From an uncultured cyanobacterium (GTDB taxonomy: Bacteria > Cyanobacteriota > Cyanobacteriia > Phormidesmidales > Phormidesmidaceae), in the NCBI GenBank assembly GCA_963793265.1, contig CAWBZI010000001.1, positions 1,760,001 to 1,824,000 on the forward strand: a stretch of 64,000 bases of DNA, read 5' to 3'. The translations under genes and the position numbers were made by a program. The notes under the pieces were generated by a model. It saw only the letters and a list, made by a program, of their open reading frames with translations. It ran no database searches and was not told the origin of the DNA. Shown in pieces: positions 1-64,000 of this stretch (its first letter is position 1; each line of letters begins with the position of its first letter).

Positions 1-2
1 GC

Positions 3-986
3 GCTTCTGACTACTTGCCTAAGAGTAAGCTCTCTGCTGAGGCGGTCGCTCGCCTGATCCGAGGCGCGATGCGAGTGTATCAGGCTGAGCAAATTGCGGA
101 GTTTGCCAATCGTAATCTCAGAGAGAAAAATCAGCTCTTAGAAGCTAAGAATTACGAGCTAGAGCGCCAGCGTCTGTATATTTATCAGCAAAATTTGAAG
201 CTGCAAGAAGTCTCTCGGCTAAAGTCTGAGTTTTTGGCAACGATGTCTCACGAGCTGAGAACGCCGTTGAATGCGATTATCGGCTTCTCTCAAATTTTGG
301 CGAGTAAGTCTAGGAGTTCGCTGAGCGATCGCCAGCAGGATATGGTGAGCCGGGTGCTCTCTAACGGTCGCAACCTGCTAGAGCTAATCAATGACATTTT
401 GGCCTTTTCTAAGCTAGAAGCAGGCCGTTTAGACTTGAACCCTGAAGAATTAAACATTTCTCAGCTCGTGAGCAAAACCGTCGAAGAGCTACAGTCGCTA
501 GCAACCCAGAAGCAGATTGAGCTAGTTCTAGATATTCATTTGGACAATGCAACTGTTGTCAACGATCCGACGCGGCTACGCCAAATTCTTGTCAATCTCC
601 TTTCTAACGCAATCAAGTTCACTTCTCAAGGCTCGGTGCGCGTGCAGCTAGAAGACACGCCAGACACTATCCTCCTTTCGGTCATTGACACGGGTTGCGG
701 CATTAGTGAAACCGATCGGCAGGACATTTTTGAGCCGTTTCATCAGGCCGATAGAAAGATTTCGCGCAAGCATGGCGGCACGGGCTTGGGCCTTGCTATC
801 ACGCACTCACTCGCAAAGATGATGAATGGAGAAATTTCTTTGCAGAGCACAGAGAACAAAGGTTCTACCTTCACAGTAAAGATTCCTCGGGTTGTGATTC
901 CTCAGACAGGAGCGGTGACTACGGAAGCGATTACGCCACCATCACAGACAGAAGCACACACTGAGCTAGAGCAAACGGATTGTTAA
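3..986 (+). CDS. Hybrid receiver/histidine kinase, 5'-truncated by window edge
   Basis: Frame open from the window edge (ASDYLPK, end of a receiver domain); H-box SHELRTPLNAI, N-box NLLSNAIKFT, G-boxes DTGCGI and GGTGLGL. Confidence 0.9.
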   Translation, partial: ASDYLPKSKLSAEAVARLIRGAMRVYQAEQIAEFANRNLREKNQLLEAKNYELERQRLYIYQQNLKLQEVSRLKSEFLATMSHELRTPLNAIIGFSQILASKSRSSLSDRQQDMVSRVLSNGRNLLELINDILAFSKLEAGRLDLNPEELNISQLVSKTVEELQSLATQKQIELVLDIHLDNATVVNDPTRLRQILVNLLSNAIKFTSQGSVRVQLEDTPDTILLSVIDTGCGISETDRQDIFEPFHQADRKISRKHGGTGLGLAITHSLAKMMNGEISLQSTENKGSTFTVKIPRVVIPQTGAVTTEAITPPSQTEAHTELEQTDC

Positions 987-1211
987 CAGAGTATTAAGTT
1001 AACTCAGGGGTTAGAAAGACTTATACCTATAGTTAGAAACAGTTGATACGTCCGGGATGATAGCTTGTGACTAGCGTTAAGTCACGATATTCTGTTATTT
1101 AGGCGCAGGCTATTAGGTTCAATTCCTATTTTCAAGCTTGCGATACGAAAGACGGTAAGGGCTTGCGAGTTTTTTTATACTTAAGCGCTTCTACAAGCGA
1201 TTGAAAATCCT

Positions 1212-2366
1212 GTGACGCCGAAAACTGTAAATATTCTAGCCGTTGATGACATTCCAGATAACTTGTTTATTCTAGAATCCATTTTGGCAGATGTGGACAA
1301 CTATCATATTGATAGCCTTACCGACGGTCAGGCTGCGGTAGATTATGTCTCTGAGCATCCACCCGATTTAATTTTACTAGATGTGATGATGCCTGGCCTG
1401 GACGGTTACGAAGTAACCCGCCAGATTCGCCAAAACAAGCGTCTTCCCTATATTCCTATTCTATTGGTGACGGCTCACGATCAGTCAAGCCTGAGTGAAG
1501 GGCTAGATTCGGGCGCGGATGACTTTATCCGTAAGCCTTTTGACATTGATGAACTGACTGCGAGGGTGCGATCGCTTGTCCGCCTAAAAAAGAGCATGGA
1601 CGAGCAAGTAGAAATGATTCGCCAGCGCGATGATTTTGTTGCTCGTCTGACGCACGACTTGCGCACGCCTTTGGTAGCTGCTAACAGAATGCTGAGCCTT
1701 TCTTTGCAAGGCGTCTTTGGCGAACCACCTGAACCGATGGTGGAGGCGATTGAGAACGTCATTACCAATAATGAGAACCTGTTGCAGATGACAAATACGC
1801 TGCTGCAAGTGTACCGGCATGAGGCCGGGCAAAAGAAGCTGGTGCGATCGCCGCTCTCTATATATGTACTCGCCAAAGAAGTCGTACAAGAGCTGAAGCC
1901 CTTAGCCGACGAGAAAGACATACTGCTGGCTTTGGAGACTAGACCTCATCATGCCGATAAAGAGGAGAACGCGAACGAAGATCCAGTCAGCAGCTATCGA
2001 ACTGAGGGCGATCATATTGAATTGCGGCGGCTACTAACTAACCTGTTAGGCAACGCTATCAAGTTCACAGACGAAGGCAGTATTTCGGTATCACTCTCTA
2101 TCAATCCTGAAACCTGTGATAAGTTTCCCTCTTCTGAAGCAATAGAGATTGCCATCAAAGACACAGGCGCAGGTATTGACAAAGAAGCTCAAGAGAAAAT
2201 ATTTGAGTGGTTTTACCAGGGCGATCACATGCGCGCGGGTAGCGGTTTGGGCTTGCACTTAGCCAAGCGCATTGCTGAAATGCACCATGGTACACTCACG
2301 CTAGAGTCTGAGCTGGGCCAGGGCAGCACGTTTACATTAGCGCTACCTAAGCTCAAGTCAAAATAA
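1212..2366 (+). CDS. Hybrid response regulator receiver/histidine kinase
   Basis: N-terminal REC (ILAVDD, LLDVMMP, FIRKPF), H-box THDLRTPL, HATPase NAIKFT/DTGAGI/GSGLGL. Confidence 0.92.
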   Translation: MTPKTVNILAVDDIPDNLFILESILADVDNYHIDSLTDGQAAVDYVSEHPPDLILLDVMMPGLDGYEVTRQIRQNKRLPYIPILLVTAHDQSSLSEGLDSGADDFIRKPFDIDELTARVRSLVRLKKSMDEQVEMIRQRDDFVARLTHDLRTPLVAANRMLSLSLQGVFGEPPEPMVEAIENVITNNENLLQMTNTLLQVYRHEAGQKKLVRSPLSIYVLAKEVVQELKPLADEKDILLALETRPHHADKEENANEDPVSSYRTEGDHIELRRLLTNLLGNAIKFTDEGSISVSLSINPETCDKFPSSEAIEIAIKDTGAGIDKEAQEKIFEWFYQGDHMRAGSGLGLHLAKRIAEMHHGTLTLESELGQGSTFTLALPKLKSK

Positions 2367-2398
2367 CTCAAATTAATACAGTAAGAGCCTAAAAGCAC

Positions 2399-4141
2399 AT
2401 GGAGCCTCTTAAGCGCGTACTCGGAAATTTGAAGTCTTATTTCTGGATAGCCGCTGGGGCCACGCTGAGTTTACTTTTACTAACCGCTGCTAATGCCATT
2501 ACCCCACAGCTTTTCAGGCGGGGCATTGATGAAGGCATTTCGGCGCAAGATTTGAACGTGGTGCTGGTAACCGGAGCGCTAATGGTTGGCGTGGCGATCG
2601 CGCGCGGCCTTTTCAACTTTGGCCAAAGCTACTGGGCCGAAGCGGTGAGCCAGGGCGTCGCCTACCAGCTACGCGGCCAGGTCTTCAACAAAATAGAAAC
2701 CCTTAGCTTTAGCTATCACGACCGGGTACAAACCTCTCAGCTCCTCACCCGCATCACCAGCGACATTGAGCAGATTCGCACCTTTGTTGGCACCAGCCTG
2801 ATTCAGGTAATCAGCTCGCTAGTCACGCTAGTAACGATTGCCACGATTCTACTGATTATGAACTGGCGCTTAGCGCTGGTAACACTGGCGGCGGTGCCAT
2901 TAGCAGGCGCTTTACTGTTCCGCTTTTTTGGTAAAAATCAACCTCTCTTCGGCCAGGTGCAGCAGCGGCTAGGCGACCTGAACGAAGTGCTGCGAGAGAA
3001 CTTGCTAGGTGTACGAGTCGTAAAAGCGTTTGCCCGCGAGCCGGTAGAGCTAGCGCGCTACACCCAAATGAACAGCAACCTAATCGCGGTTTATATCAAA
3101 ACGCTCGCCGCGATTCGCAATACCTTTCCCTTTGTCTTTTTACTCAGCAACCTAATCACGCTAGCAGTCGTCGGCTACGGCGGCGCGCAGGTCATCAACG
3201 GCACGTTTACAATTGGCGAGCTGGTCGCTTTTAATGCCTATCTGCTGTTTATTTTGCAGCCGGTATTGCTGATTGGCTTTGCGGCTCCGGTGATTGCCCA
3301 GGCGTCGGCATCGGCTGAGCGGGTATACGAGATTATCGACGCGCCCGTTGACATTACCAATCGGCCCGACGCCGTTCCTTTTGACGCCTGTGCGGGACGA
3401 ATTGCCTTTGAAGACGTTTGGTTTCGCTATCCGGGCGCGACTGAACCCGCATTGCAGGGCGTTTCTTTTGAGACTAAGCCGAATGAACTGGTGGCAATTT
3501 TGGGCATGACCGGCTCAGGAAAGAGTACGGTGGTGAACCTGATTCAGCGCTTTTATGACGTGACTAAAGGGGCGGTGCGGATTGATGGGCGAGATGTGAA
3601 AGATTTTGACTTGGAGAGTTTGCGATCGCGCATCGGCGTTGTTTTTCAAGAAACCACATTGTTTTCTGGCACGCTGCGAGAGAATATTGCCTACGCTAAG
3701 CCCGGCGCTTCACTAGAAGACGTGATCGAAGTGGCTAAGATTGCGCATATTCACGACTTTATCTCAGGTTTGCCGGAAGGGTATGAGACGGTGGTCGGTG
3801 AGCGGGGCGTGGGGCTCTCGGGCGGGCAAAAGCAGAGGATTGCGATCGCCCGGACGCTAATAACGGACTACAATATTCTAATTTTGGACGACAGCACCTC
3901 GGCGGTAGATGCTGAAACGGCGGCTGAGATTCAGGCTGATTTGGATAAGATTATGCACGAGCGTACCTGTAGCGCTTTTGTGATTGCGCAGCGAATTAGC
4001 ACTATTCAGAGTGCCGACCGGATTTTGTTGATTGATAACGGGAGGTTGGCAGCGCAGGGAACGCATGAGGCGTTGATGCTCTCGAGTGCTTTGTATGGCG
4101 CGATTTTGGAGTCGCAGATGAAGCAGCCGGTTGCGGCTTGA
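2399..4141 (+). CDS. ABC exporter, fused permease/ATPase (degenerate-site subunit)
   Basis: TM domain; Walker A GMTGSGKST, signature LSGGQ, Walker B ILDDST (E to D), switch IAQR (H to Q). Confidence 0.93.
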   Translation: MEPLKRVLGNLKSYFWIAAGATLSLLLLTAANAITPQLFRRGIDEGISAQDLNVVLVTGALMVGVAIARGLFNFGQSYWAEAVSQGVAYQLRGQVFNKIETLSFSYHDRVQTSQLLTRITSDIEQIRTFVGTSLIQVISSLVTLVTIATILLIMNWRLALVTLAAVPLAGALLFRFFGKNQPLFGQVQQRLGDLNEVLRENLLGVRVVKAFAREPVELARYTQMNSNLIAVYIKTLAAIRNTFPFVFLLSNLITLAVVGYGGAQVINGTFTIGELVAFNAYLLFILQPVLLIGFAAPVIAQASASAERVYEIIDAPVDITNRPDAVPFDACAGRIAFEDVWFRYPGATEPALQGVSFETKPNELVAILGMTGSGKSTVVNLIQRFYDVTKGAVRIDGRDVKDFDLESLRSRIGVVFQETTLFSGTLRENIAYAKPGASLEDVIEVAKIAHIHDFISGLPEGYETVVGERGVGLSGGQKQRIAIARTLITDYNILILDDSTSAVDAETAAEIQADLDKIMHERTCSAFVIAQRISTIQSADRILLIDNGRLAAQGTHEALMLSSALYGAILESQMKQPVAA

Positions 4142-4190
4142 CCATAGAATATCGCCGGAGACTGTCGCTGGTGTCAGTATTTATTGCACT

Positions 4191-4214
4191 GGGCGTAAGA
4201 CCTTACGCCCCTAC
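4191..4214. repeat. REP-like palindrome between the ABC genes
   Basis: gggcgtaa-gacc-ttacgccc followed by ctac; resembles GTAGGGGCG...CGCCCCTAC repeats with a decayed left end. Confidence 0.5.
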
Positions 4215-4220
4215 CGATCC

Positions 4221-5990
4221 ATGCCAAATGCCCCTATCGCCCCCGATCAAAAGGCCAACCAACAGCTTTCTACCTTTCGCCGCTTTCTTGGCTATCTGGG
4301 CCCCTACAAAAAAGAACTGCCGATCGCAATTGGGGCGGTCATCATCGGCGCATCGACTCAGGCGATCGGCCCTTTCCTCATCGGCTGGTCAATCGACAAT
4401 CTTATTCGCCCTGGCAATCTAACCGGCCTTATGTGGATGATCGCCGGGCTCGCTCTGGTTTACGTCATCGGCACCTTCGCCATTCGCGCTCAAATCTTCC
4501 GCGTCGGCGCAATCGTTCAAAAGGTACTCGCCCAGCTTCGACAGGACATTTTCACCAAGATCCAAAGCCTCTCCATCGGCTACTTTGATAAAAGTGAAGC
4601 AGGCGATTTGATGAGCCGTTTGCTCAACGATGTCAGCGTGATCAATCAGGCATTCGGCCAAAGCATCCCGCAGATTTTAGGCAACACGTTTAGCCTCATC
4701 GGCATCATCATTGCCATGCTGCTAATTAATCTTCAGCTCGGGCTGCTCAGCAATCTGGTGGTGCCCGTGATGATTTTGACCACGGGCTTTTTCTCTCGCT
4801 GGGCCAGAGCCCGGTTTCGAGTCACTCGCGAAACTATTGGTGAGCTGTCGTCTCGAATTGAAGAAGACGTGAGCAGCGTACGCGAGGCACAAGCCTTTAA
4901 CCGCGTGGACTACAACATTGACGCCTTTGAATCGCTTAATGCGGCGAATCGAGATGCGAATATAGAAGCGGTCGCAGTGACGGCAGCGTTTTTACCATCG
5001 ATTGATTTTTTGAATACGCTAGCGACGGCAGGTGTGCTGGCCTATGGCGGCTACTTAGCTGTGACGGGCGGGGCGACGGTGGGCACAGTGACGGCGTTTT
5101 TGCTGTATGTACAGCAGTTTTTTAGACCCATTCAAATTTTGAGTCAGTTTTATACGCAGGCGCAGAGTGCGATCGCTGGCCTAGAAAGAATTTTCTTGCT
5201 TTTGGACGAACCCGAACTGTTACAAGACGATCCTCACGCCATAGATATTCCACCGATCGAGGGCAAAGTAGAATTCGACAACGTGACCTTTGGCTATGTG
5301 CCTGGGCAAACCATCCTAGACGGCGTGAATCTATGCGCACAGCCTGGTCAGATGGTGGCGTTAGTGGGCCCAACAGGTGCAGGAAAGAGCACGATTATCA
5401 ACCTAATTTTGCGTTTTTATGACGTGACAGGCGGCGCGGTGAGAGTCGATGATGCGGACGTGCGGGAGGTGACTCAGGCAAGCTTGCGCCGTCAGATTGG
5501 CTACGTGCTACAAGACAACATTCTCTTTAGTGGGACGGTTGCTGAGAATATTGCCTTCGGCCATCCGAGCGCGAGCCAGGCAGACATTGAACAGGCCGCG
5601 CGGGTGGCGAATGTACATGAGTTTGTGACAAAGCTGCCGCAGGGATATGCGACTGAGCTAGGTGAGCGTGGGGCGTCATTGAGTCAGGGGCAGCGGCAGC
5701 TTATTAGCATTGCTAGAGCGGTGTTAATTGACCCGCGTATTTTGATTTTGGATGAGGCGACCAGCAGTATTGATACGCAGACTGAAGGACTGGTGCAAGA
5801 TGCGATCGCAAACTTGCTCAAGAACAGAACCAGCTTTGTGATTGCCCATCGGTTGAGCACGGTAACGCAGGCCGATCAGGTGCTAGTGATTCAGCAGGGG
5901 CAGATTGTTGAGAAGGGCAGTCACGATCAGTTGATTGCAAAAGAAGGGGTGTATGCGAAGCTTTATGCGTTGCAGCTAGGGGCGGCGTAG
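4221..5990 (+). CDS. ABC exporter, fused permease/ATPase (consensus-site subunit)
   Basis: Walker A GPTGAGKST, LSQGQ, ILDEATS, IAHR; start placed at ATG 4221 to avoid overlap. Confidence 0.93.
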   Translation: MPNAPIAPDQKANQQLSTFRRFLGYLGPYKKELPIAIGAVIIGASTQAIGPFLIGWSIDNLIRPGNLTGLMWMIAGLALVYVIGTFAIRAQIFRVGAIVQKVLAQLRQDIFTKIQSLSIGYFDKSEAGDLMSRLLNDVSVINQAFGQSIPQILGNTFSLIGIIIAMLLINLQLGLLSNLVVPVMILTTGFFSRWARARFRVTRETIGELSSRIEEDVSSVREAQAFNRVDYNIDAFESLNAANRDANIEAVAVTAAFLPSIDFLNTLATAGVLAYGGYLAVTGGATVGTVTAFLLYVQQFFRPIQILSQFYTQAQSAIAGLERIFLLLDEPELLQDDPHAIDIPPIEGKVEFDNVTFGYVPGQTILDGVNLCAQPGQMVALVGPTGAGKSTIINLILRFYDVTGGAVRVDDADVREVTQASLRRQIGYVLQDNILFSGTVAENIAFGHPSASQADIEQAARVANVHEFVTKLPQGYATELGERGASLSQGQRQLISIARAVLIDPRILILDEATSSIDTQTEGLVQDAIANLLKNRTSFVIAHRLSTVTQADQVLVIQQGQIVEKGSHDQLIAKEGVYAKLYALQLGAA

Positions 5991-7694
5991 TTATTCGGTC
6001 ATCAGCGTAACCGAGTGCTCAATCATTTCAGTCACAAACGTCTTATACCCCACCGTCTCAAACAGCACATTCACCTTTTCTTCCTCATATCGCATCACCT
6101 GCCCAATCCCAAAGCTAGTATGAATGATGCGGCTCCCAATTGGGAAAGGGTGATGGTAGTTGATAGTCTTTTCTTCATTCTCTTCAGCCACCTCGCAGTT
6201 GTCACAAAAGCCGCAGGGCGCTTCAAATTCTTCACCAAAATAGCTCAGCACATACTCACGGCGACAGGCATCTGTCTCTGCATAGCCGCGCATCATGTGT
6301 AAGCGAGAATGGCCAAACTGTTTGCGACGCTCTTGCGCCGTCATCGCCTGTTCAACGATTTGTTCTAAGTCATCATCTGTTTCTACAATCACAATATCCG
6401 ACTCGTCTCGCTCGATCAATCCCGTTGATTCAAGCGCATCTAAAGCAGCGTGCGCTTTCACCTGTGATAAACCAAAGTGTTCTTGGATATGCTCTCTTAA
6501 CTGTTCCTCATCAGGCACCGAAGTCATCGTCTCTAACAGCTCCACTAGCGCCTTCAAAACATCTTCCTCAACCTGAGCGCCCCCCGAGAAGAACCGCTGT
6601 AGCTTCATATCGTCAGGATGATAGAACAATGTCGTACTAGCCGGTTCGCCATCTCTAGCGGCTCTGCCGATCTCTTGGTAGTAGGCGTCTATTGAGCCGG
6701 GAATGTGATAGTGAAAAACAAACCTGACGTTGGCTTTGTCAATGCCCATGCCGAAGGCGTTAGTGGCGACAATGACATCGATTTCGTCGTCAATAAATTG
6801 GGCTTGGGCAGTATCGCGATCGCTTCCTTTCATCCCGGCATGATAGGCGATCGCCCCCATCCCCTGCTCTACCAAGGCTGCCGCAATCTCTTCAGCCGCC
6901 TTCCGCGTCGCCACATACACAATCCCCGGACTTTGAGCCTCAGCTACCGCCTTTAGCAACCGCTCTAACTTTTCTTCTTCGCTATAGCAACCACAAACGC
7001 TCAAATGAATATTAGGCCGGTCAAACCCTTTGACAATCTCAGCAGGGCAATCCATCCCCAGCCGTTCAACAATCTCCTTTCTCACCAAAGGCGAAGCCGT
7101 CGCCGTCAGCGCTAGCGTCACCGGATGCCCCAAAGCCTCGATTACGCTGCCTAATTGCAGATAGTCAGGCCGAAAGTCGTGTCCCCATTCACTGACGCAG
7201 TGCGCCTCATCTACCACAAACAAAGAGGGTTCAATCTCTTTTATTTTCTCTAGCGTTTCTACGTTGCTAAACTGCTCAGGGGCCATGAAGATAAACTCTA
7301 GCGCCTGGTTAGCTAGCTGCTCAAAGACGTGCGATCGCTCAGCTTTACTCAGCGTGGAGTTGAGCACCGCGGCCTTTACAGTATCTTGTTGTGCGATCGC
7401 CTCTACCTGATCGTGCTGCAAAGCAATCAACGGCGAAATGACAACCGTTACGCCTGGCATTCGCAGTCCTGCAATCTGGTAGATGGCCGACTTTCCTGAG
7501 CCAGTAGGCATCACTGCCAGGGTATCTCGCCCCTGTAGCACTGCCGATAGCACCTCATGCTGAGCAGGTCGCAAATGGTCGTATCCAAACACCTGTTGGG
7601 CAATTTGCTCTAGCTGTGGGTTCGGCTGAGCATCTAATTTAGTAACTGACTTATTGGCTGACTCGGCGGTCGGTTTGGGCGATACGCTAACCAT
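5991..7694 (-). CDS. recQ: RecQ-family ATP-dependent DNA helicase
   Basis: MPTGSGKS, DEAHCVSEWGHDFRPDY, ATNAFGMGID, QEIGRAARDG, Zn motif CRR...CGFCDNC; no recognisable HRDC domain. Confidence 0.93.
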   Translation of the reverse strand: MVSVSPKPTAESANKSVTKLDAQPNPQLEQIAQQVFGYDHLRPAQHEVLSAVLQGRDTLAVMPTGSGKSAIYQIAGLRMPGVTVVISPLIALQHDQVEAIAQQDTVKAAVLNSTLSKAERSHVFEQLANQALEFIFMAPEQFSNVETLEKIKEIEPSLFVVDEAHCVSEWGHDFRPDYLQLGSVIEALGHPVTLALTATASPLVRKEIVERLGMDCPAEIVKGFDRPNIHLSVCGCYSEEEKLERLLKAVAEAQSPGIVYVATRKAAEEIAAALVEQGMGAIAYHAGMKGSDRDTAQAQFIDDEIDVIVATNAFGMGIDKANVRFVFHYHIPGSIDAYYQEIGRAARDGEPASTTLFYHPDDMKLQRFFSGGAQVEEDVLKALVELLETMTSVPDEEQLREHIQEHFGLSQVKAHAALDALESTGLIERDESDIVIVETDDDLEQIVEQAMTAQERRKQFGHSRLHMMRGYAETDACRREYVLSYFGEEFEAPCGFCDNCEVAEENEEKTINYHHPFPIGSRIIHTSFGIGQVMRYEEEKVNVLFETVGYKTFVTEMIEHSVTLMTE

Positions 7695-7882
7695 AGAACT
7701 GCAATCACTGTTTAGGCTCTTATTTTGCGCTTCTCGCTGCGCCCAGCCTTCTTTCTCTAGAGAGAAACGCCTATTCTAATATCTATAACTTTATATTGCG
7801 TGGCAGCGCCAAACAGTGAGTTCTCACTACCATCGAGGATGAAACTGTTCACTTCTACCCTATTTTTTTGGAGCGATTTAAC

Positions 7883-8365
7883 GTGACGACAGCCTATTCT
7901 GAGCAAGAGATAAAAGAGATTGTCAACGGCGCGACGCTGATTGGTATGGGCGTGGCGATGGTTGATATGGGCATTATCTCGACGGCGATTGAGTCGTCTG
8001 CGATGTCTAAAGAGATTATGGGCGCAGCAGAAAAGTATCCTAACAACAGCTTAATTCAGGCGGCGTTTTCAAAAGAGGCTATGCGCGGCGGGAGTCTTAA
8101 AATTGAGCGGCCTCATGTGAAGGCTGAGGATATTTCTAGCGGGGCTTTTGTGGATCAGGCGATCACTGCTGTAGATAGCACCATTGCCAGCGTAGAAGGC
8201 AAAGCGACTGCCACTGAGATTCAGGAGTACAAGTCTTTTGTGTATGGGGTGGCTGAAGCGGTCGCCAAGGCGGCAGGTAAAGGTTTGTTCGGAACGGGCG
8301 ATGTTAAGGTGACGCCTGAAGAAGCGGCGGCGCTGACTAAGATTAAACTGGCGATGGGAATTTGA
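7883..8365 (+). CDS. Hypothetical protein
   Basis: Ala-rich ORF with GGAG upstream of GTG 7883, followed by a terminator. Confidence 0.75.
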   Translation: MTTAYSEQEIKEIVNGATLIGMGVAMVDMGIISTAIESSAMSKEIMGAAEKYPNNSLIQAAFSKEAMRGGSLKIERPHVKAEDISSGAFVDQAITAVDSTIASVEGKATATEIQEYKSFVYGVAEAVAKAAGKGLFGTGDVKVTPEEAAALTKIKLAMGI

Positions 8366-8396
8366 TCTTTATAATCTAACAAGCTCTTAAAGCGCA

Positions 8397-8435
8397 GAAA
8401 GCAGCCTCACGAGACAATGCCGTGAGGCTGCTTTT
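8397..8435. terminator. Bidirectional intrinsic terminator
   Basis: aaagcagcctcacg / cgtgaggctgcttt stem between convergent genes, A and T tails. Confidence 0.85.
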
Positions 8436-8462
8436 AACGCGTAGCGTTAGACCCTTGCCTGA

Positions 8463-9041
8463 TTACTGAGCCGCACCAGGAAGGAGAGAAGGTGGAATGA
8501 GTACGGTATCAATGACGTGAATAATGCCGTTGCTAACGTCTATATCAGCCGTTGTGACCATTGCATTGTTCACCATTACACCGCTGTCGCTAGCGACGAT
8601 GGCAACGTCTTCGCCTGCAACGGTTGCGACTGTGCCGCTCTCGATTTCGCTAGCAGGCACTTCTCCGGCGATAACGTGATAGGTAAGAATCGCCTGAAGG
8701 GCTTCTTTGTTCTCTTCCAAAAGCAGCGTTTCTACAGTGCCCTCAGGTAGCTTTTCAAAGGCTTCATCGGTGGGCGCAAACACGGTGTAGGGGCCTTCGC
8801 CGCTCAGCGTGTCTTCCAAGTCAGCCGCCTGTACAGCCGCAACTAGGGTATCAAACGAACCGTTGGCAGCGGCGACCTCTAAAATGCTCCCCATATCGGC
8901 AGCGGCGACTTCTTCAGAGGTAGATTCAGCGGCGGTATCATCAGGGGGATTGTTGCAAGCTACGGCTACTGGCAAAATCATCAGGGCAGCGGCAATACCG
9001 GCAAACTTATTGAGAGGCTTGATAGAAGTAGAAAAGCGCAT
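8463..9041 (-). CDS. Fasciclin (FAS1) domain protein, probable lipoprotein
   Basis: YTVFAPTDEAF, ILTYHV, NGIIHVIDTVL; signal peptide ending VAVAC. Confidence 0.92.
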   Translation of the reverse strand: MRFSTSIKPLNKFAGIAAALMILPVAVACNNPPDDTAAESTSEEVAAADMGSILEVAAANGSFDTLVAAVQAADLEDTLSGEGPYTVFAPTDEAFEKLPEGTVETLLLEENKEALQAILTYHVIAGEVPASEIESGTVATVAGEDVAIVASDSGVMVNNAMVTTADIDVSNGIIHVIDTVLIPPSLLPGAAQ

Positions 9042-9190
9042 AGATTTTTGTAAGGTGAGTATGTTGCAAAAAATGGACAAACGAAGCAACGGGAGCCGTC
9101 GTAACTGCTGCTGGTGTTCATTGTAGTGTGAAGAAATAAGTATTTACGCTGAGCTAAGATTACAGTGTTGTAATTTTAGTGCCTGTAAGT

Positions 9191-10202
9191 TTAGTAATCG
9201 TGGTTAGCCTGGCACAGCAATAGCCCAAACCATTTGTTCTTATCAACAAACGTTTCCAAAACTGGAAGATGGTATTTCGCTAACGTTGTCGAGATTTCGT
9301 TGAGACTGAACTTACGAGAAATTTCGCTCAGCAGAAGCTCTCCTGCTTGAAAGCTGGTCGAAAAGTTCAATGCTTTGAGACGAACAGTTTGTTGTTTAAA
9401 ACTCTTCAAATGCATCTCAATTTGATGTGCTCTTGTTGTTGTAGTGAGCCACATGACGAAAACTTTTAAGCTCAAAGTCTCCTTCAAATTGCCGATTAAG
9501 ATGCTGCAACATATTAAGGTTAAAAGCTGCTGTCACGCCCTGGCTGTCGTTGTAGGCAGCTTCTAAGACTGAGATCTCTTTTTGCAGATCAAGACCCAGT
9601 AAAAAATAGTCATTGGGCCGTAGGGTTTGGCTAACGCGCTGAAGGAATTTGTTGCATTCGTGGGGCGAGAGGTTGCCTAGTGTGCTGCCGATGAAGCACA
9701 GCATTCTAGCAGGTAGCTGGGCGGGCGGAAGATTTGCAAGGGCAGATTCGTAGGTACTGACTAATCCATAAATAGATAGTGTTGAATAGTCGGTAAGTAG
9801 CTGTTTGGCGCTGCTGGTGAGCATGGTGCCGCTAACGTCGATGGGGATGTAGCGCAGCGGGTAGCCTGCTTTTTGGTAGGCGCTGAGCAGAATGCGGGTT
9901 TTGGTAGCGCTGCCGCTGCCGAGTTCTGCGATTTCACAGGGGCCAGTGATGCGGGCGATCGCATCTCCATACTCTTTAAAAATAGCCGTCTCCGTCCGCG
10001 TTGGGTAGTACTCTGGCAGCTCGCAAATCTGCTCAAATAGCTGCGATCCACGCTCGTCGTAAAAGTACTTTGGCGGCAGCGACTTAGGCTCAGCAGAGAG
10101 CCCTTCGATCACGTCCTGACCGTCTTCAGAGGTGTCTGCCTGCATCAAGTCGCGAATAACTAGCCGTTCATCTTTCGACTGCTGCGAGTTTTGTAAAGTC
10201 AA
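9191..10202 (-). pseudogene. egtD: L-histidine N-alpha-methyltransferase, frameshifted near 9435 (real or sequencing error)
   Basis: KSLPPKYFYD, PEYYPTRTE, ELGSGS, AYNDSQGVTAAFNLN in one frame; HQIEMHL and SEISRKF continue in the adjacent frame. Confidence 0.88.
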
Positions 10203-10246
10203 GACGCTTTTTCTCCCTATTGTTTCTCCTGTCAACCATGCCATTT

Positions 10247-11353
10247 TCAGGCAGCGCAGCGAAAACCTGCAAACATTTCGCGACGATGTGGATGATACCA
10301 ATTACGAAAGCTTTTGCGCATGATCCATTCGGGCGTTGCAAAACTGCCGCCTCGCAGCACCCGATGCTCGCCGTCAAAATAAGTTTGTGAATATCCTTTA
10401 TAGGGAAAGGGCTCAAAACCAGGGTAGGCATCGAACCACGTGTCTGTCCATTCCCACACACCGCCTAGCATGTCTTCTCGAACCGCTTTGGCCCACTCCG
10501 ATTCAGTCGGCAGTCGCTTACCGACAAATCTCGCATAGGCATTGGCTTCATACCAACTCACGCCGTAAACAGCACTGTTATCGACATTATCCTTTGACCA
10601 GTAGAGCGGTTCTTCTGCCTGCGTGGCCTGTCTCCACTGCCAGCCTTCCGCTGTCCACCATCGCTGCTGATAGTAGCCGCCCGCCTCAATAAACGTTTGA
10701 TACTGCTTGCAGGTAACCGGGCTACAGTCAATTTTGTAGCTATTCAGCCAAACAGGATGCGCTGGCATCTCATTGTCTATTGCTTCAGGGCTGTTAGATC
10801 CTTGAATAAAAGTCCCTGCTTCTACAGCAATCATCTCGTTTTGTGCCAGTTCTTCTTTCGTAAAATGGCGCAATCTTGAGACGTTGACTGATGAAAGGCT
10901 GTGCAGCGCCAGCACCATCGCAATCGTTTCGGCGTGCTGGCTTTCGTGTTGAATCAGCCAGTGCCAGAGCCGCTGTTGGCTGAGCAGATCTGTGGACGTA
11001 AGGGTTTGGATTGTTTGCGATCGCACCCCTCTCATATAGTCTAGAATCTCAAACAGCTCAGGCAAATTCTCCCTTTCGGCCTTCGGCAATCCATCTGCCG
11101 CAAATAGCTTCAAATACTGAGGAAACTCACCGCCCTTACCCACCAGATTTTCTGAAACCCAAAGCGATTCGGTATAGGCAATATGGCCCAAATGCCAGCC
11201 TATCGGGCTAAAGTCAGGATGTGCCTGTCGCTTCATCAGCTCAGGAGAGACATTTTTTACCAGACTTAACGTCTGTCGCCGACAATCGCTGAGTGCCTGA
11301 TAGAGATCATTATTTGCAGTCAAGGCTTTTGGAGCAGGACACCGAAGAATCAT
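10247..11353 (-). CDS. egtB: Ergothioneine sulfoxide synthase (DinB + FGE-sulfatase domains)
   Basis: SPIGWHLGH, QHESQHAET iron ligands, GGVWEW, RGGSF, FRNWY, FAGFRCA; between egtC and egtD. Confidence 0.9.
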   Translation of the reverse strand: MILRCPAPKALTANNDLYQALSDCRRQTLSLVKNVSPELMKRQAHPDFSPIGWHLGHIAYTESLWVSENLVGKGGEFPQYLKLFAADGLPKAERENLPELFEILDYMRGVRSQTIQTLTSTDLLSQQRLWHWLIQHESQHAETIAMVLALHSLSSVNVSRLRHFTKEELAQNEMIAVEAGTFIQGSNSPEAIDNEMPAHPVWLNSYKIDCSPVTCKQYQTFIEAGGYYQQRWWTAEGWQWRQATQAEEPLYWSKDNVDNSAVYGVSWYEANAYARFVGKRLPTESEWAKAVREDMLGGVWEWTDTWFDAYPGFEPFPYKGYSQTYFDGEHRVLRGGSFATPEWIMRKSFRNWYHPHRREMFAGFRCAA

Positions 11354-11378
11354 AATGAAAAAAGGCGTAAAAGTAGCG

Positions 11379-12176
11379 CTAAGCTACGGTTGAGTGGACT
11401 GTAATCTTTAAATCTGAACTAACGCTAATTAAATTAGATTGAGGGTAGGGTTGCCAGTCATCTTCAAACAAGGGTTCAGAGGCCAAAATAACAGATGACT
11501 CAAAGCGCTTAGAGTCTTTCAAGAGATAGAGAGAAGGTGCTGTTGACTGGTTGTCGTATCGAATGGCAATAAGCCTGTCGCCTGTGCTCAAAATAATGTT
11601 TAGAGAAGTATGCACGTCTGCTTTATTGGCCATTTGAGCGATTTGTTCAACGGTTAACCGCAGCGCTTCAGCCAAATCTATGCCCGGCTGAGTCTCTATA
11701 TAGTGAACGAGCAGCGCAAAGATATGTTCCGAGTCTGTTTGGCCTTTAATACTTTGGTATGCCGTGTTGCAAAGCTGCTCTCGGATTGGACGATAGAGAG
11801 ACTTGTAAAAGTTCTCAATCAGACCGTTGTGAATAAACAACATTTGCCCATGCGAAAACGGCTGGCAGTTGCTCATTTCAGCGGGCATTTTGTCGGTGGC
11901 GCTGCGCACGTTCACTAGCAAGCTAGCGCTGCGAGCGTACCGGCATAGGTCGTCTAGATTGCGGTCGTTCCACATGGGCTGTGGATTGCGATAGATGAAC
12001 GGCGGCGCTGCTTTTGGGGTGTCGCCGTACCAGCCAAACCCAAAGCCATCGCCGTTAAGAATGGCAGATTTCATTTCTTTGGGCTGGTAGCTTTGGGCTA
12101 ATAGTGAGTGTTCTGGCTTGAGTATGAGTTTGTCTAATGAAGTTTGTGGGCCTAAATAACCCAAGATTCGACACAT
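11379..12176 (-). CDS. egtC: Class II amidotransferase, gamma-glutamyl-hercynylcysteine sulfoxide hydrolase
   Basis: N-terminal MCR, NGDGFGFGWY, VRSAT, NCQPF, HNG, GQTDSE, ASEPL. Confidence 0.9.
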   Translation of the reverse strand: MCRILGYLGPQTSLDKLILKPEHSLLAQSYQPKEMKSAILNGDGFGFGWYGDTPKAAPPFIYRNPQPMWNDRNLDDLCRYARSASLLVNVRSATDKMPAEMSNCQPFSHGQMLFIHNGLIENFYKSLYRPIREQLCNTAYQSIKGQTDSEHIFALLVHYIETQPGIDLAEALRLTVEQIAQMANKADVHTSLNIILSTGDRLIAIRYDNQSTAPSLYLLKDSKRFESSVILASEPLFEDDWQPYPQSNLISVSSDLKITVHSTVA

Positions 12177-12409
12177 AAAGTTTAAAGATATTTAGGAAAG
12201 TAGAAGCGGGTTTGCTCCCGTTTTTTGGGCTTCTATGTTGTAGCCTATTCAAGCTAATAATAACGGAGGAAGTGACGATGTATGCCTAGCGGTAGAGGTA
12301 AGGGGAAACGGCAGTATTGCAAAATATTGCCGCCCATTGCTGAGCTATTTTTTATCACTTGTGATGATTAGTCGCTAGCATTCGGTAAGCACGAACTTAA
12401 GGAGTATCT

Positions 12410-14062
12410 GTGGACAAACCCGTCATTCTAACCGTTGATGACGATCCGGCGGTGCTTCAGTCAATCGCTCGCGACTTGCGGAAGCAATACGGCAGCCAGT
12501 TTCGTATTGTGCGAGCCGACTCTGGAGCTAGCGCCCTCGATGCCACTCAAAAGCTCAAGCTACGCGGCGATAGCATAGCTCTATTCCTAGTCGATCAGCG
12601 AATGCCAGAGATGAGCGGCGTGGAATTTTTAGAGCAGGCGAGCAAAATTTTTCCGATGGCTAAGCGATCGCTCCTCACCGCCTACGCCGACACCAACGCC
12701 GCAATTGACTCTATCAACAGCGCCCATCTCGACTACTACCTGCTCAAGCCCTGGGATCCGCCAGAAGAGAAGCTGTATCCTGTTTTAGATGATTTGATCC
12801 AGGACTGGCAGGCGAGCTTTAAGCCTGAGTTTAAGGGTGTAAAGGTGATTAGCGATCGCTGGAGCCCTAATTCTCACGACCTGCGCGACTTCTTATCCCG
12901 CAACCAAATCCCCTACCGCTGGCTCGATATTGAAACCAGCGAAGAAGCCAAAAAGCTCGCAGCCTACGCAGGCGAAGGCGAAAATCCTAATATTCCGCTG
13001 GTCATTACCGGGGACGGCACAAAGCTGATCAAGCCAACGGTCACTGACCTAGCTCAAAGCGTCGGGCTCCAAACCGAAGCTGCCAAGCCCTTTTATGATT
13101 TGATCATCGTCGGCGGTGGCCCCGGTGGCCTAGCCGCTGCTGTGTATGGCGCGTCTGAGGGTTTGCGCACGGTGATGATTGAGCGTGAGGCCCCTGGCGG
13201 ACAGGCCGGTACCAGCTCACGAATTGAGAACTACTTGGGCTTTCCTGTGGGCCTTAGCGGCGGCGACTTAGCCCGCCGGGCGGTTACTCAGGCCAAGCGC
13301 TTTGGCGTCGAAATTCTTTCGCCTCAGTCGGCCTCATCCCTTCGCACTGAAGACGACTATCACTTTCTTACGCTTGCAGATGGCAGCGAAATTAGCTCTC
13401 ATGCTTTAATTTTGGCTTTAGGCGTTTCTTGGCGGCGGCTGAACGTGCCGGGCGTGGCAGACTTTACGGGCGCAGGCGTTTACTATGGAGCCGCGCAAAC
13501 TGAGGCGCTCGCCTGCGAAGGCGAAGAGGTGTATGTGGTCGGCGGCGCGAATTCTGCGGGTCAGGCAGCGATGTATTTTTCTAAGTTTGCGCGGAAGGTT
13601 CGCATGTTGGTGAGAGGCGAGTCTTTGGTGAAGAGTATGTCGCAGTATTTAATCGAGCAGATTGATGAAACTGACAATATTGAGGTGATGCCGTTTCATA
13701 GCGTGATTGAGGCGAAGGGCGATAAGCGATTGGAAATGCTGCGAGTAAAAGATTCTAAGACGGGTGAGATTAAAGAGTTTAAGACAAATTCTTTGTTTAT
13801 CTTCATTGGTGCAACGCCGAGTACTGAATGGCTAGACGGTTTGGTTGAAAAAGATAATAGAGGATTTATTTGTACGGGGCCGGATGTGAGTGAGGAGCTG
13901 CCCTGGCCTTTGGAGCGCGATCGCTTCTTACTCGAAACCAGCGTTCCCGGCATTTTCTCAGTCGGTGACGTACGCCATGGTTCAGTCAAGCGAGTGGCTT
14001 CTAGCGTAGGGGAAGGCTCTATTTGTGTACAGTTTGTGCACCGACATCTGGCGAACGTTTAA
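12410..14062 (+). CDS. Receiver domain fused to thioredoxin-reductase-like flavoprotein
   Basis: REC (LTVDDD, VDQRMP, KPW); FAD motif GGGPGG, IENYLGFP, NADPH motif GGANSAGQ, GDVRHGS. Confidence 0.92.
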   Translation: MDKPVILTVDDDPAVLQSIARDLRKQYGSQFRIVRADSGASALDATQKLKLRGDSIALFLVDQRMPEMSGVEFLEQASKIFPMAKRSLLTAYADTNAAIDSINSAHLDYYLLKPWDPPEEKLYPVLDDLIQDWQASFKPEFKGVKVISDRWSPNSHDLRDFLSRNQIPYRWLDIETSEEAKKLAAYAGEGENPNIPLVITGDGTKLIKPTVTDLAQSVGLQTEAAKPFYDLIIVGGGPGGLAAAVYGASEGLRTVMIEREAPGGQAGTSSRIENYLGFPVGLSGGDLARRAVTQAKRFGVEILSPQSASSLRTEDDYHFLTLADGSEISSHALILALGVSWRRLNVPGVADFTGAGVYYGAAQTEALACEGEEVYVVGGANSAGQAAMYFSKFARKVRMLVRGESLVKSMSQYLIEQIDETDNIEVMPFHSVIEAKGDKRLEMLRVKDSKTGEIKEFKTNSLFIFIGATPSTEWLDGLVEKDNRGFICTGPDVSEELPWPLERDRFLLETSVPGIFSVGDVRHGSVKRVASSVGEGSICVQFVHRHLANV

Positions 14063-14077
14063 TACAAAGGAGGCTTC

Positions 14078-14281
14078 TTGCAAGACTACTATCTCGCTCA
14101 GATCAACGTGGCACGGATGAAAGCGCCTTTGGCCAATCAGTTTCCAAGCGCCGCAGAAAGCAGAGAAAGAATAGAACACCTGACGCTGCATGGAGAATCT
14201 TCTAAATGTTTCACCTTTGGCAAGCTTTACCCTGCACCGAAAATTAGCTATGTTGCATCTGTAGGCGAAGTTGAGGAATGA
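14078..14281 (+). pseudogene. DUF3291-family gene remnant with internal deletion
   Basis: N-terminal LAQINVARMKAPL joined directly to C-terminal ERIEHLTLHGESSKCFTF; centre missing. Confidence 0.65.
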
Positions 14282-14322
14282 TAGAAAAAGATAGGCTTTT
14301 TGTTCTATATAGGGGTCGTTGA

Positions 14323-14670
14323 ATGCAAAAGCTAAAGAAGTCGGGGTTTCAGACGGTGCCTGAGCTGGCGATCGCGCTGCCTGAAGAGGCGATCGCTGAC
14401 ATTTGTAGTCGGTGGAAAATTGAAGAATTTTATCTATTTGGCTCTATTCTACGTAGTGACTTCCATAACGATAGTGATGTCGATGTGATGGTAGAGTTTT
14501 CTTCTGATGCTCACTGGGGATGGGATATCGTTTTAATCAAAGAGGAACTAGAAATAATATTTTCTCGCAAAGTTGATTTCTTAACGAAGAGAGCAATCGA
14601 GGAAAGCCACAACTGGATTCGTAGAAGGGAGATTTTGAGCACAGCGAGGCTTATCTATGTTGAAAGCTGA
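14323..14670 (+). CDS. mntA: Minimal nucleotidyltransferase (MNT) antitoxin
   Basis: LFGSILRSDF...SDVDVMVEF, RKVDFL, WIRRREIL. Confidence 0.85.
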   Translation: MQKLKKSGFQTVPELAIALPEEAIADICSRWKIEEFYLFGSILRSDFHNDSDVDVMVEFSSDAHWGWDIVLIKEELEIIFSRKVDFLTKRAIEESHNWIRRREILSTARLIYVES

Positions 14671-14709
14671 CCTTCTTTGTTGGATATTTCTGTTGCTTCC
14701 CCAAAATAA
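14657..14709 (+). pseudogene. Possible HEPN toxin 5' remnant
   Basis: ATG overlapping the MNT stop, then SLLDISVA in a shifted frame, like HepT N-termini; stops within ~17 codons. Confidence 0.4.
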
Positions 14710-14721
14710 GGCATTACCTTT

Positions 14722-16128
14722 ATGCTCTGTGCTAAATCCCTCTCACAAATGAAACCGTTCAAGATGCTGCCGCCCGAACGGTTGGACTGGATTTGCGATC
14801 GCGCCAAACACATCCAGCTCGCCCCCGGTGAAGTGCTTGTCAAAGAAGGCGATCCGTCCGCAGGTTTCTTCATTCAGCTCTCTGGGCAAATCACCGTCAG
14901 CCGCCTCAGTAAAGGCGTTGATATGCCGGTAGGCCGTCACGAAAGCCCTTCCTTCTTTGGCGAAATTCAAGCCCTTACCGAAGATCTTGTACCCGTCACG
15001 CTCACCGCCGATATCACAACCGATCTCTATCAGCTTACCTGCCTGGACTTTCTCGACTTAGTACATAGCTGTCGTGAGTTTGAAAAAGACATTTTTCGCA
15101 CGGTGGGTCAGCGCTTGAAAGGACTGGAATCTTTTGTGCAAAATCGTGAAAAGATGGCCGCGCTCGGGACACTTTCAGCCGGTTTAGCCCACGAGCTAAA
15201 CAATCCGGCAGCGGCGCTGGTGAGGGTGATGAAAGACATTCGCCCAGCGGTGCTAGAGCTTCAGCGGATGAATTTGGTGTATGGGCAAAATCAGGTAGAT
15301 GAGGCGCATACGCAAAAGTGGCTAGATGAGCGCGATCGCTGCTTTGAAGCCATCAGTCAACCCCAAAACGACCCGCTTGCAGAAGGTGACAGAGAAGACG
15401 CCCTCACAGACTGGCTAGAAGACTACGGCATAAAAGACGCTTGGGAATTAGCCGAACCTTTAGCAGCCGGAGAAGTTTCGCCCGACACTTTAGATGCGCT
15501 AATGCGCCCCTGGCAAGATGATCCCACTGAAATGAGAGAAATGGGCGTCCGCTGGCTAGCACTCTCTTGCGACGTGATGGGCATGATCAAAAACGGGCTA
15601 GACGGGGCCGAGCGAATCTCTACGCTGGTGCAGTCGATGAAGTCTTATTCCTACATGGACAGAGCCGCACAGCAAAAGATCAACATTCACGATGGCATTG
15701 AAGATACGCTGCGTTTGTTTGCCTTTAAGCTCAAGCACGGCATTAAGGTAAATCGCAAATATAACCAAGACTTGCCGCAAATTATGGCCTTTGGCAGCGA
15801 GCTTAATCAGGTTTGGACGAACTTGCTCGACAACGCTATTGACGCGATGGATGAAGGAACACCGAGCGGAGAACCACCGACGATTGAAATCCGAACCTGT
15901 GAAAAAAACGGTCGTCTGCTGGTAGAGATAGAAGACAACGGCCCTGGCATTCCGCCCGACGTGAGGAACAGAATTCTGGAACCCTTTTTTACCACAAAGC
16001 CGATGGGTAAAGGTTCTGGCCTGGGCTTGGACGTGGTGCGCCGGGTGATTGAGAACCGTCATGGGGGTAGCTTGATGATCGCGTCTGAGCCAGGCCGCAC
16101 TTGCTTTACGATTGCGCTGCCGCTATAG
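14722..16128 (+). CDS. Cyclic-nucleotide-binding domain histidine kinase
   Basis: cNMP domain (LVKEGD, FFGEI), H-box AHELNNP, NQVWTNLLDNAIDA, DNGPGI, GSGLGL. Confidence 0.92.
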   Translation: MLCAKSLSQMKPFKMLPPERLDWICDRAKHIQLAPGEVLVKEGDPSAGFFIQLSGQITVSRLSKGVDMPVGRHESPSFFGEIQALTEDLVPVTLTADITTDLYQLTCLDFLDLVHSCREFEKDIFRTVGQRLKGLESFVQNREKMAALGTLSAGLAHELNNPAAALVRVMKDIRPAVLELQRMNLVYGQNQVDEAHTQKWLDERDRCFEAISQPQNDPLAEGDREDALTDWLEDYGIKDAWELAEPLAAGEVSPDTLDALMRPWQDDPTEMREMGVRWLALSCDVMGMIKNGLDGAERISTLVQSMKSYSYMDRAAQQKINIHDGIEDTLRLFAFKLKHGIKVNRKYNQDLPQIMAFGSELNQVWTNLLDNAIDAMDEGTPSGEPPTIEIRTCEKNGRLLVEIEDNGPGIPPDVRNRILEPFFTTKPMGKGSGLGLDVVRRVIENRHGGSLMIASEPGRTCFTIALPL

Positions 16129-16256
16129 GTAAGCCTTCTAAGTTGGAGTGAGCGGGCGATCGCACTAGCTGGGCCAAAAATGTGTAGAAAGAATGATGTT
16201 TGGAGGCGATCGCATTTCTTACACTAGCCACTGCACAAACTTCTTTAACAGCAGCC

Positions 16257-16853
16257 ATGGCACAACAGTTCAAACAAGGTGACAAAGTAGAATGGTCATC
16301 AGGACAAGGCAAAAGCACGGGCACCGTTCAGAAGCGCATTAGCGAATCCACCACGGTAGACGGACAGAAGGTCGCGGCCTCTAAAGATGAACCGCGCTAT
16401 CTGGTGAAAAATGACAACACTGGGAACGTTTCGGGGCACAAGCCCGACGCGCTTAGTAAAGTTAAAGGCTCCGACTCTAGCAAGTCTAAATCTAGTGAAT
16501 CTAAATCTAGTGAGTCTGAGCTGGCTTCAGAGCACAGTGACAAGATCGAAGAATTTGAAGAAGCGGTCAACATGACGGCAAAAGAGATCAAAGACTGGCT
16601 GAAAACAGACCACAGCCAATCGGTCGGCCAAGAAGACGAAGACGGCAACATCAAAGGCCGCGAGTCGGGCAAGCATATTATTACAATTCTTGAGAAGAAC
16701 AAATCGGACTATACCGACGATGATATTGAGCGCATCAAGAAAGTTGTTGCCTACGTCCATCGTCACCTGGCCCAAAAGCCCTCTAGCGATATTGAAAACT
16801 CAGACTGGCGCTATTCGCTGATGAACTGGGGCCACGATCCTTGCAAAAACTAG
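16257..16853 (+). CDS. DUF2945 (HVA1/Tudor-like) + DUF3140 fusion protein
   Basis: FKQGDKVEW...EPRYLV...HKPDAL, Ser/Lys linker, then VNMTAKEI...WRYSLMNWGHDP. Confidence 0.8.
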   Translation: MAQQFKQGDKVEWSSGQGKSTGTVQKRISESTTVDGQKVAASKDEPRYLVKNDNTGNVSGHKPDALSKVKGSDSSKSKSSESKSSESELASEHSDKIEEFEEAVNMTAKEIKDWLKTDHSQSVGQEDEDGNIKGRESGKHIITILEKNKSDYTDDDIERIKKVVAYVHRHLAQKPSSDIENSDWRYSLMNWGHDPCKN

Positions 16854-16971
16854 CAGGCCGAGGCTTGTGTCTGGGGCTCATATCTAAGCGCACTTGAAGC
16901 GAGTCACCTCCTTTGATAGAAGACTTGTTTCAAAATGCATGAAAGCATCAAGACTTTATAGCAGCACAGAT

Positions 16972-17853
16972 ATGAGCCAGGCAACCCGTTTAAACTCAAA
17001 CAAAATAGCCGTCGTTTTCGACTTCGACGAAACGCTAACGCCCGAAGATAGCTTTCAATCACTGCTGCGATACCTCAAGCTAGATACTGACGCCTTCGAG
17101 GCCGAGCGCATTCAGCCGCTGCTAGACCAAGGTTGGGAGAAGTATTTGGCAAGAGCCTACTGCCTGGTTGAAGAATCTCGTCAGCGAAATGACAAGATTA
17201 CAAAAGAAAGCCTCGCAAAAGTAGGCAATGAAATACCTTTGTATCCAGGAACACAAGACCTTTTTAAGCGACTGGAAGCGGCTATTAAAGAGATTTCTCC
17301 TAAAGTTGAGCTAGAGTTTTATTTAATTTCAGGTGGGTTTGTTGACATCGCCAAAAATACGAGTATCGCCAAAGACTTTAAGCGGATGTGGGGCTGCGAG
17401 TTTCAATATGGCGAAGCCGATAGCAGCGAAGCCGGAGAAATTAAGTTTATCAAGCGGCAGATGACGCACGTAGAGAAAACGCGATACCTGTACTACATCT
17501 CTAAGGGCATTGACGGCGAAAATAGCAAAGATATTGTATACGGCTACGAAGAAGTAGCGGCTGAAGACATTTATGTTCCACTTGACCAGGTTGTTTATGT
17601 AGGTGACGGTGCTTCTGATGTTCCCTGCTTTGCCGTGATGAAGCAATACAACGGAATTTCGCTCGGAATTTATGAAGAAAGCGCTTCAGCCGAAGAATGG
17701 GAGTATTTAGAATCTGTTGGCCAAAGTCAGCGGCTTTCTAATCTGGTGCCGCCTGGTTATGAAGAGGGTTCTGAGCTGATGCGATCGCTTCTGCTAAGTG
17801 TAGAAAGCATCGCAAAACGAATTGCCCTACGACAAATGAGTCGCGGAGAATAA
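16972..17853 (+). CDS. HAD-superfamily hydrolase
   Basis: Motif I VFDFDETLT, ISGG, YVGDGASDVP. Confidence 0.85.
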   Translation: MSQATRLNSNKIAVVFDFDETLTPEDSFQSLLRYLKLDTDAFEAERIQPLLDQGWEKYLARAYCLVEESRQRNDKITKESLAKVGNEIPLYPGTQDLFKRLEAAIKEISPKVELEFYLISGGFVDIAKNTSIAKDFKRMWGCEFQYGEADSSEAGEIKFIKRQMTHVEKTRYLYYISKGIDGENSKDIVYGYEEVAAEDIYVPLDQVVYVGDGASDVPCFAVMKQYNGISLGIYEESASAEEWEYLESVGQSQRLSNLVPPGYEEGSELMRSLLLSVESIAKRIALRQMSRGE

Positions 17854-18046
17854 CCGCTTCTTCTTTATAATAAAAAGAGCACACGCAGCCAGGTAGAGCA
17901 CCATCATGGCAGCAACCACTGCAACCACTTTTAGCGCGACAGCCTCGGCAGAGGATTTGTACGATAGCTTGTTGCGTAGGCTAAAAGCACGTCCAAACCT
18001 ACGCATAGGTCTAGTATTGGCAGACATGCTGCCCTTAGAATGCAGC

Positions 18047-18873
18047 ATGAACACAGCCGAACAGCTCGCACAAATCGACCGCCTAAAAGCCTGGTTAGAC
18101 AGCTTTCGCCCTCTACCAGCGGACGTGCTGTTAGAACTAAAGCAGCGTTATGACGTTCGGCTCACCTACACGTCTAATGCGATTGAGGGCAATACGCTCA
18201 CGCAAAGCGAGACTGAACTGGTTTTGGCTAAGGGTATTACGGTGGGTGGTAAAACGCTGGCTGAACACTTAGAAGTGATTGGCCATAAAGAGGCGATTGA
18301 CTATATCGAGACGCTGAGTAAGGCAGAGACGCTATTGGCGAATGGGAGATTCGACAGATCCATAGTCTTATTGTTAGAAAGATTGCACCGATTGAGGCAG
18401 GGCGATATCGACAGCTAGACGTGAAGGCTGCGGGCTCGAATCATGTTTATCCGCCTCATTACCTGCTGCCAGAGCTGATGAGTGAGTTTGTTGAGTGGCT
18501 GAGAGCTTTGCACTTAGAGCAGCATCCGGTTGCATATGCTAGCGAGGCGCACTATCGCTTTGTTGCGATTCATCCTTTTGCAGATGGCAACGGTCGCACC
18601 GGGCGGTTACTGATGAATTTGTTGCTGTTGAGAGCGGGCTTTCCGATTGCGATTATCTCGAATGAGCAGCGGCAGGCGTATATTGAAGCGTTGATGGAAG
18701 GGCAGCGATCGCCCCAAAATCTAACCTCACTTCTTACCCTAATCTGCGCAGCCACACGCGAATCACTGATCGAAACGCTCTCTATCTTAGCGAGTGCTGG
18801 CAGTAGCAAAGGTAAGGGAAAGCCCTTTTATCAGGAAGTTGTTGCCTTTTTATCAACGGTGGATAGTGAGTAG
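18047..18873 (+). pseudogene. Fic-family protein, frameshifted near 18331
   Basis: SNAIEGNTLT in first frame; IGEWEIRQIH...AGRYR and HPFADGNGRTGR in second frame. Confidence 0.87.
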
Positions 18874-18912
18874 AAGGCATGATTCCATCTCTAGGCAATT
18901 GTGAGGATTCCT

Positions 18913-18951
18913 TGTCAAATAATTGACACCGCCTGAAGAGAGCGATACGCT
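18913..18951 (+). promoter_or_regulatory. Sigma70-type promoter with palindrome over the -35
   Basis: TTGACA (18923-18928), 17 bp spacer, TACGCT (18946-18951); TGTCAA-ataa-TTGACA inverted repeat. Confidence 0.65.
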
Positions 18952-19007
18952 AATTTGCATAGCTGTTGTAAGCCTGGCGAAATCAAAGCGTCAGTAAGTA
19001 GCAGCTT

Positions 19008-19106
19008 ATGCCCCGAAAAATTAAGCCGCTGACGACGATTGCGCAAACAATCGCCGCCAGCTCGCCCACAAGACCGATCACGAACCGGTCAGAGGGTTGT
19101 GGCTGA
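19008..19106 (+). CDS. Putative 32-aa leader peptide MPRKIKPLTTIAQTIAASSPTRPITNRSEGCG
   Basis: Short ORF downstream of the promoter whose stop lies in a stem competing with a terminator; no clear SD. Confidence 0.4.
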   Translation: MPRKIKPLTTIAQTIAASSPTRPITNRSEGCG

Positions 19107-19116
19107 TTATGCCACA

Positions 19117-19157
19117 GCCACCCTGACTTATGGCAAGTTGCGGGTGGTTTTCTTTTT
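19117..19157 (+). terminator. Intrinsic terminator inside a 5' leader (attenuator-like)
   Basis: gccaccc-tgactt-atggc-aagttg-c-gggtggt followed by a T-rich tract, upstream of the RBS at 19183. Confidence 0.65.
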
Positions 19158-19192
19158 CGTGGGCTTTCTTCCACCCCTCATCGGAGAAACCC

Positions 19193-19519
19193 ATGAACCC
19201 CTCAAATCTTTTGACTGGCCTGCCTTCTACAGGTCAGCCACCCTCACCCATGCCTAAAAATCCTGTCCCTATTCAGAAAACCATTTCCGCCAACCTCCGC
19301 CCCCTCCCCGCCCTCAATCCCTCTGGCACCCCGCGCAAAAAGTCCATTCGCCATATCCTGCTAGGCGAGCCCGACGCCATCCGCCAAACCATTCACCTGC
19401 TGCATACGCTGCACTACGCTGAAACGGTGCTGTGGACGCCAGTGCTGATGATTGAGGAGCCGTTGGTGATTACGCCTGCGCAGGGGGAGGCGATGAGTTT
19501 GTTGCGTAAGATTTTGTAG
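19193..19519 (+). CDS. Small hypothetical protein, Pro-rich N-terminus and IRHILLGEPDAIRQTIHLLHTLHYAE core
   Basis: GGAG at 19183-19186, ATG 19193; core resembles a recurrent cyanobacterial hypothetical family. Confidence 0.75.
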   Translation: MNPSNLLTGLPSTGQPPSPMPKNPVPIQKTISANLRPLPALNPSGTPRKKSIRHILLGEPDAIRQTIHLLHTLHYAETVLWTPVLMIEEPLVITPAQGEAMSLLRKIL

Positions 19520-19529
19520 AAAAGCTTTG

Positions 19530-19569
19530 AGTGTTTGCAACTAATAGAGAAGTATTAGTTGCAAACACT
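19530..19569. repeat. Perfect 17-bp inverted repeat (possible terminator)
   Basis: agtgtttgcaactaata-gagaag-tattagttgcaaacact. Confidence 0.85.
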
Positions 19570-19578
19570 GCTTCATTC

Positions 19579-19730
19579 ATAACAAACACTTTAAGGTTAC
19601 TTGCAAACGTTCAAGCAAAACTTATGAGTGGAAGAATGTTAGCTGCTAACGCATTTCTGTTTATAGCAAACGCTTTAAGGTTGCTTGTAAGTGCTTAAGG
19701 GGATCTTATGAGTGGGGGAGGCGTTGGTGC
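19579..19730. repeat. Degenerate tandem duplication, period ~84 bp
   Basis: ataacaaacactttaaggttacttgcaa...cttatgagtgg at 19579 vs atagcaaacgctttaaggttgcttgtaa...cttatgagtgg at 19663. Confidence 0.75.
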
Positions 19731-19748
19731 GATCGCTTACTACTCAAC

Positions 19749-20159
19749 TTACGGAACAACCGTAAAAGCCTGCTTACCGTTAATACGATAGACATAGAAA
19801 TCGCTATCTAACGTAAAGATACGCTGCATATTCAAAGTTTCAGCAGCCACTACTAGGGAAGCATCTGCCAAATCCATTGGCACATCCCGATACTGTTCCA
19901 TCAGAATCCTCATCCGCCTGCATTCCTCAACGTCTAAATCATAGATAACCAACGTACCTATCTCCCATAGCTACCACAAAGACCGCTGCCCAGCCCAACC
20001 ACATAGCTTTCCTAAAAAGTACATGGCTTCTGCCCAACAGGGCCAAGTAGTCAGCATAGGCCCTTTCAACTGCGCAGTCACCTCTAAACACCGCAGATGC
20101 TCGTTTGTTTGATTTTCATCAATGAGCGCAATTAGTGGGCCAGCATCCACTAAGTTCAC
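19749..20159 (-). pseudogene. vapC: PIN/VapC toxin with in-frame amber stop at 19971-19973
   Basis: LVDAGPLIAL...EAMYFL and MDLADASLV...FTLDSDF are in the same frame, separated by one TAG. Confidence 0.88.
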
Positions 20160-20527
20160 GGTAAACGAATGCCTTGTTTATCAAACTTCTCAGCTAACGC
20201 ATCGCCATAAGGATCAGCCTTCTGACTGGTTTGGCGATTTTCAGCACCACTATTTACCGTTCCAACAAGACCCGATAACAGTTCAGACAAAGGCTTCTGC
20301 TGAATCTCGCTAGTAGGTGTAATGAATTTACTACTTTTAGATGGCCTAGCATCACTATCGCTCGACTCTACCGAATCATGATGAGACTCAGAAGAGAGCT
20401 TAGGCGCATCAACAGTAGCCGCAAGCCTAGCGGCAATCCAATCATCTGGGCTTATGCCTTTTGCTTGAGCTTCTTCTATCAGGCTTTGATACGTGCTTTC
20501 AGAGAGGGTAATGGTATGTTCGGCCAT
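20156..20527 (-). CDS. Putative antitoxin
   Basis: TITLSESTYQSL (RHH-like) N-terminus; stop overlaps the start of the PIN gene. Confidence 0.75.
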   Translation of the reverse strand: MAEHTITLSESTYQSLIEEAQAKGISPDDWIAARLAATVDAPKLSSESHHDSVESSDSDARPSKSSKFITPTSEIQQKPLSELLSGLVGTVNSGAENRQTSQKADPYGDALAEKFDKQGIRLP

Positions 20528-20553
20528 GGTGTGAACTTATTCATTTATAGGCT

Positions 20554-20763
20554 CTATGATACACGGCCTACAGATATTTGATAGTTAGGGCTTAGCTGAA
20601 ACGTCTGTGTCCATAGCGGCGAAGTGGTCAAACTATGTGTCGATAGATAGCCTTGCACCTCTCCTTGCTTTGCCATCTCAAGCTGAGAAAATGCTGCAAG
20701 GTGATTACTATGCGCGGACAGCAAAGCAGGTACCAATACAGAAGTATCGTACAAAACTTTCAC
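20554..20763 (-). pseudogene. vapC: Truncated PIN toxin
   Basis: MKVLYDTSVLVPALL...STHSL, then PIN similarity is lost at ~45 aa. Confidence 0.8.
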
Positions 20764-21029
20764 GGATTCATCTTGCTAATCTGGCTTTGAATCCTTTCTT
20801 CTCTCATTTCTTTAATAAATTCAGTTGTATCAAATCCATCTAATCGTCCAGTTTCAACAACCAAAATACCATTTTTCAGATGCAACCTTTCAGATGCAGG
20901 CTCCTCTACCGCTGGCTCTGCCAATGCATCCGACTTGTGCTTTAGCTTTCTTAGAGTCTCTAAAAGCACTGAAACGACCTCATCTGGCGAAGCCTGAATC
21001 GCCTTCATCAGTTCTCCCTTAGGAGTCAT
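20760..21029 (-). CDS. Putative antitoxin
   Basis: 89 aa, overlaps PIN start; KNGILVV...IKEMREERI resembles VapB-type C-termini. Confidence 0.75.
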   Translation of the reverse strand: MTPKGELMKAIQASPDEVVSVLLETLRKLKHKSDALAEPAVEEPASERLHLKNGILVVETGRLDGFDTTEFIKEMREERIQSQISKMNP

Positions 21030-21145
21030 AACGTATCCTATTCAAAGAGTCATCACCATTATTCTATTCTACGGCGCAGCGCTAGAGACTCGTGACTACC
21101 GGATGATATAGCTTCATATGATGGCATATGCGCTATCATCTTCTC

Positions 21146-21571
21146 ATGTCAAACAAAATTGTCATTGACACTAGCGTATTCATCAGTGCGCTCATCGGCC
21201 CTACTAGCCCCAGTCGAGCCTTGATCCGCCATTGCCTGAGGGGTAACTACCAACCCCTAATGGGAAATGCCTTATTTTGCGAATACGAAGCAGTATCAAA
21301 AAGACAACGGATTATAGACCAGTGTCCACTGACTAAACTCGAAATCGAAACTTTGCTTCAAGCCTTTATGAGCATTAGCAAATGGACTTTTATTTACTAC
21401 ACATGGAGGCCCAACCTTAAAGATGAAGCCGATAATCACCTTATAGAACTCGCTGTTGCAGGCAATGCTTCTATCATCGCAACGAACAATATTAAAGACT
21501 TCAGAAATGCTGAACTCCTTTTTCCAGCGCTGACCATAGAAAAACCAGAAGAGATTTTGAGGAAACTATAA
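21146..21571 (+). CDS. PIN-family putative toxin
   Basis: IVIDTSVFISAL, EYEAV, WRPNLKDEADNHLIELAVAG, TNNIKDF. Confidence 0.88.
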   Translation: MSNKIVIDTSVFISALIGPTSPSRALIRHCLRGNYQPLMGNALFCEYEAVSKRQRIIDQCPLTKLEIETLLQAFMSISKWTFIYYTWRPNLKDEADNHLIELAVAGNASIIATNNIKDFRNAELLFPALTIEKPEEILRKL

Positions 21572-21573
21572 TC

Positions 21574-21807
21574 ATGGCAACACTAACAATTCGCCTGCCT
21601 GACGACAAACATGAGAGACTTAAAGCCTTTGCCCAAAGTAGGGGACTTAGCGTAAATAAGCTGATGGAGGAGCTATCGACAATAGCACTAGCAGAGTACG
21701 ATGCGTTTACTCGATTCAAGGCAATGGCTGCGACAGGCGATGCTCAAGTGGGTCTACAGCTACTAGATAAGTTAGACGGGCTAACAAGTGCAGTAGATGA
21801 ACCATAG
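21574..21807 (+). CDS. Ribbon-helix-helix antitoxin
   Basis: MATLTIRLPDDKHERLK...SVNKLMEE, 2 bp after the PIN gene. Confidence 0.85.
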   Translation: MATLTIRLPDDKHERLKAFAQSRGLSVNKLMEELSTIALAEYDAFTRFKAMAATGDAQVGLQLLDKLDGLTSAVDEP

Positions 21808-21814
21808 GGTGGTT

Positions 21815-22213
21815 TCACCAGATGACGGGTACGAGATTAGAGGCAGTGATGTTGCGATCGCACGTCAACAAAGCAACCTCTTCCCCACTATCTTGAATCA
21901 CAAGCGCCGTCGCCACTATCTGCCGATCATGCATTTCATTGATAGCAGATAGCTTCAGAGTCCGCGCTATCACAGCTTGGTTAAGAGGATACACTTCAAT
22001 TTTAGGATCACGGCTAACCGCCTCCCACAGAGAGGCTACAGAAGTGATATCCGTTTTCCCCTGGCCTACAATCCAAACAGCTTCAGCCAAAGCGATCGCC
22101 GGTAAAACAAGCTGACTTGCAGCATCAGAAAGCACTGCATCAGCAGCCTCACTCAGCTTAGGATTATCCTCTAAGAACCAAACCAAAATGTGAGTATCAA
22201 CAACATACTTCAC
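21815..22213 (-). CDS. vapC: PIN/VapC toxin
   Basis: YVVDTHILVW, ALAE, MHDRQIVATA, LLTCD. Confidence 0.88.
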   Translation of the reverse strand: MKYVVDTHILVWFLEDNPKLSEAADAVLSDAASQLVLPAIALAEAVWIVGQGKTDITSVASLWEAVSRDPKIEVYPLNQAVIARTLKLSAINEMHDRQIVATALVIQDSGEEVALLTCDRNITASNLVPVIW

Positions 22214-22216
22214 TAC

Positions 22217-22477
22217 TTATGACCAATCGAGATTATCACCGCTATCTCCATAAAATTCTGCTGACTTAAAATCTTCTTCAGTCGATTTTCGACCGCCGCT
22301 AGATAGCATACCGCGATATATCTTACGCGGAGCATCGCTCACAGTCTCAGGTTCCAAATTATCAAGCGCTTGTTCTGACACAAAAGTCACCAGAACCTCA
22401 CCTTCAACTACATCTGAGGGCAGCTCTAAAAGCTCTACCTCACCATCGCGATAAACGCCTTTAACTGTTTGCATCAT
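22217..22477 (-). CDS. Putative antitoxin
   Basis: TVKGVYRDGEVEL N-terminus, acidic tail, directly upstream of vapC. Confidence 0.75.
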   Translation of the reverse strand: MMQTVKGVYRDGEVELLELPSDVVEGEVLVTFVSEQALDNLEPETVSDAPRKIYRGMLSSGGRKSTEEDFKSAEFYGDSGDNLDWS

Positions 22478-22599
22478 AATAATTCGCCTCCTAGCTCAAT
22501 TCTACCTTGAGCAGCCGCTATCAGCGGTAAAACATGCAGCACCCTCACGGTAAGATACCTTTTGTACTCTTCGCTACCGAACGCTGAGGCAACTGAACT

Positions 22600-23139
22600 G
22601 TGCACGCTCTCCTCGCAATCGCCCGCAAAATCGACCGCTTCACTAACGCCGTCGGCAAGCTTGCCTACTGGATAGTGCTGGTGATGATCGGCGTTGGCGT
22701 ATGGAACGTATTAGGCCGATACATCGGCAACGCCATCGGCCAAAACCTCAGCTCAAACGCGCTGATAGAAACGCAGTGGTATCTATTTGATCTAGTGTTT
22801 TTGCTCGGAGCCGCCTACGCCTTACAGCATAACGAACACGTCCGCGTCGATGTGTTCTACGCCCGCTGGAATCGCCGCCGCAAAGCCATAGCCGATTTAT
22901 TTGGCACATTGTTCTTTCTCCTTCCGTTTTCAGTCCTTGTGATCTACTTTTCTTGGAGCGCCGTGGTGCAGTCTTGGGCCGTCCGTGAAACCTCTCCCGA
23001 TCCGGGCGGACTGGCCCGCTACCCGATTAAAACCATGATTCTCGTTAGCTTTGCGCTGCTAATACTGCAAGGTGTTTCAGATGCGATTAAGAACTTAGCC
23101 ATTATTAAAGGCGAATTGAATGTAGGAGAAGAGTCATGA
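22600..23139 (+). CDS. dctQ: TRAP transporter small permease
   Basis: Four TM segments, EHVRVDVFY, SPDPGGL. Confidence 0.92.
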   Translation: MHALLAIARKIDRFTNAVGKLAYWIVLVMIGVGVWNVLGRYIGNAIGQNLSSNALIETQWYLFDLVFLLGAAYALQHNEHVRVDVFYARWNRRRKAIADLFGTLFFLLPFSVLVIYFSWSAVVQSWAVRETSPDPGGLARYPIKTMILVSFALLILQGVSDAIKNLAIIKGELNVGEES

Positions 23140-24467
23140 TTGCAGATTGGCTCGGCCCGGCGATGTTCGCAGGCGCGTTGGCACTACTCTCACTCGGCTA
23201 CCCGGTCGCGTTCTCTTTAGGCGGCGTGTCAATTCTCTTTGGCATTATTGGCATCGCGATGGGCGTTTTCGATCCGATTTTTCTCACGGCCATGCCACAG
23301 AGAATTTTCGGCATTATGAACAACTTTACGCTGCTGGCGATTCCCTACTTTATTTTTATGGGCGCAATGCTAGAGAAATCTGGGATTGCAGAAGATTTAC
23401 TCGAAACCATGGGCAGCTTGTTTGGTCGCATTCGCGGCGGGCTCGCGGTGGCTGTTGTTGTGGTGGGTGCACTGCTGGCGGCGACGACAGGGGTTGTGGC
23501 GGCGACGGTAGTGACCATGGGACTGATTTCGCTGCCGACGATGCTGCGCTATGGATACAACAAAGATTTAGCGAGTGGGGTGATTGCCGCTTCGGGGACG
23601 CTAGGGCAGATTATTCCGCCGAGTATTGTGCTGGTGGTGCTGGCCGATCAGCTAGGAATTTCTGTTGGAGATTTGTTTTTGGGCTCGGTAATTCCGGGAC
23701 TGATGATGGCAGGGGCTTTTGTGGTGCATGTGCTTGCGATCGCCTTCTTCCGCCCCGATCTAGCCCCCGCACTCCCCGCCGAACTCATCGACATCCGAGG
23801 CAAAACTCTTTTCCTCAAAGTCATTCAAGTAATGCTGCCGCCCTTAGCCCTGATCTTGCTAGTGCTTGGCAGCATTTTCTTTGGGGTAGCCACACCAACT
23901 GAGGCCGGTGCACTTGGGTGTTTTGGCGCGATGGTATTAGCGGCGATTAAAGGTCAGCTCAGGCTTGAAGGATTGCGGGATGTGTGCGATCGCACCCTCC
24001 GCACCACCAGCATGGTTATCTTCATCCTGCTTGGCTCTACCGCCTTCAGCCTAGTGTTTAGAGGGCTCAGAGGCGACAGATTCATCTTTAACGCCCTCAC
24101 AAATCTTCCCGGTGGTGAAATCGGCTTCCTGCTCGTCAGCATGATCACCATCTTCATCCTTGGCTTCTTCATCGACTTCTTCGAGATTGCCTTTATCGTC
24201 GTGCCGCTCTTCGCCCCCATCGCTCAGCAGATCGGCATCGACCTGGTTTGGTACGGCGTCATCATCGGCGCGAATATGCAAACCTCATTTCTCACGCCAC
24301 CGTTTGGCTTTGCCTTGTTCTACCTACGCGGCGTAGCCCCCAAAGAAATTACCACTGGCAACATCTATCGCGGCGTCATTCCTTTCATCGCACTGCAGCT
24401 ACTCGTACTGGTCGCGATCATCGCCTTCCCACCTTTGGTAAGCTGGCTTCCTTCAATCAGTCAGTAG
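23136..24467 (+). CDS. dctM: TRAP transporter large permease
   Basis: LLAIPYFIFMG, GTLGQIIPPS, ATPTEAGA, LTPPFG. Confidence 0.95.
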   Translation: MIADWLGPAMFAGALALLSLGYPVAFSLGGVSILFGIIGIAMGVFDPIFLTAMPQRIFGIMNNFTLLAIPYFIFMGAMLEKSGIAEDLLETMGSLFGRIRGGLAVAVVVVGALLAATTGVVAATVVTMGLISLPTMLRYGYNKDLASGVIAASGTLGQIIPPSIVLVVLADQLGISVGDLFLGSVIPGLMMAGAFVVHVLAIAFFRPDLAPALPAELIDIRGKTLFLKVIQVMLPPLALILLVLGSIFFGVATPTEAGALGCFGAMVLAAIKGQLRLEGLRDVCDRTLRTTSMVIFILLGSTAFSLVFRGLRGDRFIFNALTNLPGGEIGFLLVSMITIFILGFFIDFFEIAFIVVPLFAPIAQQIGIDLVWYGVIIGANMQTSFLTPPFGFALFYLRGVAPKEITTGNIYRGVIPFIALQLLVLVAIIAFPPLVSWLPSISQ

Positions 24468-24474
24468 GCTGGGT

Positions 24475-25203
24475 CTACCAAATCAACCGCAGGCCAATCA
24501 CGCCTAGTAGCGAAAGCACAATTCGCTTAAAGCTATCGGCATCAATCTTTTTAGAAAGCACAATGCCTAAGCCCATCCCAATTGCAAACATTGGCGTTGT
24601 GTACAGCGCAATTTCCCAAAGCTCAGGTGTGAGATGCCCTTCAAAAAAGTGACCAGTCAGCGCAAATGTGAGCGCCACGACATACACACCAGGCAAGTTT
24701 CCTTTAAATTCTTCTGGGCTCCATTGCTTAGAGTTCGCGTACATCACCAGCGGCGGGCCGCCCGCTGTAAAAGCGCCGGTCAGAAAGCCAGATATTCCAC
24801 CGAATAAGTAGGCCCACCTGGGAGAGGTGAGCGCTGGCATTGTGAAGGCAGGGGAGATCAGGCGCAGAATGTCGTAGGCCACGTACAGCACGATAAAGCT
24901 GCCGAGTATTTTTAGCGAAATATCTTCGGGGATGTAGTGCAGGCCGACTAGACCAATTGGAATGGAGACGAGCGCTGAGAGGACGAGGGGTAGGGTTGCT
25001 TTTAAGCTGAAATTATCGCGGTAGTAAATCCATAGCCCGATGCTGCTGAGCAGGCACATCATTAGCACTAGAGGGATTGCAAGGGAGAGATCTAAGAAGA
25101 AGGGGAGGATTGCGATCGCAACCAGCGCAAATCCAAACCCCGCCAAACTCTGCACCGCCGCTGCCAGGCCGATAATCCCAGCGATCCATATGATATTTTC
25201 CAA
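24475..25203 (-). CDS. TauE/SafE-family membrane protein
   Basis: LAGFGFAL and GFLTGAFTAGGPP repeats, ~8 TM segments. Confidence 0.85.
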   Translation of the reverse strand: MENIIWIAGIIGLAAAVQSLAGFGFALVAIAILPFFLDLSLAIPLVLMMCLLSSIGLWIYYRDNFSLKATLPLVLSALVSIPIGLVGLHYIPEDISLKILGSFIVLYVAYDILRLISPAFTMPALTSPRWAYLFGGISGFLTGAFTAGGPPLVMYANSKQWSPEEFKGNLPGVYVVALTFALTGHFFEGHLTPELWEIALYTTPMFAIGMGLGIVLSKKIDADSFKRIVLSLLGVIGLRLIW

Positions 25204-25369
25204 AAGTCCCTACCTGCGCCTGTTTGAGAATATGGCTGCTTAAGAATAAGAGTGGAACTTTAAGTAAAAAGTTACATTCGTTACAATATTAACTTATATG
25301 AACGCTATTCTCATCTTTAATTACAGCCGTCATCGCTAAATTCACGTGAGTAGCGGAATTCACCTTTTA

Positions 25370-25383
25370 GTTGTATATTCAAC
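25370..25383. promoter_or_regulatory. Candidate MarR operator
   Basis: GTTGTATATTCAAC near-perfect palindrome between divergent tauE-like and marR genes. Confidence 0.45.
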
Positions 25384-25447
25384 CGCATAGCTGATAGCGG
25401 CCTTATGCTCGGGCCGTAGGCTCAGTACTATCAAGGGTTTCGGCGGT

Positions 25448-25993
25448 ATGGTTCAGGCAGTCGGTAGCAGTACAAAAGCGCAGGCGATCGCGATCGCGCA
25501 GCAAATGTCACAAGAATGCGTTGCCCGGCGGCTGCGTCAGGTGAATCGCACCGTCACCCGGCTATACGACGAAGCACTGCGGCCCCACGGACTGACGGTG
25601 AATCAGCTCAATATTTTGGCCGTGATTATCAGCGAAAAGCAAATTCGCCCCGGTCAGCTCGGCCAGGCGCTCGGCATGGAAAAATCCACTATTAGCCGCA
25701 CCGTTGATCGGATGGTGGGCAAAGGATGGCTTAAGGTCAGCGCTGGAGAAGACAGCCGCACTCAGCTATTGGCGGTGACGGCAAAAGGCCATCAGCTATT
25801 GCTGAAGGTAACGCCCGTTTGGGATACCTTGCAGTCCGGCATTCTAAATACAGGCGACAACAACATTTTGAATATGCTCACGGTAGGCGCGATTGAACCT
25901 ACGGCAAAGCCAGCACAAGACTACACAGCCGCCGCTGCATACGAGCCTGCTTACGCCAGCGAACCTATCACCGCCGACGACTTCTATCTATAG
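25448..25993 (+). CDS. MarR-family transcriptional regulator
   Basis: CVARRLRQVNRTVTRLYD, GLTVNQ, MEKSTISR, DSR..VTAKG. Confidence 0.9.
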   Translation: MVQAVGSSTKAQAIAIAQQMSQECVARRLRQVNRTVTRLYDEALRPHGLTVNQLNILAVIISEKQIRPGQLGQALGMEKSTISRTVDRMVGKGWLKVSAGEDSRTQLLAVTAKGHQLLLKVTPVWDTLQSGILNTGDNNILNMLTVGAIEPTAKPAQDYTAAAAYEPAYASEPITADDFYL

Positions 25994-26024
25994 ATGAAGA
26001 GAGAATACTGTAGCGGAGGAAGTG

Positions 26025-27119
26025 CTACTTCTCTGTGAACTTAGAAAAGCTCAGCTCATTCACCCGATTCCAGCCCTGAACCGTGTCGCGAAACACCTTC
26101 CAGCTTTCATAAACCTCTTTGAAGGTGGCATCCTTACCAGCATTTTCTTCAAACAGCGCAGTAGACGCATCCGAGGCCGCTCTTAGAATGTCATCGCTGT
26201 ACGGCACAAGCTGAGTGCCCTTATCCACCAGGCTTTGCAAAGCTGCCCCGTTAAGCGCATCGTACTTAGCAAGCATGTTGATATTCGACTCGTAGCTCGC
26301 CGTCTTAAACACCTCCTGGTACTCCTCGGGCAGGCTGTTCCAAGCCTCCAAGTTCACAGTGACATCCAACGTGGCTCCCGGCTCCCACCAGCCCGGATAG
26401 TAGTAAAAGTCAGCCGCATTATTCAGGCCCAGCTTCTCATCGTCATAAGGGCCTACAAACTCAGCGGCATCAATCGCCCCGCGATCTAACGCCAGAAAAA
26501 TTTCGCCGCCCGGTAGCACCTGTACGTTTACACCGAGCTTGGCCATCACCTCGCCGCCTAGTCCCGGAATTCGCATTTTCAAACCCTTTAAGTCGTCCAC
26601 GGTTTGAATATTATTTTTGAACCAGCCGCCCATTTGCACACCCGTGTTACCAGCCGGGAAGCCGATGACATTAAAGTCAGCATATAGCTTATGCATCGTG
26701 TCTAAGCCGCCGCCGTGGTAGTACCAGGCGTTTTGCTGCTGCGCATTGAGACCAAATGGGACGGTGGTGCCAAAGGCGAGCGCCTGATTTTTACCGACGT
26801 AGTAGTAAGAGGCGCTGTGGCCGCATTCTACGGTGCCACCCTGAACCGCGTCGAGCACTTGCAGGCCAGGGACAATTTCGCCAGCGGCAAAAGGATCGAT
26901 CGAGAAGCGGCCATCGGTGAGGGCAGAAACGCGATCGCACACCGTTTGCGCCCCGCCATAAATCGTATCGAGAGACTGCGGCCAGCTCGTCGCCATCCGC
27001 CACTGCACCCGAGGCAAATCGCCGCTCACCGTCCCGCCGCCCTGCTGGGCCGTGCAAGCTGCCACCGATGCGGCCCCTACTGCACTTGCCCCATACCCCA
27101 AAATTCGTCTGCGCTTCAT
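26025..27119 (-). CDS. dctP: TRAP substrate-binding protein (2-oxoacid/TakP-like)
   Basis: Arg-rich Tat-like signal, [35 protein letters not shown]. Confidence 0.92.
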
Positions 27120-27304
27120 CTGCTCGTCTGCTCGGCCTGTCGAAGGCAAGCTTCCCTACACTGCGCTTTTCATTAAATCATTCGACGTATATGAACTGTG
27201 CCTTTAGCAACAGTCAGTAACCAGATAGCTGAGTTTAGCCCAGCAAAATCTTCAGCCATCGAAGTGCATCTTTCGATAAAGAGATGATAGAATCTGAGCA
27301 ATCA

Positions 27305-27378
27305 GGACATGTAGCTCAGTTGGATAGAGCATCAGATTCCGGTTCTGAGGGTCGGGGGTTCGAATCCCTTCATGTTCG
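27305..27378 (+). tRNA. tRNA-Arg(CCG)
   Basis: Acceptor ggacatg/catgttc, D arm gctc-agttggata-gagc, anticodon arm tcaga-ttCCGgt-tctga, T loop gttcgaatc; CCA not encoded. Confidence 0.96.
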
Positions 27379-27380
27379 CT

Positions 27381-27415
27381 AAAAAGGCTCGCACATTAAG
27401 TTGTGCGAGCCTTTT
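27381..27415. terminator. Bidirectional terminator between tRNA and kaiC
   Basis: aaaaaggctcgcaca-ttaagt-tgtgcgagcctttt. Confidence 0.88.
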
Positions 27416-27429
27416 CTTGTGTATTCAGC

Positions 27430-29010
27430 TCACGTATTCAGCGCGTCGTCAATATCTTTTTTCTTATCACGCACGCCCTGCACAATCCGCGAAAGCTCGC
27501 TCTTTTCGGTGCTTGCCACCCGTCTTGGCGAGCCGCTAATAATCCCTTCCAAATTACGGAACGACTCCTGAATCTGCGGCCCTTTCTCATCGATAATATA
27601 TTCGCGGATCGAATTATCGTGCCAGGAGCCGCGCATTTTAAACACGTTAATCGCCCGCGACATTTCGCCACGAATCTCTACGTATTGCAGCATCAAAATG
27701 GTGTCGGTAATCGTAGAAATATGTGAGTCAGTAATTGAGTTAGACCCCATAAACTGCTCGGTTGTATTGGTGAAAAAGCCCGTAATTTCTTCCTGCTTAG
27801 CGTAGCCCGTCACCCCAATTACAAACTGCCGGAAAGCATTATTGCTCACGCCTCTATCTAAGGCCGAGAGCGAATCAATCGCAATCCGCGACGGCTTAAA
27901 CTCAGCAATCTGCGACTTAATAATTTGCAGATGATCCTCAAGCCCTGCCGATTCAGGGTAGGCGCAAATAATTTTCAGCAGCCCCATGCGCTCTAGCTCT
28001 TCAAAATCGATGCCCCACGACGAGGCATTACGCGATAGCTGCGATCGCGACTCCTCATAAGCAAACAAAATTGAGCGCTCGCCATTTTCACAGGCATTCG
28101 CCAAAAAGTTACTCACCAGCAGCGTTTTACCCGTACCCGTCGCGCCCGTCGCCAAAATAATCGAGTCTTTAAAGAAGCCGCCGCCGCACATTTTATCGAG
28201 CGTAGGCACACCTGAAGACACGCGCACGTTAGAAGAACGTTGAGTAAGCCGCATCGCGCCCAACGGAAAGATGCTGACGCCGTTATCAGTGATGGTGAAG
28301 GGGTATTCGCCCTTCATGTGCGTCGTGCCTCGCAGCTTCAAAATTTCAATCGTGCGTCGTCTGCGCTCTACCTCCAAGGCATTGCGCACAATCACCACAT
28401 TATCTGATACAAATTCTTCAACGCCAAAGCGCGCCACCGGGCCGTATTCTTCCACGCGCTCAGTGGTCATCAGCGTAGTAGCGCCCATCTGCTTGAGGCG
28501 CGCGAGCAGCCGGAAGATTTCACGGCGAACGACTTCAGCCGCATCGTACTGATGAAAAATAGCCGTTACCGAATCAATTGAAACTCGCTTGGCATTGTAC
28601 TTACGAATGGCATACTGAATGCGCTCAATCAGAGCAGACAGATCAAAATTACCGACGACCTCTTGGCCTTCAGGATCGGGGCAGGCGTCTAATATAAATA
28701 GCTTGCCATTGTCTATTAAAGCTTGCAGATCCCAGCCGAAGCTGTAGGCATTGGTGATGATGTCAGCGGGCGATTCTTCGAAGGTGACAAAAACGCCGGG
28801 TTCATCAAAATAGGTGAGGCCGTGATAGAGGAACTGTAGCGCAAGCAGCGTTTTGCCTGTGCCAGAAGTGCCGCTAACCAGCGTAGAGCGACCGACCGGC
28901 AGGCCACCATGACTAATATCATCGAACCCTTCGATCATGGTGCGGATTTTTTGAACGCCTTTTGAGCGGGTCAGCGCCTGGTTTTCGACGGTCGATGACG
29001 TTGGGTTCAT
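27430..29010 (-). CDS. kaiC: Circadian clock kinase/ATPase KaiC
   Basis: Two RecA domains (GTSGTGKT, GATGTGKT), phosphosites DSHISTITD, KMRGSWHD. Confidence 0.98.
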   Translation of the reverse strand: MNPTSSTVENQALTRSKGVQKIRTMIEGFDDISHGGLPVGRSTLVSGTSGTGKTLLALQFLYHGLTYFDEPGVFVTFEESPADIITNAYSFGWDLQALIDNGKLFILDACPDPEGQEVVGNFDLSALIERIQYAIRKYNAKRVSIDSVTAIFHQYDAAEVVRREIFRLLARLKQMGATTLMTTERVEEYGPVARFGVEEFVSDNVVIVRNALEVERRRRTIEILKLRGTTHMKGEYPFTITDNGVSIFPLGAMRLTQRSSNVRVSSGVPTLDKMCGGGFFKDSIILATGATGTGKTLLVSNFLANACENGERSILFAYEESRSQLSRNASSWGIDFEELERMGLLKIICAYPESAGLEDHLQIIKSQIAEFKPSRIAIDSLSALDRGVSNNAFRQFVIGVTGYAKQEEITGFFTNTTEQFMGSNSITDSHISTITDTILMLQYVEIRGEMSRAINVFKMRGSWHDNSIREYIIDEKGPQIQESFRNLEGIISGSPRRVASTEKSELSRIVQGVRDKKKDIDDALNT

Positions 29011-29045
29011 AGCGGGATATTAAAAGGAAATCTAATTGTCAAAAT

Positions 29046-29360
29046 TTAGCTAAACAGTCCATCTTCTCGTAGTTCATCATAGAGAAGATCGAGCCCAATC
29101 AAAACCTTTTCACGGTCTGAGAGGTCGCCAATGATTTTGCGCACCGGGGGCGGCAGAATTTTTGAAAGCGTGGGCGTCGCCAGAATTTTGTCTTCTTCAG
29201 CAAGCTGAGGATTTTTCAAAACGTCAATGACTTTAAGCGCATACACGCCCTGAAACTCTTCTTCTAGAATCGTGTTCAGCGTTCTGAGTGCTCGCGCAGA
29301 GCTGGGCGTATTTCCAGCGACATACAGCTTCAAAATGTAGGTTTTTTGAGGAGCGCTCAT
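29046..29360 (-). CDS. kaiB: Circadian clock protein KaiB
   Basis: [34 protein letters not shown]. Confidence 0.97.
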
Positions 29361-29477
29361 GGGGTGTGACAAAGGTGAAAGGCTAAGTGGCGATCGCGCG
29401 TATTCTAAAGCAAGCGTTGGATATAAGGCGTCGTTTAAAAGGTTTTCAAAAAAAGTTTGCCTTAAAAGAGAGAATGC

Positions 29478-30308
29478 TCACATTTCTCTAGGAACAGAGC
29501 GACGGTACATTTCGCACAGGTGGGCAATCACGTCAATCAGGGTCAGGCGATAGTCAGATAAAACGTCGTCGTTGCGTCCTTCTAACTGTAGCTGCTTAGA
29601 AAAATCATCTATCAGCTCCATATGAATCTCGACAATTTTGGGCACTGACATGTCCGCAAAAAAGGCCACATTAACAAAATCATCAATCTGCTGGTTGATA
29701 GTCGAATCGCTGACGAAATAATTCAAGATGATGTGGCGATAGTCTTCGCGCAGTTTGTCTAAAAACTCTTCGCGCTCAGGGGCACTCATATTTCGTAAAA
29801 AATTTCTCGGGGTGCGCTTGTAATACACGCCTGCATAGCCTAGCCGCTCGCTGAGTTTTTCGGTCAGTCGCTGCTGCTGCAAGCTCAGCAAAAACAGACG
29901 CTTGTCGGCGCTGCTTTCATCAGAGCTAGCTCTGCCCTCAGTAGGAATTTGCAAATAAAGCTCGACAGCTTTACGAATCGCTTCATTCATGCCATCTGGA
30001 TTGCCGACATCCAGAGCGGTGACAGCTTCATGATAGGAGGAGGCCGCTGACTGTAGAGGTTCCCCTACCGTCAAGGCAGGCAAAAGGATGTCGCGCTGCT
30101 TGAGATCGTCTAGCGTGGCTAGCGATTCTTCTGACGATTGCACGATCAGGCAGTCGATGCGGTGACGATTATTAATGACCCAGTTGCCAAAATCTGAAGC
30201 CGACTGACTCCAGCTCACCACGAAACTTTGCTGAGAAAGCAGCTGATGGAGAGAACCAGCCAGGGACTCAGTGGGAACGAACACACCAATGAGAAACTGT
30301 GCAGACAA
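29478..30308 (-). CDS. kaiA: Circadian clock protein KaiA
   Basis: Pseudo-receiver N-terminus, RLGYAGVYYKR, DYRLTLIDVIAHLCEMYRRS. Confidence 0.96.
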   Translation of the reverse strand: MSAQFLIGVFVPTESLAGSLHQLLSQQSFVVSWSQSASDFGNWVINNRHRIDCLIVQSSEESLATLDDLKQRDILLPALTVGEPLQSAASSYHEAVTALDVGNPDGMNEAIRKAVELYLQIPTEGRASSDESSADKRLFLLSLQQQRLTEKLSERLGYAGVYYKRTPRNFLRNMSAPEREEFLDKLREDYRHIILNYFVSDSTINQQIDDFVNVAFFADMSVPKIVEIHMELIDDFSKQLQLEGRNDDVLSDYRLTLIDVIAHLCEMYRRSVPREM

Positions 30309-30540
30309 AAGATTTTCTTAAAAGTAACGCTAGTGTTGAACCTGAGCGATCGCAATATATCTCGTAAATACAGTTCGCCTGACAGCGACATTACGAAACT
30401 TTGCCTTGTATGTTTTATTACGAAGTTATCTATCAAAGCTAATTATATAGTCTGACAGACCGATTGCAGCCGAAAGTTCTAAAAGGTGGTTTAACCGTCA
30501 GAAGCGCTAGATTGAGGTGTTGATGGTTTGGGTTTTAAAG

Positions 30541-30927
30541 ATGCGTAGCTGGCAAGGTTTTTTGAGAAAAGGCGTAGGCGCTTGTTTGGTGTGGATAGTT
30601 GCGATCGCGCTCATCATCCAACCTGTCCTAGCCGATCCCCTGATCGAACCTGCCCCCACAGAACCAGTCATCACAGAACCCACTGGCGCAGCGCTCTTTA
30701 GCGCCAACTGCGCGGCCTGTCATGCGGGCGGTGGCAATATTATTCGGCGGGGCAAGAACCTGAAGCAGCGGGCGATGAAGCGCAATGGGTTTGGAGAAGT
30801 GGGTGCGATCGCTTCAATTGTGACTAAAGGAAAAGGCGCGATGCCTGCGTTTGCTGACAGGTTAACCGGAGATGAGATTGAGGCGATTGCGCAGTACGTC
30901 CATGAGCAATCAGAGGCAGGCTGGTGA
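30541..30927 (+). CDS. petJ: Cytochrome c6-like protein (c6B/c6C type)
   Basis: Signal peptide, CAACH, GGNIIRRGKNLK, GKGAMPAF; start uncertain. Confidence 0.85.
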   Translation: MRSWQGFLRKGVGACLVWIVAIALIIQPVLADPLIEPAPTEPVITEPTGAALFSANCAACHAGGGNIIRRGKNLKQRAMKRNGFGEVGAIASIVTKGKGAMPAFADRLTGDEIEAIAQYVHEQSEAGW

Positions 30928-30928
30928 A

Positions 30929-33900
30929 TTACGCACTAAAGTACTTCGCCGCCCGGTGATACGTCACAATCGCCGTGGTCGATTGCTCAGGATAAAGCTG
31001 CTCGCTCTCATCCATATGCATTCCAATCTTCTCAACCTCTAGCAAATCAAGCTGCTTGGGCTGATCCTGCATATTTGGGCAGGCCGGATAGCCAAAGCTA
31101 TAGCGCGATCCCTGATAGCGCTGCGCCAAAATATTGCGAATGCCCTCCGGCTCCTGATCGCCATAGCCCAGCTCAATTCTCACCTTCTGGTGAATCCACT
31201 CCGCCAGCGCCTCAGCCATCTGCACCGCCAGGCCGTGATAGTACAAGTAATCGGTGTAGTTATCAGCCGCAAACAGCTTAGCCGCATACTCAGTCGCCAC
31301 TTCGCCCATCGTCACTGCCTGCATCGGGAATACGTCATACTCTCCCGGCTTCGCTTTGTCCTTGGGCAAAAAGAAGTCAGCAATGCACAAGCGCCGCATC
31401 GAACGCTGACGCGGAAACTCAAACGAGGTCACAGGTTCAGAAGGCTTGCCTGCTTGAGCAGCTTTCCAGTCGTACACATATACCGTATTGCCTTCCGCTA
31501 GACAGGGAAAGTAGCCATACACCAGCTTCGGATCGAGTAAATTCTCATCTACAATCCGCTGCTTCCACTCCGTCAAAATCGGCGTCACCTTCTCCGATAA
31601 GAAAGCGTCGTACTCCTCGCGCGACTGCCCTTTAGGCTTACGGAACTGCCACTGCCCGGCTACTAACGCCTGCATATCTAAATAGTCAAACAAATCAGCA
31701 ACCGGAATATCCTCTGCTGTGAGCACCTTTGGCCCCCAGAACGGCGGTGCAGGGCGCTCAATATCTATCGCCACATCATCAGAGCGGCGCGTATCAATCA
31801 CTACGGGCTCATCGGCTGCGATTTCTTCAAGCTCAGGCGCGTTATTCACCGCGACCCTAGCGGCCTTATTCATCGGATGGTCTTCAGCAAACCCGCCGAG
31901 GTTATCCCATTGGCCTTCCTTTTTAGCGGGCATCAGCGCGTCCATAAAGTTCAGGTCGGCAAAGGCATCCTTACCGTAAATCACTTGCCCGTTATACACG
32001 TTCTGACAGTCTTCATTGACAAACTTCGGCGTCAGCGCCGCACCCCCTAAAATCACCGGCACATCAATCCCATGCTCATTAAACCGAGCCAGGTTGTCTT
32101 TCATAAAGGCCGTAGACTTCACCAGCAGGCCGCTCATAGCGATGCAGTCGGCCTGGTGCTCGTTGTAGGCCGCGATGATGTTGTCTACCGGCTGCTTAAT
32201 GCCGATATTCACCACCTTGTAGCCGTTGTTAGACAAAATAATGTCTACGAGGTTTTTGCCAATATCGTGCACGTCGCCTTTCACGGTGGCAATTACCACA
32301 ACGCCTTTGCCGGTATCGTCCGCCTCGTCCTTGTCCATAAAGGGCTCTAGATAGGCGACCGCTGCCTTCATGGTTTGGGCAGATTGCAGCACAAACGGAA
32401 GCTGCATTTGACCCGAGCCAAACAGTTCACCAACTACTTTCATGCCGTCTAGCAAAAAGACGTTCACAATATCTAGCGGTGGATACTGCTCTAGAGCTTT
32501 AGCGAGCTGATCTTCTAAACCAATGCGCTCGCCGTCGATGATGTGACGCTTGAGCTTTTCTTCGAGCGGCAGATTTTCGTCCTGGCTCGTGCGGAGCTGC
32601 TTAGTGCTTTTGCCCGCAAACAGCGTCGTGAGTTCGCCTAGCGGATCGTAGGTGCAGGCGTCGCCTTCAAACTCGCGGTTGTCGTAAATTAGGTCGCGGC
32701 AAATCTTCTGGTGTTCAGGCTCAATCTTCGCTAGCGGCAGAATTTTACTGGCGCTGACGATTGCGCCGTCCATGCCAACGGCCATCGCTTCGTTGAGGAA
32801 GACTGAGTTGAGAACAACCCGTGAGGCCGGGTTGAGGCCAAACGATGCGTTAGAAACGCCCAGCATAATGTGACAGCCCGGCAGATTCTCGCGAATCATT
32901 TTGATGGCTTTGATGGTTTCTTTGGCGTTTACTCTGTCTTCTTCAATGCCTGTAGAGATGGGGAGTACGAGCGTGTCAAAGAAGAGTTCGTAAGGAGGAA
33001 AGCCGTATTCGAGGGCGTCGCGATAGGCGCGTTGGGCGATCGCAAACTTTTTCTCAGCCGTCCGCGCCATCCCATCTTCATCAATGGTGCCAATCACCAC
33101 GCCCGCGCCATAGCGCTTAGCAATCTCAAGCACCTTAAAAAAGCGCTCATCGCCGTCTTCGTAGTTCGTCGAGTTGAGAATGCACTTACCGCCCGCTACC
33201 TTCAGCCCGGCCTCCATTTTCTCCCACTCGGTTGAGTCAAGCATCAGCGGCAGGGTAATATTTGTGACCAGTCGGGATACCAGCTCGCGCATATCGCGTT
33301 CGCCATCGCGGCCTACATAATCTACGTTCACATCCAGCACGTGCGCGCCTTCTTTCACCTGCGCTTTAGCCAGGGCCACTAGCCCGTCCCAGTCTTCAGC
33401 ATTGAGCATTTCGCGACACTTTTTAGAGCCGCTGGCGTTCAGGCGTTCGCCTACGATTAAAAATGAGTTGTCTTGTTCGTAGGGCTGCGGGCTGTAGATA
33501 GAGGCGGCAGAAGGGATGTAAGGAAGTTCGCCGTAGGGAGGCAGGGCCGCGCGATCGCCCACTTCTCTCTCTTTAGGCTTCAGGTCTTTTGAGAGTTCGG
33601 CAAGCTGTTGAATATGGTCGGTGCGCGTACCGCAGCAGCCGCCGATTACCTGCACGCCCAAATCTTCAACAAAGTGCATGAGCTGCATTCTCAGCTCCAT
33701 CGGCGTTAGGCGGTAATGGGCCTGACCGCCCACGTTTTCAGGCAGGCCCGCGTTAGGAATGCAGGACACCATGAAGGGCGAATTCTCAGAGAGATATTGA
33801 ATATGCTCCTTCATTTCAGTCGGGCCAGTCGCACAGTTCAGGCCCAAAATATCAATTGGGTACGGCTCTAAAATCGTCAGCGCCGCGCTAATTTCTGAGC

Positions 33901-34516
33901 CCACCAGCATCGTGCCAAAGGCTTCTACCGTTACCGATACCATCAGCGGCAGTCGCACCTGCTTTTTCTCAAAAATCTCTTCTACCGCCGTCAGCACCGC
34001 CTTAATTTGCAGCACGTCCTGGCAAGTCTCAGCCAAAATCAAATCTACGCCGCCGTCGATGAGCCCTTCTACCTGTTCTAGATAGGCGGTTCTGAGCGAG
34101 TCAAAGTCAATGTGGCCGAGCGTCGGCAGCTTGGTACCAGGGCCAATGGAACCTGCGACAAAGCGAGGCTTTTCAGGAGTGGAATAGTCGTCGGCTGCTT
34201 TACGCGCTAGCTCAGCGGCTTTTTTGTTGAGTTCGTAGGCGCGATCGCTCAAGTCATACTCAGCGAGCACCAGCGCCGTACCGCCAAACGTATCGGTTTC
34301 AATCACATCCGCGCCCGCTTCCAAAAAGCTGCGGTGCACCTTATCTACAGCTTCAGGCTTCGTCGCTACCAAATATTCGTTGCAGCCCTCGTAGGTTTCG
34401 CCGCCAAAGTCTGCTGCCGTTAGCTCCTGCATTTGCAAGGAAGTGCCCATTGCGCCATCAAAAACGAGGACAGGGCGTTCAGGACTTTTTAAACGATCTA
34501 GAAACAGACTTTTCAT
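30929..34516 (-). CDS. metH: Cobalamin-dependent methionine synthase
   Basis: [45 protein letters not shown]. Confidence 0.98.
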
Positions 34517-34624
34517 AGCAGCAGCGCAGTTTGGAAAAGGACAAGCAAAAAAACTTAAGAAAAGCTCAACTGTAAAGCTATTGTTATTATTACTAAAAAT
34601 CCACACACTGCCCTAACTCACGGC

Positions 34625-35116
34625 ATGAGTGCGATCGCTGTTTGCATATCAACTTCGCTCATAGGATCGATAGCCCCCATGAACGGTCTACTCCCCGGAA
34701 TGCTCCGCAGCGTGCACCACGTCGCGCTGAACGTAAAAGACATGCAGGCCGCCTGCGACTTCTACGGCAACACGTTGGGCCTGCACCGACTCGTGGGCGA
34801 CGAAGTACCTAAAACCCTCGTCACCTTAGTAGCCGAAGGCAAAGTCACAAACTTCCGCACCCCCGACGGCACCATTCTCGACCTCTTTTGGACACCTGAT
34901 TTAAACGCGCCCGATGCCGATCCGAAAAAGGGCTTCACTCGCGCTGAACATCTCGCCTTTGACATTGAGCCTGAGCAGTTCGATCAGGCGATGAGCTTAC
35001 TCACACAGGCCGGAATTGACTTCAACGGGCCAATTGTCAGGCCCACCGGGCGAGGCATTTACTTCTATGACCCCGATGGGTTCATGGTCGAAGTTCGCTG
35101 CAATCCCCAAGGCTAG
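34625..35116 (+). CDS. VOC/glyoxalase-family protein
   Basis: VHHVALNV, EHLAF, YFYDPDGFMVE; start may be 34679. Confidence 0.88.
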   Translation: MSAIAVCISTSLIGSIAPMNGLLPGMLRSVHHVALNVKDMQAACDFYGNTLGLHRLVGDEVPKTLVTLVAEGKVTNFRTPDGTILDLFWTPDLNAPDADPKKGFTRAEHLAFDIEPEQFDQAMSLLTQAGIDFNGPIVRPTGRGIYFYDPDGFMVEVRCNPQG

Positions 35117-35148
35117 ACACGCTGAATTTAGACCCTACGCTAGACCCT

Positions 35149-36648
35149 TTGGATCAATCAACAACGCCGCTTATTAGCGCCCTACAGCACTGTGCGAATC
35201 GCGCAAGCGCACCTTTTCATACCCCAGGCCACAAGAGAGGCCAGGGCATTTCTGAGCGGCACCGGCAGCTATTTGGTGACAAAGCCTTTCGCGCCGATCT
35301 ACCCGAACTTCCTGACTTGGACAATCTATTCGCGCCTGAAGGCGTTATTCTTCAAGCGCAACAGCTTGCCGCTGAAGCCTTTGGAGCCGAGCAAACTTGG
35401 TTCTTAGCAAACGGTTCTACCTGCGGCATCGAAGCAGCGATTCTAGCCACCTGTGGGCCTGGTGAAAAGATTATTCTGCCGCGTAACGTTCATAGCTCGG
35501 CTATTTCTGGGATGGTTTTGTCAGGCGCAGTCCCGGTCTATGTGCAACCTCAATACAGTCATGATTGGGACTTAACGCTGGGCGTTGATCCTGTTGATAT
35601 TGAGCGATCGCTTATAGACCATCCAGACGCCAAAGCGGTTCTGATTGTTTCACCAACCTATCACGGGTTTTGTTCAAATTTAGAGGCGATCGCGCATCTC
35701 ACCCACGCCTACAACCTGCCGCTCATCGTAGACGAAGCCCACGCCCCACATTTTGCCTTTCATCCTGACTTTCCAACTTCAGCGATCACGGCCACCGCAG
35801 ATATTGTCATCCAGTCGGCGCACAAGGTCTTAAGCGCCTTTACACAGGCCGCTTTGCTGCACGTGCAAGGAGAACGGATTGATCGCGATCGCCTCACCCA
35901 ATCCCTACAGCTCACCCAGTCCACTAGCCCCAGCTATTTACTACTCGGATCGCTAGATGCTGCCCGTCATCAGATGGCGACACAGGGGTTTGCGCTGATG
36001 GAACAGACCTTGGCTTTAGCCGATCGCGCTAGCCGAGAACTCAGTGAGATAGAAGGGCTGAGTGTGTTTCGACCCGGCGCAGATGCGGGAATTGGGGCGA
36101 GGATTTTAGGCGATCGCACCCGTCTCACCGTAGACGTATCGGCCTTAAACCTCACAGGATTCGAGGCCGACGACATCCTTCACAGCCGCTTTCACGTCAC
36201 CGCCGAACTCCCGACCCTACGGCACCTGATGTTCATCATTTCACTGGGCAACACGGATAGCGACATCACTCAGCTCGTCGAAAGCTTCCGTCAGCTCAGC
36301 CAGCTTTCAGCTTCCAGAAAACCAATTACAGATATCCATAAAAACGCTCGTCTTTACCCCAGTGAAAACGTGTTCGAGCCGGGAACAGAGCGTAGTCATA
36401 GCCCGCGACAGGCATTCTTCGCGCCCAAACATCCCGTTCCTATCGCTCAAGCCGTCGGCCATATCTGCGCCGAAACCATCTGCCCCTATCCGCCCGGCAT
36501 TCCGACCCTGTTTCCTGGCGAACCGATTACCGAAAGTGCGATCGCCTACCTCCAACACATTCAAAGCGCGGGCGGCATCATCACCGGCTGTCGCGATTCG
36601 AGTCTAGAAACAATCTTGGTAATCACCGACCGGCCCACCACAGGCTGA
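35149..36648 (+). CDS. Orn/Lys/Arg decarboxylase-family PLP enzyme
   Basis: FHTPGHK, NGSTCG, VDEAH, QSAHK, STSPSY, PYPPGIP. Confidence 0.92.
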   Translation: MDQSTTPLISALQHCANRASAPFHTPGHKRGQGISERHRQLFGDKAFRADLPELPDLDNLFAPEGVILQAQQLAAEAFGAEQTWFLANGSTCGIEAAILATCGPGEKIILPRNVHSSAISGMVLSGAVPVYVQPQYSHDWDLTLGVDPVDIERSLIDHPDAKAVLIVSPTYHGFCSNLEAIAHLTHAYNLPLIVDEAHAPHFAFHPDFPTSAITATADIVIQSAHKVLSAFTQAALLHVQGERIDRDRLTQSLQLTQSTSPSYLLLGSLDAARHQMATQGFALMEQTLALADRASRELSEIEGLSVFRPGADAGIGARILGDRTRLTVDVSALNLTGFEADDILHSRFHVTAELPTLRHLMFIISLGNTDSDITQLVESFRQLSQLSASRKPITDIHKNARLYPSENVFEPGTERSHSPRQAFFAPKHPVPIAQAVGHICAETICPYPPGIPTLFPGEPITESAIAYLQHIQSAGGIITGCRDSSLETILVITDRPTTG

Positions 36649-36721
36649 TACGATCCGAACTTTAAGCTCATACACCAGCACACACTGTTCATCTCAAATA
36701 CTCCTCGCCTTCTTCCTTTGT

Positions 36722-37318
36722 ATGTCTGCACTTTGGCCCTACGTGACTCCCGGCATTCCCGACCGGCTCTTTCAGCAGCTACCGGGCATCCCACTCACCC
36801 AAAGAGAAGTGCGCTTGCTCGTCATCGGCTGCCTGCGGCTAAAAGCAGACGCCCATCTGTGGGACATTGGCGCAGGTACGGGCACCGTGGCAATTGAGGC
36901 CGCTCTGCTGTGCCCCCAGGGCAAAATTACCGCCGTAGAGCGAGACGAAGAAGTCGCGACCCTGATTAAGACAAACTGCGATCGCTTCTCAGTGACCAAC
37001 GTCAACGTCATCGCAGGCAACGCGCCCGAATGCCTCAACCATATTCAGGGCACCCCAAGCTGCATTTTGATTGAAGGTGCACCCTTGCAAACCACGCTCG
37101 AAGCCGCCGCTGTAAAACTCGCTATCGGTGGCCGCATCGTCGTTACAGCCAATAACTTAGAAGCGCTCTACACCGCTCGAGAAACCTTTGCCGCCCTGCA
37201 CTTGCGCAACATCGAAGTCGCTCAGCCCGCCGTCAACCGCCTGGAAACGAGAGGAAACCGTCAGGTTTTCGCCGCCGTTGATCCTATCTTCATTATCAGC
37301 GGCGACAAGCTCGAATAA
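36722..37318 (+). CDS. cbiT: Precorrin-6Y C15-methyltransferase subunit
   Basis: GIPD..F, PLTQREVR, WDIGAGTG, AVER. Confidence 0.9.
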   Translation: MSALWPYVTPGIPDRLFQQLPGIPLTQREVRLLVIGCLRLKADAHLWDIGAGTGTVAIEAALLCPQGKITAVERDEEVATLIKTNCDRFSVTNVNVIAGNAPECLNHIQGTPSCILIEGAPLQTTLEAAAVKLAIGGRIVVTANNLEALYTARETFAALHLRNIEVAQPAVNRLETRGNRQVFAAVDPIFIISGDKLE

Positions 37319-37626
37319 ATCTATGAAGGAGCCGCGAAGCTCATACGGCGCTTTATCTCAAGATTGTGCTTTTAATCTCAGAGCACGTAGATATACTGAG
37401 TACGAAACAGTCGTGCCTTTGAACGAGATAAAGCGCGTTTCTACTTAAAAACGTGCTTTTGATACGCGTAAACAGACCGATAAAGACTGTTTAAAGATGT
37501 CGACACACTGTTTGCTGTTAAAAATTTGGCGTGCTCAAATTACGTATGCAGTATTTTTACGGTTCGCGTATCTAGCCTGGTACACGTGTACCTAATACGG
37601 TTCATCTTCCCAACTTGGTTCCCTTC

Positions 37627-39579
37627 ATGCCCAGTTCTGAACAGCTCAGCAGCTCAGAGATAGGATCCATCACCCTCTGTCAGCCGTCCGCCCGTCTTAG
37701 TGAGATGCACTCTGAGATGCACTCTGAGATGCACTCGCACCAGCCGCTCGCGCCATCACCAGCCATTCCATCACAGGCCATCTCATCAGAGCCCGTGCAA
37801 ACTATCCCACAAACGATCGACATCACCATCGCAATCCCGACCTACAACGGTGCCGCTAAGCTGCCGCTAGTGCTTGACCGATTGCGATCGCAGCTCAACC
37901 CAGACGGTATCAACTGGGAAATCATCGTGTGCGACAACGTAAGCACCGACGACACCCGCGAAGTCGTTCGCCACTATCAAAAAAACTGGCCCGCTCAGTA
38001 CCCGCTTCACTACTGCTTTGCCGCCGAACAAGGCGCTGCGTTTGCTAGGCAGTACGCCGTAAATATTGCAACCGGCGACATCATCGCCTTTTTAGACGAC
38101 GACAATCTACCGGCTGAAGACTGGATCGCCCAGGCTTATCGCTTCGCCCAAGTGCACCCCAAAGCAGGCGCATTCGGCTCTCAAATCCACGGCAAGTTTG
38201 AAACTGAGCTGCCCGCCGACCTCAAAGGTATTGAATGCTTTCTGGCAATTATCGAACGCGGCGAAAAGCCTCATCTATACGAGCCTTCTACTAAAATGCT
38301 GCCGCCTGCCGCTGGGCTAGTCGTTCGCAAACAAGCCTGGCTGAGCGCGGTTCCTCCTCGACTGTTTCTTAACAACAAAGGCAAGGAAGCCGGGCTCGCC
38401 AGTGAGGATCTAGAGGCCAATCTATACATTCAAAAAGCAGGCTGGGAAGTTTGGTACAACCCTGCGATGGTGGTGTATCACGACATTCCGAACGTCCGCC
38501 TGCAAAAGCAATACTTAATGACGCTGCTCAAATGCGTGGGCCTCAGCCGCTTTCATATTCGGATGCTAGGGATTCAGACCTGGAAAAAGCCGTTCTTCAT
38601 CCCAGCCTACATTGCCAACGACTTTCGTCAGCTCGTGCTACACCGGCTACGTCACGGCGCAACCGCTCAGCTCAACACCTTAGAAAGCTGTCAGCGATCG
38701 CTTCTCACCAGCACCGTCGCCAGCCCTTTATTCCTCTTGCGCAAAGTCTACCGAGACAGTATCGAGTCTCGCCAAGACCGACAGCATAGCGATCGCGCCC
38801 AATGGCTCGCCATCATCGCCAAAGCCTTTGAAAACGACCAGTTTGCGCTCTATCAGCAGCCCGTTATTCAAGTAGGCCAGCACAGCGATCCATCAAGTTC
38901 AGGCCAAAAAGAGCTACTGCTGCGACTGTGCAACGACCAAAACGAATACGTCTTGCCCAGTAGCTTCCTACCCACAGCCAAGCGCTACGGCCTCATGCGT
39001 ACGATTGACCGCTGGGTGATTCGCCATCTGTTTAACTGGGTGGCCCGCCAAAGCCATCAGCCTTCGTTTGCAAAAGCTCTTTTGCAGCAGGGTTCCTCTC
39101 CGCTATATTCCATCAACTTATCTGCCGAAAGCATTCAAGACCGTAGCCTGATCGGCTTCATCGCTGACAAAATAACGGCTGCTAACTTGCCACCTGGCCT
39201 GTTTTGCTTTGAGATCGCAGCTAAGAATGTGATCGCGCTGCCCAGCCAAACCCGCGAGCTGGCAACCGCCCTCCATCAGATCGGCTGTCAGGTCACCCTA
39301 GATGATGTGGCCTTCAGCCAAAGTGCCACGTTCAGCCGCGAAATCACCGAGATCATTGATCATCTGCCGATTGACTACATCAAGCTAAATTCTGAGCGAA
39401 TGGGTGATCGTGAAATGGCAGGTAAAGGGGCGTGGGCTCAGATCAGGGCGCTGGTGAACAACCGGCCCGTGCAGGCGATCGCCAAAGGCATAGAGTCTCA
39501 GGCCACGCTCGAAGCCGTACAGGCGCAGGGCATTCGCTACGCCCAAGGCTACCAAACCGGACGCCCTCAGCTCTTATAA
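37627..39579 (+). CDS. HpsE-like GT2 glycosyltransferase fused to an EAL domain
   Basis: AIPTYNGA, QGAAFAR, FLDDDN, LPPAAGLVVRK, SEDLE; C-terminal YQQP, ELLLR, SINLS, FEI, AQGY; start uncertain. Confidence 0.88.
   Translation: MPSSEQLSSSEIGSITLCQPSARLSEMHSEMHSEMHSHQPLAPSPAIPSQAISSEPVQTIPQTIDITIAIPTYNGAAKLPLVLDRLRSQLNPDGINWEIIVCDNVSTDDTREVVRHYQKNWPAQYPLHYCFAAEQGAAFARQYAVNIATGDIIAFLDDDNLPAEDWIAQAYRFAQVHPKAGAFGSQIHGKFETELPADLKGIECFLAIIERGEKPHLYEPSTKMLPPAAGLVVRKQAWLSAVPPRLFLNNKGKEAGLASEDLEANLYIQKAGWEVWYNPAMVVYHDIPNVRLQKQYLMTLLKCVGLSRFHIRMLGIQTWKKPFFIPAYIANDFRQLVLHRLRHGATAQLNTLESCQRSLLTSTVASPLFLLRKVYRDSIESRQDRQHSDRAQWLAIIAKAFENDQFALYQQPVIQVGQHSDPSSSGQKELLLRLCNDQNEYVLPSSFLPTAKRYGLMRTIDRWVIRHLFNWVARQSHQPSFAKALLQQGSSPLYSINLSAESIQDRSLIGFIADKITAANLPPGLFCFEIAAKNVIALPSQTRELATALHQIGCQVTLDDVAFSQSATFSREITEIIDHLPIDYIKLNSERMGDREMAGKGAWAQIRALVNNRPVQAIAKGIESQATLEAVQAQGIRYAQGYQTGRPQLL
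37701..37736 (+). repeat. 12-bp tandem repeat x3 encoding SEMH
   Basis: tgagatgcactc repeated three times. Confidence 0.9.
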
Positions 39580-39772
39580 GCTTTATATATTACAAGTTCG
39601 TCTTCACAAGCTTATTTTCGCAAACTTAAATAATCCTTAGTCAGCGTGAACATTGCGTAAACCCCAGCGCATTTCAATCGCTTTCTCGGCAACATCGCTT
39701 AATTTATGAAGCAAGTAGCGTCAGTAAATATACGGCTCGGCGCTGGTGTTCTTTTTTTAGGTGAGTTGCCCC

Positions 39773-40987
39773 ATGAAGATTCTAATGCTGGCACCGCATC
39801 CTTTCTATCAGCCACGAGGCACGCCGATCGCAGCTAACTTAGTGTTAAGAGTACTTTCTGAGCGCGGCGAACAGGTCGATATGGTGACCTTTCCTGAAGG
39901 CAGCGACGTTGACTATCCAGGCGTCACCATTCACCGTACGCCCGCGCTCAAAATCGTCGAAAACATCCGCCCCGGCTTTTCAGTTAAGAAAATTATCTGC
40001 GACGTGTTTCTGCTAGCGCGCGCCTTCCAACTCGCCAAGCGCAACCAGTACGACCTCATCCATGCCGGGGAAGAGGCAGTTTTCATTGCGCTCTTGCTCA
40101 AAAAGCTGCTGGGCATTCCCTATGTCTACGACATGGACTCTTCGCTCGTTCAGCAGCTTATGGACAAGCATCCGCGCGTTCGCTGGGTGAAAAAGCTGCT
40201 TCAGGCTTGCGAAGGTGTTGCAGTTAGAAACGCGAATGCAGTGCTAGCCGTATGTGAAGCGCTCAGAACTGAAATTCAGCCCTATCGGCCTAGAAAAGTT
40301 GACATCATTCCTGATATTTCACTACTCAACGATACGAGTGCGAGCCTTCAGAATGATACAGAGCACCTGAAGTCTCAGTTTCAGATTGAAGGCGTGATGC
40401 TGATGTATGTTGGCAACTTGGAGCGCTATCAGGGTATAGACTTACTGCTGGCTAGTTTTGCAAAAGCTTTGAAGTCTAAGCCGGACGCGCATTTAGTGGC
40501 GATTGGTGGCAATGCGGATGATGTTCAAAAGTATCAGGCGCAGGCGCAGGCTTTGGGGGTGAGCGATCGCATCCATTTCATCGGCCCCCGCCCCATTGCC
40601 AAGCTCAAGCACTACCTCGCTCAGGCCGACATTGTTGTATCGCCACGAACCCAGGGCAACAACACGCCAATGAAGCTCTATTCCTACTTGGACAGCGGCA
40701 AAGCGTTACTGGCTACCGACCTCACTACGCATACTCAAGTGTTGAACGACCGAATCGCGCTATTAGCGAAGCCAGAAGTTGACGCGTTTGCAAAAGGAAT
40801 TGAGCACTTAATTGAGCATCCTGAACTTCGCGCCAGATTAGGCAAAGCGGCTCAGGCATACATTGCGAAGTCTCATACTTACGAAGCCTTTTCGCTTAAG
40901 CTTGCCTCGCTTTACGACTGGGTGAAAAAGGAGCTGCCAGTTAAGGAAGTTGTGCCTGCTAAAGTACCTGCGACGATAGCGCATTAG
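39773..40987 (+). CDS. GT4 glycosyltransferase
   Basis: YVGNLERYQG, TPMKLYSYL, GT-B layout. Confidence 0.9.
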   Translation: MKILMLAPHPFYQPRGTPIAANLVLRVLSERGEQVDMVTFPEGSDVDYPGVTIHRTPALKIVENIRPGFSVKKIICDVFLLARAFQLAKRNQYDLIHAGEEAVFIALLLKKLLGIPYVYDMDSSLVQQLMDKHPRVRWVKKLLQACEGVAVRNANAVLAVCEALRTEIQPYRPRKVDIIPDISLLNDTSASLQNDTEHLKSQFQIEGVMLMYVGNLERYQGIDLLLASFAKALKSKPDAHLVAIGGNADDVQKYQAQAQALGVSDRIHFIGPRPIAKLKHYLAQADIVVSPRTQGNNTPMKLYSYLDSGKALLATDLTTHTQVLNDRIALLAKPEVDAFAKGIEHLIEHPELRARLGKAAQAYIAKSHTYEAFSLKLASLYDWVKKELPVKEVVPAKVPATIAH

Positions 40988-41049
40988 TTCGTGCCTGTTT
41001 GCGTCACATATCGAAATCCACCAGCCACCAGCAACAGGAACCTGTAACC

Positions 41050-42795
41050 GTGCATCGAGACTTAGCCGCTCTATCCAACCAATCTTTCGACGTGCTCGTC
41101 ATCGGCGGCGGCATCCACGGCGCTTGCGCAGCCTACGAAGCAGCCCTCAGAGGACTCTCAGTCACCCTCGTAGAACAGTCAGATTTTGCCTCTGGCACTT
41201 CGGCTAATAGCCTCAAGGTCATTCACGGTGGACTGCGCTATCTACAGACTGCTGACTTCAGGCGAATGCGCCAGTCGATTAAAGAGCGTCAGACGCTGAT
41301 GCGAATTGCGCCGCATCTGGTGCATCCGATGCCGGTATTGGTGCCGACCTATGGTCATGGCATTAAAGGTAAGGAGGCGATGACGGTGGCGCTGAAAATG
41401 AATGATGTGATTAGTGGCGATCGCAACTTCCCACTCAAAGATCCCCAAAAGCACATTCCCCCCGGCAGGCTCCTCTCCAAAGCTGCCTGCCTCGAACAGC
41501 TACCTGACCTTCCTACCGATGGACTCACTGGAGCCGCCCAGTTTTACGATGCTCAAGTTTATAACTCGGAGCAGCTTGTGCTGGCGTTTGTGCAGTCGGC
41601 AGCGCAGTATGGGGCGCAGGTTGCGAACTACCTTCGGGTTGTAGGGATAGCGCGAAAGGGCGATCGCGTTACCGGGGCGGTAGTGCAAGATCAGCTTGGC
41701 GGCGATCGCTTCACCATCCAAGCCAAAACCATCCTCAACGCCAGCGGCCCCTGGATTGATCAGCTCGTCTCTATCACCAAAGAGGCCACCGGAAAGGCTA
41801 ACACCGAAGCAGCGACAGCTAAAGCCGCGCCCAAACTAGCCAAGGCGATGAACTTAGTCACGCGGCCCCTGTTTGGCCCACAGCAAAAAAACGCAGTGGG
41901 CATCACTGGCAGAGCCTCGGGTAGCCGTCTATTCTTCGTCGCACCCTGGCGCGGTAAATCTTTAGTCGGCACGTGGTACGGCCCCAATAACGAAGCCATC
42001 TATCCACCAGCAGCCACGACCGCTGAAGTCACCGATTTTCTCACCGACATCAATCAGGCTTACCCCACTTTTAACCTCACCCCTGATGATGTGGAATGGG
42101 TACACTGCGGCCTCCTTCCGAGCGATGGCGTTTCTGCTAAAACAGGCGATATGAAGCTCACCAAAAGCTTTCAGCTCAAAGACCATCGACGTGATGGCTT
42201 AAAAGGTCTGCTTTCGATTAAAGGCGTTAAATACACCACCGCTAGAGACTTAGCGCGAAAGGCAGTGGACTGGGTGTTTCTCGATCAGCAGCGTAGCGCA
42301 CCGCCGTCTTACTCCCACAAAGAGAGATTGTGTGGGGGTGATATTCAGGCGTTTGATCGGTTTATGGCGATCGCAACCAAAACCCACGCCAACAAAATCT
42401 CACCCGAAACCATTAAGCGGCTAGTTCACAACTACGGCTCTGAGTATTCAAAAGTCTTACAGGAGATCGATTCACCGCTGACTGATAGCGCTGAGTCAGA
42501 CAAACAAATCCTCGCCGCTGAGGTGAGATATAGCCTCAGAAACACGATGCCTCAAACGTTAGCAGATGTGGTTTTCAGGCGTACTGAACTAGGCGCTACC
42601 GGACATCCTGGAAATGAGGCTTTGCAGCTTTGTAGTCAAATCATGAGCGAAGCTTTGGGTTGGAGCCCTGATAGACAGGCGGCTGAGATGAAGCAAGTTC
42701 TAGAAAAATTTGGCACTTGGCAAAGAAAAGAGGGCTCCAGTCAACCGTCTTTACCCAGAACGTCTGCCGAGCGATCGCTGCGGTGTGCGGTGTAA
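41050..42795 (+). CDS. Glycerol-3-phosphate dehydrogenase/oxidase-like FAD oxidoreductase
   Basis: IGGGIHG, GTSANSLKVIHGGLRYL, NASGPW, KYTTAR, DVVFRRT. Confidence 0.88.
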   Translation: MHRDLAALSNQSFDVLVIGGGIHGACAAYEAALRGLSVTLVEQSDFASGTSANSLKVIHGGLRYLQTADFRRMRQSIKERQTLMRIAPHLVHPMPVLVPTYGHGIKGKEAMTVALKMNDVISGDRNFPLKDPQKHIPPGRLLSKAACLEQLPDLPTDGLTGAAQFYDAQVYNSEQLVLAFVQSAAQYGAQVANYLRVVGIARKGDRVTGAVVQDQLGGDRFTIQAKTILNASGPWIDQLVSITKEATGKANTEAATAKAAPKLAKAMNLVTRPLFGPQQKNAVGITGRASGSRLFFVAPWRGKSLVGTWYGPNNEAIYPPAATTAEVTDFLTDINQAYPTFNLTPDDVEWVHCGLLPSDGVSAKTGDMKLTKSFQLKDHRRDGLKGLLSIKGVKYTTARDLARKAVDWVFLDQQRSAPPSYSHKERLCGGDIQAFDRFMAIATKTHANKISPETIKRLVHNYGSEYSKVLQEIDSPLTDSAESDKQILAAEVRYSLRNTMPQTLADVVFRRTELGATGHPGNEALQLCSQIMSEALGWSPDRQAAEMKQVLEKFGTWQRKEGSSQPSLPRTSAERSLRCAV

Positions 42796-42857
42796 GTTTT
42801 CCGCCAGCCGTCCTATCATCAGGGTTTTCGCCATCTTTCACCAGCATTTCTTCCGCT

Positions 42858-43466
42858 ATGCCTTCACCCATTGCTCACTCTGTTACAGGCTACGCCCTAG
42901 CCCACATCCCGTTCATCAAGGCTCGCACCTTTCCCAGTCGGCTCTGGCCCATGACGCCGCTCGCCACCCTCTACGCCCTGTTCATCACCAACCTGCCTGA
43001 TCTAGACTTCGTGCCTCAGATCGTCACTGGATTGCGGTTTCATAGAGGCCCCTCACACAGTCTACTGAGCGCCCTTATCGTCAGCAGCCTGCTAGCCGGA
43101 ATCGTTCACTACTACCGCAAGTCTCGTGCAAAACCCGGTCGCTTACTTAACTACAAAAGCCTGTTTACCCTCACCTTCGGGCTCTACAGCTCCCACCTAT
43201 TGCTCGACCTGTTCACCCGTGGCGGCAACGGAATTCCGCTACTTTGGCCCATAACCGACCAGCGGGTTCAGCTTCCTTTTGCTATCTTCCCATCCGTCCA
43301 TCACTCGCTCGGACTCTGGAATGCTAGCCACATAGTCTTTATCAGCGCAGAACTCATCTACTCAGCCTGCCTGCTCACTAGCCTGTGGCTCATCAAATCC
43401 AACGCTCAGCCCAACGCCACTCAGCGCTCCTCAGATTCACAGCCAGATTCACAGCCAGATTCATAG
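42858..43466 (+). CDS. YdjM-like membrane metal-dependent hydrolase
   Basis: MPSPIAH, LPDLD, HRGPSHS, SHLLLD, PLLWP. Confidence 0.88.
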   Translation: MPSPIAHSVTGYALAHIPFIKARTFPSRLWPMTPLATLYALFITNLPDLDFVPQIVTGLRFHRGPSHSLLSALIVSSLLAGIVHYYRKSRAKPGRLLNYKSLFTLTFGLYSSHLLLDLFTRGGNGIPLLWPITDQRVQLPFAIFPSVHHSLGLWNASHIVFISAELIYSACLLTSLWLIKSNAQPNATQRSSDSQPDSQPDS

Positions 43467-43468
43467 CC

Positions 43469-44284
43469 ATGACTTCGCAACCCGATCAAACGCATCTAGC
43501 CCAAACCCACCTATTAGTAGACGCCCACGTTCACCTGCACGACTGTTTTGATTTAGCGCAGTTCTTAAACGCAGCCCTAACTAATTTTCAAAGGCAAAGC
43601 CAGCAGCTCAAGCTAGCGCCCCCAATCATAGGCGCGCTCCTCCTGGCAGAAGTCAGCGGCGTTAATGCTTTTGCGGAGTTAAAGGCAAACTTGCAGAGTC
43701 TTAATAGCCAGATGTCGGACTGGGAAATTTGCGCCACTGAAGAGGACTGCTCGCTTTGGGTTAAGCACAGCGACGGGCACGCCATGTTGATTGCCGCTGG
43801 TCGGCAGGCGGTAACTCAAGAAGGGATTGAAGTGTTGGCTTTGATGACGGCGGCTGTGGTTCGCGATCGCCTAACCCTATCAGACACCCTAGAGCAAGTG
43901 ATCGCAGCAGGCGGACTACCCGTGCTGCCCTGGGGTGTGGGCAAATGGATTGGCAAACGCGGCGGGCTCGTAAAGCAGCAGCTAGAGACGGCGAATGCGC
44001 CTTTATTTGCTGGTGATAACGGCGGCAGACCAGGCTTTTGGCCTCTGCCCGACTACTTTCAACAGCGCCTGCAGCTACCGGGCACCGATCCCCTACCGCT
44101 GCCTTATGAAGTCAGCCGCGCGGGCAGCTATGGCTTTTTGACTCGGGGCGATATTGACTGGGCTCATCCTTGCAAAAGTCTCAAGCAGATTTTGCTGGCC
44201 GAGAAACCTACTATTCAGGCTTACGGGCGATCGCTCTCTCCCCTAAAATTCATCCAAAGCCAAACCCTCATCCGCCTAAAGTAA
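43469..44284 (+). CDS. Hypothetical PHP-like protein
   Basis: DAHVHLH, VLPWGVGKW, GTDPLP. Confidence 0.7.
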   Translation: MTSQPDQTHLAQTHLLVDAHVHLHDCFDLAQFLNAALTNFQRQSQQLKLAPPIIGALLLAEVSGVNAFAELKANLQSLNSQMSDWEICATEEDCSLWVKHSDGHAMLIAAGRQAVTQEGIEVLALMTAAVVRDRLTLSDTLEQVIAAGGLPVLPWGVGKWIGKRGGLVKQQLETANAPLFAGDNGGRPGFWPLPDYFQQRLQLPGTDPLPLPYEVSRAGSYGFLTRGDIDWAHPCKSLKQILLAEKPTIQAYGRSLSPLKFIQSQTLIRLK

Positions 44285-44324
44285 ATCTCACCCTTTTATA
44301 CGCACTTCTATCCACGCACCTACC

Positions 44325-45062
44325 ATGATCTCCACCCATCCCTTTCCTGAAACTGCCGATATTGAAACGTCTTCAGCCGACTACGCGACCCGGTTCTCAG
44401 GCCCCACGGGTCGGTGGCTATTAGACGTGCAGGCGCAGGCAACGCTGGCGATGCTGAAAGATTATCCGCAGGCCAAAATTTTAGAAGTTGGCGGTGGACA
44501 CGGGCAGCTAACTTCGCACTTAATCGAAGCAGGGCATTCAGTTACTGTGATTGGGAGCGATGAAAGCTGCGAAGAACAGATTCGGCCTTTGGTGGAAGCT
44601 AGGCAGTGCAAGTTTCAGGTCGGTAACGTGCTGGCAATGCCTTATGCCGATAGTGCTTTTGATGTGGTGATTAGCTATCGGTTTTTAGCGCATGTTGAGC
44701 AGTGGCAGGCGTTTATGAGTGAACTCGCGCGGGTGGCGAGCAAAGCTGTGATTGTTGACTATCCAACGTTGCGCAGCGTCAACTACATTACGCCGCTGTT
44801 GTTTTCACTCAAAAAAGGCGTGGAGGGCAATACGCGGCCCTATACCTGCTACGACGAGTCTGAGCTGATGGGCTATGCGAAAAGTGTGGGATTGGAGACG
44901 GGCGATCGCTATCCCCAATTCTTTTGGCCCATGGTCGTTCACCGAATGCTCAAAAAGCCCAAAGTATCAGCACCTTTAGAAAGCAGCGCAAGAGCATTAG
45001 GACTCTCTAAACTTTTTGGCTCACCCGTCATTACTAAATTCGTCAAAGCAGGAGGCAACTAA
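44325..45062 (+). CDS. Class I SAM-dependent methyltransferase
   Basis: ILEVGGGHG, MPYADSAFDVV, ELARVA. Confidence 0.88.
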   Translation: MISTHPFPETADIETSSADYATRFSGPTGRWLLDVQAQATLAMLKDYPQAKILEVGGGHGQLTSHLIEAGHSVTVIGSDESCEEQIRPLVEARQCKFQVGNVLAMPYADSAFDVVISYRFLAHVEQWQAFMSELARVASKAVIVDYPTLRSVNYITPLLFSLKKGVEGNTRPYTCYDESELMGYAKSVGLETGDRYPQFFWPMVVHRMLKKPKVSAPLESSARALGLSKLFGSPVITKFVKAGGN

Positions 45063-45063
45063 C

Positions 45064-46098
45064 ATGGCTGATTCAACCGTAGCGAATACGCAACTGCCGC
45101 CAAATTCGCGCGCTCTAGTCACAGGTGCCACTGGCTTTACCGGATCTGTTCTGGTTCGTAAGCTGGTTGAGCAAGGGGTGGAAGTGGTTGCGATCGCCCG
45201 CCCTACCTCAAACATCCAACAGTTCGACGGACTGCCGATTGAATGGGTAAAAGGCGACGTATTCGACAAAGCCCTAATCGACAACGCCATGCAAAACGTC
45301 ACCCACATTTTCCATATGGTGACCCCCTTCCGCGAAGCCAAATCACCCGATGAAGGCTACTACAACGTGCATGTCCTCAGCACCCAGCACCTTGCAAAAG
45401 CCGCACTCACTCAGCCCAACTTTCAAAGATTCGTCCACGTATCCACCATCGGCGTTCACGGCCACATCGCCAATCCGCCCGCTGATGAAACCTATCGCAC
45501 CGAGCCAGGAGACGTTTATCAGCAGTCTAAGCTAGAAGGCGAAGAGTGGATTAAAGCCTTTGGCAAAGAAAGCGGCCTGCCGGTAACTGTTATCCGACCG
45601 GCTGGTATTTATGGCCCCGGTGAAAAGCGACTGCTCAAAATCTACAAAATGGTCAGCAAAGGCTGGGTGCCTGCCATTGGCAACGGCGGCAATCTTCTGC
45701 ACTTCATTCACGTTGACGATCTCACCGACTGTTTGCTAGTGAGTGCCAACCATCCTAAAGCAGTGGGCGAGACGTTTATTTGTGGTAGCAAAGAGGCGAT
45801 CGCCTTCAAAGATATGGTCGCCCTCATCAGCGAACAATACAACGTCTCCGCCAGATTCATCTCACTCCCCGGCCCGCCCCTATTCGCCATAGCCGACCTC
45901 TGCGAAGCCATCTTCCGCCCCCTCGGTATCGAGCCTCCCATCTATCGCAGACGGCTCGCCTTCTACACCAAAGACCGCTCCTTCGACACCTCAAAAATCA
46001 GAAACCTCCTGGGCTTCACCCCCCACCACTCAGACCAAGAAGGACTCAAAGAACTCGGCCAGTGGTACTTAGATCAGCAGTGGGTTTCTCTGTCATAA
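45064..46098 (+). CDS. NAD-dependent epimerase/dehydratase
   Basis: VTGATGFTG, YQQSK, IYGPG, FIHVDDL. Confidence 0.92.
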   Translation: MADSTVANTQLPPNSRALVTGATGFTGSVLVRKLVEQGVEVVAIARPTSNIQQFDGLPIEWVKGDVFDKALIDNAMQNVTHIFHMVTPFREAKSPDEGYYNVHVLSTQHLAKAALTQPNFQRFVHVSTIGVHGHIANPPADETYRTEPGDVYQQSKLEGEEWIKAFGKESGLPVTVIRPAGIYGPGEKRLLKIYKMVSKGWVPAIGNGGNLLHFIHVDDLTDCLLVSANHPKAVGETFICGSKEAIAFKDMVALISEQYNVSARFISLPGPPLFAIADLCEAIFRPLGIEPPIYRRRLAFYTKDRSFDTSKIRNLLGFTPHHSDQEGLKELGQWYLDQQWVSLS

Positions 46099-46141
46099 AC
46101 CGATCCCATACAACAACCCTATAAAGCCGCCCTTAAAACGC

Positions 46142-46903
46142 ATGACACATACCGACAACAGAACGCTGATTAATAAAGTTCCGCTATCGCAACAGCTTAA
46201 TCAGAAAGAGACTTCTCTATTAAAAAGCTATCAAGACAAAGTACTAGGCAACGATTCACTAGCGGCTTTGTTAGGCTATGAGCTAGCGACTCTTCTGTTT
46301 AGTAATCTTTCAGGTGGACTTGGCTACGTCTTAAGGAAACGTTTCTATCGCGGCTTGTTCAAAAGCGTTGGCAGCAGTGCGATTTTCGGGAAAGGCGTTG
46401 TGCTAAGGCATCCCGGCAAAATTTCGCTGGGCGATCGCGTCGCGATAGACGACTACACGCTGCTAGATGCCAGCGGCGCGGGTAAACACATCAGCCTGGG
46501 CGATAGCGTTATTATCTCTCGCAACTGTGTCATTCAGGGCAAAACTGGGTTCGTGGAAATCGGAGATAAAACAGACATTGGCTGCAACACCGTTATCTCT
46601 TCTTGCGCTGGCATTTCAATTGGCAAGTCGGTGCTCATCGCCGGGAACTGCTATATCGGCGGCGGTAGATATGTGTCTGATCGGCTAGACATCCCAATGA
46701 TGGAACAAGGCGTGTATTCCAAAGGGAAAGTCGTTATCAAAGATGGCACCTGGCTGGGCGCGGGCGCGACGGTGTTAGACGGCGTTCAGGTTGGCGAAGG
46801 TTGTATTGTCGGTGCTGGGGCGGTGGTGACTAAAGACTTGCCGGACTATGCGATCGCCGTTGGTGTTCCCGCCAAGGTTATTAAGATGCGATCGCCACAA
46901 TAA
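46142..46903 (+). CDS. Hexapeptide-repeat acyltransferase
   Basis: Left-handed beta-helix repeats; WLGAGATVLDGV, GAGAVVTKD, GVPAK. Confidence 0.9.
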   Translation: MTHTDNRTLINKVPLSQQLNQKETSLLKSYQDKVLGNDSLAALLGYELATLLFSNLSGGLGYVLRKRFYRGLFKSVGSSAIFGKGVVLRHPGKISLGDRVAIDDYTLLDASGAGKHISLGDSVIISRNCVIQGKTGFVEIGDKTDIGCNTVISSCAGISIGKSVLIAGNCYIGGGRYVSDRLDIPMMEQGVYSKGKVVIKDGTWLGAGATVLDGVQVGEGCIVGAGAVVTKDLPDYAIAVGVPAKVIKMRSPQ

Positions 46904-46953
46904 AGCATCACCCTGAAAGCACAAAAGAAATCCACACAGCCACGACACCCGAG

Positions 46954-48078
46954 ATGACAGACCCAATCCGCGTAATGCACATTATCGACAAGCTCAGCGT
47001 TTCGGGCTCGGGCGTTCACGGCATCACCAAAGCCTTTGAGTGGTGGATACCCCGCTTCGATCCGCAGCGCTTCAAGCTCAGCGTTTGCTCGCTCAGAGCC
47101 CCCGAAAAGGCGGGTAAAACATTAGAAGAAAAAGGTGCGGACGTCTTCTTTTTAAACAAAGGCAAGTTCGACCCGACCACGCTCACCGACCTGCTCAAGC
47201 TAATCAAGCAGCAAAAGCCCCACGTGCTCCATCTGCACGGCTACGGCGCTAGCAATTTTGGCCGCTTGGCTAGCCTCGTCACCGGCCTGCCAAATATTGT
47301 GCACGAACATGCCGTTTTGCCCAACCAGCCGCTCTATCAAACGGTGGCCGATCGGGTGCTTTCGCCAGTGACCACCAAGGCGATCGCAGTCTCCGCAGGC
47401 GTCGCAAACTTCCTCACCCAGCAGCGCGCGATTCCCAAAAGCAAGCTTGAAACGCTCATTATCGGGCTACCCCTCACCAGCGTTGATAAATACGATGCTC
47501 AAGCCGTCCAGCAAAAGCGCCAGCAGCTCGGCATCGCAGACCACGAAAAAGTCGTCAGCACCATCGGTCGGCTAGACACGCAGAAAGGCCAAATCTATCT
47601 ACTCGAAGCTGCCGCTACCGTCCTAAAAACTCTGCCCGACACTCATTTTCTGATTGTTGGAGACGGCCCCGATCAGGACATGCTAAAGGCAGCAGCCAAA
47701 CAAGGAGGCATCGAGCAAAACGTTATCTTCACAGGCTTCCGTGACGACGTACCCGCTCTTTTAGCAATGTCAGATCTCGTAGCCATGCCTTCACTGTGGG
47801 AAGGGTTACCACTCGCCCTACTCGAAGCGATGAACCTCAACAAAGCGGTCATCGGTACGGCAGCTCCCGGCATCGAAGAAGTGATTCAAGAGGGCGAAAC
47901 CGGCTTTCTTATTCCCACCAAAAACGCTAGCGCCCTCGCTGACAAACTTATCGTGCTGCTGCAAGATCCTCAGCTCACAGCGCGCATGGGCCAAAACGCA
48001 GGAGAAGCATCTAAACAATACGATATTCATCATTCAGTTAAGCGACTTAGCGAAATCTATACGCAGCTAGCTAGCTAA
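46954..48078 (+). CDS. GT4 glycosyltransferase
   Basis: IGRLDTQKG, PSLWEGLPLALLEAM. Confidence 0.92.
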   Translation: MTDPIRVMHIIDKLSVSGSGVHGITKAFEWWIPRFDPQRFKLSVCSLRAPEKAGKTLEEKGADVFFLNKGKFDPTTLTDLLKLIKQQKPHVLHLHGYGASNFGRLASLVTGLPNIVHEHAVLPNQPLYQTVADRVLSPVTTKAIAVSAGVANFLTQQRAIPKSKLETLIIGLPLTSVDKYDAQAVQQKRQQLGIADHEKVVSTIGRLDTQKGQIYLLEAAATVLKTLPDTHFLIVGDGPDQDMLKAAAKQGGIEQNVIFTGFRDDVPALLAMSDLVAMPSLWEGLPLALLEAMNLNKAVIGTAAPGIEEVIQEGETGFLIPTKNASALADKLIVLLQDPQLTARMGQNAGEASKQYDIHHSVKRLSEIYTQLAS

Positions 48079-48119
48079 TAGGCTGTATATTTGCAACATT
48101 TAACATTCGTTTTACGTTC

Positions 48120-49049
48120 ATGCCAACAGTTACGCATCCTACCGATTTGCTCCACGAACTCGCTAAGGGAACCACTCTCATTTTCGCTCCTCATATGGAC
48201 GATGCTGTTCTAGGATGCGGCGGCACCTTAGCCAGTTTAGAATCCAAAGAAAATATCCATGTCGTCTACGCCACTGACGGATCGCGATCACCCGTACCCG
48301 ACTCACTGCGCACGGCCAAATCATCGAGTGAACTGCGTACTATCCGCGCCCAAGAAGCCCAGCGCGCGCTCAGCATGTTAGGCGTTCCTCCACAAAATCT
48401 TCACTTCTTAGACTTTCCAGATGGCTCACTATCTCGCTGCCGCAACAAATTCTATCTCGCAGTTGTTGACCTACTAAAGCACCTTCAGCCCACCTGCGTT
48501 TTAATGCCCTTTCGGTACGACTGCCACACCGATCATGTGACCGTGAGTGCGATCGCTACCAAAGCAATCCACTTTCACAATTCCAATATCCAAACCTTCG
48601 AGTACTTTATCTACTACCGCCTTCAGCTTCTCCCCAAAAAAGACCTCCGCACCTACCTCCGCCCCGACTACCTGCTCTCCTCTGATATCAACACCTACTC
48701 ACACCAAAAAAGGCAATCTCTCGAAGCATTTGAAACTCAAACAACCTGCTTTTACCCCTGGCAAACGCGCCCGATGCTGTCTGCCAGCTTATTAGATGAA
48801 GTCTGCCTTACCCCAGAGCTTTTTCTAGACGCTAGCGCATTAGGTTCAAAGACCAGTCCCTTCGCCCAAAGCCCTCGACTCATCCCGCTGATCACCCACG
48901 TAGAACCCGTACTCAAAAAGACGAAAACTCGGGCGCTTCTTTTTCTCAAAACGCTGATCAAATTCATCCGTACGGGTCTAAAAGCTCAGCCTTCCAAACG
49001 TTACAAAAACCGTGATTCTCAAAAAAACAATGGCAACCTTGAAGTCTAG
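48120..49049 (+). CDS. PIG-L/LmbE-family deacetylase
   Basis: APHMDDAVLGCGG, TDG, HTDH. Confidence 0.88.
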   Translation: MPTVTHPTDLLHELAKGTTLIFAPHMDDAVLGCGGTLASLESKENIHVVYATDGSRSPVPDSLRTAKSSSELRTIRAQEAQRALSMLGVPPQNLHFLDFPDGSLSRCRNKFYLAVVDLLKHLQPTCVLMPFRYDCHTDHVTVSAIATKAIHFHNSNIQTFEYFIYYRLQLLPKKDLRTYLRPDYLLSSDINTYSHQKRQSLEAFETQTTCFYPWQTRPMLSASLLDEVCLTPELFLDASALGSKTSPFAQSPRLIPLITHVEPVLKKTKTRALLFLKTLIKFIRTGLKAQPSKRYKNRDSQKNNGNLEV

Positions 49050-49539
49050 TCCAAACCAAGTTACTGCGGCTAAGGCTTTAGCGTCTTTTGTTATTCTCAC
49101 CGTTATTTCGATTCAGTCGTACGCAGCCATACTTCACCGAGTCTGTAGTCGCCCGATACCGCTGTTCTGCGCCCTCCCAAAAGAGCCGGGGCTATATCCC
49201 TTTCTCGACTATCCCATGTACAAAACAGCGCACTTAGAAGGGGAATCTATTGATAACTATGCTCTAATTGGCGTCTTTGCAGACAACACTCAAAAACAGC
49301 TAGCACCCTCAGATTTTGGGCTGTCGCTCTATCAGTTCAATCGAGGGCTAGTCGAAGCTGTCAAAACCGATAATCTATCTAAAATACGAGACTACACCAG
49401 CGCTTACAACCAAATAAGCGAGCCGCCGTTTGTACAGCTACAGCTTGAAAATCGTCCCTTAGTAATTACGGCAGACGGGGTGAAAGAAGGCGTTAAAGCA
49501 GAAGTTAACCGAACTCCGGCGGCTTCCCCGGCTAAATAG
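49030..49539 (+). CDS. Membrane-anchored hypothetical protein
   Basis: N-terminal TM, YPFLDYPMY motif; in operon. Confidence 0.7.
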   Translation: MATLKSSPNQVTAAKALASFVILTVISIQSYAAILHRVCSRPIPLFCALPKEPGLYPFLDYPMYKTAHLEGESIDNYALIGVFADNTQKQLAPSDFGLSLYQFNRGLVEAVKTDNLSKIRDYTSAYNQISEPPFVQLQLENRPLVITADGVKEGVKAEVNRTPAASPAK

Positions 49540-49593
49540 GTCAGTTAACACAATAATCGAACAATCCGTTCAACCATAAAGAAGCGCTAAGCA

Positions 49594-50865
49594 ATGACCG
49601 CCAGCAAAAAACAATTCATACCTCTAAATATATGGAACAACTATTGGTTTCATCCTGCGCCTTCGTTCAATCTGGCAATATGCCGCATTATTATCATCGG
49701 GGTTCAACTGGGCTATCTTCTCGTTGAGGATTATGCGCCCAATGTGATGTCGCAAACAGCGATACCAGGACGCACCTATAGTCCGCTGCCGGTTTTCCAA
49801 CTGCTCAATGCACCTTTTCCTTGGCATGCACCCCCTTCTGCTTTTCTGATAGCGGTTCTCTTAGCGACCTTTGTCTCTGGCGCGTTGTCAGTAGTTGGCT
49901 TCAAGACCAACTTTAATCTGTTGGTATTCGCGCTCGGCAACGTATATATCCAGACCTATCTCTATTCATTCGGATCGTTTCACCATCCCGAAGCGATTAT
50001 GCTAATTGCGCTCTTCATTTTGGCTCTGAGCCCAGCAGGAAAGGCAATTTCAATAGATGATTTTAGCGATCGCCTCAAAAGAAACCTCTACACTCAAAGC
50101 GTTCAACCCACCCACACCCTTCAAGCAAATAGCCTCCTCAGCCGATGGCCTCTACTCCTAATCCAGTGGCTATTCGCCATCACCTACTTTTCCGCCGCTC
50201 TCAACAAGCTCTCCGTAGACGGCCCTGGCCTAGCCTTCAGCGCCAACTGGATGAATGGATACACCCTGCAGTACTACCTCCTCACCGACGGGCTGCTGTG
50301 GAATAGCAGCTTTGGCGTTTGGCTAGGCCACCAGCACCAGCTAGCCATCGTCTCCTCGTGGGTAGCCATCCTCTTTGAAAGCACCATATTCCTCACCCTC
50401 ATTTTCCCCAAGCTCGTTTGGATATACGTTCCCACTGGCATCGCCTTCCATCTCGGTATCTACTTCGCTCAGCGCGCTCCCTTCTTTCAATACCTGCCGC
50501 TCTACGCGGTCTTTATTCCCTGGAGCGCCGTTGCCAAAGCGATCGCTCATCGACTAAAACGGTCGTATCAGCACCATCCGAAGCCTGAACTTATCTACGA
50601 TAGTTCGCGCGCAGGCTGCATTCGCGCGGCGACGTTGCTACGCTATTTTGATTGGAGTGATCGCCTCGCCTACAGCCCGCAGCAAAGCCTCGAACCGCCT
50701 CGACAAAATACGCCGCGCGATGAAAGTAAACTGTCCCTCGCGCAGCCAAACGGCACCCAAATCCAGGGCAATCTGGCATTCCGCAAGGCAATTCGCTACA
50801 TTCCACCGCTCTGGCCGCTGCTACCGCTGACGTATCTACCCACAAACCACCAAGTCGCCCTCTAG
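49594..50865 (+). CDS. HTTM-like integral membrane protein with DCC-like C-terminal domain
   Basis: WNNYWF..NLAICR, SPAGKAISID, YFSAALNKL, WMNG, FHLGI; tail LIYDSSRAGC...DWSDRL. Confidence 0.72.
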   Translation: MTASKKQFIPLNIWNNYWFHPAPSFNLAICRIIIIGVQLGYLLVEDYAPNVMSQTAIPGRTYSPLPVFQLLNAPFPWHAPPSAFLIAVLLATFVSGALSVVGFKTNFNLLVFALGNVYIQTYLYSFGSFHHPEAIMLIALFILALSPAGKAISIDDFSDRLKRNLYTQSVQPTHTLQANSLLSRWPLLLIQWLFAITYFSAALNKLSVDGPGLAFSANWMNGYTLQYYLLTDGLLWNSSFGVWLGHQHQLAIVSSWVAILFESTIFLTLIFPKLVWIYVPTGIAFHLGIYFAQRAPFFQYLPLYAVFIPWSAVAKAIAHRLKRSYQHHPKPELIYDSSRAGCIRAATLLRYFDWSDRLAYSPQQSLEPPRQNTPRDESKLSLAQPNGTQIQGNLAFRKAIRYIPPLWPLLPLTYLPTNHQVAL

Positions 50866-50868
50866 CTT

Positions 50869-52065
50869 ATGAAACCCAAAGTTTGCCTGCTCACCGAAAG
50901 CTACTATCCCATCGTTGGCGGCGGCGAAACCCAAAGCCGCATCACCGCAGAAGACCTCGTAGCGCGCGGCTTTGAGGTCATGGTCGTGACGCGCCAGTCA
51001 AACAGTGAGCTAAAGGCTTACGAAGAAATTGGTGCTATTCGCGTGTATCGGCTGCCGCCACAGGGAAAGGGGCATCTAAAGCGATGGGCCATGATTAAAA
51101 ACGTGCTGCCGCTGCTGATCAAAAAGCGACATGAATTCGATGTTGTTCTTGTCTGCGGCTACCGGTCGCTCGGCATACCCGCCACCATTGTCAGTCAGCT
51201 CTGCCACAAAACCTGTATTCTCAAAGCAGATAACAATGGTGAAATGTCGGGAGCCTTTTTTGCAGGCGGTCTCGAAAAGTGGAATCTGAAGCCATCGTCC
51301 TGGCCAGTACGGCTTATTCTTTGGGGTAGAAATGGCCTGTTCAAAAGGGCAGATGCCTTTGTAAGCTTGTCGTTAGCCATCAGCCATGAGCTGAGTCAAG
51401 CGGGCATTCCCTCCCAAAAAGTTTGGACAATTCCTAACTCTGTTGATGTTGAGAAATTTCATCCCGTCAGCGCGCAGGTCAAAGCAGAACTTCGTCAGAA
51501 GCTAGGACTGCCTAAAGATGAAAAGATTGTCGTTTATACCGGCAGGCTGCTCACAACTAAAGGATTGCCTTTGTTGATAGAAGTTTGGAAATCCATCCAG
51601 CCGATGTACCCAAATGTGAAGCTACTCATCGTCGGCGGTGGATCGAAAGACATTCACGACTGTGAAGATTACTTACGCGACTTCGTAAAAAACAACGACC
51701 TTACTGATAGCGTGCTCCTCACAGGAGATGTTAGCAACGTAGATGAATATCTTAAGACTTCTGATATCTTCGTATTTCCGACTGACAATGAAGCATTCGG
51801 AATTTCGCTGATTGAGGCAATGGCCTGTGGTCTACCTGTGATCGCAACCCCAGATGGTGGACCTAAAGATATTATTACATCAGAAGAAAACGGCCTGTTT
51901 GCTGAATTCGGTAACTTTGAGCAGCTAAAACAAGCTATAGAAACGCTAATTGCTTCATCCTCAAAAGCGCGAACCCTTGGCGAAAACGCCTTAAAAACAG
52001 TCCAGGAACGCTACACGCGAACGGCAGTTGCCGAGCAGTATGTGGAGCTATTAACTCAAAAATAA
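50869..52065 (+). CDS. GT4 glycosyltransferase
   Basis: GGGE, IPNSVD, TGRL...KG, EAFGISLIEAMACG. Confidence 0.92.
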   Translation: MKPKVCLLTESYYPIVGGGETQSRITAEDLVARGFEVMVVTRQSNSELKAYEEIGAIRVYRLPPQGKGHLKRWAMIKNVLPLLIKKRHEFDVVLVCGYRSLGIPATIVSQLCHKTCILKADNNGEMSGAFFAGGLEKWNLKPSSWPVRLILWGRNGLFKRADAFVSLSLAISHELSQAGIPSQKVWTIPNSVDVEKFHPVSAQVKAELRQKLGLPKDEKIVVYTGRLLTTKGLPLLIEVWKSIQPMYPNVKLLIVGGGSKDIHDCEDYLRDFVKNNDLTDSVLLTGDVSNVDEYLKTSDIFVFPTDNEAFGISLIEAMACGLPVIATPDGGPKDIITSEENGLFAEFGNFEQLKQAIETLIASSSKARTLGENALKTVQERYTRTAVAEQYVELLTQK

Positions 52066-52531
52066 TCGCGGCAACCTGTCTTTGAGTTTGTACAAATTCG
52101 ATTAGTTTCGCAAAGCGTTAGTTTTCTAACGTTTAGACAAAATAAAGTGAACTTAATGAAGGAGTTATCAAGAATACGGAGGTTTATTGACGCCATTGAG
52201 TGCTTCTACGTATGTTAATCACGTGCATAGACATATCAAATAAATAGAAACTATTAGCTTGAGCAGCTTAACGCTTCAGGGGCGATAGTTTTACTTAAGG
52301 GTGTAGGCAAAAAGTTCCCAAGCAATATCGGACAAATCAATAGCATCGATAGATCTACCTGTCCGTAAAAATACTGACTTCTCACGGAATACGCCTTTTT
52401 GGTGGCGTATCTGGTTGGCAAGCCACAGAACTTTGACACACAAGAGTCAGCAACAAAACCGTCTTCCATAAACGATCCATGCGGCGGACATTCCTATAGC
52501 GCCTGCCTTCAAAAACCTTGAAACGAACGAT

Positions 52532-55500
52532 ATGTTTAATACTCCTAATACAGACAGTTCACTTAATGCTGGCTTCGCCTCCACCTCTGGATTTAGCGAA
52601 ACTGGCGATACTTCACTATTATTAGTCCCTAGCGCTAGCCCAACAAACCCCTCACCTGTTGGATCTAGCGGCAGACAGCTCACGTTTATCGACGCCCGCG
52701 TTGATGACTACCAGCAGCTAGCCGACAATATTATTGCTGGCGACGTTTTCTTACTTGATTCGGCGCGTGATGGTGTTGAACAAATCACCGAAACGCTTGC
52801 GCAGTACGACGATATCACTGGGTTACATCTCGTTTCCCACGGCAGTGATGGACTATTGCAGTTGGGCAACTCCATTCTTAACAGTGGCTCAATTGGCCAG
52901 TACGAACAATCTCTCAAAAGCTGGGACGACGCGCTCGCCTCAGAGGCCGATATTATGGTCTACGGCTGCGATGTAGCCGCAGGCGACACGGGCACCCACT
53001 TTGTTAAAGAGTTGGGGCGGTTGACGGGCGCAGATGTAGCCGCTTCAACAGATCTTACCGGAAGCGCTAATCAGCAGGGCGACTGGGATCTAGAATTTGC
53101 GACTGGCAGTATCGAGACTGATTTGGTGTTTAGTGGTGCGATCGCCTCATCCTACGAAGGCGTACTAGCTACCTACAACGAAGTGAGCACGCTACGCATC
53201 ATGCCACTAGGCGACTCTATCACCCGCACTGGCAACGCTGGATTTGATGGCTACCGCCGCGACCTCTGGAAGAAGCTGGTCGCGAATGGATACAACAAGC
53301 TAGATTTTGTCGGCGGCGGTGACTTTACCGGCCCCAACAACGACTACGACGTAAACCACGAAGGCCACGGCGGCTGGAGAGCCGATCAGATTGCGGACAA
53401 TGCAGTTCGCTACGCCCAGGATCACAACCCTGATGTCGTTTTGTTGCACATCGGGACTAACGATGCCAATCAAGGCCAGAGCGTGCAGAGTACGCTAGAC
53501 GACATTGGCCGGATTATCGATCGGCTGAGATCGGTCAATCCTAACGTCGCTGTGCTCCTAGCCAAAATCATTCCTAGCTCTTCAAATAGAAATGCCACCG
53601 AGGCTAGTGCGGTTGCCGCTCTCAGCGGCCAAATTTATAAAGTCGCACAGTCTAAAAACCAATCGGGCTCACCCGTCATCCTGGTCGATCAGTACAGCGG
53701 CTTCAACCCTGACGCAGACACCTACGATGGCCTCCACCCCAACAACAGCGGCCAGGCCAAAATGGCCGACAGATGGTATTCAGCCCTCGCCGGACTCTTC
53801 AGCAGCGGCCACCAGTACAACCGGCCCGGCTCTGATAACGGCGGTGGTAGCGGCGGCAATAATCCCACGCCAGGCGGCAACGGTAATGGACTCAAAGCCG
53901 AATACTACAACAACATAGACTTCACAAATCTAGCGCTCACTCGCACAGATTCCACAGTCAACTTCAACTGGGGTAAGGGTTCGCCCAATTCCAATATCGG
54001 CTCCGACACCTTCTCGGCTCGCTGGACAGGACAAGTAGAGCCTCGCTACAGCGAGAACTACACCTTCTACACCACCTCCGACGATGGCATCAGGCTTTGG
54101 GTTAACGGCCAGCTCGTCATCGATCGCTTCTACGACCAAGCGCCTACCGAGCACAGAGGCAACATCACGCTTACCGCTGGGCAAAAGTACGACATCCGTA
54201 TGGAGTACTACGAAAAGGGGGGCGGCGCAGCAGCGAAGCTTTCCTGGTCTAGCGCCTCTCAATCAAAAGAGATCATCCCTGAATCTCAGCTCTTCAGTAG
54301 CACCACCACAAATCCACCGACAGGTGGCGGTAACGGTGGCACCACGAATCCCCCAACTGGCGGCGGCACGTCAACTGGCGGCGGCGATGGCCTCACCGCT
54401 CAATACTTCGACAACTACGACTACACCAATCTTAAGGTTACGCGTATCGACCCCAACATCAACTTCGACTGGGGTGCGGGCTCTCCCGACTCTAGAGTTG
54501 GCGGCAACGGCTTCTCGGCTCGCTGGACTGGTCTTATCGAAGCCCAGTACTCCGAAACCTACACCTTCTACACCAGCATCGACGATGGCGTTCAGCTCTG
54601 GGTCAACGGGCAGCTTCTCGTTGACCACCTTGTCTCACCGTCTAGGGGCGAGTTCAGCGGCAGCATTGATCTAGTCGCCGGGCAAAAGTACGACATCCGC
54701 ATGGAGTACTTTGAAGACGGCGGCGATGCCCTCGCTCAGCTTTCATGGTCTAGCGCCTCACAGGCTAAGCAGATTGTGCCGCAGTCATACCTCTTCAGCA
54801 GCAGTAGCGCTGTCCCCACCCCGCCTACTTCCGGCGGCGGTGGCACGACAAATCCACCTACTTCGGGTGGCAACGGCGGCAACCCGACGCCAAGCGGCAA
54901 TGGCAACGGCCTCAAAGCTGAGTACTACAACAATATGGACTTCACGGATCTAGCGCTTACCCGCACAGATTCCACAGTCAACTTCAACTGGGGCAAAGGC
55001 TCACCCAATTCCAACATCGGCTCCGACACCTTCTCCGCTCGCTGGACAGGCCAAGTAGAACCTCGCTACAGCGAAATCTACACCTTCCACACCACTTCTG
55101 ACGACGGCATCAGGCTTTGGGTCAACGGTCAGCTCATCATCGATCGCTTCTACGATCAAGCGCCTACTGAGCATACGGGCACTATCATGCTTGCCGCTGG
55201 GCAAAAGTACGATATCCGCATGGACTACTACGAGAAAGGCGGCGGCGCAGCAGCCAAACTTGGCTGGTCTAGCGCCTCTCAGAGAAAAGAAATCATTCCT
55301 GAATCTCAACTCTTCAGCGCTAGCAGCGGCACCACTACGCCACCGACTGGTGGCGGCAGTGGCGGCACTACAAATCCACCAACGGGGGGCGGCACCAATC
55401 CATCCACTGGGGGCAATACGCCAACAGCCAGTAACGGCGATGGCCTCACCGCTCAATACTTCGACAACTACGACTACACCAATCTTAAGGTCACGCGTAT

Positions 55501-56398
55501 CGACCCCAACATCAACTTCGATTGGGGCGCAGGTTCGCCTGATTCTAGAGTTGGCGGCAACGGCTTCTCGGCTCGCTGGACTGGTCTTATCGAAGCTCAA
55601 TACTCCGAAACCTACACCTTCTACACCAGCATCGACGATGGCGTTCAGCTCTGGGTCAACGGACAGCTTCTGGTTGACCACCTCGTTTCGCCGTCTAGGG
55701 GCGAGTTCAGCGGCAGCATTGATCTAGTCGCTGGCCAAAAGTACGACATCCGCATGGAGTACTTTGAAGATGGTGGCGATGCCTTAGCTCAGCTCTCATG
55801 GTCTAGCGCCTCGCAGGCTAAGCAAATTGTGCCGCAGTCACAGCTCTTTAGCAGTGGCACCGCGAGCGCACCTAGCGGTGCCAGCACAGCGCCCCCAGTG
55901 TCAGCACCGCCAACAGCACCGCCAGCATCCGCTAGCAGCAACACGCCTCGCTCAACCAGTGGGACAACGGCCAGTAACGGCAACGGTCTGCTCGCTCAGT
56001 ACTTCGATAACTACGACTACACCAACCTCAAGGTGACACGTACCGATGCCAACATCAACTTCGACTGGGGTGCGGGCTCTCCCGACTCTAGAGTCGGCGG
56101 CAACGGCTTCTCGGCTCGCTGGACGGGGTTAGTTGAAGCCCAATACTCCGAAACTTACACCTTCTACACCAGCATTGACGACGGCGTTCAGCTCTGGGTC
56201 AACGGACAGCTTCTCGTTGATCACCTCGTTTCGCCGTCTAGGGGCGAGTTCAGCGGCAGCATTGATCTAGTCGCTGGCCAAAAGTACGACATCCGCATGG
56301 AGTACTTTGAAGACGGCGGCGATGCCTTAGCTCAGCTCTCATGGTCTAGCGCCTCGCAGGCTAAGCAAATCGTGCCGCAGTCACAGTTGTTTTCTTAG
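52532..56398 (+). CDS. DUF4347 + SGNH/GDSL hydrolase + five PA14 domains
   Basis: HLVSHG...YGCDVA...GADVAAS...GDWDLE; IMPLGDSIT, HEGHGG, IGTND, DGLHPN; five copies of FSARWTG...DDG..LWVNG. Confidence 0.92.
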   Translation: MFNTPNTDSSLNAGFASTSGFSETGDTSLLLVPSASPTNPSPVGSSGRQLTFIDARVDDYQQLADNIIAGDVFLLDSARDGVEQITETLAQYDDITGLHLVSHGSDGLLQLGNSILNSGSIGQYEQSLKSWDDALASEADIMVYGCDVAAGDTGTHFVKELGRLTGADVAASTDLTGSANQQGDWDLEFATGSIETDLVFSGAIASSYEGVLATYNEVSTLRIMPLGDSITRTGNAGFDGYRRDLWKKLVANGYNKLDFVGGGDFTGPNNDYDVNHEGHGGWRADQIADNAVRYAQDHNPDVVLLHIGTNDANQGQSVQSTLDDIGRIIDRLRSVNPNVAVLLAKIIPSSSNRNATEASAVAALSGQIYKVAQSKNQSGSPVILVDQYSGFNPDADTYDGLHPNNSGQAKMADRWYSALAGLFSSGHQYNRPGSDNGGGSGGNNPTPGGNGNGLKAEYYNNIDFTNLALTRTDSTVNFNWGKGSPNSNIGSDTFSARWTGQVEPRYSENYTFYTTSDDGIRLWVNGQLVIDRFYDQAPTEHRGNITLTAGQKYDIRMEYYEKGGGAAAKLSWSSASQSKEIIPESQLFSSTTTNPPTGGGNGGTTNPPTGGGTSTGGGDGLTAQYFDNYDYTNLKVTRIDPNINFDWGAGSPDSRVGGNGFSARWTGLIEAQYSETYTFYTSIDDGVQLWVNGQLLVDHLVSPSRGEFSGSIDLVAGQKYDIRMEYFEDGGDALAQLSWSSASQAKQIVPQSYLFSSSSAVPTPPTSGGGGTTNPPTSGGNGGNPTPSGNGNGLKAEYYNNMDFTDLALTRTDSTVNFNWGKGSPNSNIGSDTFSARWTGQVEPRYSEIYTFHTTSDDGIRLWVNGQLIIDRFYDQAPTEHTGTIMLAAGQKYDIRMDYYEKGGGAAAKLGWSSASQRKEIIPESQLFSASSGTTTPPTGGGSGGTTNPPTGGGTNPSTGGNTPTASNGDGLTAQYFDNYDYTNLKVTRIDPNINFDWGAGSPDSRVGGNGFSARWTGLIEAQYSETYTFYTSIDDGVQLWVNGQLLVDHLVSPSRGEFSGSIDLVAGQKYDIRMEYFEDGGDALAQLSWSSASQAKQIVPQSQLFSSGTASAPSGASTAPPVSAPPTAPPASASSNTPRSTSGTTASNGNGLLAQYFDNYDYTNLKVTRTDANINFDWGAGSPDSRVGGNGFSARWTGLVEAQYSETYTFYTSIDDGVQLWVNGQLLVDHLVSPSRGEFSGSIDLVAGQKYDIRMEYFEDGGDALAQLSWSSASQAKQIVPQSQLFS
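53888..56395 (+). repeat. Five ~410-bp PA14 coding repeats in order A-B-A-B-B
   Basis: A copies start 53888 and 54908; B copies start 54389, 55442, 55985; Gly/Thr/Pro linkers. Confidence 0.92.
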
Positions 56399-56478
56399 AA
56401 TAGGCTCTCAGAGAAGAGCACATAGTAGGCGTTAGAGATTAACGATCAAAAGCATACAAACAAAATAAAAGGAAGAAG

Positions 56479-56507
56479 AGGGTGTCAGCAATGCTGATGC
56501 CCTTTTT
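56479..56507 (+). terminator. Intrinsic terminator
   Basis: agggtgtcagca-a-tgctgatgccct followed by a T run. Confidence 0.75.
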
Positions 56508-56690
56508 CGTTAACTACTGAAGAAATCTGCCAAAGCGTAAATCTTTTATACAGACAGCCTATGCGAGCAAGCGCTTAAATTAAAAGCAGGTTAACTTTAG
56601 GTTATGAAACAGCTAGTGTTCGATACATACTGTTTTCACAGGGGCCAAGCTCAACGTGCAGAAGCTACCAGTTCTATCTTCTTTAAAGCA

Positions 56691-57401
56691 ATGTCAATTT
56701 CAATACACCCGAAAGCTATTCTCAAGGCTTTGTTCTTATTCACACTTGGCCTTACTTTACTGAATCTCATAGGCGTTGTAGCTAAGTCGCTAGGCCATGG
56801 TTCTCTGCTGGGTTTTGTTCAGATGTTTGACTTCAACTTGGAGCGTAATGTCCCAACGCTCTATTCTTCTACCAATCTGATGTTCAGCGCGCTACTACTG
56901 ATGTTTGTAGCAGCAAAGCATAAAGCGATAAAACTTCCTTGGGTACCGTGGGTGGGGCTATCAGCTGTCTTTTGTCTACTGTCAATAGATGAGTTTTTTG
57001 AACTCCACGAGCGTACGGCGGCTCCTGTTCAACAGCTATTAAACATCTCGAAAGATTTTTACTACGTATGGTCAATACCCTATCTTTTATTCATAGGTGT
57101 GCTCTTCCTACTCTATTTCAAACTCCTGATGAGACTGCCTGAGAGAACGCGTTTCTTATTTATTTTGGCAGGTATTCTTTTTATCTCAGGTGCTGTTGGC
57201 TTTGAGGCCATTGGCAACTTTCAATCAGAGATAGTTCAGAGTAGAGAAACGCTCGCCTATCGATTGTTTGTAACCTGTGAAGAATTTCTCGAAATGTTGA
57301 GCATTGTTATCTTCATTTATTCTTTGTTTGACTATATCGTAGTCAAGTTTGGTTCTATTGTCGTACAGGTAGATAGTGACACGCCTACCCATCGTGCTTA
57401 G
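56691..57401 (+). CDS. Hypothetical multi-pass membrane protein
   Basis: ERNVPTLYS, SIDE...HE, GAVGFE, EEFLEM; start uncertain. Confidence 0.75.
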   Translation: MSISIHPKAILKALFLFTLGLTLLNLIGVVAKSLGHGSLLGFVQMFDFNLERNVPTLYSSTNLMFSALLLMFVAAKHKAIKLPWVPWVGLSAVFCLLSIDEFFELHERTAAPVQQLLNISKDFYYVWSIPYLLFIGVLFLLYFKLLMRLPERTRFLFILAGILFISGAVGFEAIGNFQSEIVQSRETLAYRLFVTCEEFLEMLSIVIFIYSLFDYIVVKFGSIVVQVDSDTPTHRA

Positions 57402-57484
57402 CTGTGCTTAGCGACACCGCTAGTGATGCTATCATTTCCAGGGTTTAGTTCTACGCCTTGTCGGTCGGGTCGAATGCCGTGGAT

Positions 57485-59190
57485 ATGTTGCAGACAAGTT
57501 TTAACGATGACGAAAAGTTGCCTCTATCAGCAGCTAAAGCAAGAGAGCATCAGTATAGAAAAGCAAACAAACGCTACATTTTATTCACCGTAATACTCTC
57601 GCTCGCTGTGATCGCGGCACATACATTTCGACTGGCAGAAGTACCGGCTGGGCTGTATATGGATGAGTCGTCTATTGGGCTCAATGCGGCCTTAATTGCG
57701 CAGCAGGGCGTAGATGAATATGGAGATCGCTTTCCTACGTACTTCAAAGCGTTTGGCGAGTATAAAAACCCTACCTATATCTATGCCAGTGCGCTTCTTT
57801 TTAAGCTTTTTGGTATCTCGGTTTTCAATTTAAGACTCACGAGCTGTCTCTTCTTTCTAACGGGTTTATTTTTCACGCTGCTGCTCACATCTAAGCTGTT
57901 TTCAAAAAACAGAATCATTCAGCTATACACGCTGCTTTCCCTCGGGTTCTTACCGGTTTTTTTCGTACTCTCAAGAGTATCCTTTGAAGCGATTTCTCAG
58001 CTTACGTGGGTAGCTGCAATCAATCTATCAGTATGGTTGACTTTTTATGAGAAGGGCAAAGAAGGCACCCTTGATAGTGATCGCAGCGATCGAACACCCA
58101 TAGAAACAACTACCTCAAAGCCACCGCTTGCGGGCTTTTGCTGGGCACATCTATCTACACATATTCCACGGCTCGGCTGCTATCAGGTCTGATGCTGATT
58201 TCGCTGTGGGCTATCTACTTCGACCGAAACAATCTTAAAAAGCTAGGTTTAATCACCGCAGCATTCACTGTCTCCTTAGGTCCCTATCTCTATTTCGTTC
58301 GCTTTCACCGAGGGGCCACCACGGGAAGATTCAAGATCATTTCATATATTGACGATCCGATATCTACGCCTCGAAAGATCCTTATATTCATCCAAAACTT
58401 CTTTGAATACTGGTCGCCAGATTTTTTGCTGTTCAGCGGCGATGCTAATCTACGGCATTCGATTGGCTATGGCGGGATTATCTTTGGGACAACGCTGCTT
58501 TTGTTCTTAGTCGCGATCGCCTACTTCATCCTCCACAAAAGAACCACAGGCCCATCCACCCTCACCCGCTTCACCCTTTTCCTCATCCTCAATTTACTCG
58601 CCTCTCCAGTCGCCGCCTCGCTCACCTCAGAAAGCGTCCCCCACTCTCTACGAAGCCTGCTACTGGGCTACTACATTCTGCTAATTTCCTGCTACGGGCT
58701 CGCCTTCCTGCTAAAGATCAAAGACCATCGCCTCAAAAAAGGACTCCTGATAGGTCTTTCTAGCTTACTGATCTTTGAGGTTATCGCTTCTCAGATTTAC
58801 TATTTCGGAGCCTATCCTGCAAACAGCGTAGCGGCGATGGAAAGCTTTGACTTTCAAACTTCATTACAAACCGCGATCGCCCAAGATCCAGACGAAATCA
58901 TCTTCGTTAACCAGCCCACCGCCGCCTACGCCAATCTAGAGTTCTACGAATTCTTGGTAGACAACCCTCAAAATATCCCAATAACAGCAACGCCCGGCCC
59001 TGAGCTAACCGCTGACAACACCTGCATTTTGTATCCCACCGAAATTGAACCCACCCTTAATGCAAGCCTAGACGCCCCGTTCAAAACGTTCGAGCACACG
59101 AAGCCACTGACAGCCATAGAGAGAACAGTGCGAGGCATGGAGCCAGTCAAGTCTTTTATTAAAGTTAGATGCTATGAGAAGTCTGCCTAG
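57485..59190 (+). pseudogene. GT-C fold (ArnT/PMT-like) glycosyltransferase, frameshifted near 58092
   Basis: PAGLYMDE, GVDEYG, GEYKNP in first frame; TYSTAR, FSGDANLRH in second frame. Confidence 0.8.
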
Positions 59191-59205
59191 AAGCGACTGA
59201 CGGTT

Positions 59206-60612
59206 TCAAGCGTCCGCTGCGCGCTTGAGGAAATGCTGAGGACGGATCAGAAGCGCGATCGCTCCTATTCCCAAAAGAACGATTCCCCCCGACCAAGCAG
59301 GCATCAAACCATTCAAGATTAGCGACGGCATTGCGGTCATTATGAGTCCAATTACAGCGATCGCAGAAACCGTCCAGCCCATACGTCGGTAGCCCATCTT
59401 AATCAATACCTGCAAGCACACCAAAGTCAGCCCCGCCTCACTCATCAGCGTCGCCACCGCCGCTCCAGGAGCCCCCATCGCCGGAATCAAAACCAGATTC
59501 GCCGCCACGTTTAGCAAAACCGCACCCACCAACAAAGGCGGTAGGTAGCGATCCTGCTTAGTCGCAATAATGATATATCGCGCCAGCTCACCAAAAACAA
59601 TCACCGCAACGCTTGGCAGCAGAATCGCTAGCGACTTCACAGCCAGCGCGTACTCTTCGCCATAAAGCACGCCCACAATTGGCACCTGCAAACAGCCCGC
59701 GACAAAAACAACCGGTAAAATTCCAAGCGTTAGGAGTAGCGTCGTTTGGTACACCTGCCGGGCCATCTGGCCTTTGTCACCAACAAACGACCGACTTAAC
59801 CGAGTGAAAGACACATAGAAAACGACCCGAGACAGTGCGCCAAAGATCTCCATAATGCGATACGAAGCACTGTACAGGCCCGCCTCGCCATCAGGCGCAA
59901 TCCCCTTAAGCATCAGCACATCAGCCTGATAAAAAACAACCCACAAAACGCCAGAGAGCGCTAGAGGAAGCGCCATCTTAAAAGCGCTCACTGAACGACT
60001 GATATTCAACGGCGACCATAGGCTAAATCGCTTGCTCAAGTAGCGCAAAAGGGCCAAAAGATGAACAATGCGAGTCGCGGCAAACGTCAGAATCACCCAG
60101 AATAAGCTGTGCGTCAGCAGCATAACGCTTACCGCACAAGCAACAACAAAAAACCGTTCTAAAGCAACAGCAATTGTCTCAGTCCTAAACTGTTCTAATC
60201 CCTTCAGCAGCCCTCGCAGCGTCATCACAACGCTACGACTTACTTCAGCAAAAGCCACTAAGTAGAAGATAATGACATCTGATCCCTCAATACCCAACAA
60301 GCGGGTAATCGGAAATAGAATAATTAAAACAAATAGAGCACCGACCCCTTCAACTGCTAAAAAATCAGTCGTTGAACGTAACCCTTTCTCACGATCTAGG
60401 GCAACTTCGCGGTTCAATAAGTCAGGAAAGCCAAGGCTGATAGCCAGAGAAAGAATAGAGCCTAAAGCAGCAGCGCTCGCAAATATTTCATACTGCTCTA
60501 GCCCTAGAACTCTGGCAAGCAATAAGTAAAATAGCAGCGTTAGCGCTAAGGTTGCTTCGCCCAAAAACGCATACAAGTATGAAAAATCTATGATGCTAAA
60601 AAGCTTTTTCAC
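59206..60612 (-). CDS. Wzx-like flippase
   Basis: ARVLGLEQY, DVLML, AGLYSASYR, NLVLIP..GAAVAT; 12-14 TM segments. Confidence 0.88.
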   Translation of the reverse strand: MKKLFSIIDFSYLYAFLGEATLALTLLFYLLLARVLGLEQYEIFASAAALGSILSLAISLGFPDLLNREVALDREKGLRSTTDFLAVEGVGALFVLIILFPITRLLGIEGSDVIIFYLVAFAEVSRSVVMTLRGLLKGLEQFRTETIAVALERFFVVACAVSVMLLTHSLFWVILTFAATRIVHLLALLRYLSKRFSLWSPLNISRSVSAFKMALPLALSGVLWVVFYQADVLMLKGIAPDGEAGLYSASYRIMEIFGALSRVVFYVSFTRLSRSFVGDKGQMARQVYQTTLLLTLGILPVVFVAGCLQVPIVGVLYGEEYALAVKSLAILLPSVAVIVFGELARYIIIATKQDRYLPPLLVGAVLLNVAANLVLIPAMGAPGAAVATLMSEAGLTLVCLQVLIKMGYRRMGWTVSAIAVIGLIMTAMPSLILNGLMPAWSGGIVLLGIGAIALLIRPQHFLKRAADA

Positions 60613-61017
60613 GGAGACACCCTTTATTTATAGAGATACTGCATCTATGGAGACACTTCGGTGCGATCACGCGCAGCATCCACACCTATCCTCTCAGCAC
60701 GTGGTCTTACGTAAATATGGCTCATCAAGCCGTAAAAAGTAGGGAATTGCCGCAAAGAGAGTAACAGATCGAATAAAGAGTCAATAAAGTTATCTGGAAA
60801 CTAAGCGGAATTACGAGTATCTACCACTACTATCAGAAGCACAGTAAGCTTTCCGAGCAAACCTCTTGGTTGCCCCTACTTGGTTGCCCCCAAGCCCCGC
60901 TACTGAACACCATTTCAATAGCAGCTCAGGCAGCTTGTTTTGCTAGTCACATCCCCCCTGTTTGGCGCACATAATCTACTAAAGCAATCCCCTAATAAAA
61001 CTGTAGGAATCTAGATC

Positions 61018-62100
61018 GTGGCATCTTCCTTATTTGATTCACAGCTCTCCAGCTCGCAGCTCTCTGACGCCTATAAGCAGCGCCAGGCGCTATCGATAGA
61101 CCCCAGACAAAACCCGCCTGAGCATCCCGAAAATACAGCACCCGAAAGCCTGAAACCGCAAAGCATTTCGCTTTCGATCGTCGTGCCTATCTATAACGAG
61201 GTCGAAACACTTCCCCACCTCATAGAGCAAATCGAAAGAGGCGTTTCTACCTACCCCGAGCCCTACGAAATCATCTGTATAGACGATGGCTCCCAAGACG
61301 GCTCTACCGAACTCCTCAAGCAGTTAGCACGCCGCTATAAGCACTTACGAGCCGTAATTTTGCGTCGCAACTACGGCCAAACAGCAGCGATGGCCGCTGG
61401 CTTTGAGGCAGCTCAAGGTCAGGTCATTGTCACCATGGACGGCGACTTGCAAAACGACCCGCAAGATATTCTGTCCTTAGTTTCCAAACTTAATGAAGGC
61501 TACGATCTCGTAAGTGGCTGGCGCAGAAACCGCCAGGACGCGGCTCTCACCCGGCTGCTACCTTCCAAAATCGCCAACATCATTATCGGCAAGGTGACGG
61601 GGGTCAATATTCGCGACTATGGCTGTTCGCTCAAGGCCTATCGCGCCGACCTTGTTGCCGATCTCAAGCTCTACGGAGAGCTACACCGCTTTCTCCCGGC
61701 ACTTGCCTTTATAGAAGGGGCTCGAGTGACCGAAGTACCCGTGCGTCATCACGCCCGGCAGCATGGTCAAAGCAAATACGGATTAGGCAGAACCTTCCGA
61801 GTCGTGATGGACTTGCTCACCATCACCTTCATCAAAACGTTTCTAACTCGGCCCATGCACGTGTTTGGATCTCTCGGCATGATGTCTTTGGGTACAGGCT
61901 CTGTGCTGGGCATTTATCTGGTTTTTGTAAAGGTATTTCTCGGACAGGGAATTGGCGATCGCCCCCTCCTCCTTCTAGCTGTCGTCCTCGTCTTAGCAGG
62001 CGTCCAGCTATTCTGTTTTGGCCTCCTTGCAGAGCTACTAATGCGCACCTACCACGAGTCTCAAAACAAGCCTATCTACCGCGTTAGAGAGCGCGTATAG
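61018..62100 (+). CDS. GT2 polyprenol-phosphate glycosyltransferase (ArnC/GtrB-like)
   Basis: VVPIYNE, DDGSQD, RNYGQTAA, MDGDLQNDP, DYGCSLKAYR, two C-terminal TM. Confidence 0.92.
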   Translation: MASSLFDSQLSSSQLSDAYKQRQALSIDPRQNPPEHPENTAPESLKPQSISLSIVVPIYNEVETLPHLIEQIERGVSTYPEPYEIICIDDGSQDGSTELLKQLARRYKHLRAVILRRNYGQTAAMAAGFEAAQGQVIVTMDGDLQNDPQDILSLVSKLNEGYDLVSGWRRNRQDAALTRLLPSKIANIIIGKVTGVNIRDYGCSLKAYRADLVADLKLYGELHRFLPALAFIEGARVTEVPVRHHARQHGQSKYGLGRTFRVVMDLLTITFIKTFLTRPMHVFGSLGMMSLGTGSVLGIYLVFVKVFLGQGIGDRPLLLLAVVLVLAGVQLFCFGLLAELLMRTYHESQNKPIYRVRERV

Positions 62101-62160
62101 AGACAGTCAACTAAGGAGACGCCGCAGACAAGCCAGTACAGACGAGCCAGCACACAAGCC

Positions 62161-63702
62161 ATGACGACCCACAATTTTCAATCACGCCTGACGTCCGACC
62201 GCACCAAAACGCTATCTAGCTGGCTACCCATCTCTTTGATCATGGTAGTAGCCGCCGTTCTATGCACCTTCCAGCTAGGGCGCGAAGGGCTTTGGATCGA
62301 TGAGCTGTTCAGCATACGAGATGCCCAAGTTGGCAGCATAGCAGAGGTCTATCAGGCTACCTCAACGCGCCCGCTCTACTACGTGCTGCTCAGCATTTGG
62401 ATGCAGTTTGGCAGCGGCGAGGCTTACTTGCGATCGCTCTCCGTCATCTTCGCTATTATCAGCGTTTTTCTCATCTACCGATTAGGTCGCCGCCTTGATG
62501 GGAAAGCCACCGGACTAATCGCCGCTGGGCTGCTGACCCTCTCTCCTCTATTTATCAGCCATGCTCAGGAAGTGCGTATGTACGTACTTAGCCTTTGTAT
62601 GGGGCTAGCAGGCACCTTATTTTTAGCGAACGCGCTGCTAATCGGCCCCTCTGAGCAGCCGAGCCAAAAGAACCTTGCAGGCTGGGCGCTGTTTCGCCTG
62701 CTTGCGATATACACCGTGCCCTTGAATGTCGGCCTGCTATTTCCTGACGTTCTGATTGTGCTGCTTCGCTTTCGCAAACGGCGCAGCGTACTTTTGAAGT
62801 TCGGCGCATGGCTTCTGGCCATATTAGTGCTGTGGTCACCCTCTGTTCTCAACGTCGCCGCCGACGCCGCTCCAGACACAGAGTATGCCATTGACCGGGG
62901 GCGCTATCTGAAGCCACCAGGACTTCAAAACCTCATATACCCGCTCAAATTTTGGATGGTACCGCCCCAAATCGTTAGGTTAGGAAGCGGTGCACACTGG
63001 TTCTACAAAATTTTCACACTTCCCGTACTAGGTGTCATCGGCGCTGGCCTCATTCGCAAGCACAAATCACCCGCCCTATTTTGGACAGCGGCCTGGTTCG
63101 TACTTCCGCTTTCACTAATTGTTGCGTACTCACGTATCGGGGCGCAAATATGGGAGCCTCGCTACGTCCTGTTTGCGAGCCCGTATCTCTTCCTTCTTAT
63201 CGCCGCAGGTTTCTCTCGCCTATGGCGGCAGTGGCGACCAGCTTTTCTTGCAATTGGCGCTGTTTATCTATTCGCAATGGGCTGGGCCATTCATACCTAC
63301 TACGATGTGCAAAACCGCGACGATTACCGCTTTAACATCGAAACGATAGAGCAGCAAGAGCAACCGGGAGATGCCATCGTTTGGGGATATGAGTGGGACG
63401 ATCCGCTTAATTACTATTACGATGGTAGCGCAAATATCTACCCGCTAGATATGCACGCGGTTAGAACCGAGGCAGAAGTGCAGCAGTGGGTAAGTGAGCT
63501 ACCTATCGGATATCCCAGGCTGTGGGTAGTGCTAGGCGACCCTGAGAAGGCGGAGGATACTTTTAAGTCTGTGATCGCTAGCAAATACAGCGTGATAGAA
63601 ACGTACGAAGACTTTGGCGACTTTGCTCAGCCCAACGATCAGTTCGATAGGGGCTCTATCGTTATGCTGGTCGAGCCCCTAGCTCAATCAAATCAACCGT
63701 AG
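62161..63702 (+). CDS. GT39/PMT-like membrane glycosyltransferase
   Basis: LWIDE, RPLYY, RSLSV, AQEVRMY, EPRY. Confidence 0.87.
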   Translation: MTTHNFQSRLTSDRTKTLSSWLPISLIMVVAAVLCTFQLGREGLWIDELFSIRDAQVGSIAEVYQATSTRPLYYVLLSIWMQFGSGEAYLRSLSVIFAIISVFLIYRLGRRLDGKATGLIAAGLLTLSPLFISHAQEVRMYVLSLCMGLAGTLFLANALLIGPSEQPSQKNLAGWALFRLLAIYTVPLNVGLLFPDVLIVLLRFRKRRSVLLKFGAWLLAILVLWSPSVLNVAADAAPDTEYAIDRGRYLKPPGLQNLIYPLKFWMVPPQIVRLGSGAHWFYKIFTLPVLGVIGAGLIRKHKSPALFWTAAWFVLPLSLIVAYSRIGAQIWEPRYVLFASPYLFLLIAAGFSRLWRQWRPAFLAIGAVYLFAMGWAIHTYYDVQNRDDYRFNIETIEQQEQPGDAIVWGYEWDDPLNYYYDGSANIYPLDMHAVRTEAEVQQWVSELPIGYPRLWVVLGDPEKAEDTFKSVIASKYSVIETYEDFGDFAQPNDQFDRGSIVMLVEPLAQSNQP

Positions 63703-63738
63703 TCCCCTTAAAATCGTAACCAGCTAGAGAGTAAACAC

Positions 63739-64000
63739 ATGGTTGACTTCATCGTTGCAATTCCGACCTACAACGGTGCAGACAAACTGCCGCAGCTTTT
63801 GGATAAATTGCGATCACAATCAGGCACCGCGCATTTTTCCTGGGCAGTTCTCGTTATCGACAACAACAGTACCGATAGCACCGCCGACGTTATCAAGCGC
63901 TATCAAAACGACACCACCGCATCGGTATCTGTGCACTACGCCTTTGAAAAGCAGCAGGGGGCAGCCTTTGCTAGGCTCAAGGCCATGAGCGTCGCCAATG
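63739..64000 (+). CDS. Second HpsE-like GT2, runs off window edge (absent from ORF track)
   Basis: MVDFIVAIPTYNGADKLPQLLDKLRSQ...DNNSTD...QQGAAFAR, paralogous to the gene at 37627. Confidence 0.88.
   Translation, partial: MVDFIVAIPTYNGADKLPQLLDKLRSQSGTAHFSWAVLVIDNNSTDSTADVIKRYQNDTTASVSVHYAFEKQQGAAFARLKAMSVAN

Follow-up and report, generated by a model that had tools for sequence, protein, structure and literature searches.

What makes the + strand of this cyanobacterial DNA turn abruptly from G-rich to C-rich at its HIP1 octamers (GCGATCGC)? HIP1 has, to our knowledge, been known for about thirty years without an accepted function, and it occurs 78 times in the window (the whole stretch of 64,000 nt analysed here), compared to 1.83 expected copies. 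Each site was scored by D, defined as (G-C) of the left 60 nt minus (G-C) of the right 60 nt on the + strand. D is positive at 70 of the 78 sites and negative at seven, with one tie and a mean of 14.1 (Table 1). The first-pass annotation had supported the flip with hand counts of G and C at three sites and had called 11 further sites similar by eye; the hand counts were reproduced exactly, and the flip is present at all 11 sites.

Table 1. HIP1 sites of the window, with G and C counts in the 60 nt on either side (+ strand)
Feature	Position	Strand	G:C left	G:C right	D	Remark
62 HIP1 sites	12780..62020	.			>0 in 55/62, <0 in 7	G-rich to C-rich on + strand; D<0 at 16156, 22092, 28041, 36538, 37884, 42771, 50539
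HIP1	12852..12859	.	19:8	9:25	27	
HIP1	18705..18712	.	21:9	7:23	28	Earlier count exact
HIP1	19729..19736	.	23:6	8:15	24	
HIP1	23736..23743	.	22:9	10:29	32	Earlier count exact
HIP1	23986..23993	.	23:9	9:25	30	
HIP1	25112..25119	.	21:7	10:27	31	Earlier count exact
HIP1	30601..30608	.	22:6	9:26	33	
HIP1	40563..40570	.	24:9	10:27	32	
HIP1	41417..41424	.	22:5	7:26	36	Window maximum
HIP1	43863..43870	.	24:9	14:22	23	
HIP1	44902..44909	.	22:10	9:18	21	
HIP1	45190..45197	.	22:9	14:18	17	
HIP1	58513..58520	.	17:12	4:28	29	
HIP1	61955..61962	.	18:9	12:22	19	
15 more HIP1 sites	325..12671	.			>0 in 14	Tie at 7331

The genome from which the window comes (G000, 5.68 Mb) contains 6,888 copies of HIP1 versus 307 copies of the reversed control word. 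Across all 6,888 sites, D averages 10.1 (standard error 0.11) and is positive in 84.9 per cent of cases; at random positions of the same genome, D is 0.01 and is positive in 46.5 per cent. The sign change is therefore borne out by the all-site average. It is also specific to HIP1, as the 82 other palindromic octamers (each with at least 40 copies) are flat, with D between -3.0 and +1.9. Genome-wide, single-mismatch variants of HIP1 are flat too, save the C-to-T forms GTGATCGC/GCGATCAC and the weaker GAGATCGC, GCAATCGC, and GCGATTGC. We thus rejected the idea that palindromes in general, or incomplete HIP1 words, carry such a skew. An unbiased 6-mer scan returned only sub-words of HIP1 as strong skew anchors, and when the most pronounced G-to-C flips (D of at least 36) were sought without regard to HIP1, 79 were found, of which 60 have HIP1 at most 12 nt away; five flips of like sharpness run in the opposite direction, none of them at HIP1. 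An excess of T over A at HIP1 has the same sign as that of G over C and is weaker. The G-to-C flip at HIP1 is confirmed as real and strong.

At third codon positions, the frequencies of G and C are 0.43 and 0.11 on the 5' side of HIP1 and 0.15 and 0.41 on the 3' side, equally for genes on both strands. Fourfold degenerate sites have G.438, C.147, T.237, and A.177 on the 5' side and G.148, C.438, T.222, and A.192 on the 3' side, with T hardly moving (0.237 vs 0.242), and twofold sites on the 5' side carry T in place of C and G in place of A. Codon positions 1 and 2 show a small skew; the effect is located at silent positions and is not one of amino-acid composition. It spans gene starts and ends alike (when scored at third positions that lie 90 nt or more within an ORF), and dependence on transcription units was rejected, as an apparent stop at gene starts proved to be an artefact of ORF starts over-extended by up to ~30 codons. 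Because the skew does not depend on which strand a gene occupies and continues across both gene boundaries, the asymmetry operates at the DNA level, and the first-pass observation of flips mid-gene and in both gene orientations holds. Noncoding flanks are skewed as well (0.30 at 1–10 nt), as are the flanks of HIP1 located in spacers, at a level three to four times below that of fourfold sites at matched distances.

In isolated flanks, the third-position skew declines from 0.59 at 1–6 nt to 0.30 at 61–90 nt, 0.18 at 151–250 nt, 0.12 at 300–500 nt, and 0.05 at 800–1000 nt. This decay has two scales, ~60 nt and ~1 kb, and therefore produces a sawtooth between adjacent HIP1 sites. Simple additive superposition fits a neighbour-gap test, a fit that does not separate competing models. 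The pattern is mirror-symmetric: on each strand, the sequence 5' of HIP1 is G-rich and C-poor, with T and A in between, and the sequence 3' of HIP1 is the reverse. The two flanks show no in-register complementarity (0.2543 vs 0.2553 expected, with positions 1–3 below expectation), and real, chimeric, and swapped flank arms have similar predicted folding energies (-12.80, -12.78, and -12.97 kcal/mol, respectively). An extended palindrome or hairpin element (REP-like) was rejected on these grounds.

Orthologous loci reveal whether the skew accompanies the octamer. We aligned 512 orthologous sites of G000 and a second genome (G028) without gaps. Where both genomes carry HIP1, D is 11.8/12.5; where one does, D is 9.2–9.7 in that genome and 2.3–4.3 in the genome without HIP1. 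In the latter case, D drops to 1.2–1.5 if at least three of the eight bases have changed in the HIP1-less orthologue, whereas it is 10.2 if that orthologue has GTGATCGC/GCGATCAC. The skew tracks the presence of HIP1 at orthologous loci and persists at freshly decayed GTGATCGC sites. In these alignments, HIP1 precedes the skew, which comes and goes with the octamer at a locus.

The same genome pair bears on the kind of process involved. Near conserved HIP1, third-position divergence is 0.416 at 1–15 nt vs 0.457 at 251–400 nt, in a comparison close to saturation (45 per cent differences). Exchangeabilities for each base pair type, calculated as flux/(pi_i*pi_j), are unchanged (0.72 vs 0.74 for C-G), and GC3 is not raised (0.574 vs 0.565). 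Divergence at codon positions 1 and 2 is flat with distance (0.098–0.108), with a relative excess of at most ~20 per cent against an imperfect control. The control anchors are situated in more conserved genes and are poorly matched to HIP1; therefore, the trend within HIP1 flanks alone was used. A shift in the share of substitutions between strands predicts unchanged divergence exactly, whereas added C-to-G mutagenesis predicts a rise of ~2.4-fold. The lack of extra divergence around HIP1, together with the constant exchangeabilities, argues against hypermutation, and the pattern fits a strand-choice or fixation bias better. The first-pass annotation had proposed a strand-asymmetric process anchored at HIP1 that leaves a mutational footprint. 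The former part stands, the effect being HIP1-specific, strand-mirrored, exerted on DNA, and tracking HIP1 at orthologous loci, but these divergence data and the flat fourfold T do not support a simple footprint left by additional damage or by synthesis prone to errors. When four public metagenome contig sets were compared to 20 kb, 161 differences were found, all unpolarised; among the 40 listed, most are transitions and they are partly clustered.

These properties point to a one-directional step of DNA repair or recombination that begins at HIP1. As our best explanation, held tentatively and a little short of what we would call probable, we hypothesize that a strand-polar DNA transaction enters at HIP1, specifically a polar, nick-directed mismatch correction near the model of Elhai (2015). 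Each strand would be nicked at or beside (hemi)methylated HIP1, and excision and resynthesis would then run only 5'-to-3'. A strand's mismatches 3' of HIP1 would be corrected against that strand, and just 5' of HIP1 its own synthesis errors (or heteroduplex alleles) would tend to survive. Polymerases usually err toward G.T over A.C mispairs and toward purine.purine over pyrimidine.pyrimidine mispairs, a bias that would enrich the surviving strand in G and deplete it of C. As nothing but the division of substitutions between the strands shifts, their total rate would remain approximately constant, and the amplitude of the skew in a lineage would follow from its reliance on HIP1 and on one-directional excision. 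The long tail of the skew is of the order of the ~1 kb reach quoted for methyl-directed repair in the available text of Elhai (2015). Several observations count against this mechanism. No nicking enzyme of the MutH or Vsr families was found in G000, the C5-methyltransferase candidates considered below do not follow the skew, and the GATC sites of E. coli have unskewed flanks. The noncoding skew is low, contrary to the expectation for a neutral process unless most spacer positions are constrained; long excision tracts leave over the steep 60-nt component; and MutS1, MutL, and ExoVII are present whatever the skew, with the skewless lineages unaccounted for. In addition, the part of Xu et al. (2018) available to us attributes the abundance of HIP1 to selection and not to biased repair. 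We are more doubtful about the wider proposal that HIP1 serves as a strand-entry signal in cyanobacteria, used by an as yet undiscovered system that corrects mismatches (or converts) in one direction and whose genomic read-out would be the flank skew.

Other explanations have to be weighed against polar, nick-directed correction. Biased use of codons or amino acids near the HIP1-encoded peptide, or effects of gene boundaries, might be suspected from the unequal use of the three reading frames by HIP1 in G000 (2024, 1549, and 926 sites) and from the 3-nt periodicity of the skew profile. Such a coding artefact is scarcely credible and is refuted by the concentration of the effect at silent positions, by the skew of noncoding flanks and spacer sites, and by the single-mismatch variants that encode similar peptides and show nothing; the reach of hundreds of nt also speaks against it. 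It seems quite improbable, too, that selection acts on the flanks because HIP1 requires, or benefits from, a 5' arm rich in G and a 3' arm rich in C, as might be the case with a strand-specific loading protein or a single-strand structure. The signature does resemble a fixation bias, and selection on HIP1 sites is argued for in the accessible part of Xu et al. (2018). However, the arms neither pair in register nor fold better than chimeras or swapped arms, a reach of ~1 kb far exceeds a binding site, the effect is weakest in noncoding DNA, although adaptation should meet the fewest constraints there, and several other HIP1-rich lineages have no significant skew.

The remaining two explanations, like the preferred one, involve the processing of DNA ends or strands. 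If a break or nick at HIP1 were followed by 5'-to-3' resection, the single-stranded, 3'-ending strand could suffer damage at C and A and be filled in with errors, as at human meiotic break hotspots. Both polarity and bases match, in that the would-be 3' tail strand is depleted of C and A and enriched in G. For meiotic breaks, the consulted portion of Hinch et al. (2023; PMC7615360) describes changes of the types C>N and A>N (C>G and A>G among them) where the DNA is single-stranded, and their mirror image on the opposite side. We nevertheless regard this scenario as rather improbable: it predicts raised substitution near HIP1, whereas third-position divergence and C-G exchangeability show no rise, the first two codon positions are flat within the limits of their control, and the constancy of fourfold T is contrary to C-to-T deamination. 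Strand-polar biased gene conversion is unlikely but harder to set apart, as it departs from our best explanation solely in the source of the mismatches. HIP1 would start recombination between chromosome copies or with transformation DNA, heteroduplex polarity would be constant relative to HIP1, and mismatch correction would favour G on one strand. Additive log-preferences, unchanged exchangeabilities, and the lack of a rate rise look like fixation bias, and the mirror-symmetric polarity is expected of processing from a break or nick. Two reports state that transformation increases when homology arms contain HIP1, with a Chi-like role under discussion (bioRxiv 10.1101/2024.09.10.611283), and that DNA-transfer genes correlate with HIP1 abundance (PMC13756078). 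On the other hand, GC3 is flat near HIP1, unlike in classical GC-biased conversion, and several HIP1-rich lineages lack the skew.

Among known systems, the G-mC-directed repair with a MutH analogue proposed by Elhai (Life 2015, PMC4390886) is similar to polar, nick-directed correction in involving the same octamer, a postulated strand-specific nick at methylated HIP1, and subsequent excision and resynthesis. That model was devised to explain the abundance of HIP1; in the available text, flank composition is absent except for positions adjoining HIP1, and the word "skew" does not appear. Homologs of MutH and Vsr are absent from G000, and one-directional excision is an addition of the present analysis. 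Human meiotic break hotspots also have a mirror-image strand asymmetry at a defined site on a kilobase scale, with C and A affected on the strand whose 3' end lies there; in the human case, however, hypermutation is seen in de novo and rare variants and base composition is not reshaped (Hinch et al. 2023, PMC7615360). Thousands of HIP1 sites, in contrast, have flanks of altered composition, and the near-saturated comparison detected no increase in divergence. Dam/MutH repair at GATC in Escherichia coli likewise uses a methylated palindrome as a strand-discrimination and entry site, and MutS and MutL occur in G000 too, but MutH does not, and GATC has no flank skew in 100 kb of E. coli (D 0.35, standard error 0.34, n = 434). 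Excision in E. coli mismatch repair is bidirectional. Finally, replication GC skew resembles the HIP1 pattern in combining G>C with T>A on one strand and in changing sign at a defined point. Replication skew switches sign twice per chromosome and extends over megabases, unlike the 6,888 switch points at HIP1, each with a "terminus"-type sign change and a scale of 0.06–1 kb, and was rejected as the identity of the signal.

We found no description of the HIP1 flank skew in the literature searched. A polar footprint in thousands of flanks is direct genomic evidence of strand- and direction-specific action at HIP1, and any mechanism must reproduce its polarity, reach (~60 nt and ~1 kb), and base preference. 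The skew yields testable predictions from Elhai's repair model and from the proposals that HIP1 is a Chi-like element or an uptake sequence. Within the genus of G000, distance to HIP1 dominates synonymous codon usage and local GC skew; analyses of codon bias, selection, and skew can be misled as a result. On the strand-entry reading, codon choice in almost every gene of the genus would, as a by-product, oscillate with distance to the nearest HIP1.

Lineage variation was surveyed in 20–120 kb from each of 33 other genomes and in ~449 kb of G028. The skew is greatest in the genus of G000 and intermediate in many families. Since some HIP1-rich lineages have no significant skew (G017, G016, G020, G054, G079, and G080), it is not a general property of HIP1. 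The amplitude ranges from none to very strong and is therefore usable as a quantitative trait, by which, if the strand-entry reading is true, the nicking enzyme could be sought through phylogenetic profiling. No gene correlate of amplitude was found among the six families or proteins tested across the sampled genomes. MutS1 (PF01624) and MutL (PF08676), with one match each in G000, are present in all 32 of 32 sampled genomes and the ExoVII large subunit in 28 of 32, irrespective of skew. The search of G000 for a HIP1 nicking enzyme covered the MutH (PF02976) and Vsr (PF03852) families and gave no match to either, with positive controls in E. coli and in three genomes, respectively.

Methylation by CGATCG- and GATC-specific methyltransferases is part of the profile of HIP1, and G000 has seven loci of C5-methyltransferases (PF00145), two of which are split or have internal stops. 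An HNH endonuclease adjoining one C5-methyltransferase (G000:C1:1596699-1598459) was rejected as strain-specific and not kept in the genus, and no orthologues were found for three other C5-methyltransferases of G000. A 474-aa orphan C5-methyltransferase looked promising as a correlate over five genomes and failed over 34, as G062 lacks it with a D of 7.9 and G016 has it with a D of -0.6. The commonest single-mismatch forms of HIP1 in G000 are GTGATCGC/GCGATCAC, with 351 and 415 copies, an excess that fits, and may reflect, m5C decay at position 2 of HIP1.

A strong, real and strand-polar footprint is anchored on HIP1 (highly iterated palindrome 1, GCGATCGC), with the + strand G-rich to the left and C-rich to the right. 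The octamer occurs 78 times in the window, compared with 1.83 expected from shuffles, and 6,888 times in the whole genome of the source cyanobacterium (G000; 5.68 Mb in seven contigs, 50.7 per cent G+C), in which the window spans G000:C1:1760001-1824000. Each site was scored by D, defined as G-C over the left 60 nt minus G-C over the right 60 nt. The first-pass annotation had described the flip between positions 12780 and 62020 from hand counts and by eye. In this range D is positive at 55 of 62 sites, the three hand counts were reproduced exactly, and counting found the flip at all 11 sites judged by eye. Among the 78 window sites, D is positive at 70, negative at 7 and tied at 1 (mean 14.1); among all 6,888 sites, the mean is 10.1 (se 0.11) and 84.9 per cent are positive. 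The whole distribution of D is shifted as one mode, and none of the seven contigs stands out. Genome-wide, GC skew starts at +0.32/-0.32 (first 10 nt) and weakens with distance to ±0.18-0.19 (10-20 nt), about ±0.11 (45-60 nt) and about ±0.03-0.05 (120-150 nt). The T-over-A skew has the same sign as that of G over C and a weaker amplitude, and G+C content does not change near HIP1.

The footprint is specific. Random positions in G000 (29,904) give a D of 0.01, positive in 46.5 per cent. Two controls proposed in the first-pass annotation bore out the anchoring at HIP1: 82 other palindromic octamers (n of at least 40, located at least 200 nt from HIP1) gave D values of only -3.0 to +1.9, and among the 24 one-mismatch variants of HIP1 only GTGATCGC and GCGATCAC kept near-full skew (+4.0/-4.5 and +3.5/-4.0, versus +4.9/-5.2 at HIP1). 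These two, the outcome of a C-to-T change at HIP1 position 2, are also the commonest one-mismatch variants (351 and 415 copies). Weaker skew is kept at GAGATCGC, GCAATCGC and GCGATTGC, and skew is almost nil where CGATCG is intact but the outer G or C is lost. A blind scan at D of at least 36 recovered 79 G-to-C flips, 60 of them with HIP1 within 12 nt, versus five in the reverse sense (C-to-G), none at HIP1; at D of at least 32, the counts were 223 (163 at HIP1) versus 33 (0 at HIP1). The best anchors among 6-mers with n of at least 100 are CGATCG, GATCGC and GCGATC; the best outside HIP1 are GTGATC and GATCAC.

On a gene map of 4,275 long ORFs, the skew is carried chiefly by third codon positions. 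Up to 15 nt from HIP1 on the coding strand, G3/C3 frequencies are 0.426/0.112 5' of the site and 0.152/0.413 3' of it (background, 0.274/0.268), with a slight shift at codon positions 1 and 2. These third-position figures are equal for genes of either strand, in agreement with the earlier claim that the flip occurs in both gene orientations. Within 30 nt, fourfold sites have G.438, C.147, T.237 and A.177 on the 5' side, and G.148, C.438, T.222 and A.192 on the 3' side. At twofold pyrimidine-ending sites, C/T is.30/.70 on the 5' side and.615/.385 on the 3' side; at purine-ending sites, G/A is.66/.34 and.38/.62, respectively. Hence, 5' of HIP1, G is favoured, C is shunned, and T and A lie between, a rule that is neither simply keto/amino nor simply one of transitions.

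The apparent halting of the skew at gene starts is an artefact of the ORF map, in which starts lie up to about 30 codons too far upstream. When the count is restricted to third positions 90 nt or more into the ORF, flanks that run into a gene through its start have skews of 0.168, 0.090, 0.081 and 0.062 in four distance bins and match gene-end-entering and intragenic flanks. Because the skew is alike across gene starts, across gene ends and within genes, the process acts on DNA, whatever the transcription unit. In noncoding flanks the skew is 0.30 (1-10 nt), 0.12 (11-30 nt) and 0.086 (31-60 nt), which is 3-4 times below that of fourfold sites and the same on promoter and terminator sides; spacer constraint and small genes missed by the ORF map may cause this weakness. 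Left and right HIP1 flanks have no extra in-register complementarity (0.2543 versus 0.2553 for flanks of different sites), and real sites do not fold better (-12.80 kcal/mol) than chimeras (-12.78) or swapped arms (-12.97; se 0.18, 400 sites). Extension of the palindrome is avoided: position 1 is complementary in 0.193 of sites versus 0.267 expected from composition, complementarity is below expected at flank positions 1-3 (both sides, genome-wide), and perfect extensions by at least 2 nt have about half their expected frequency.

At isolated flanks (553+552, without a second HIP1 within 2 kb), third-position skew declines from 0.59 (1-6 nt) through 0.30 (61-90 nt), 0.18 (151-250 nt) and 0.12 (300-500 nt) to 0.05 (800-1000 nt), and is fitted by a double exponential with scales of roughly 60 nt and roughly 1 kb. 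Near-site skew rises from 0.24 where the neighbouring HIP1 is 40-100 nt away to 0.49 where it is more than 1 kb away. This dependence approximates an additive superposition of opposite flanks, observed values slightly exceeding predicted ones, and the skew between neighbouring sites amounts to a sawtooth.

We aligned 449 kb of G028, a genome of the same genus, to G000 (308 kb mapped; 69-84 per cent identity). Where both genomes have HIP1 (n=275), D is 11.75 in G000 and 12.45 in G028; where only G028 has it (n=139), 4.32 and 9.73; and where only G000 has it (n=98), 9.15 and 2.33. In the genome without HIP1, residual D is 10.2 where GTGATCGC or GCGATCAC is present (n=30), 7.8 for other one-mismatch sequences (n=19), 3.6 for two mismatches (n=49), 1.5 for three (n=84) and 1.2 for at least four (n=55). 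The skew thus comes and goes with HIP1 at a given locus, and the alignments indicate that HIP1 precedes and the skew follows.

The footprint is widespread, quantitative and strongest in the genus of G000. Other genomes were sampled at 20-120 kb each. The effect is present in all six other congeneric genomes sampled (D 6.1-13.8) and, outside the genus, D is more than 2 se above zero in 17 of 23 genomes having at least 20 HIP1 sites: in other genera of the family (G039 4.9, G050 7.9, G062 7.9, G058 4.0, G041 10.7 and, marginally, G040 1.6) and in other families (G084 2.5, G066 5.5, G067 4.1, G068 2.9, G072 5.3, G073 2.9, G078 3.5, G082 3.2, G100 3.4, G095 5.3 and G018 5.5). The other six (G054 0.8, n=179; G017 -0.2, n=281; G016 -0.6; G020 1.2; G079 -3.1; G080 1.4) bear HIP1 without significant skew, so the footprint is no automatic result of having HIP1. 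HIP1 counts stayed below 20 in four samples. One sample (G077) had none, yet its complete 6.1-Mb genome holds 8,832 copies; its HIP1-free start may be a foreign island or special region.

At the 275 sites that G000 and G028 share, third-position divergence between the two genomes is near saturation and rises from 0.416 (1-15 nt from HIP1) to 0.457 (251-400 nt). Divergence at positions 1 and 2 is flat over distance (0.098-0.108), with at most about 20 per cent relative excess near HIP1 versus imperfectly matched control anchors. As judged from these near-saturated comparisons, hypermutation near HIP1 is absent. The six unordered types of difference occur in proportions that track base composition, and flux scaled to the product of base frequencies (near/far: C-G 0.72/0.74, A-G 1.99/2.18, C-T 2.54/2.02; near saturation) was judged the same near and far from HIP1. 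A 4:1 G:C ratio produced by added C-to-G mutagenesis would lift C-G exchangeability about 2.4-fold, whereas a change in the surviving strand, or a fixation bias, would keep it constant.

The anchoring, polarity, base rule, reach, DNA-level action, evolutionary coupling and lineage variation of the footprint are established. As its mechanism we tentatively favour nick-directed mismatch correction that would start at HIP1 and proceed in one direction. Polar biased conversion at HIP1 is about half as probable, resection-linked single-strand damage there is somewhat less probable again, and selection is improbable. The footprint is apparently unpublished: flank skew is not mentioned in the HIP1 literature searched for skew, flanks, codon usage and repair (freely accessible papers without supplements), nor in the passages searched of Elhai 2015, Xu et al. 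2018, Rodriguez-Cruz et al. 2026 and a 2024 PCC 7002 preprint. The closest ideas are the G-mC-directed repair model for HIP1 itself (Elhai 2015, PMC4390886) and, in another system, strand-asymmetric mutation at human meiotic breaks (Hinch et al. 2023, PMC7615360). Unlike HIP1, GATC in 100 kb of Escherichia coli has no comparable skew (D 0.35, se 0.34, n=434).

No gene correlate of the skew emerged among the few candidates compared. MutS1 and MutL are present in all 32 genomes and ExoVII in 28 of 32; neither the Vsr nor the MutH family is represented in G000. In G040, a skew-poor genome of genus g11, a TGA near the start splits the MutS mismatch-binding domain into two fragments, one matching profile positions 1-31 and the other 25-112; the MutS gene of G054, the other g11 genome, is intact. 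Among the seven C5-methyltransferase loci of G000, a 474-aa orphan conserved in the genus was rejected as a correlate, being missing from G062 despite its strong skew and found in G016, an unskewed genome. Another enzyme (336 aa) and a 256-aa HNH endonuclease are encoded by convergent, overlapping genes outside the window. The HNH gene lacks conservation within the genus, with no orthologue in any of the 16 related genomes examined; the two are probably a strain-specific restriction-modification pair. Two further loci look like decaying restriction-modification systems: the SinI-type enzyme adjoins a split C5 methyltransferase, and the SmaI-type enzyme is truncated beside a methyltransferase with internal stops.

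Locations of individual features in the window, in G000 and in other sampled genomes
Feature	Location	Content
HIP1-free stretch, 5.4 kb	window 53138-58513	mostly one 1,288-aa ORF, then three ORFs without Pfam match
1,288-aa ORF	window 52532-56398	five PA14 repeats, DUF4347, GDSL lipase domain
Possible strain-level insertion or deletion in a glycosyltransferase neighbourhood	window 49009-50857	both ends are linked directly in a single metagenome contig of run X2; the 1,847 nt it lacks contain two ORFs, one with an HTTM-domain match and the other 175 aa long and without family
C5 cytosine methyltransferase and HNH endonuclease	G000:C1:1596699-1598459	
SinI-type and SmaI-type loci	G000:C4:86001-101000 and G000:C1:803001-818000	
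HIP1-free start of G077	G077:C1:1-20000	
Split MutS domain	G040:C31:99287-99629
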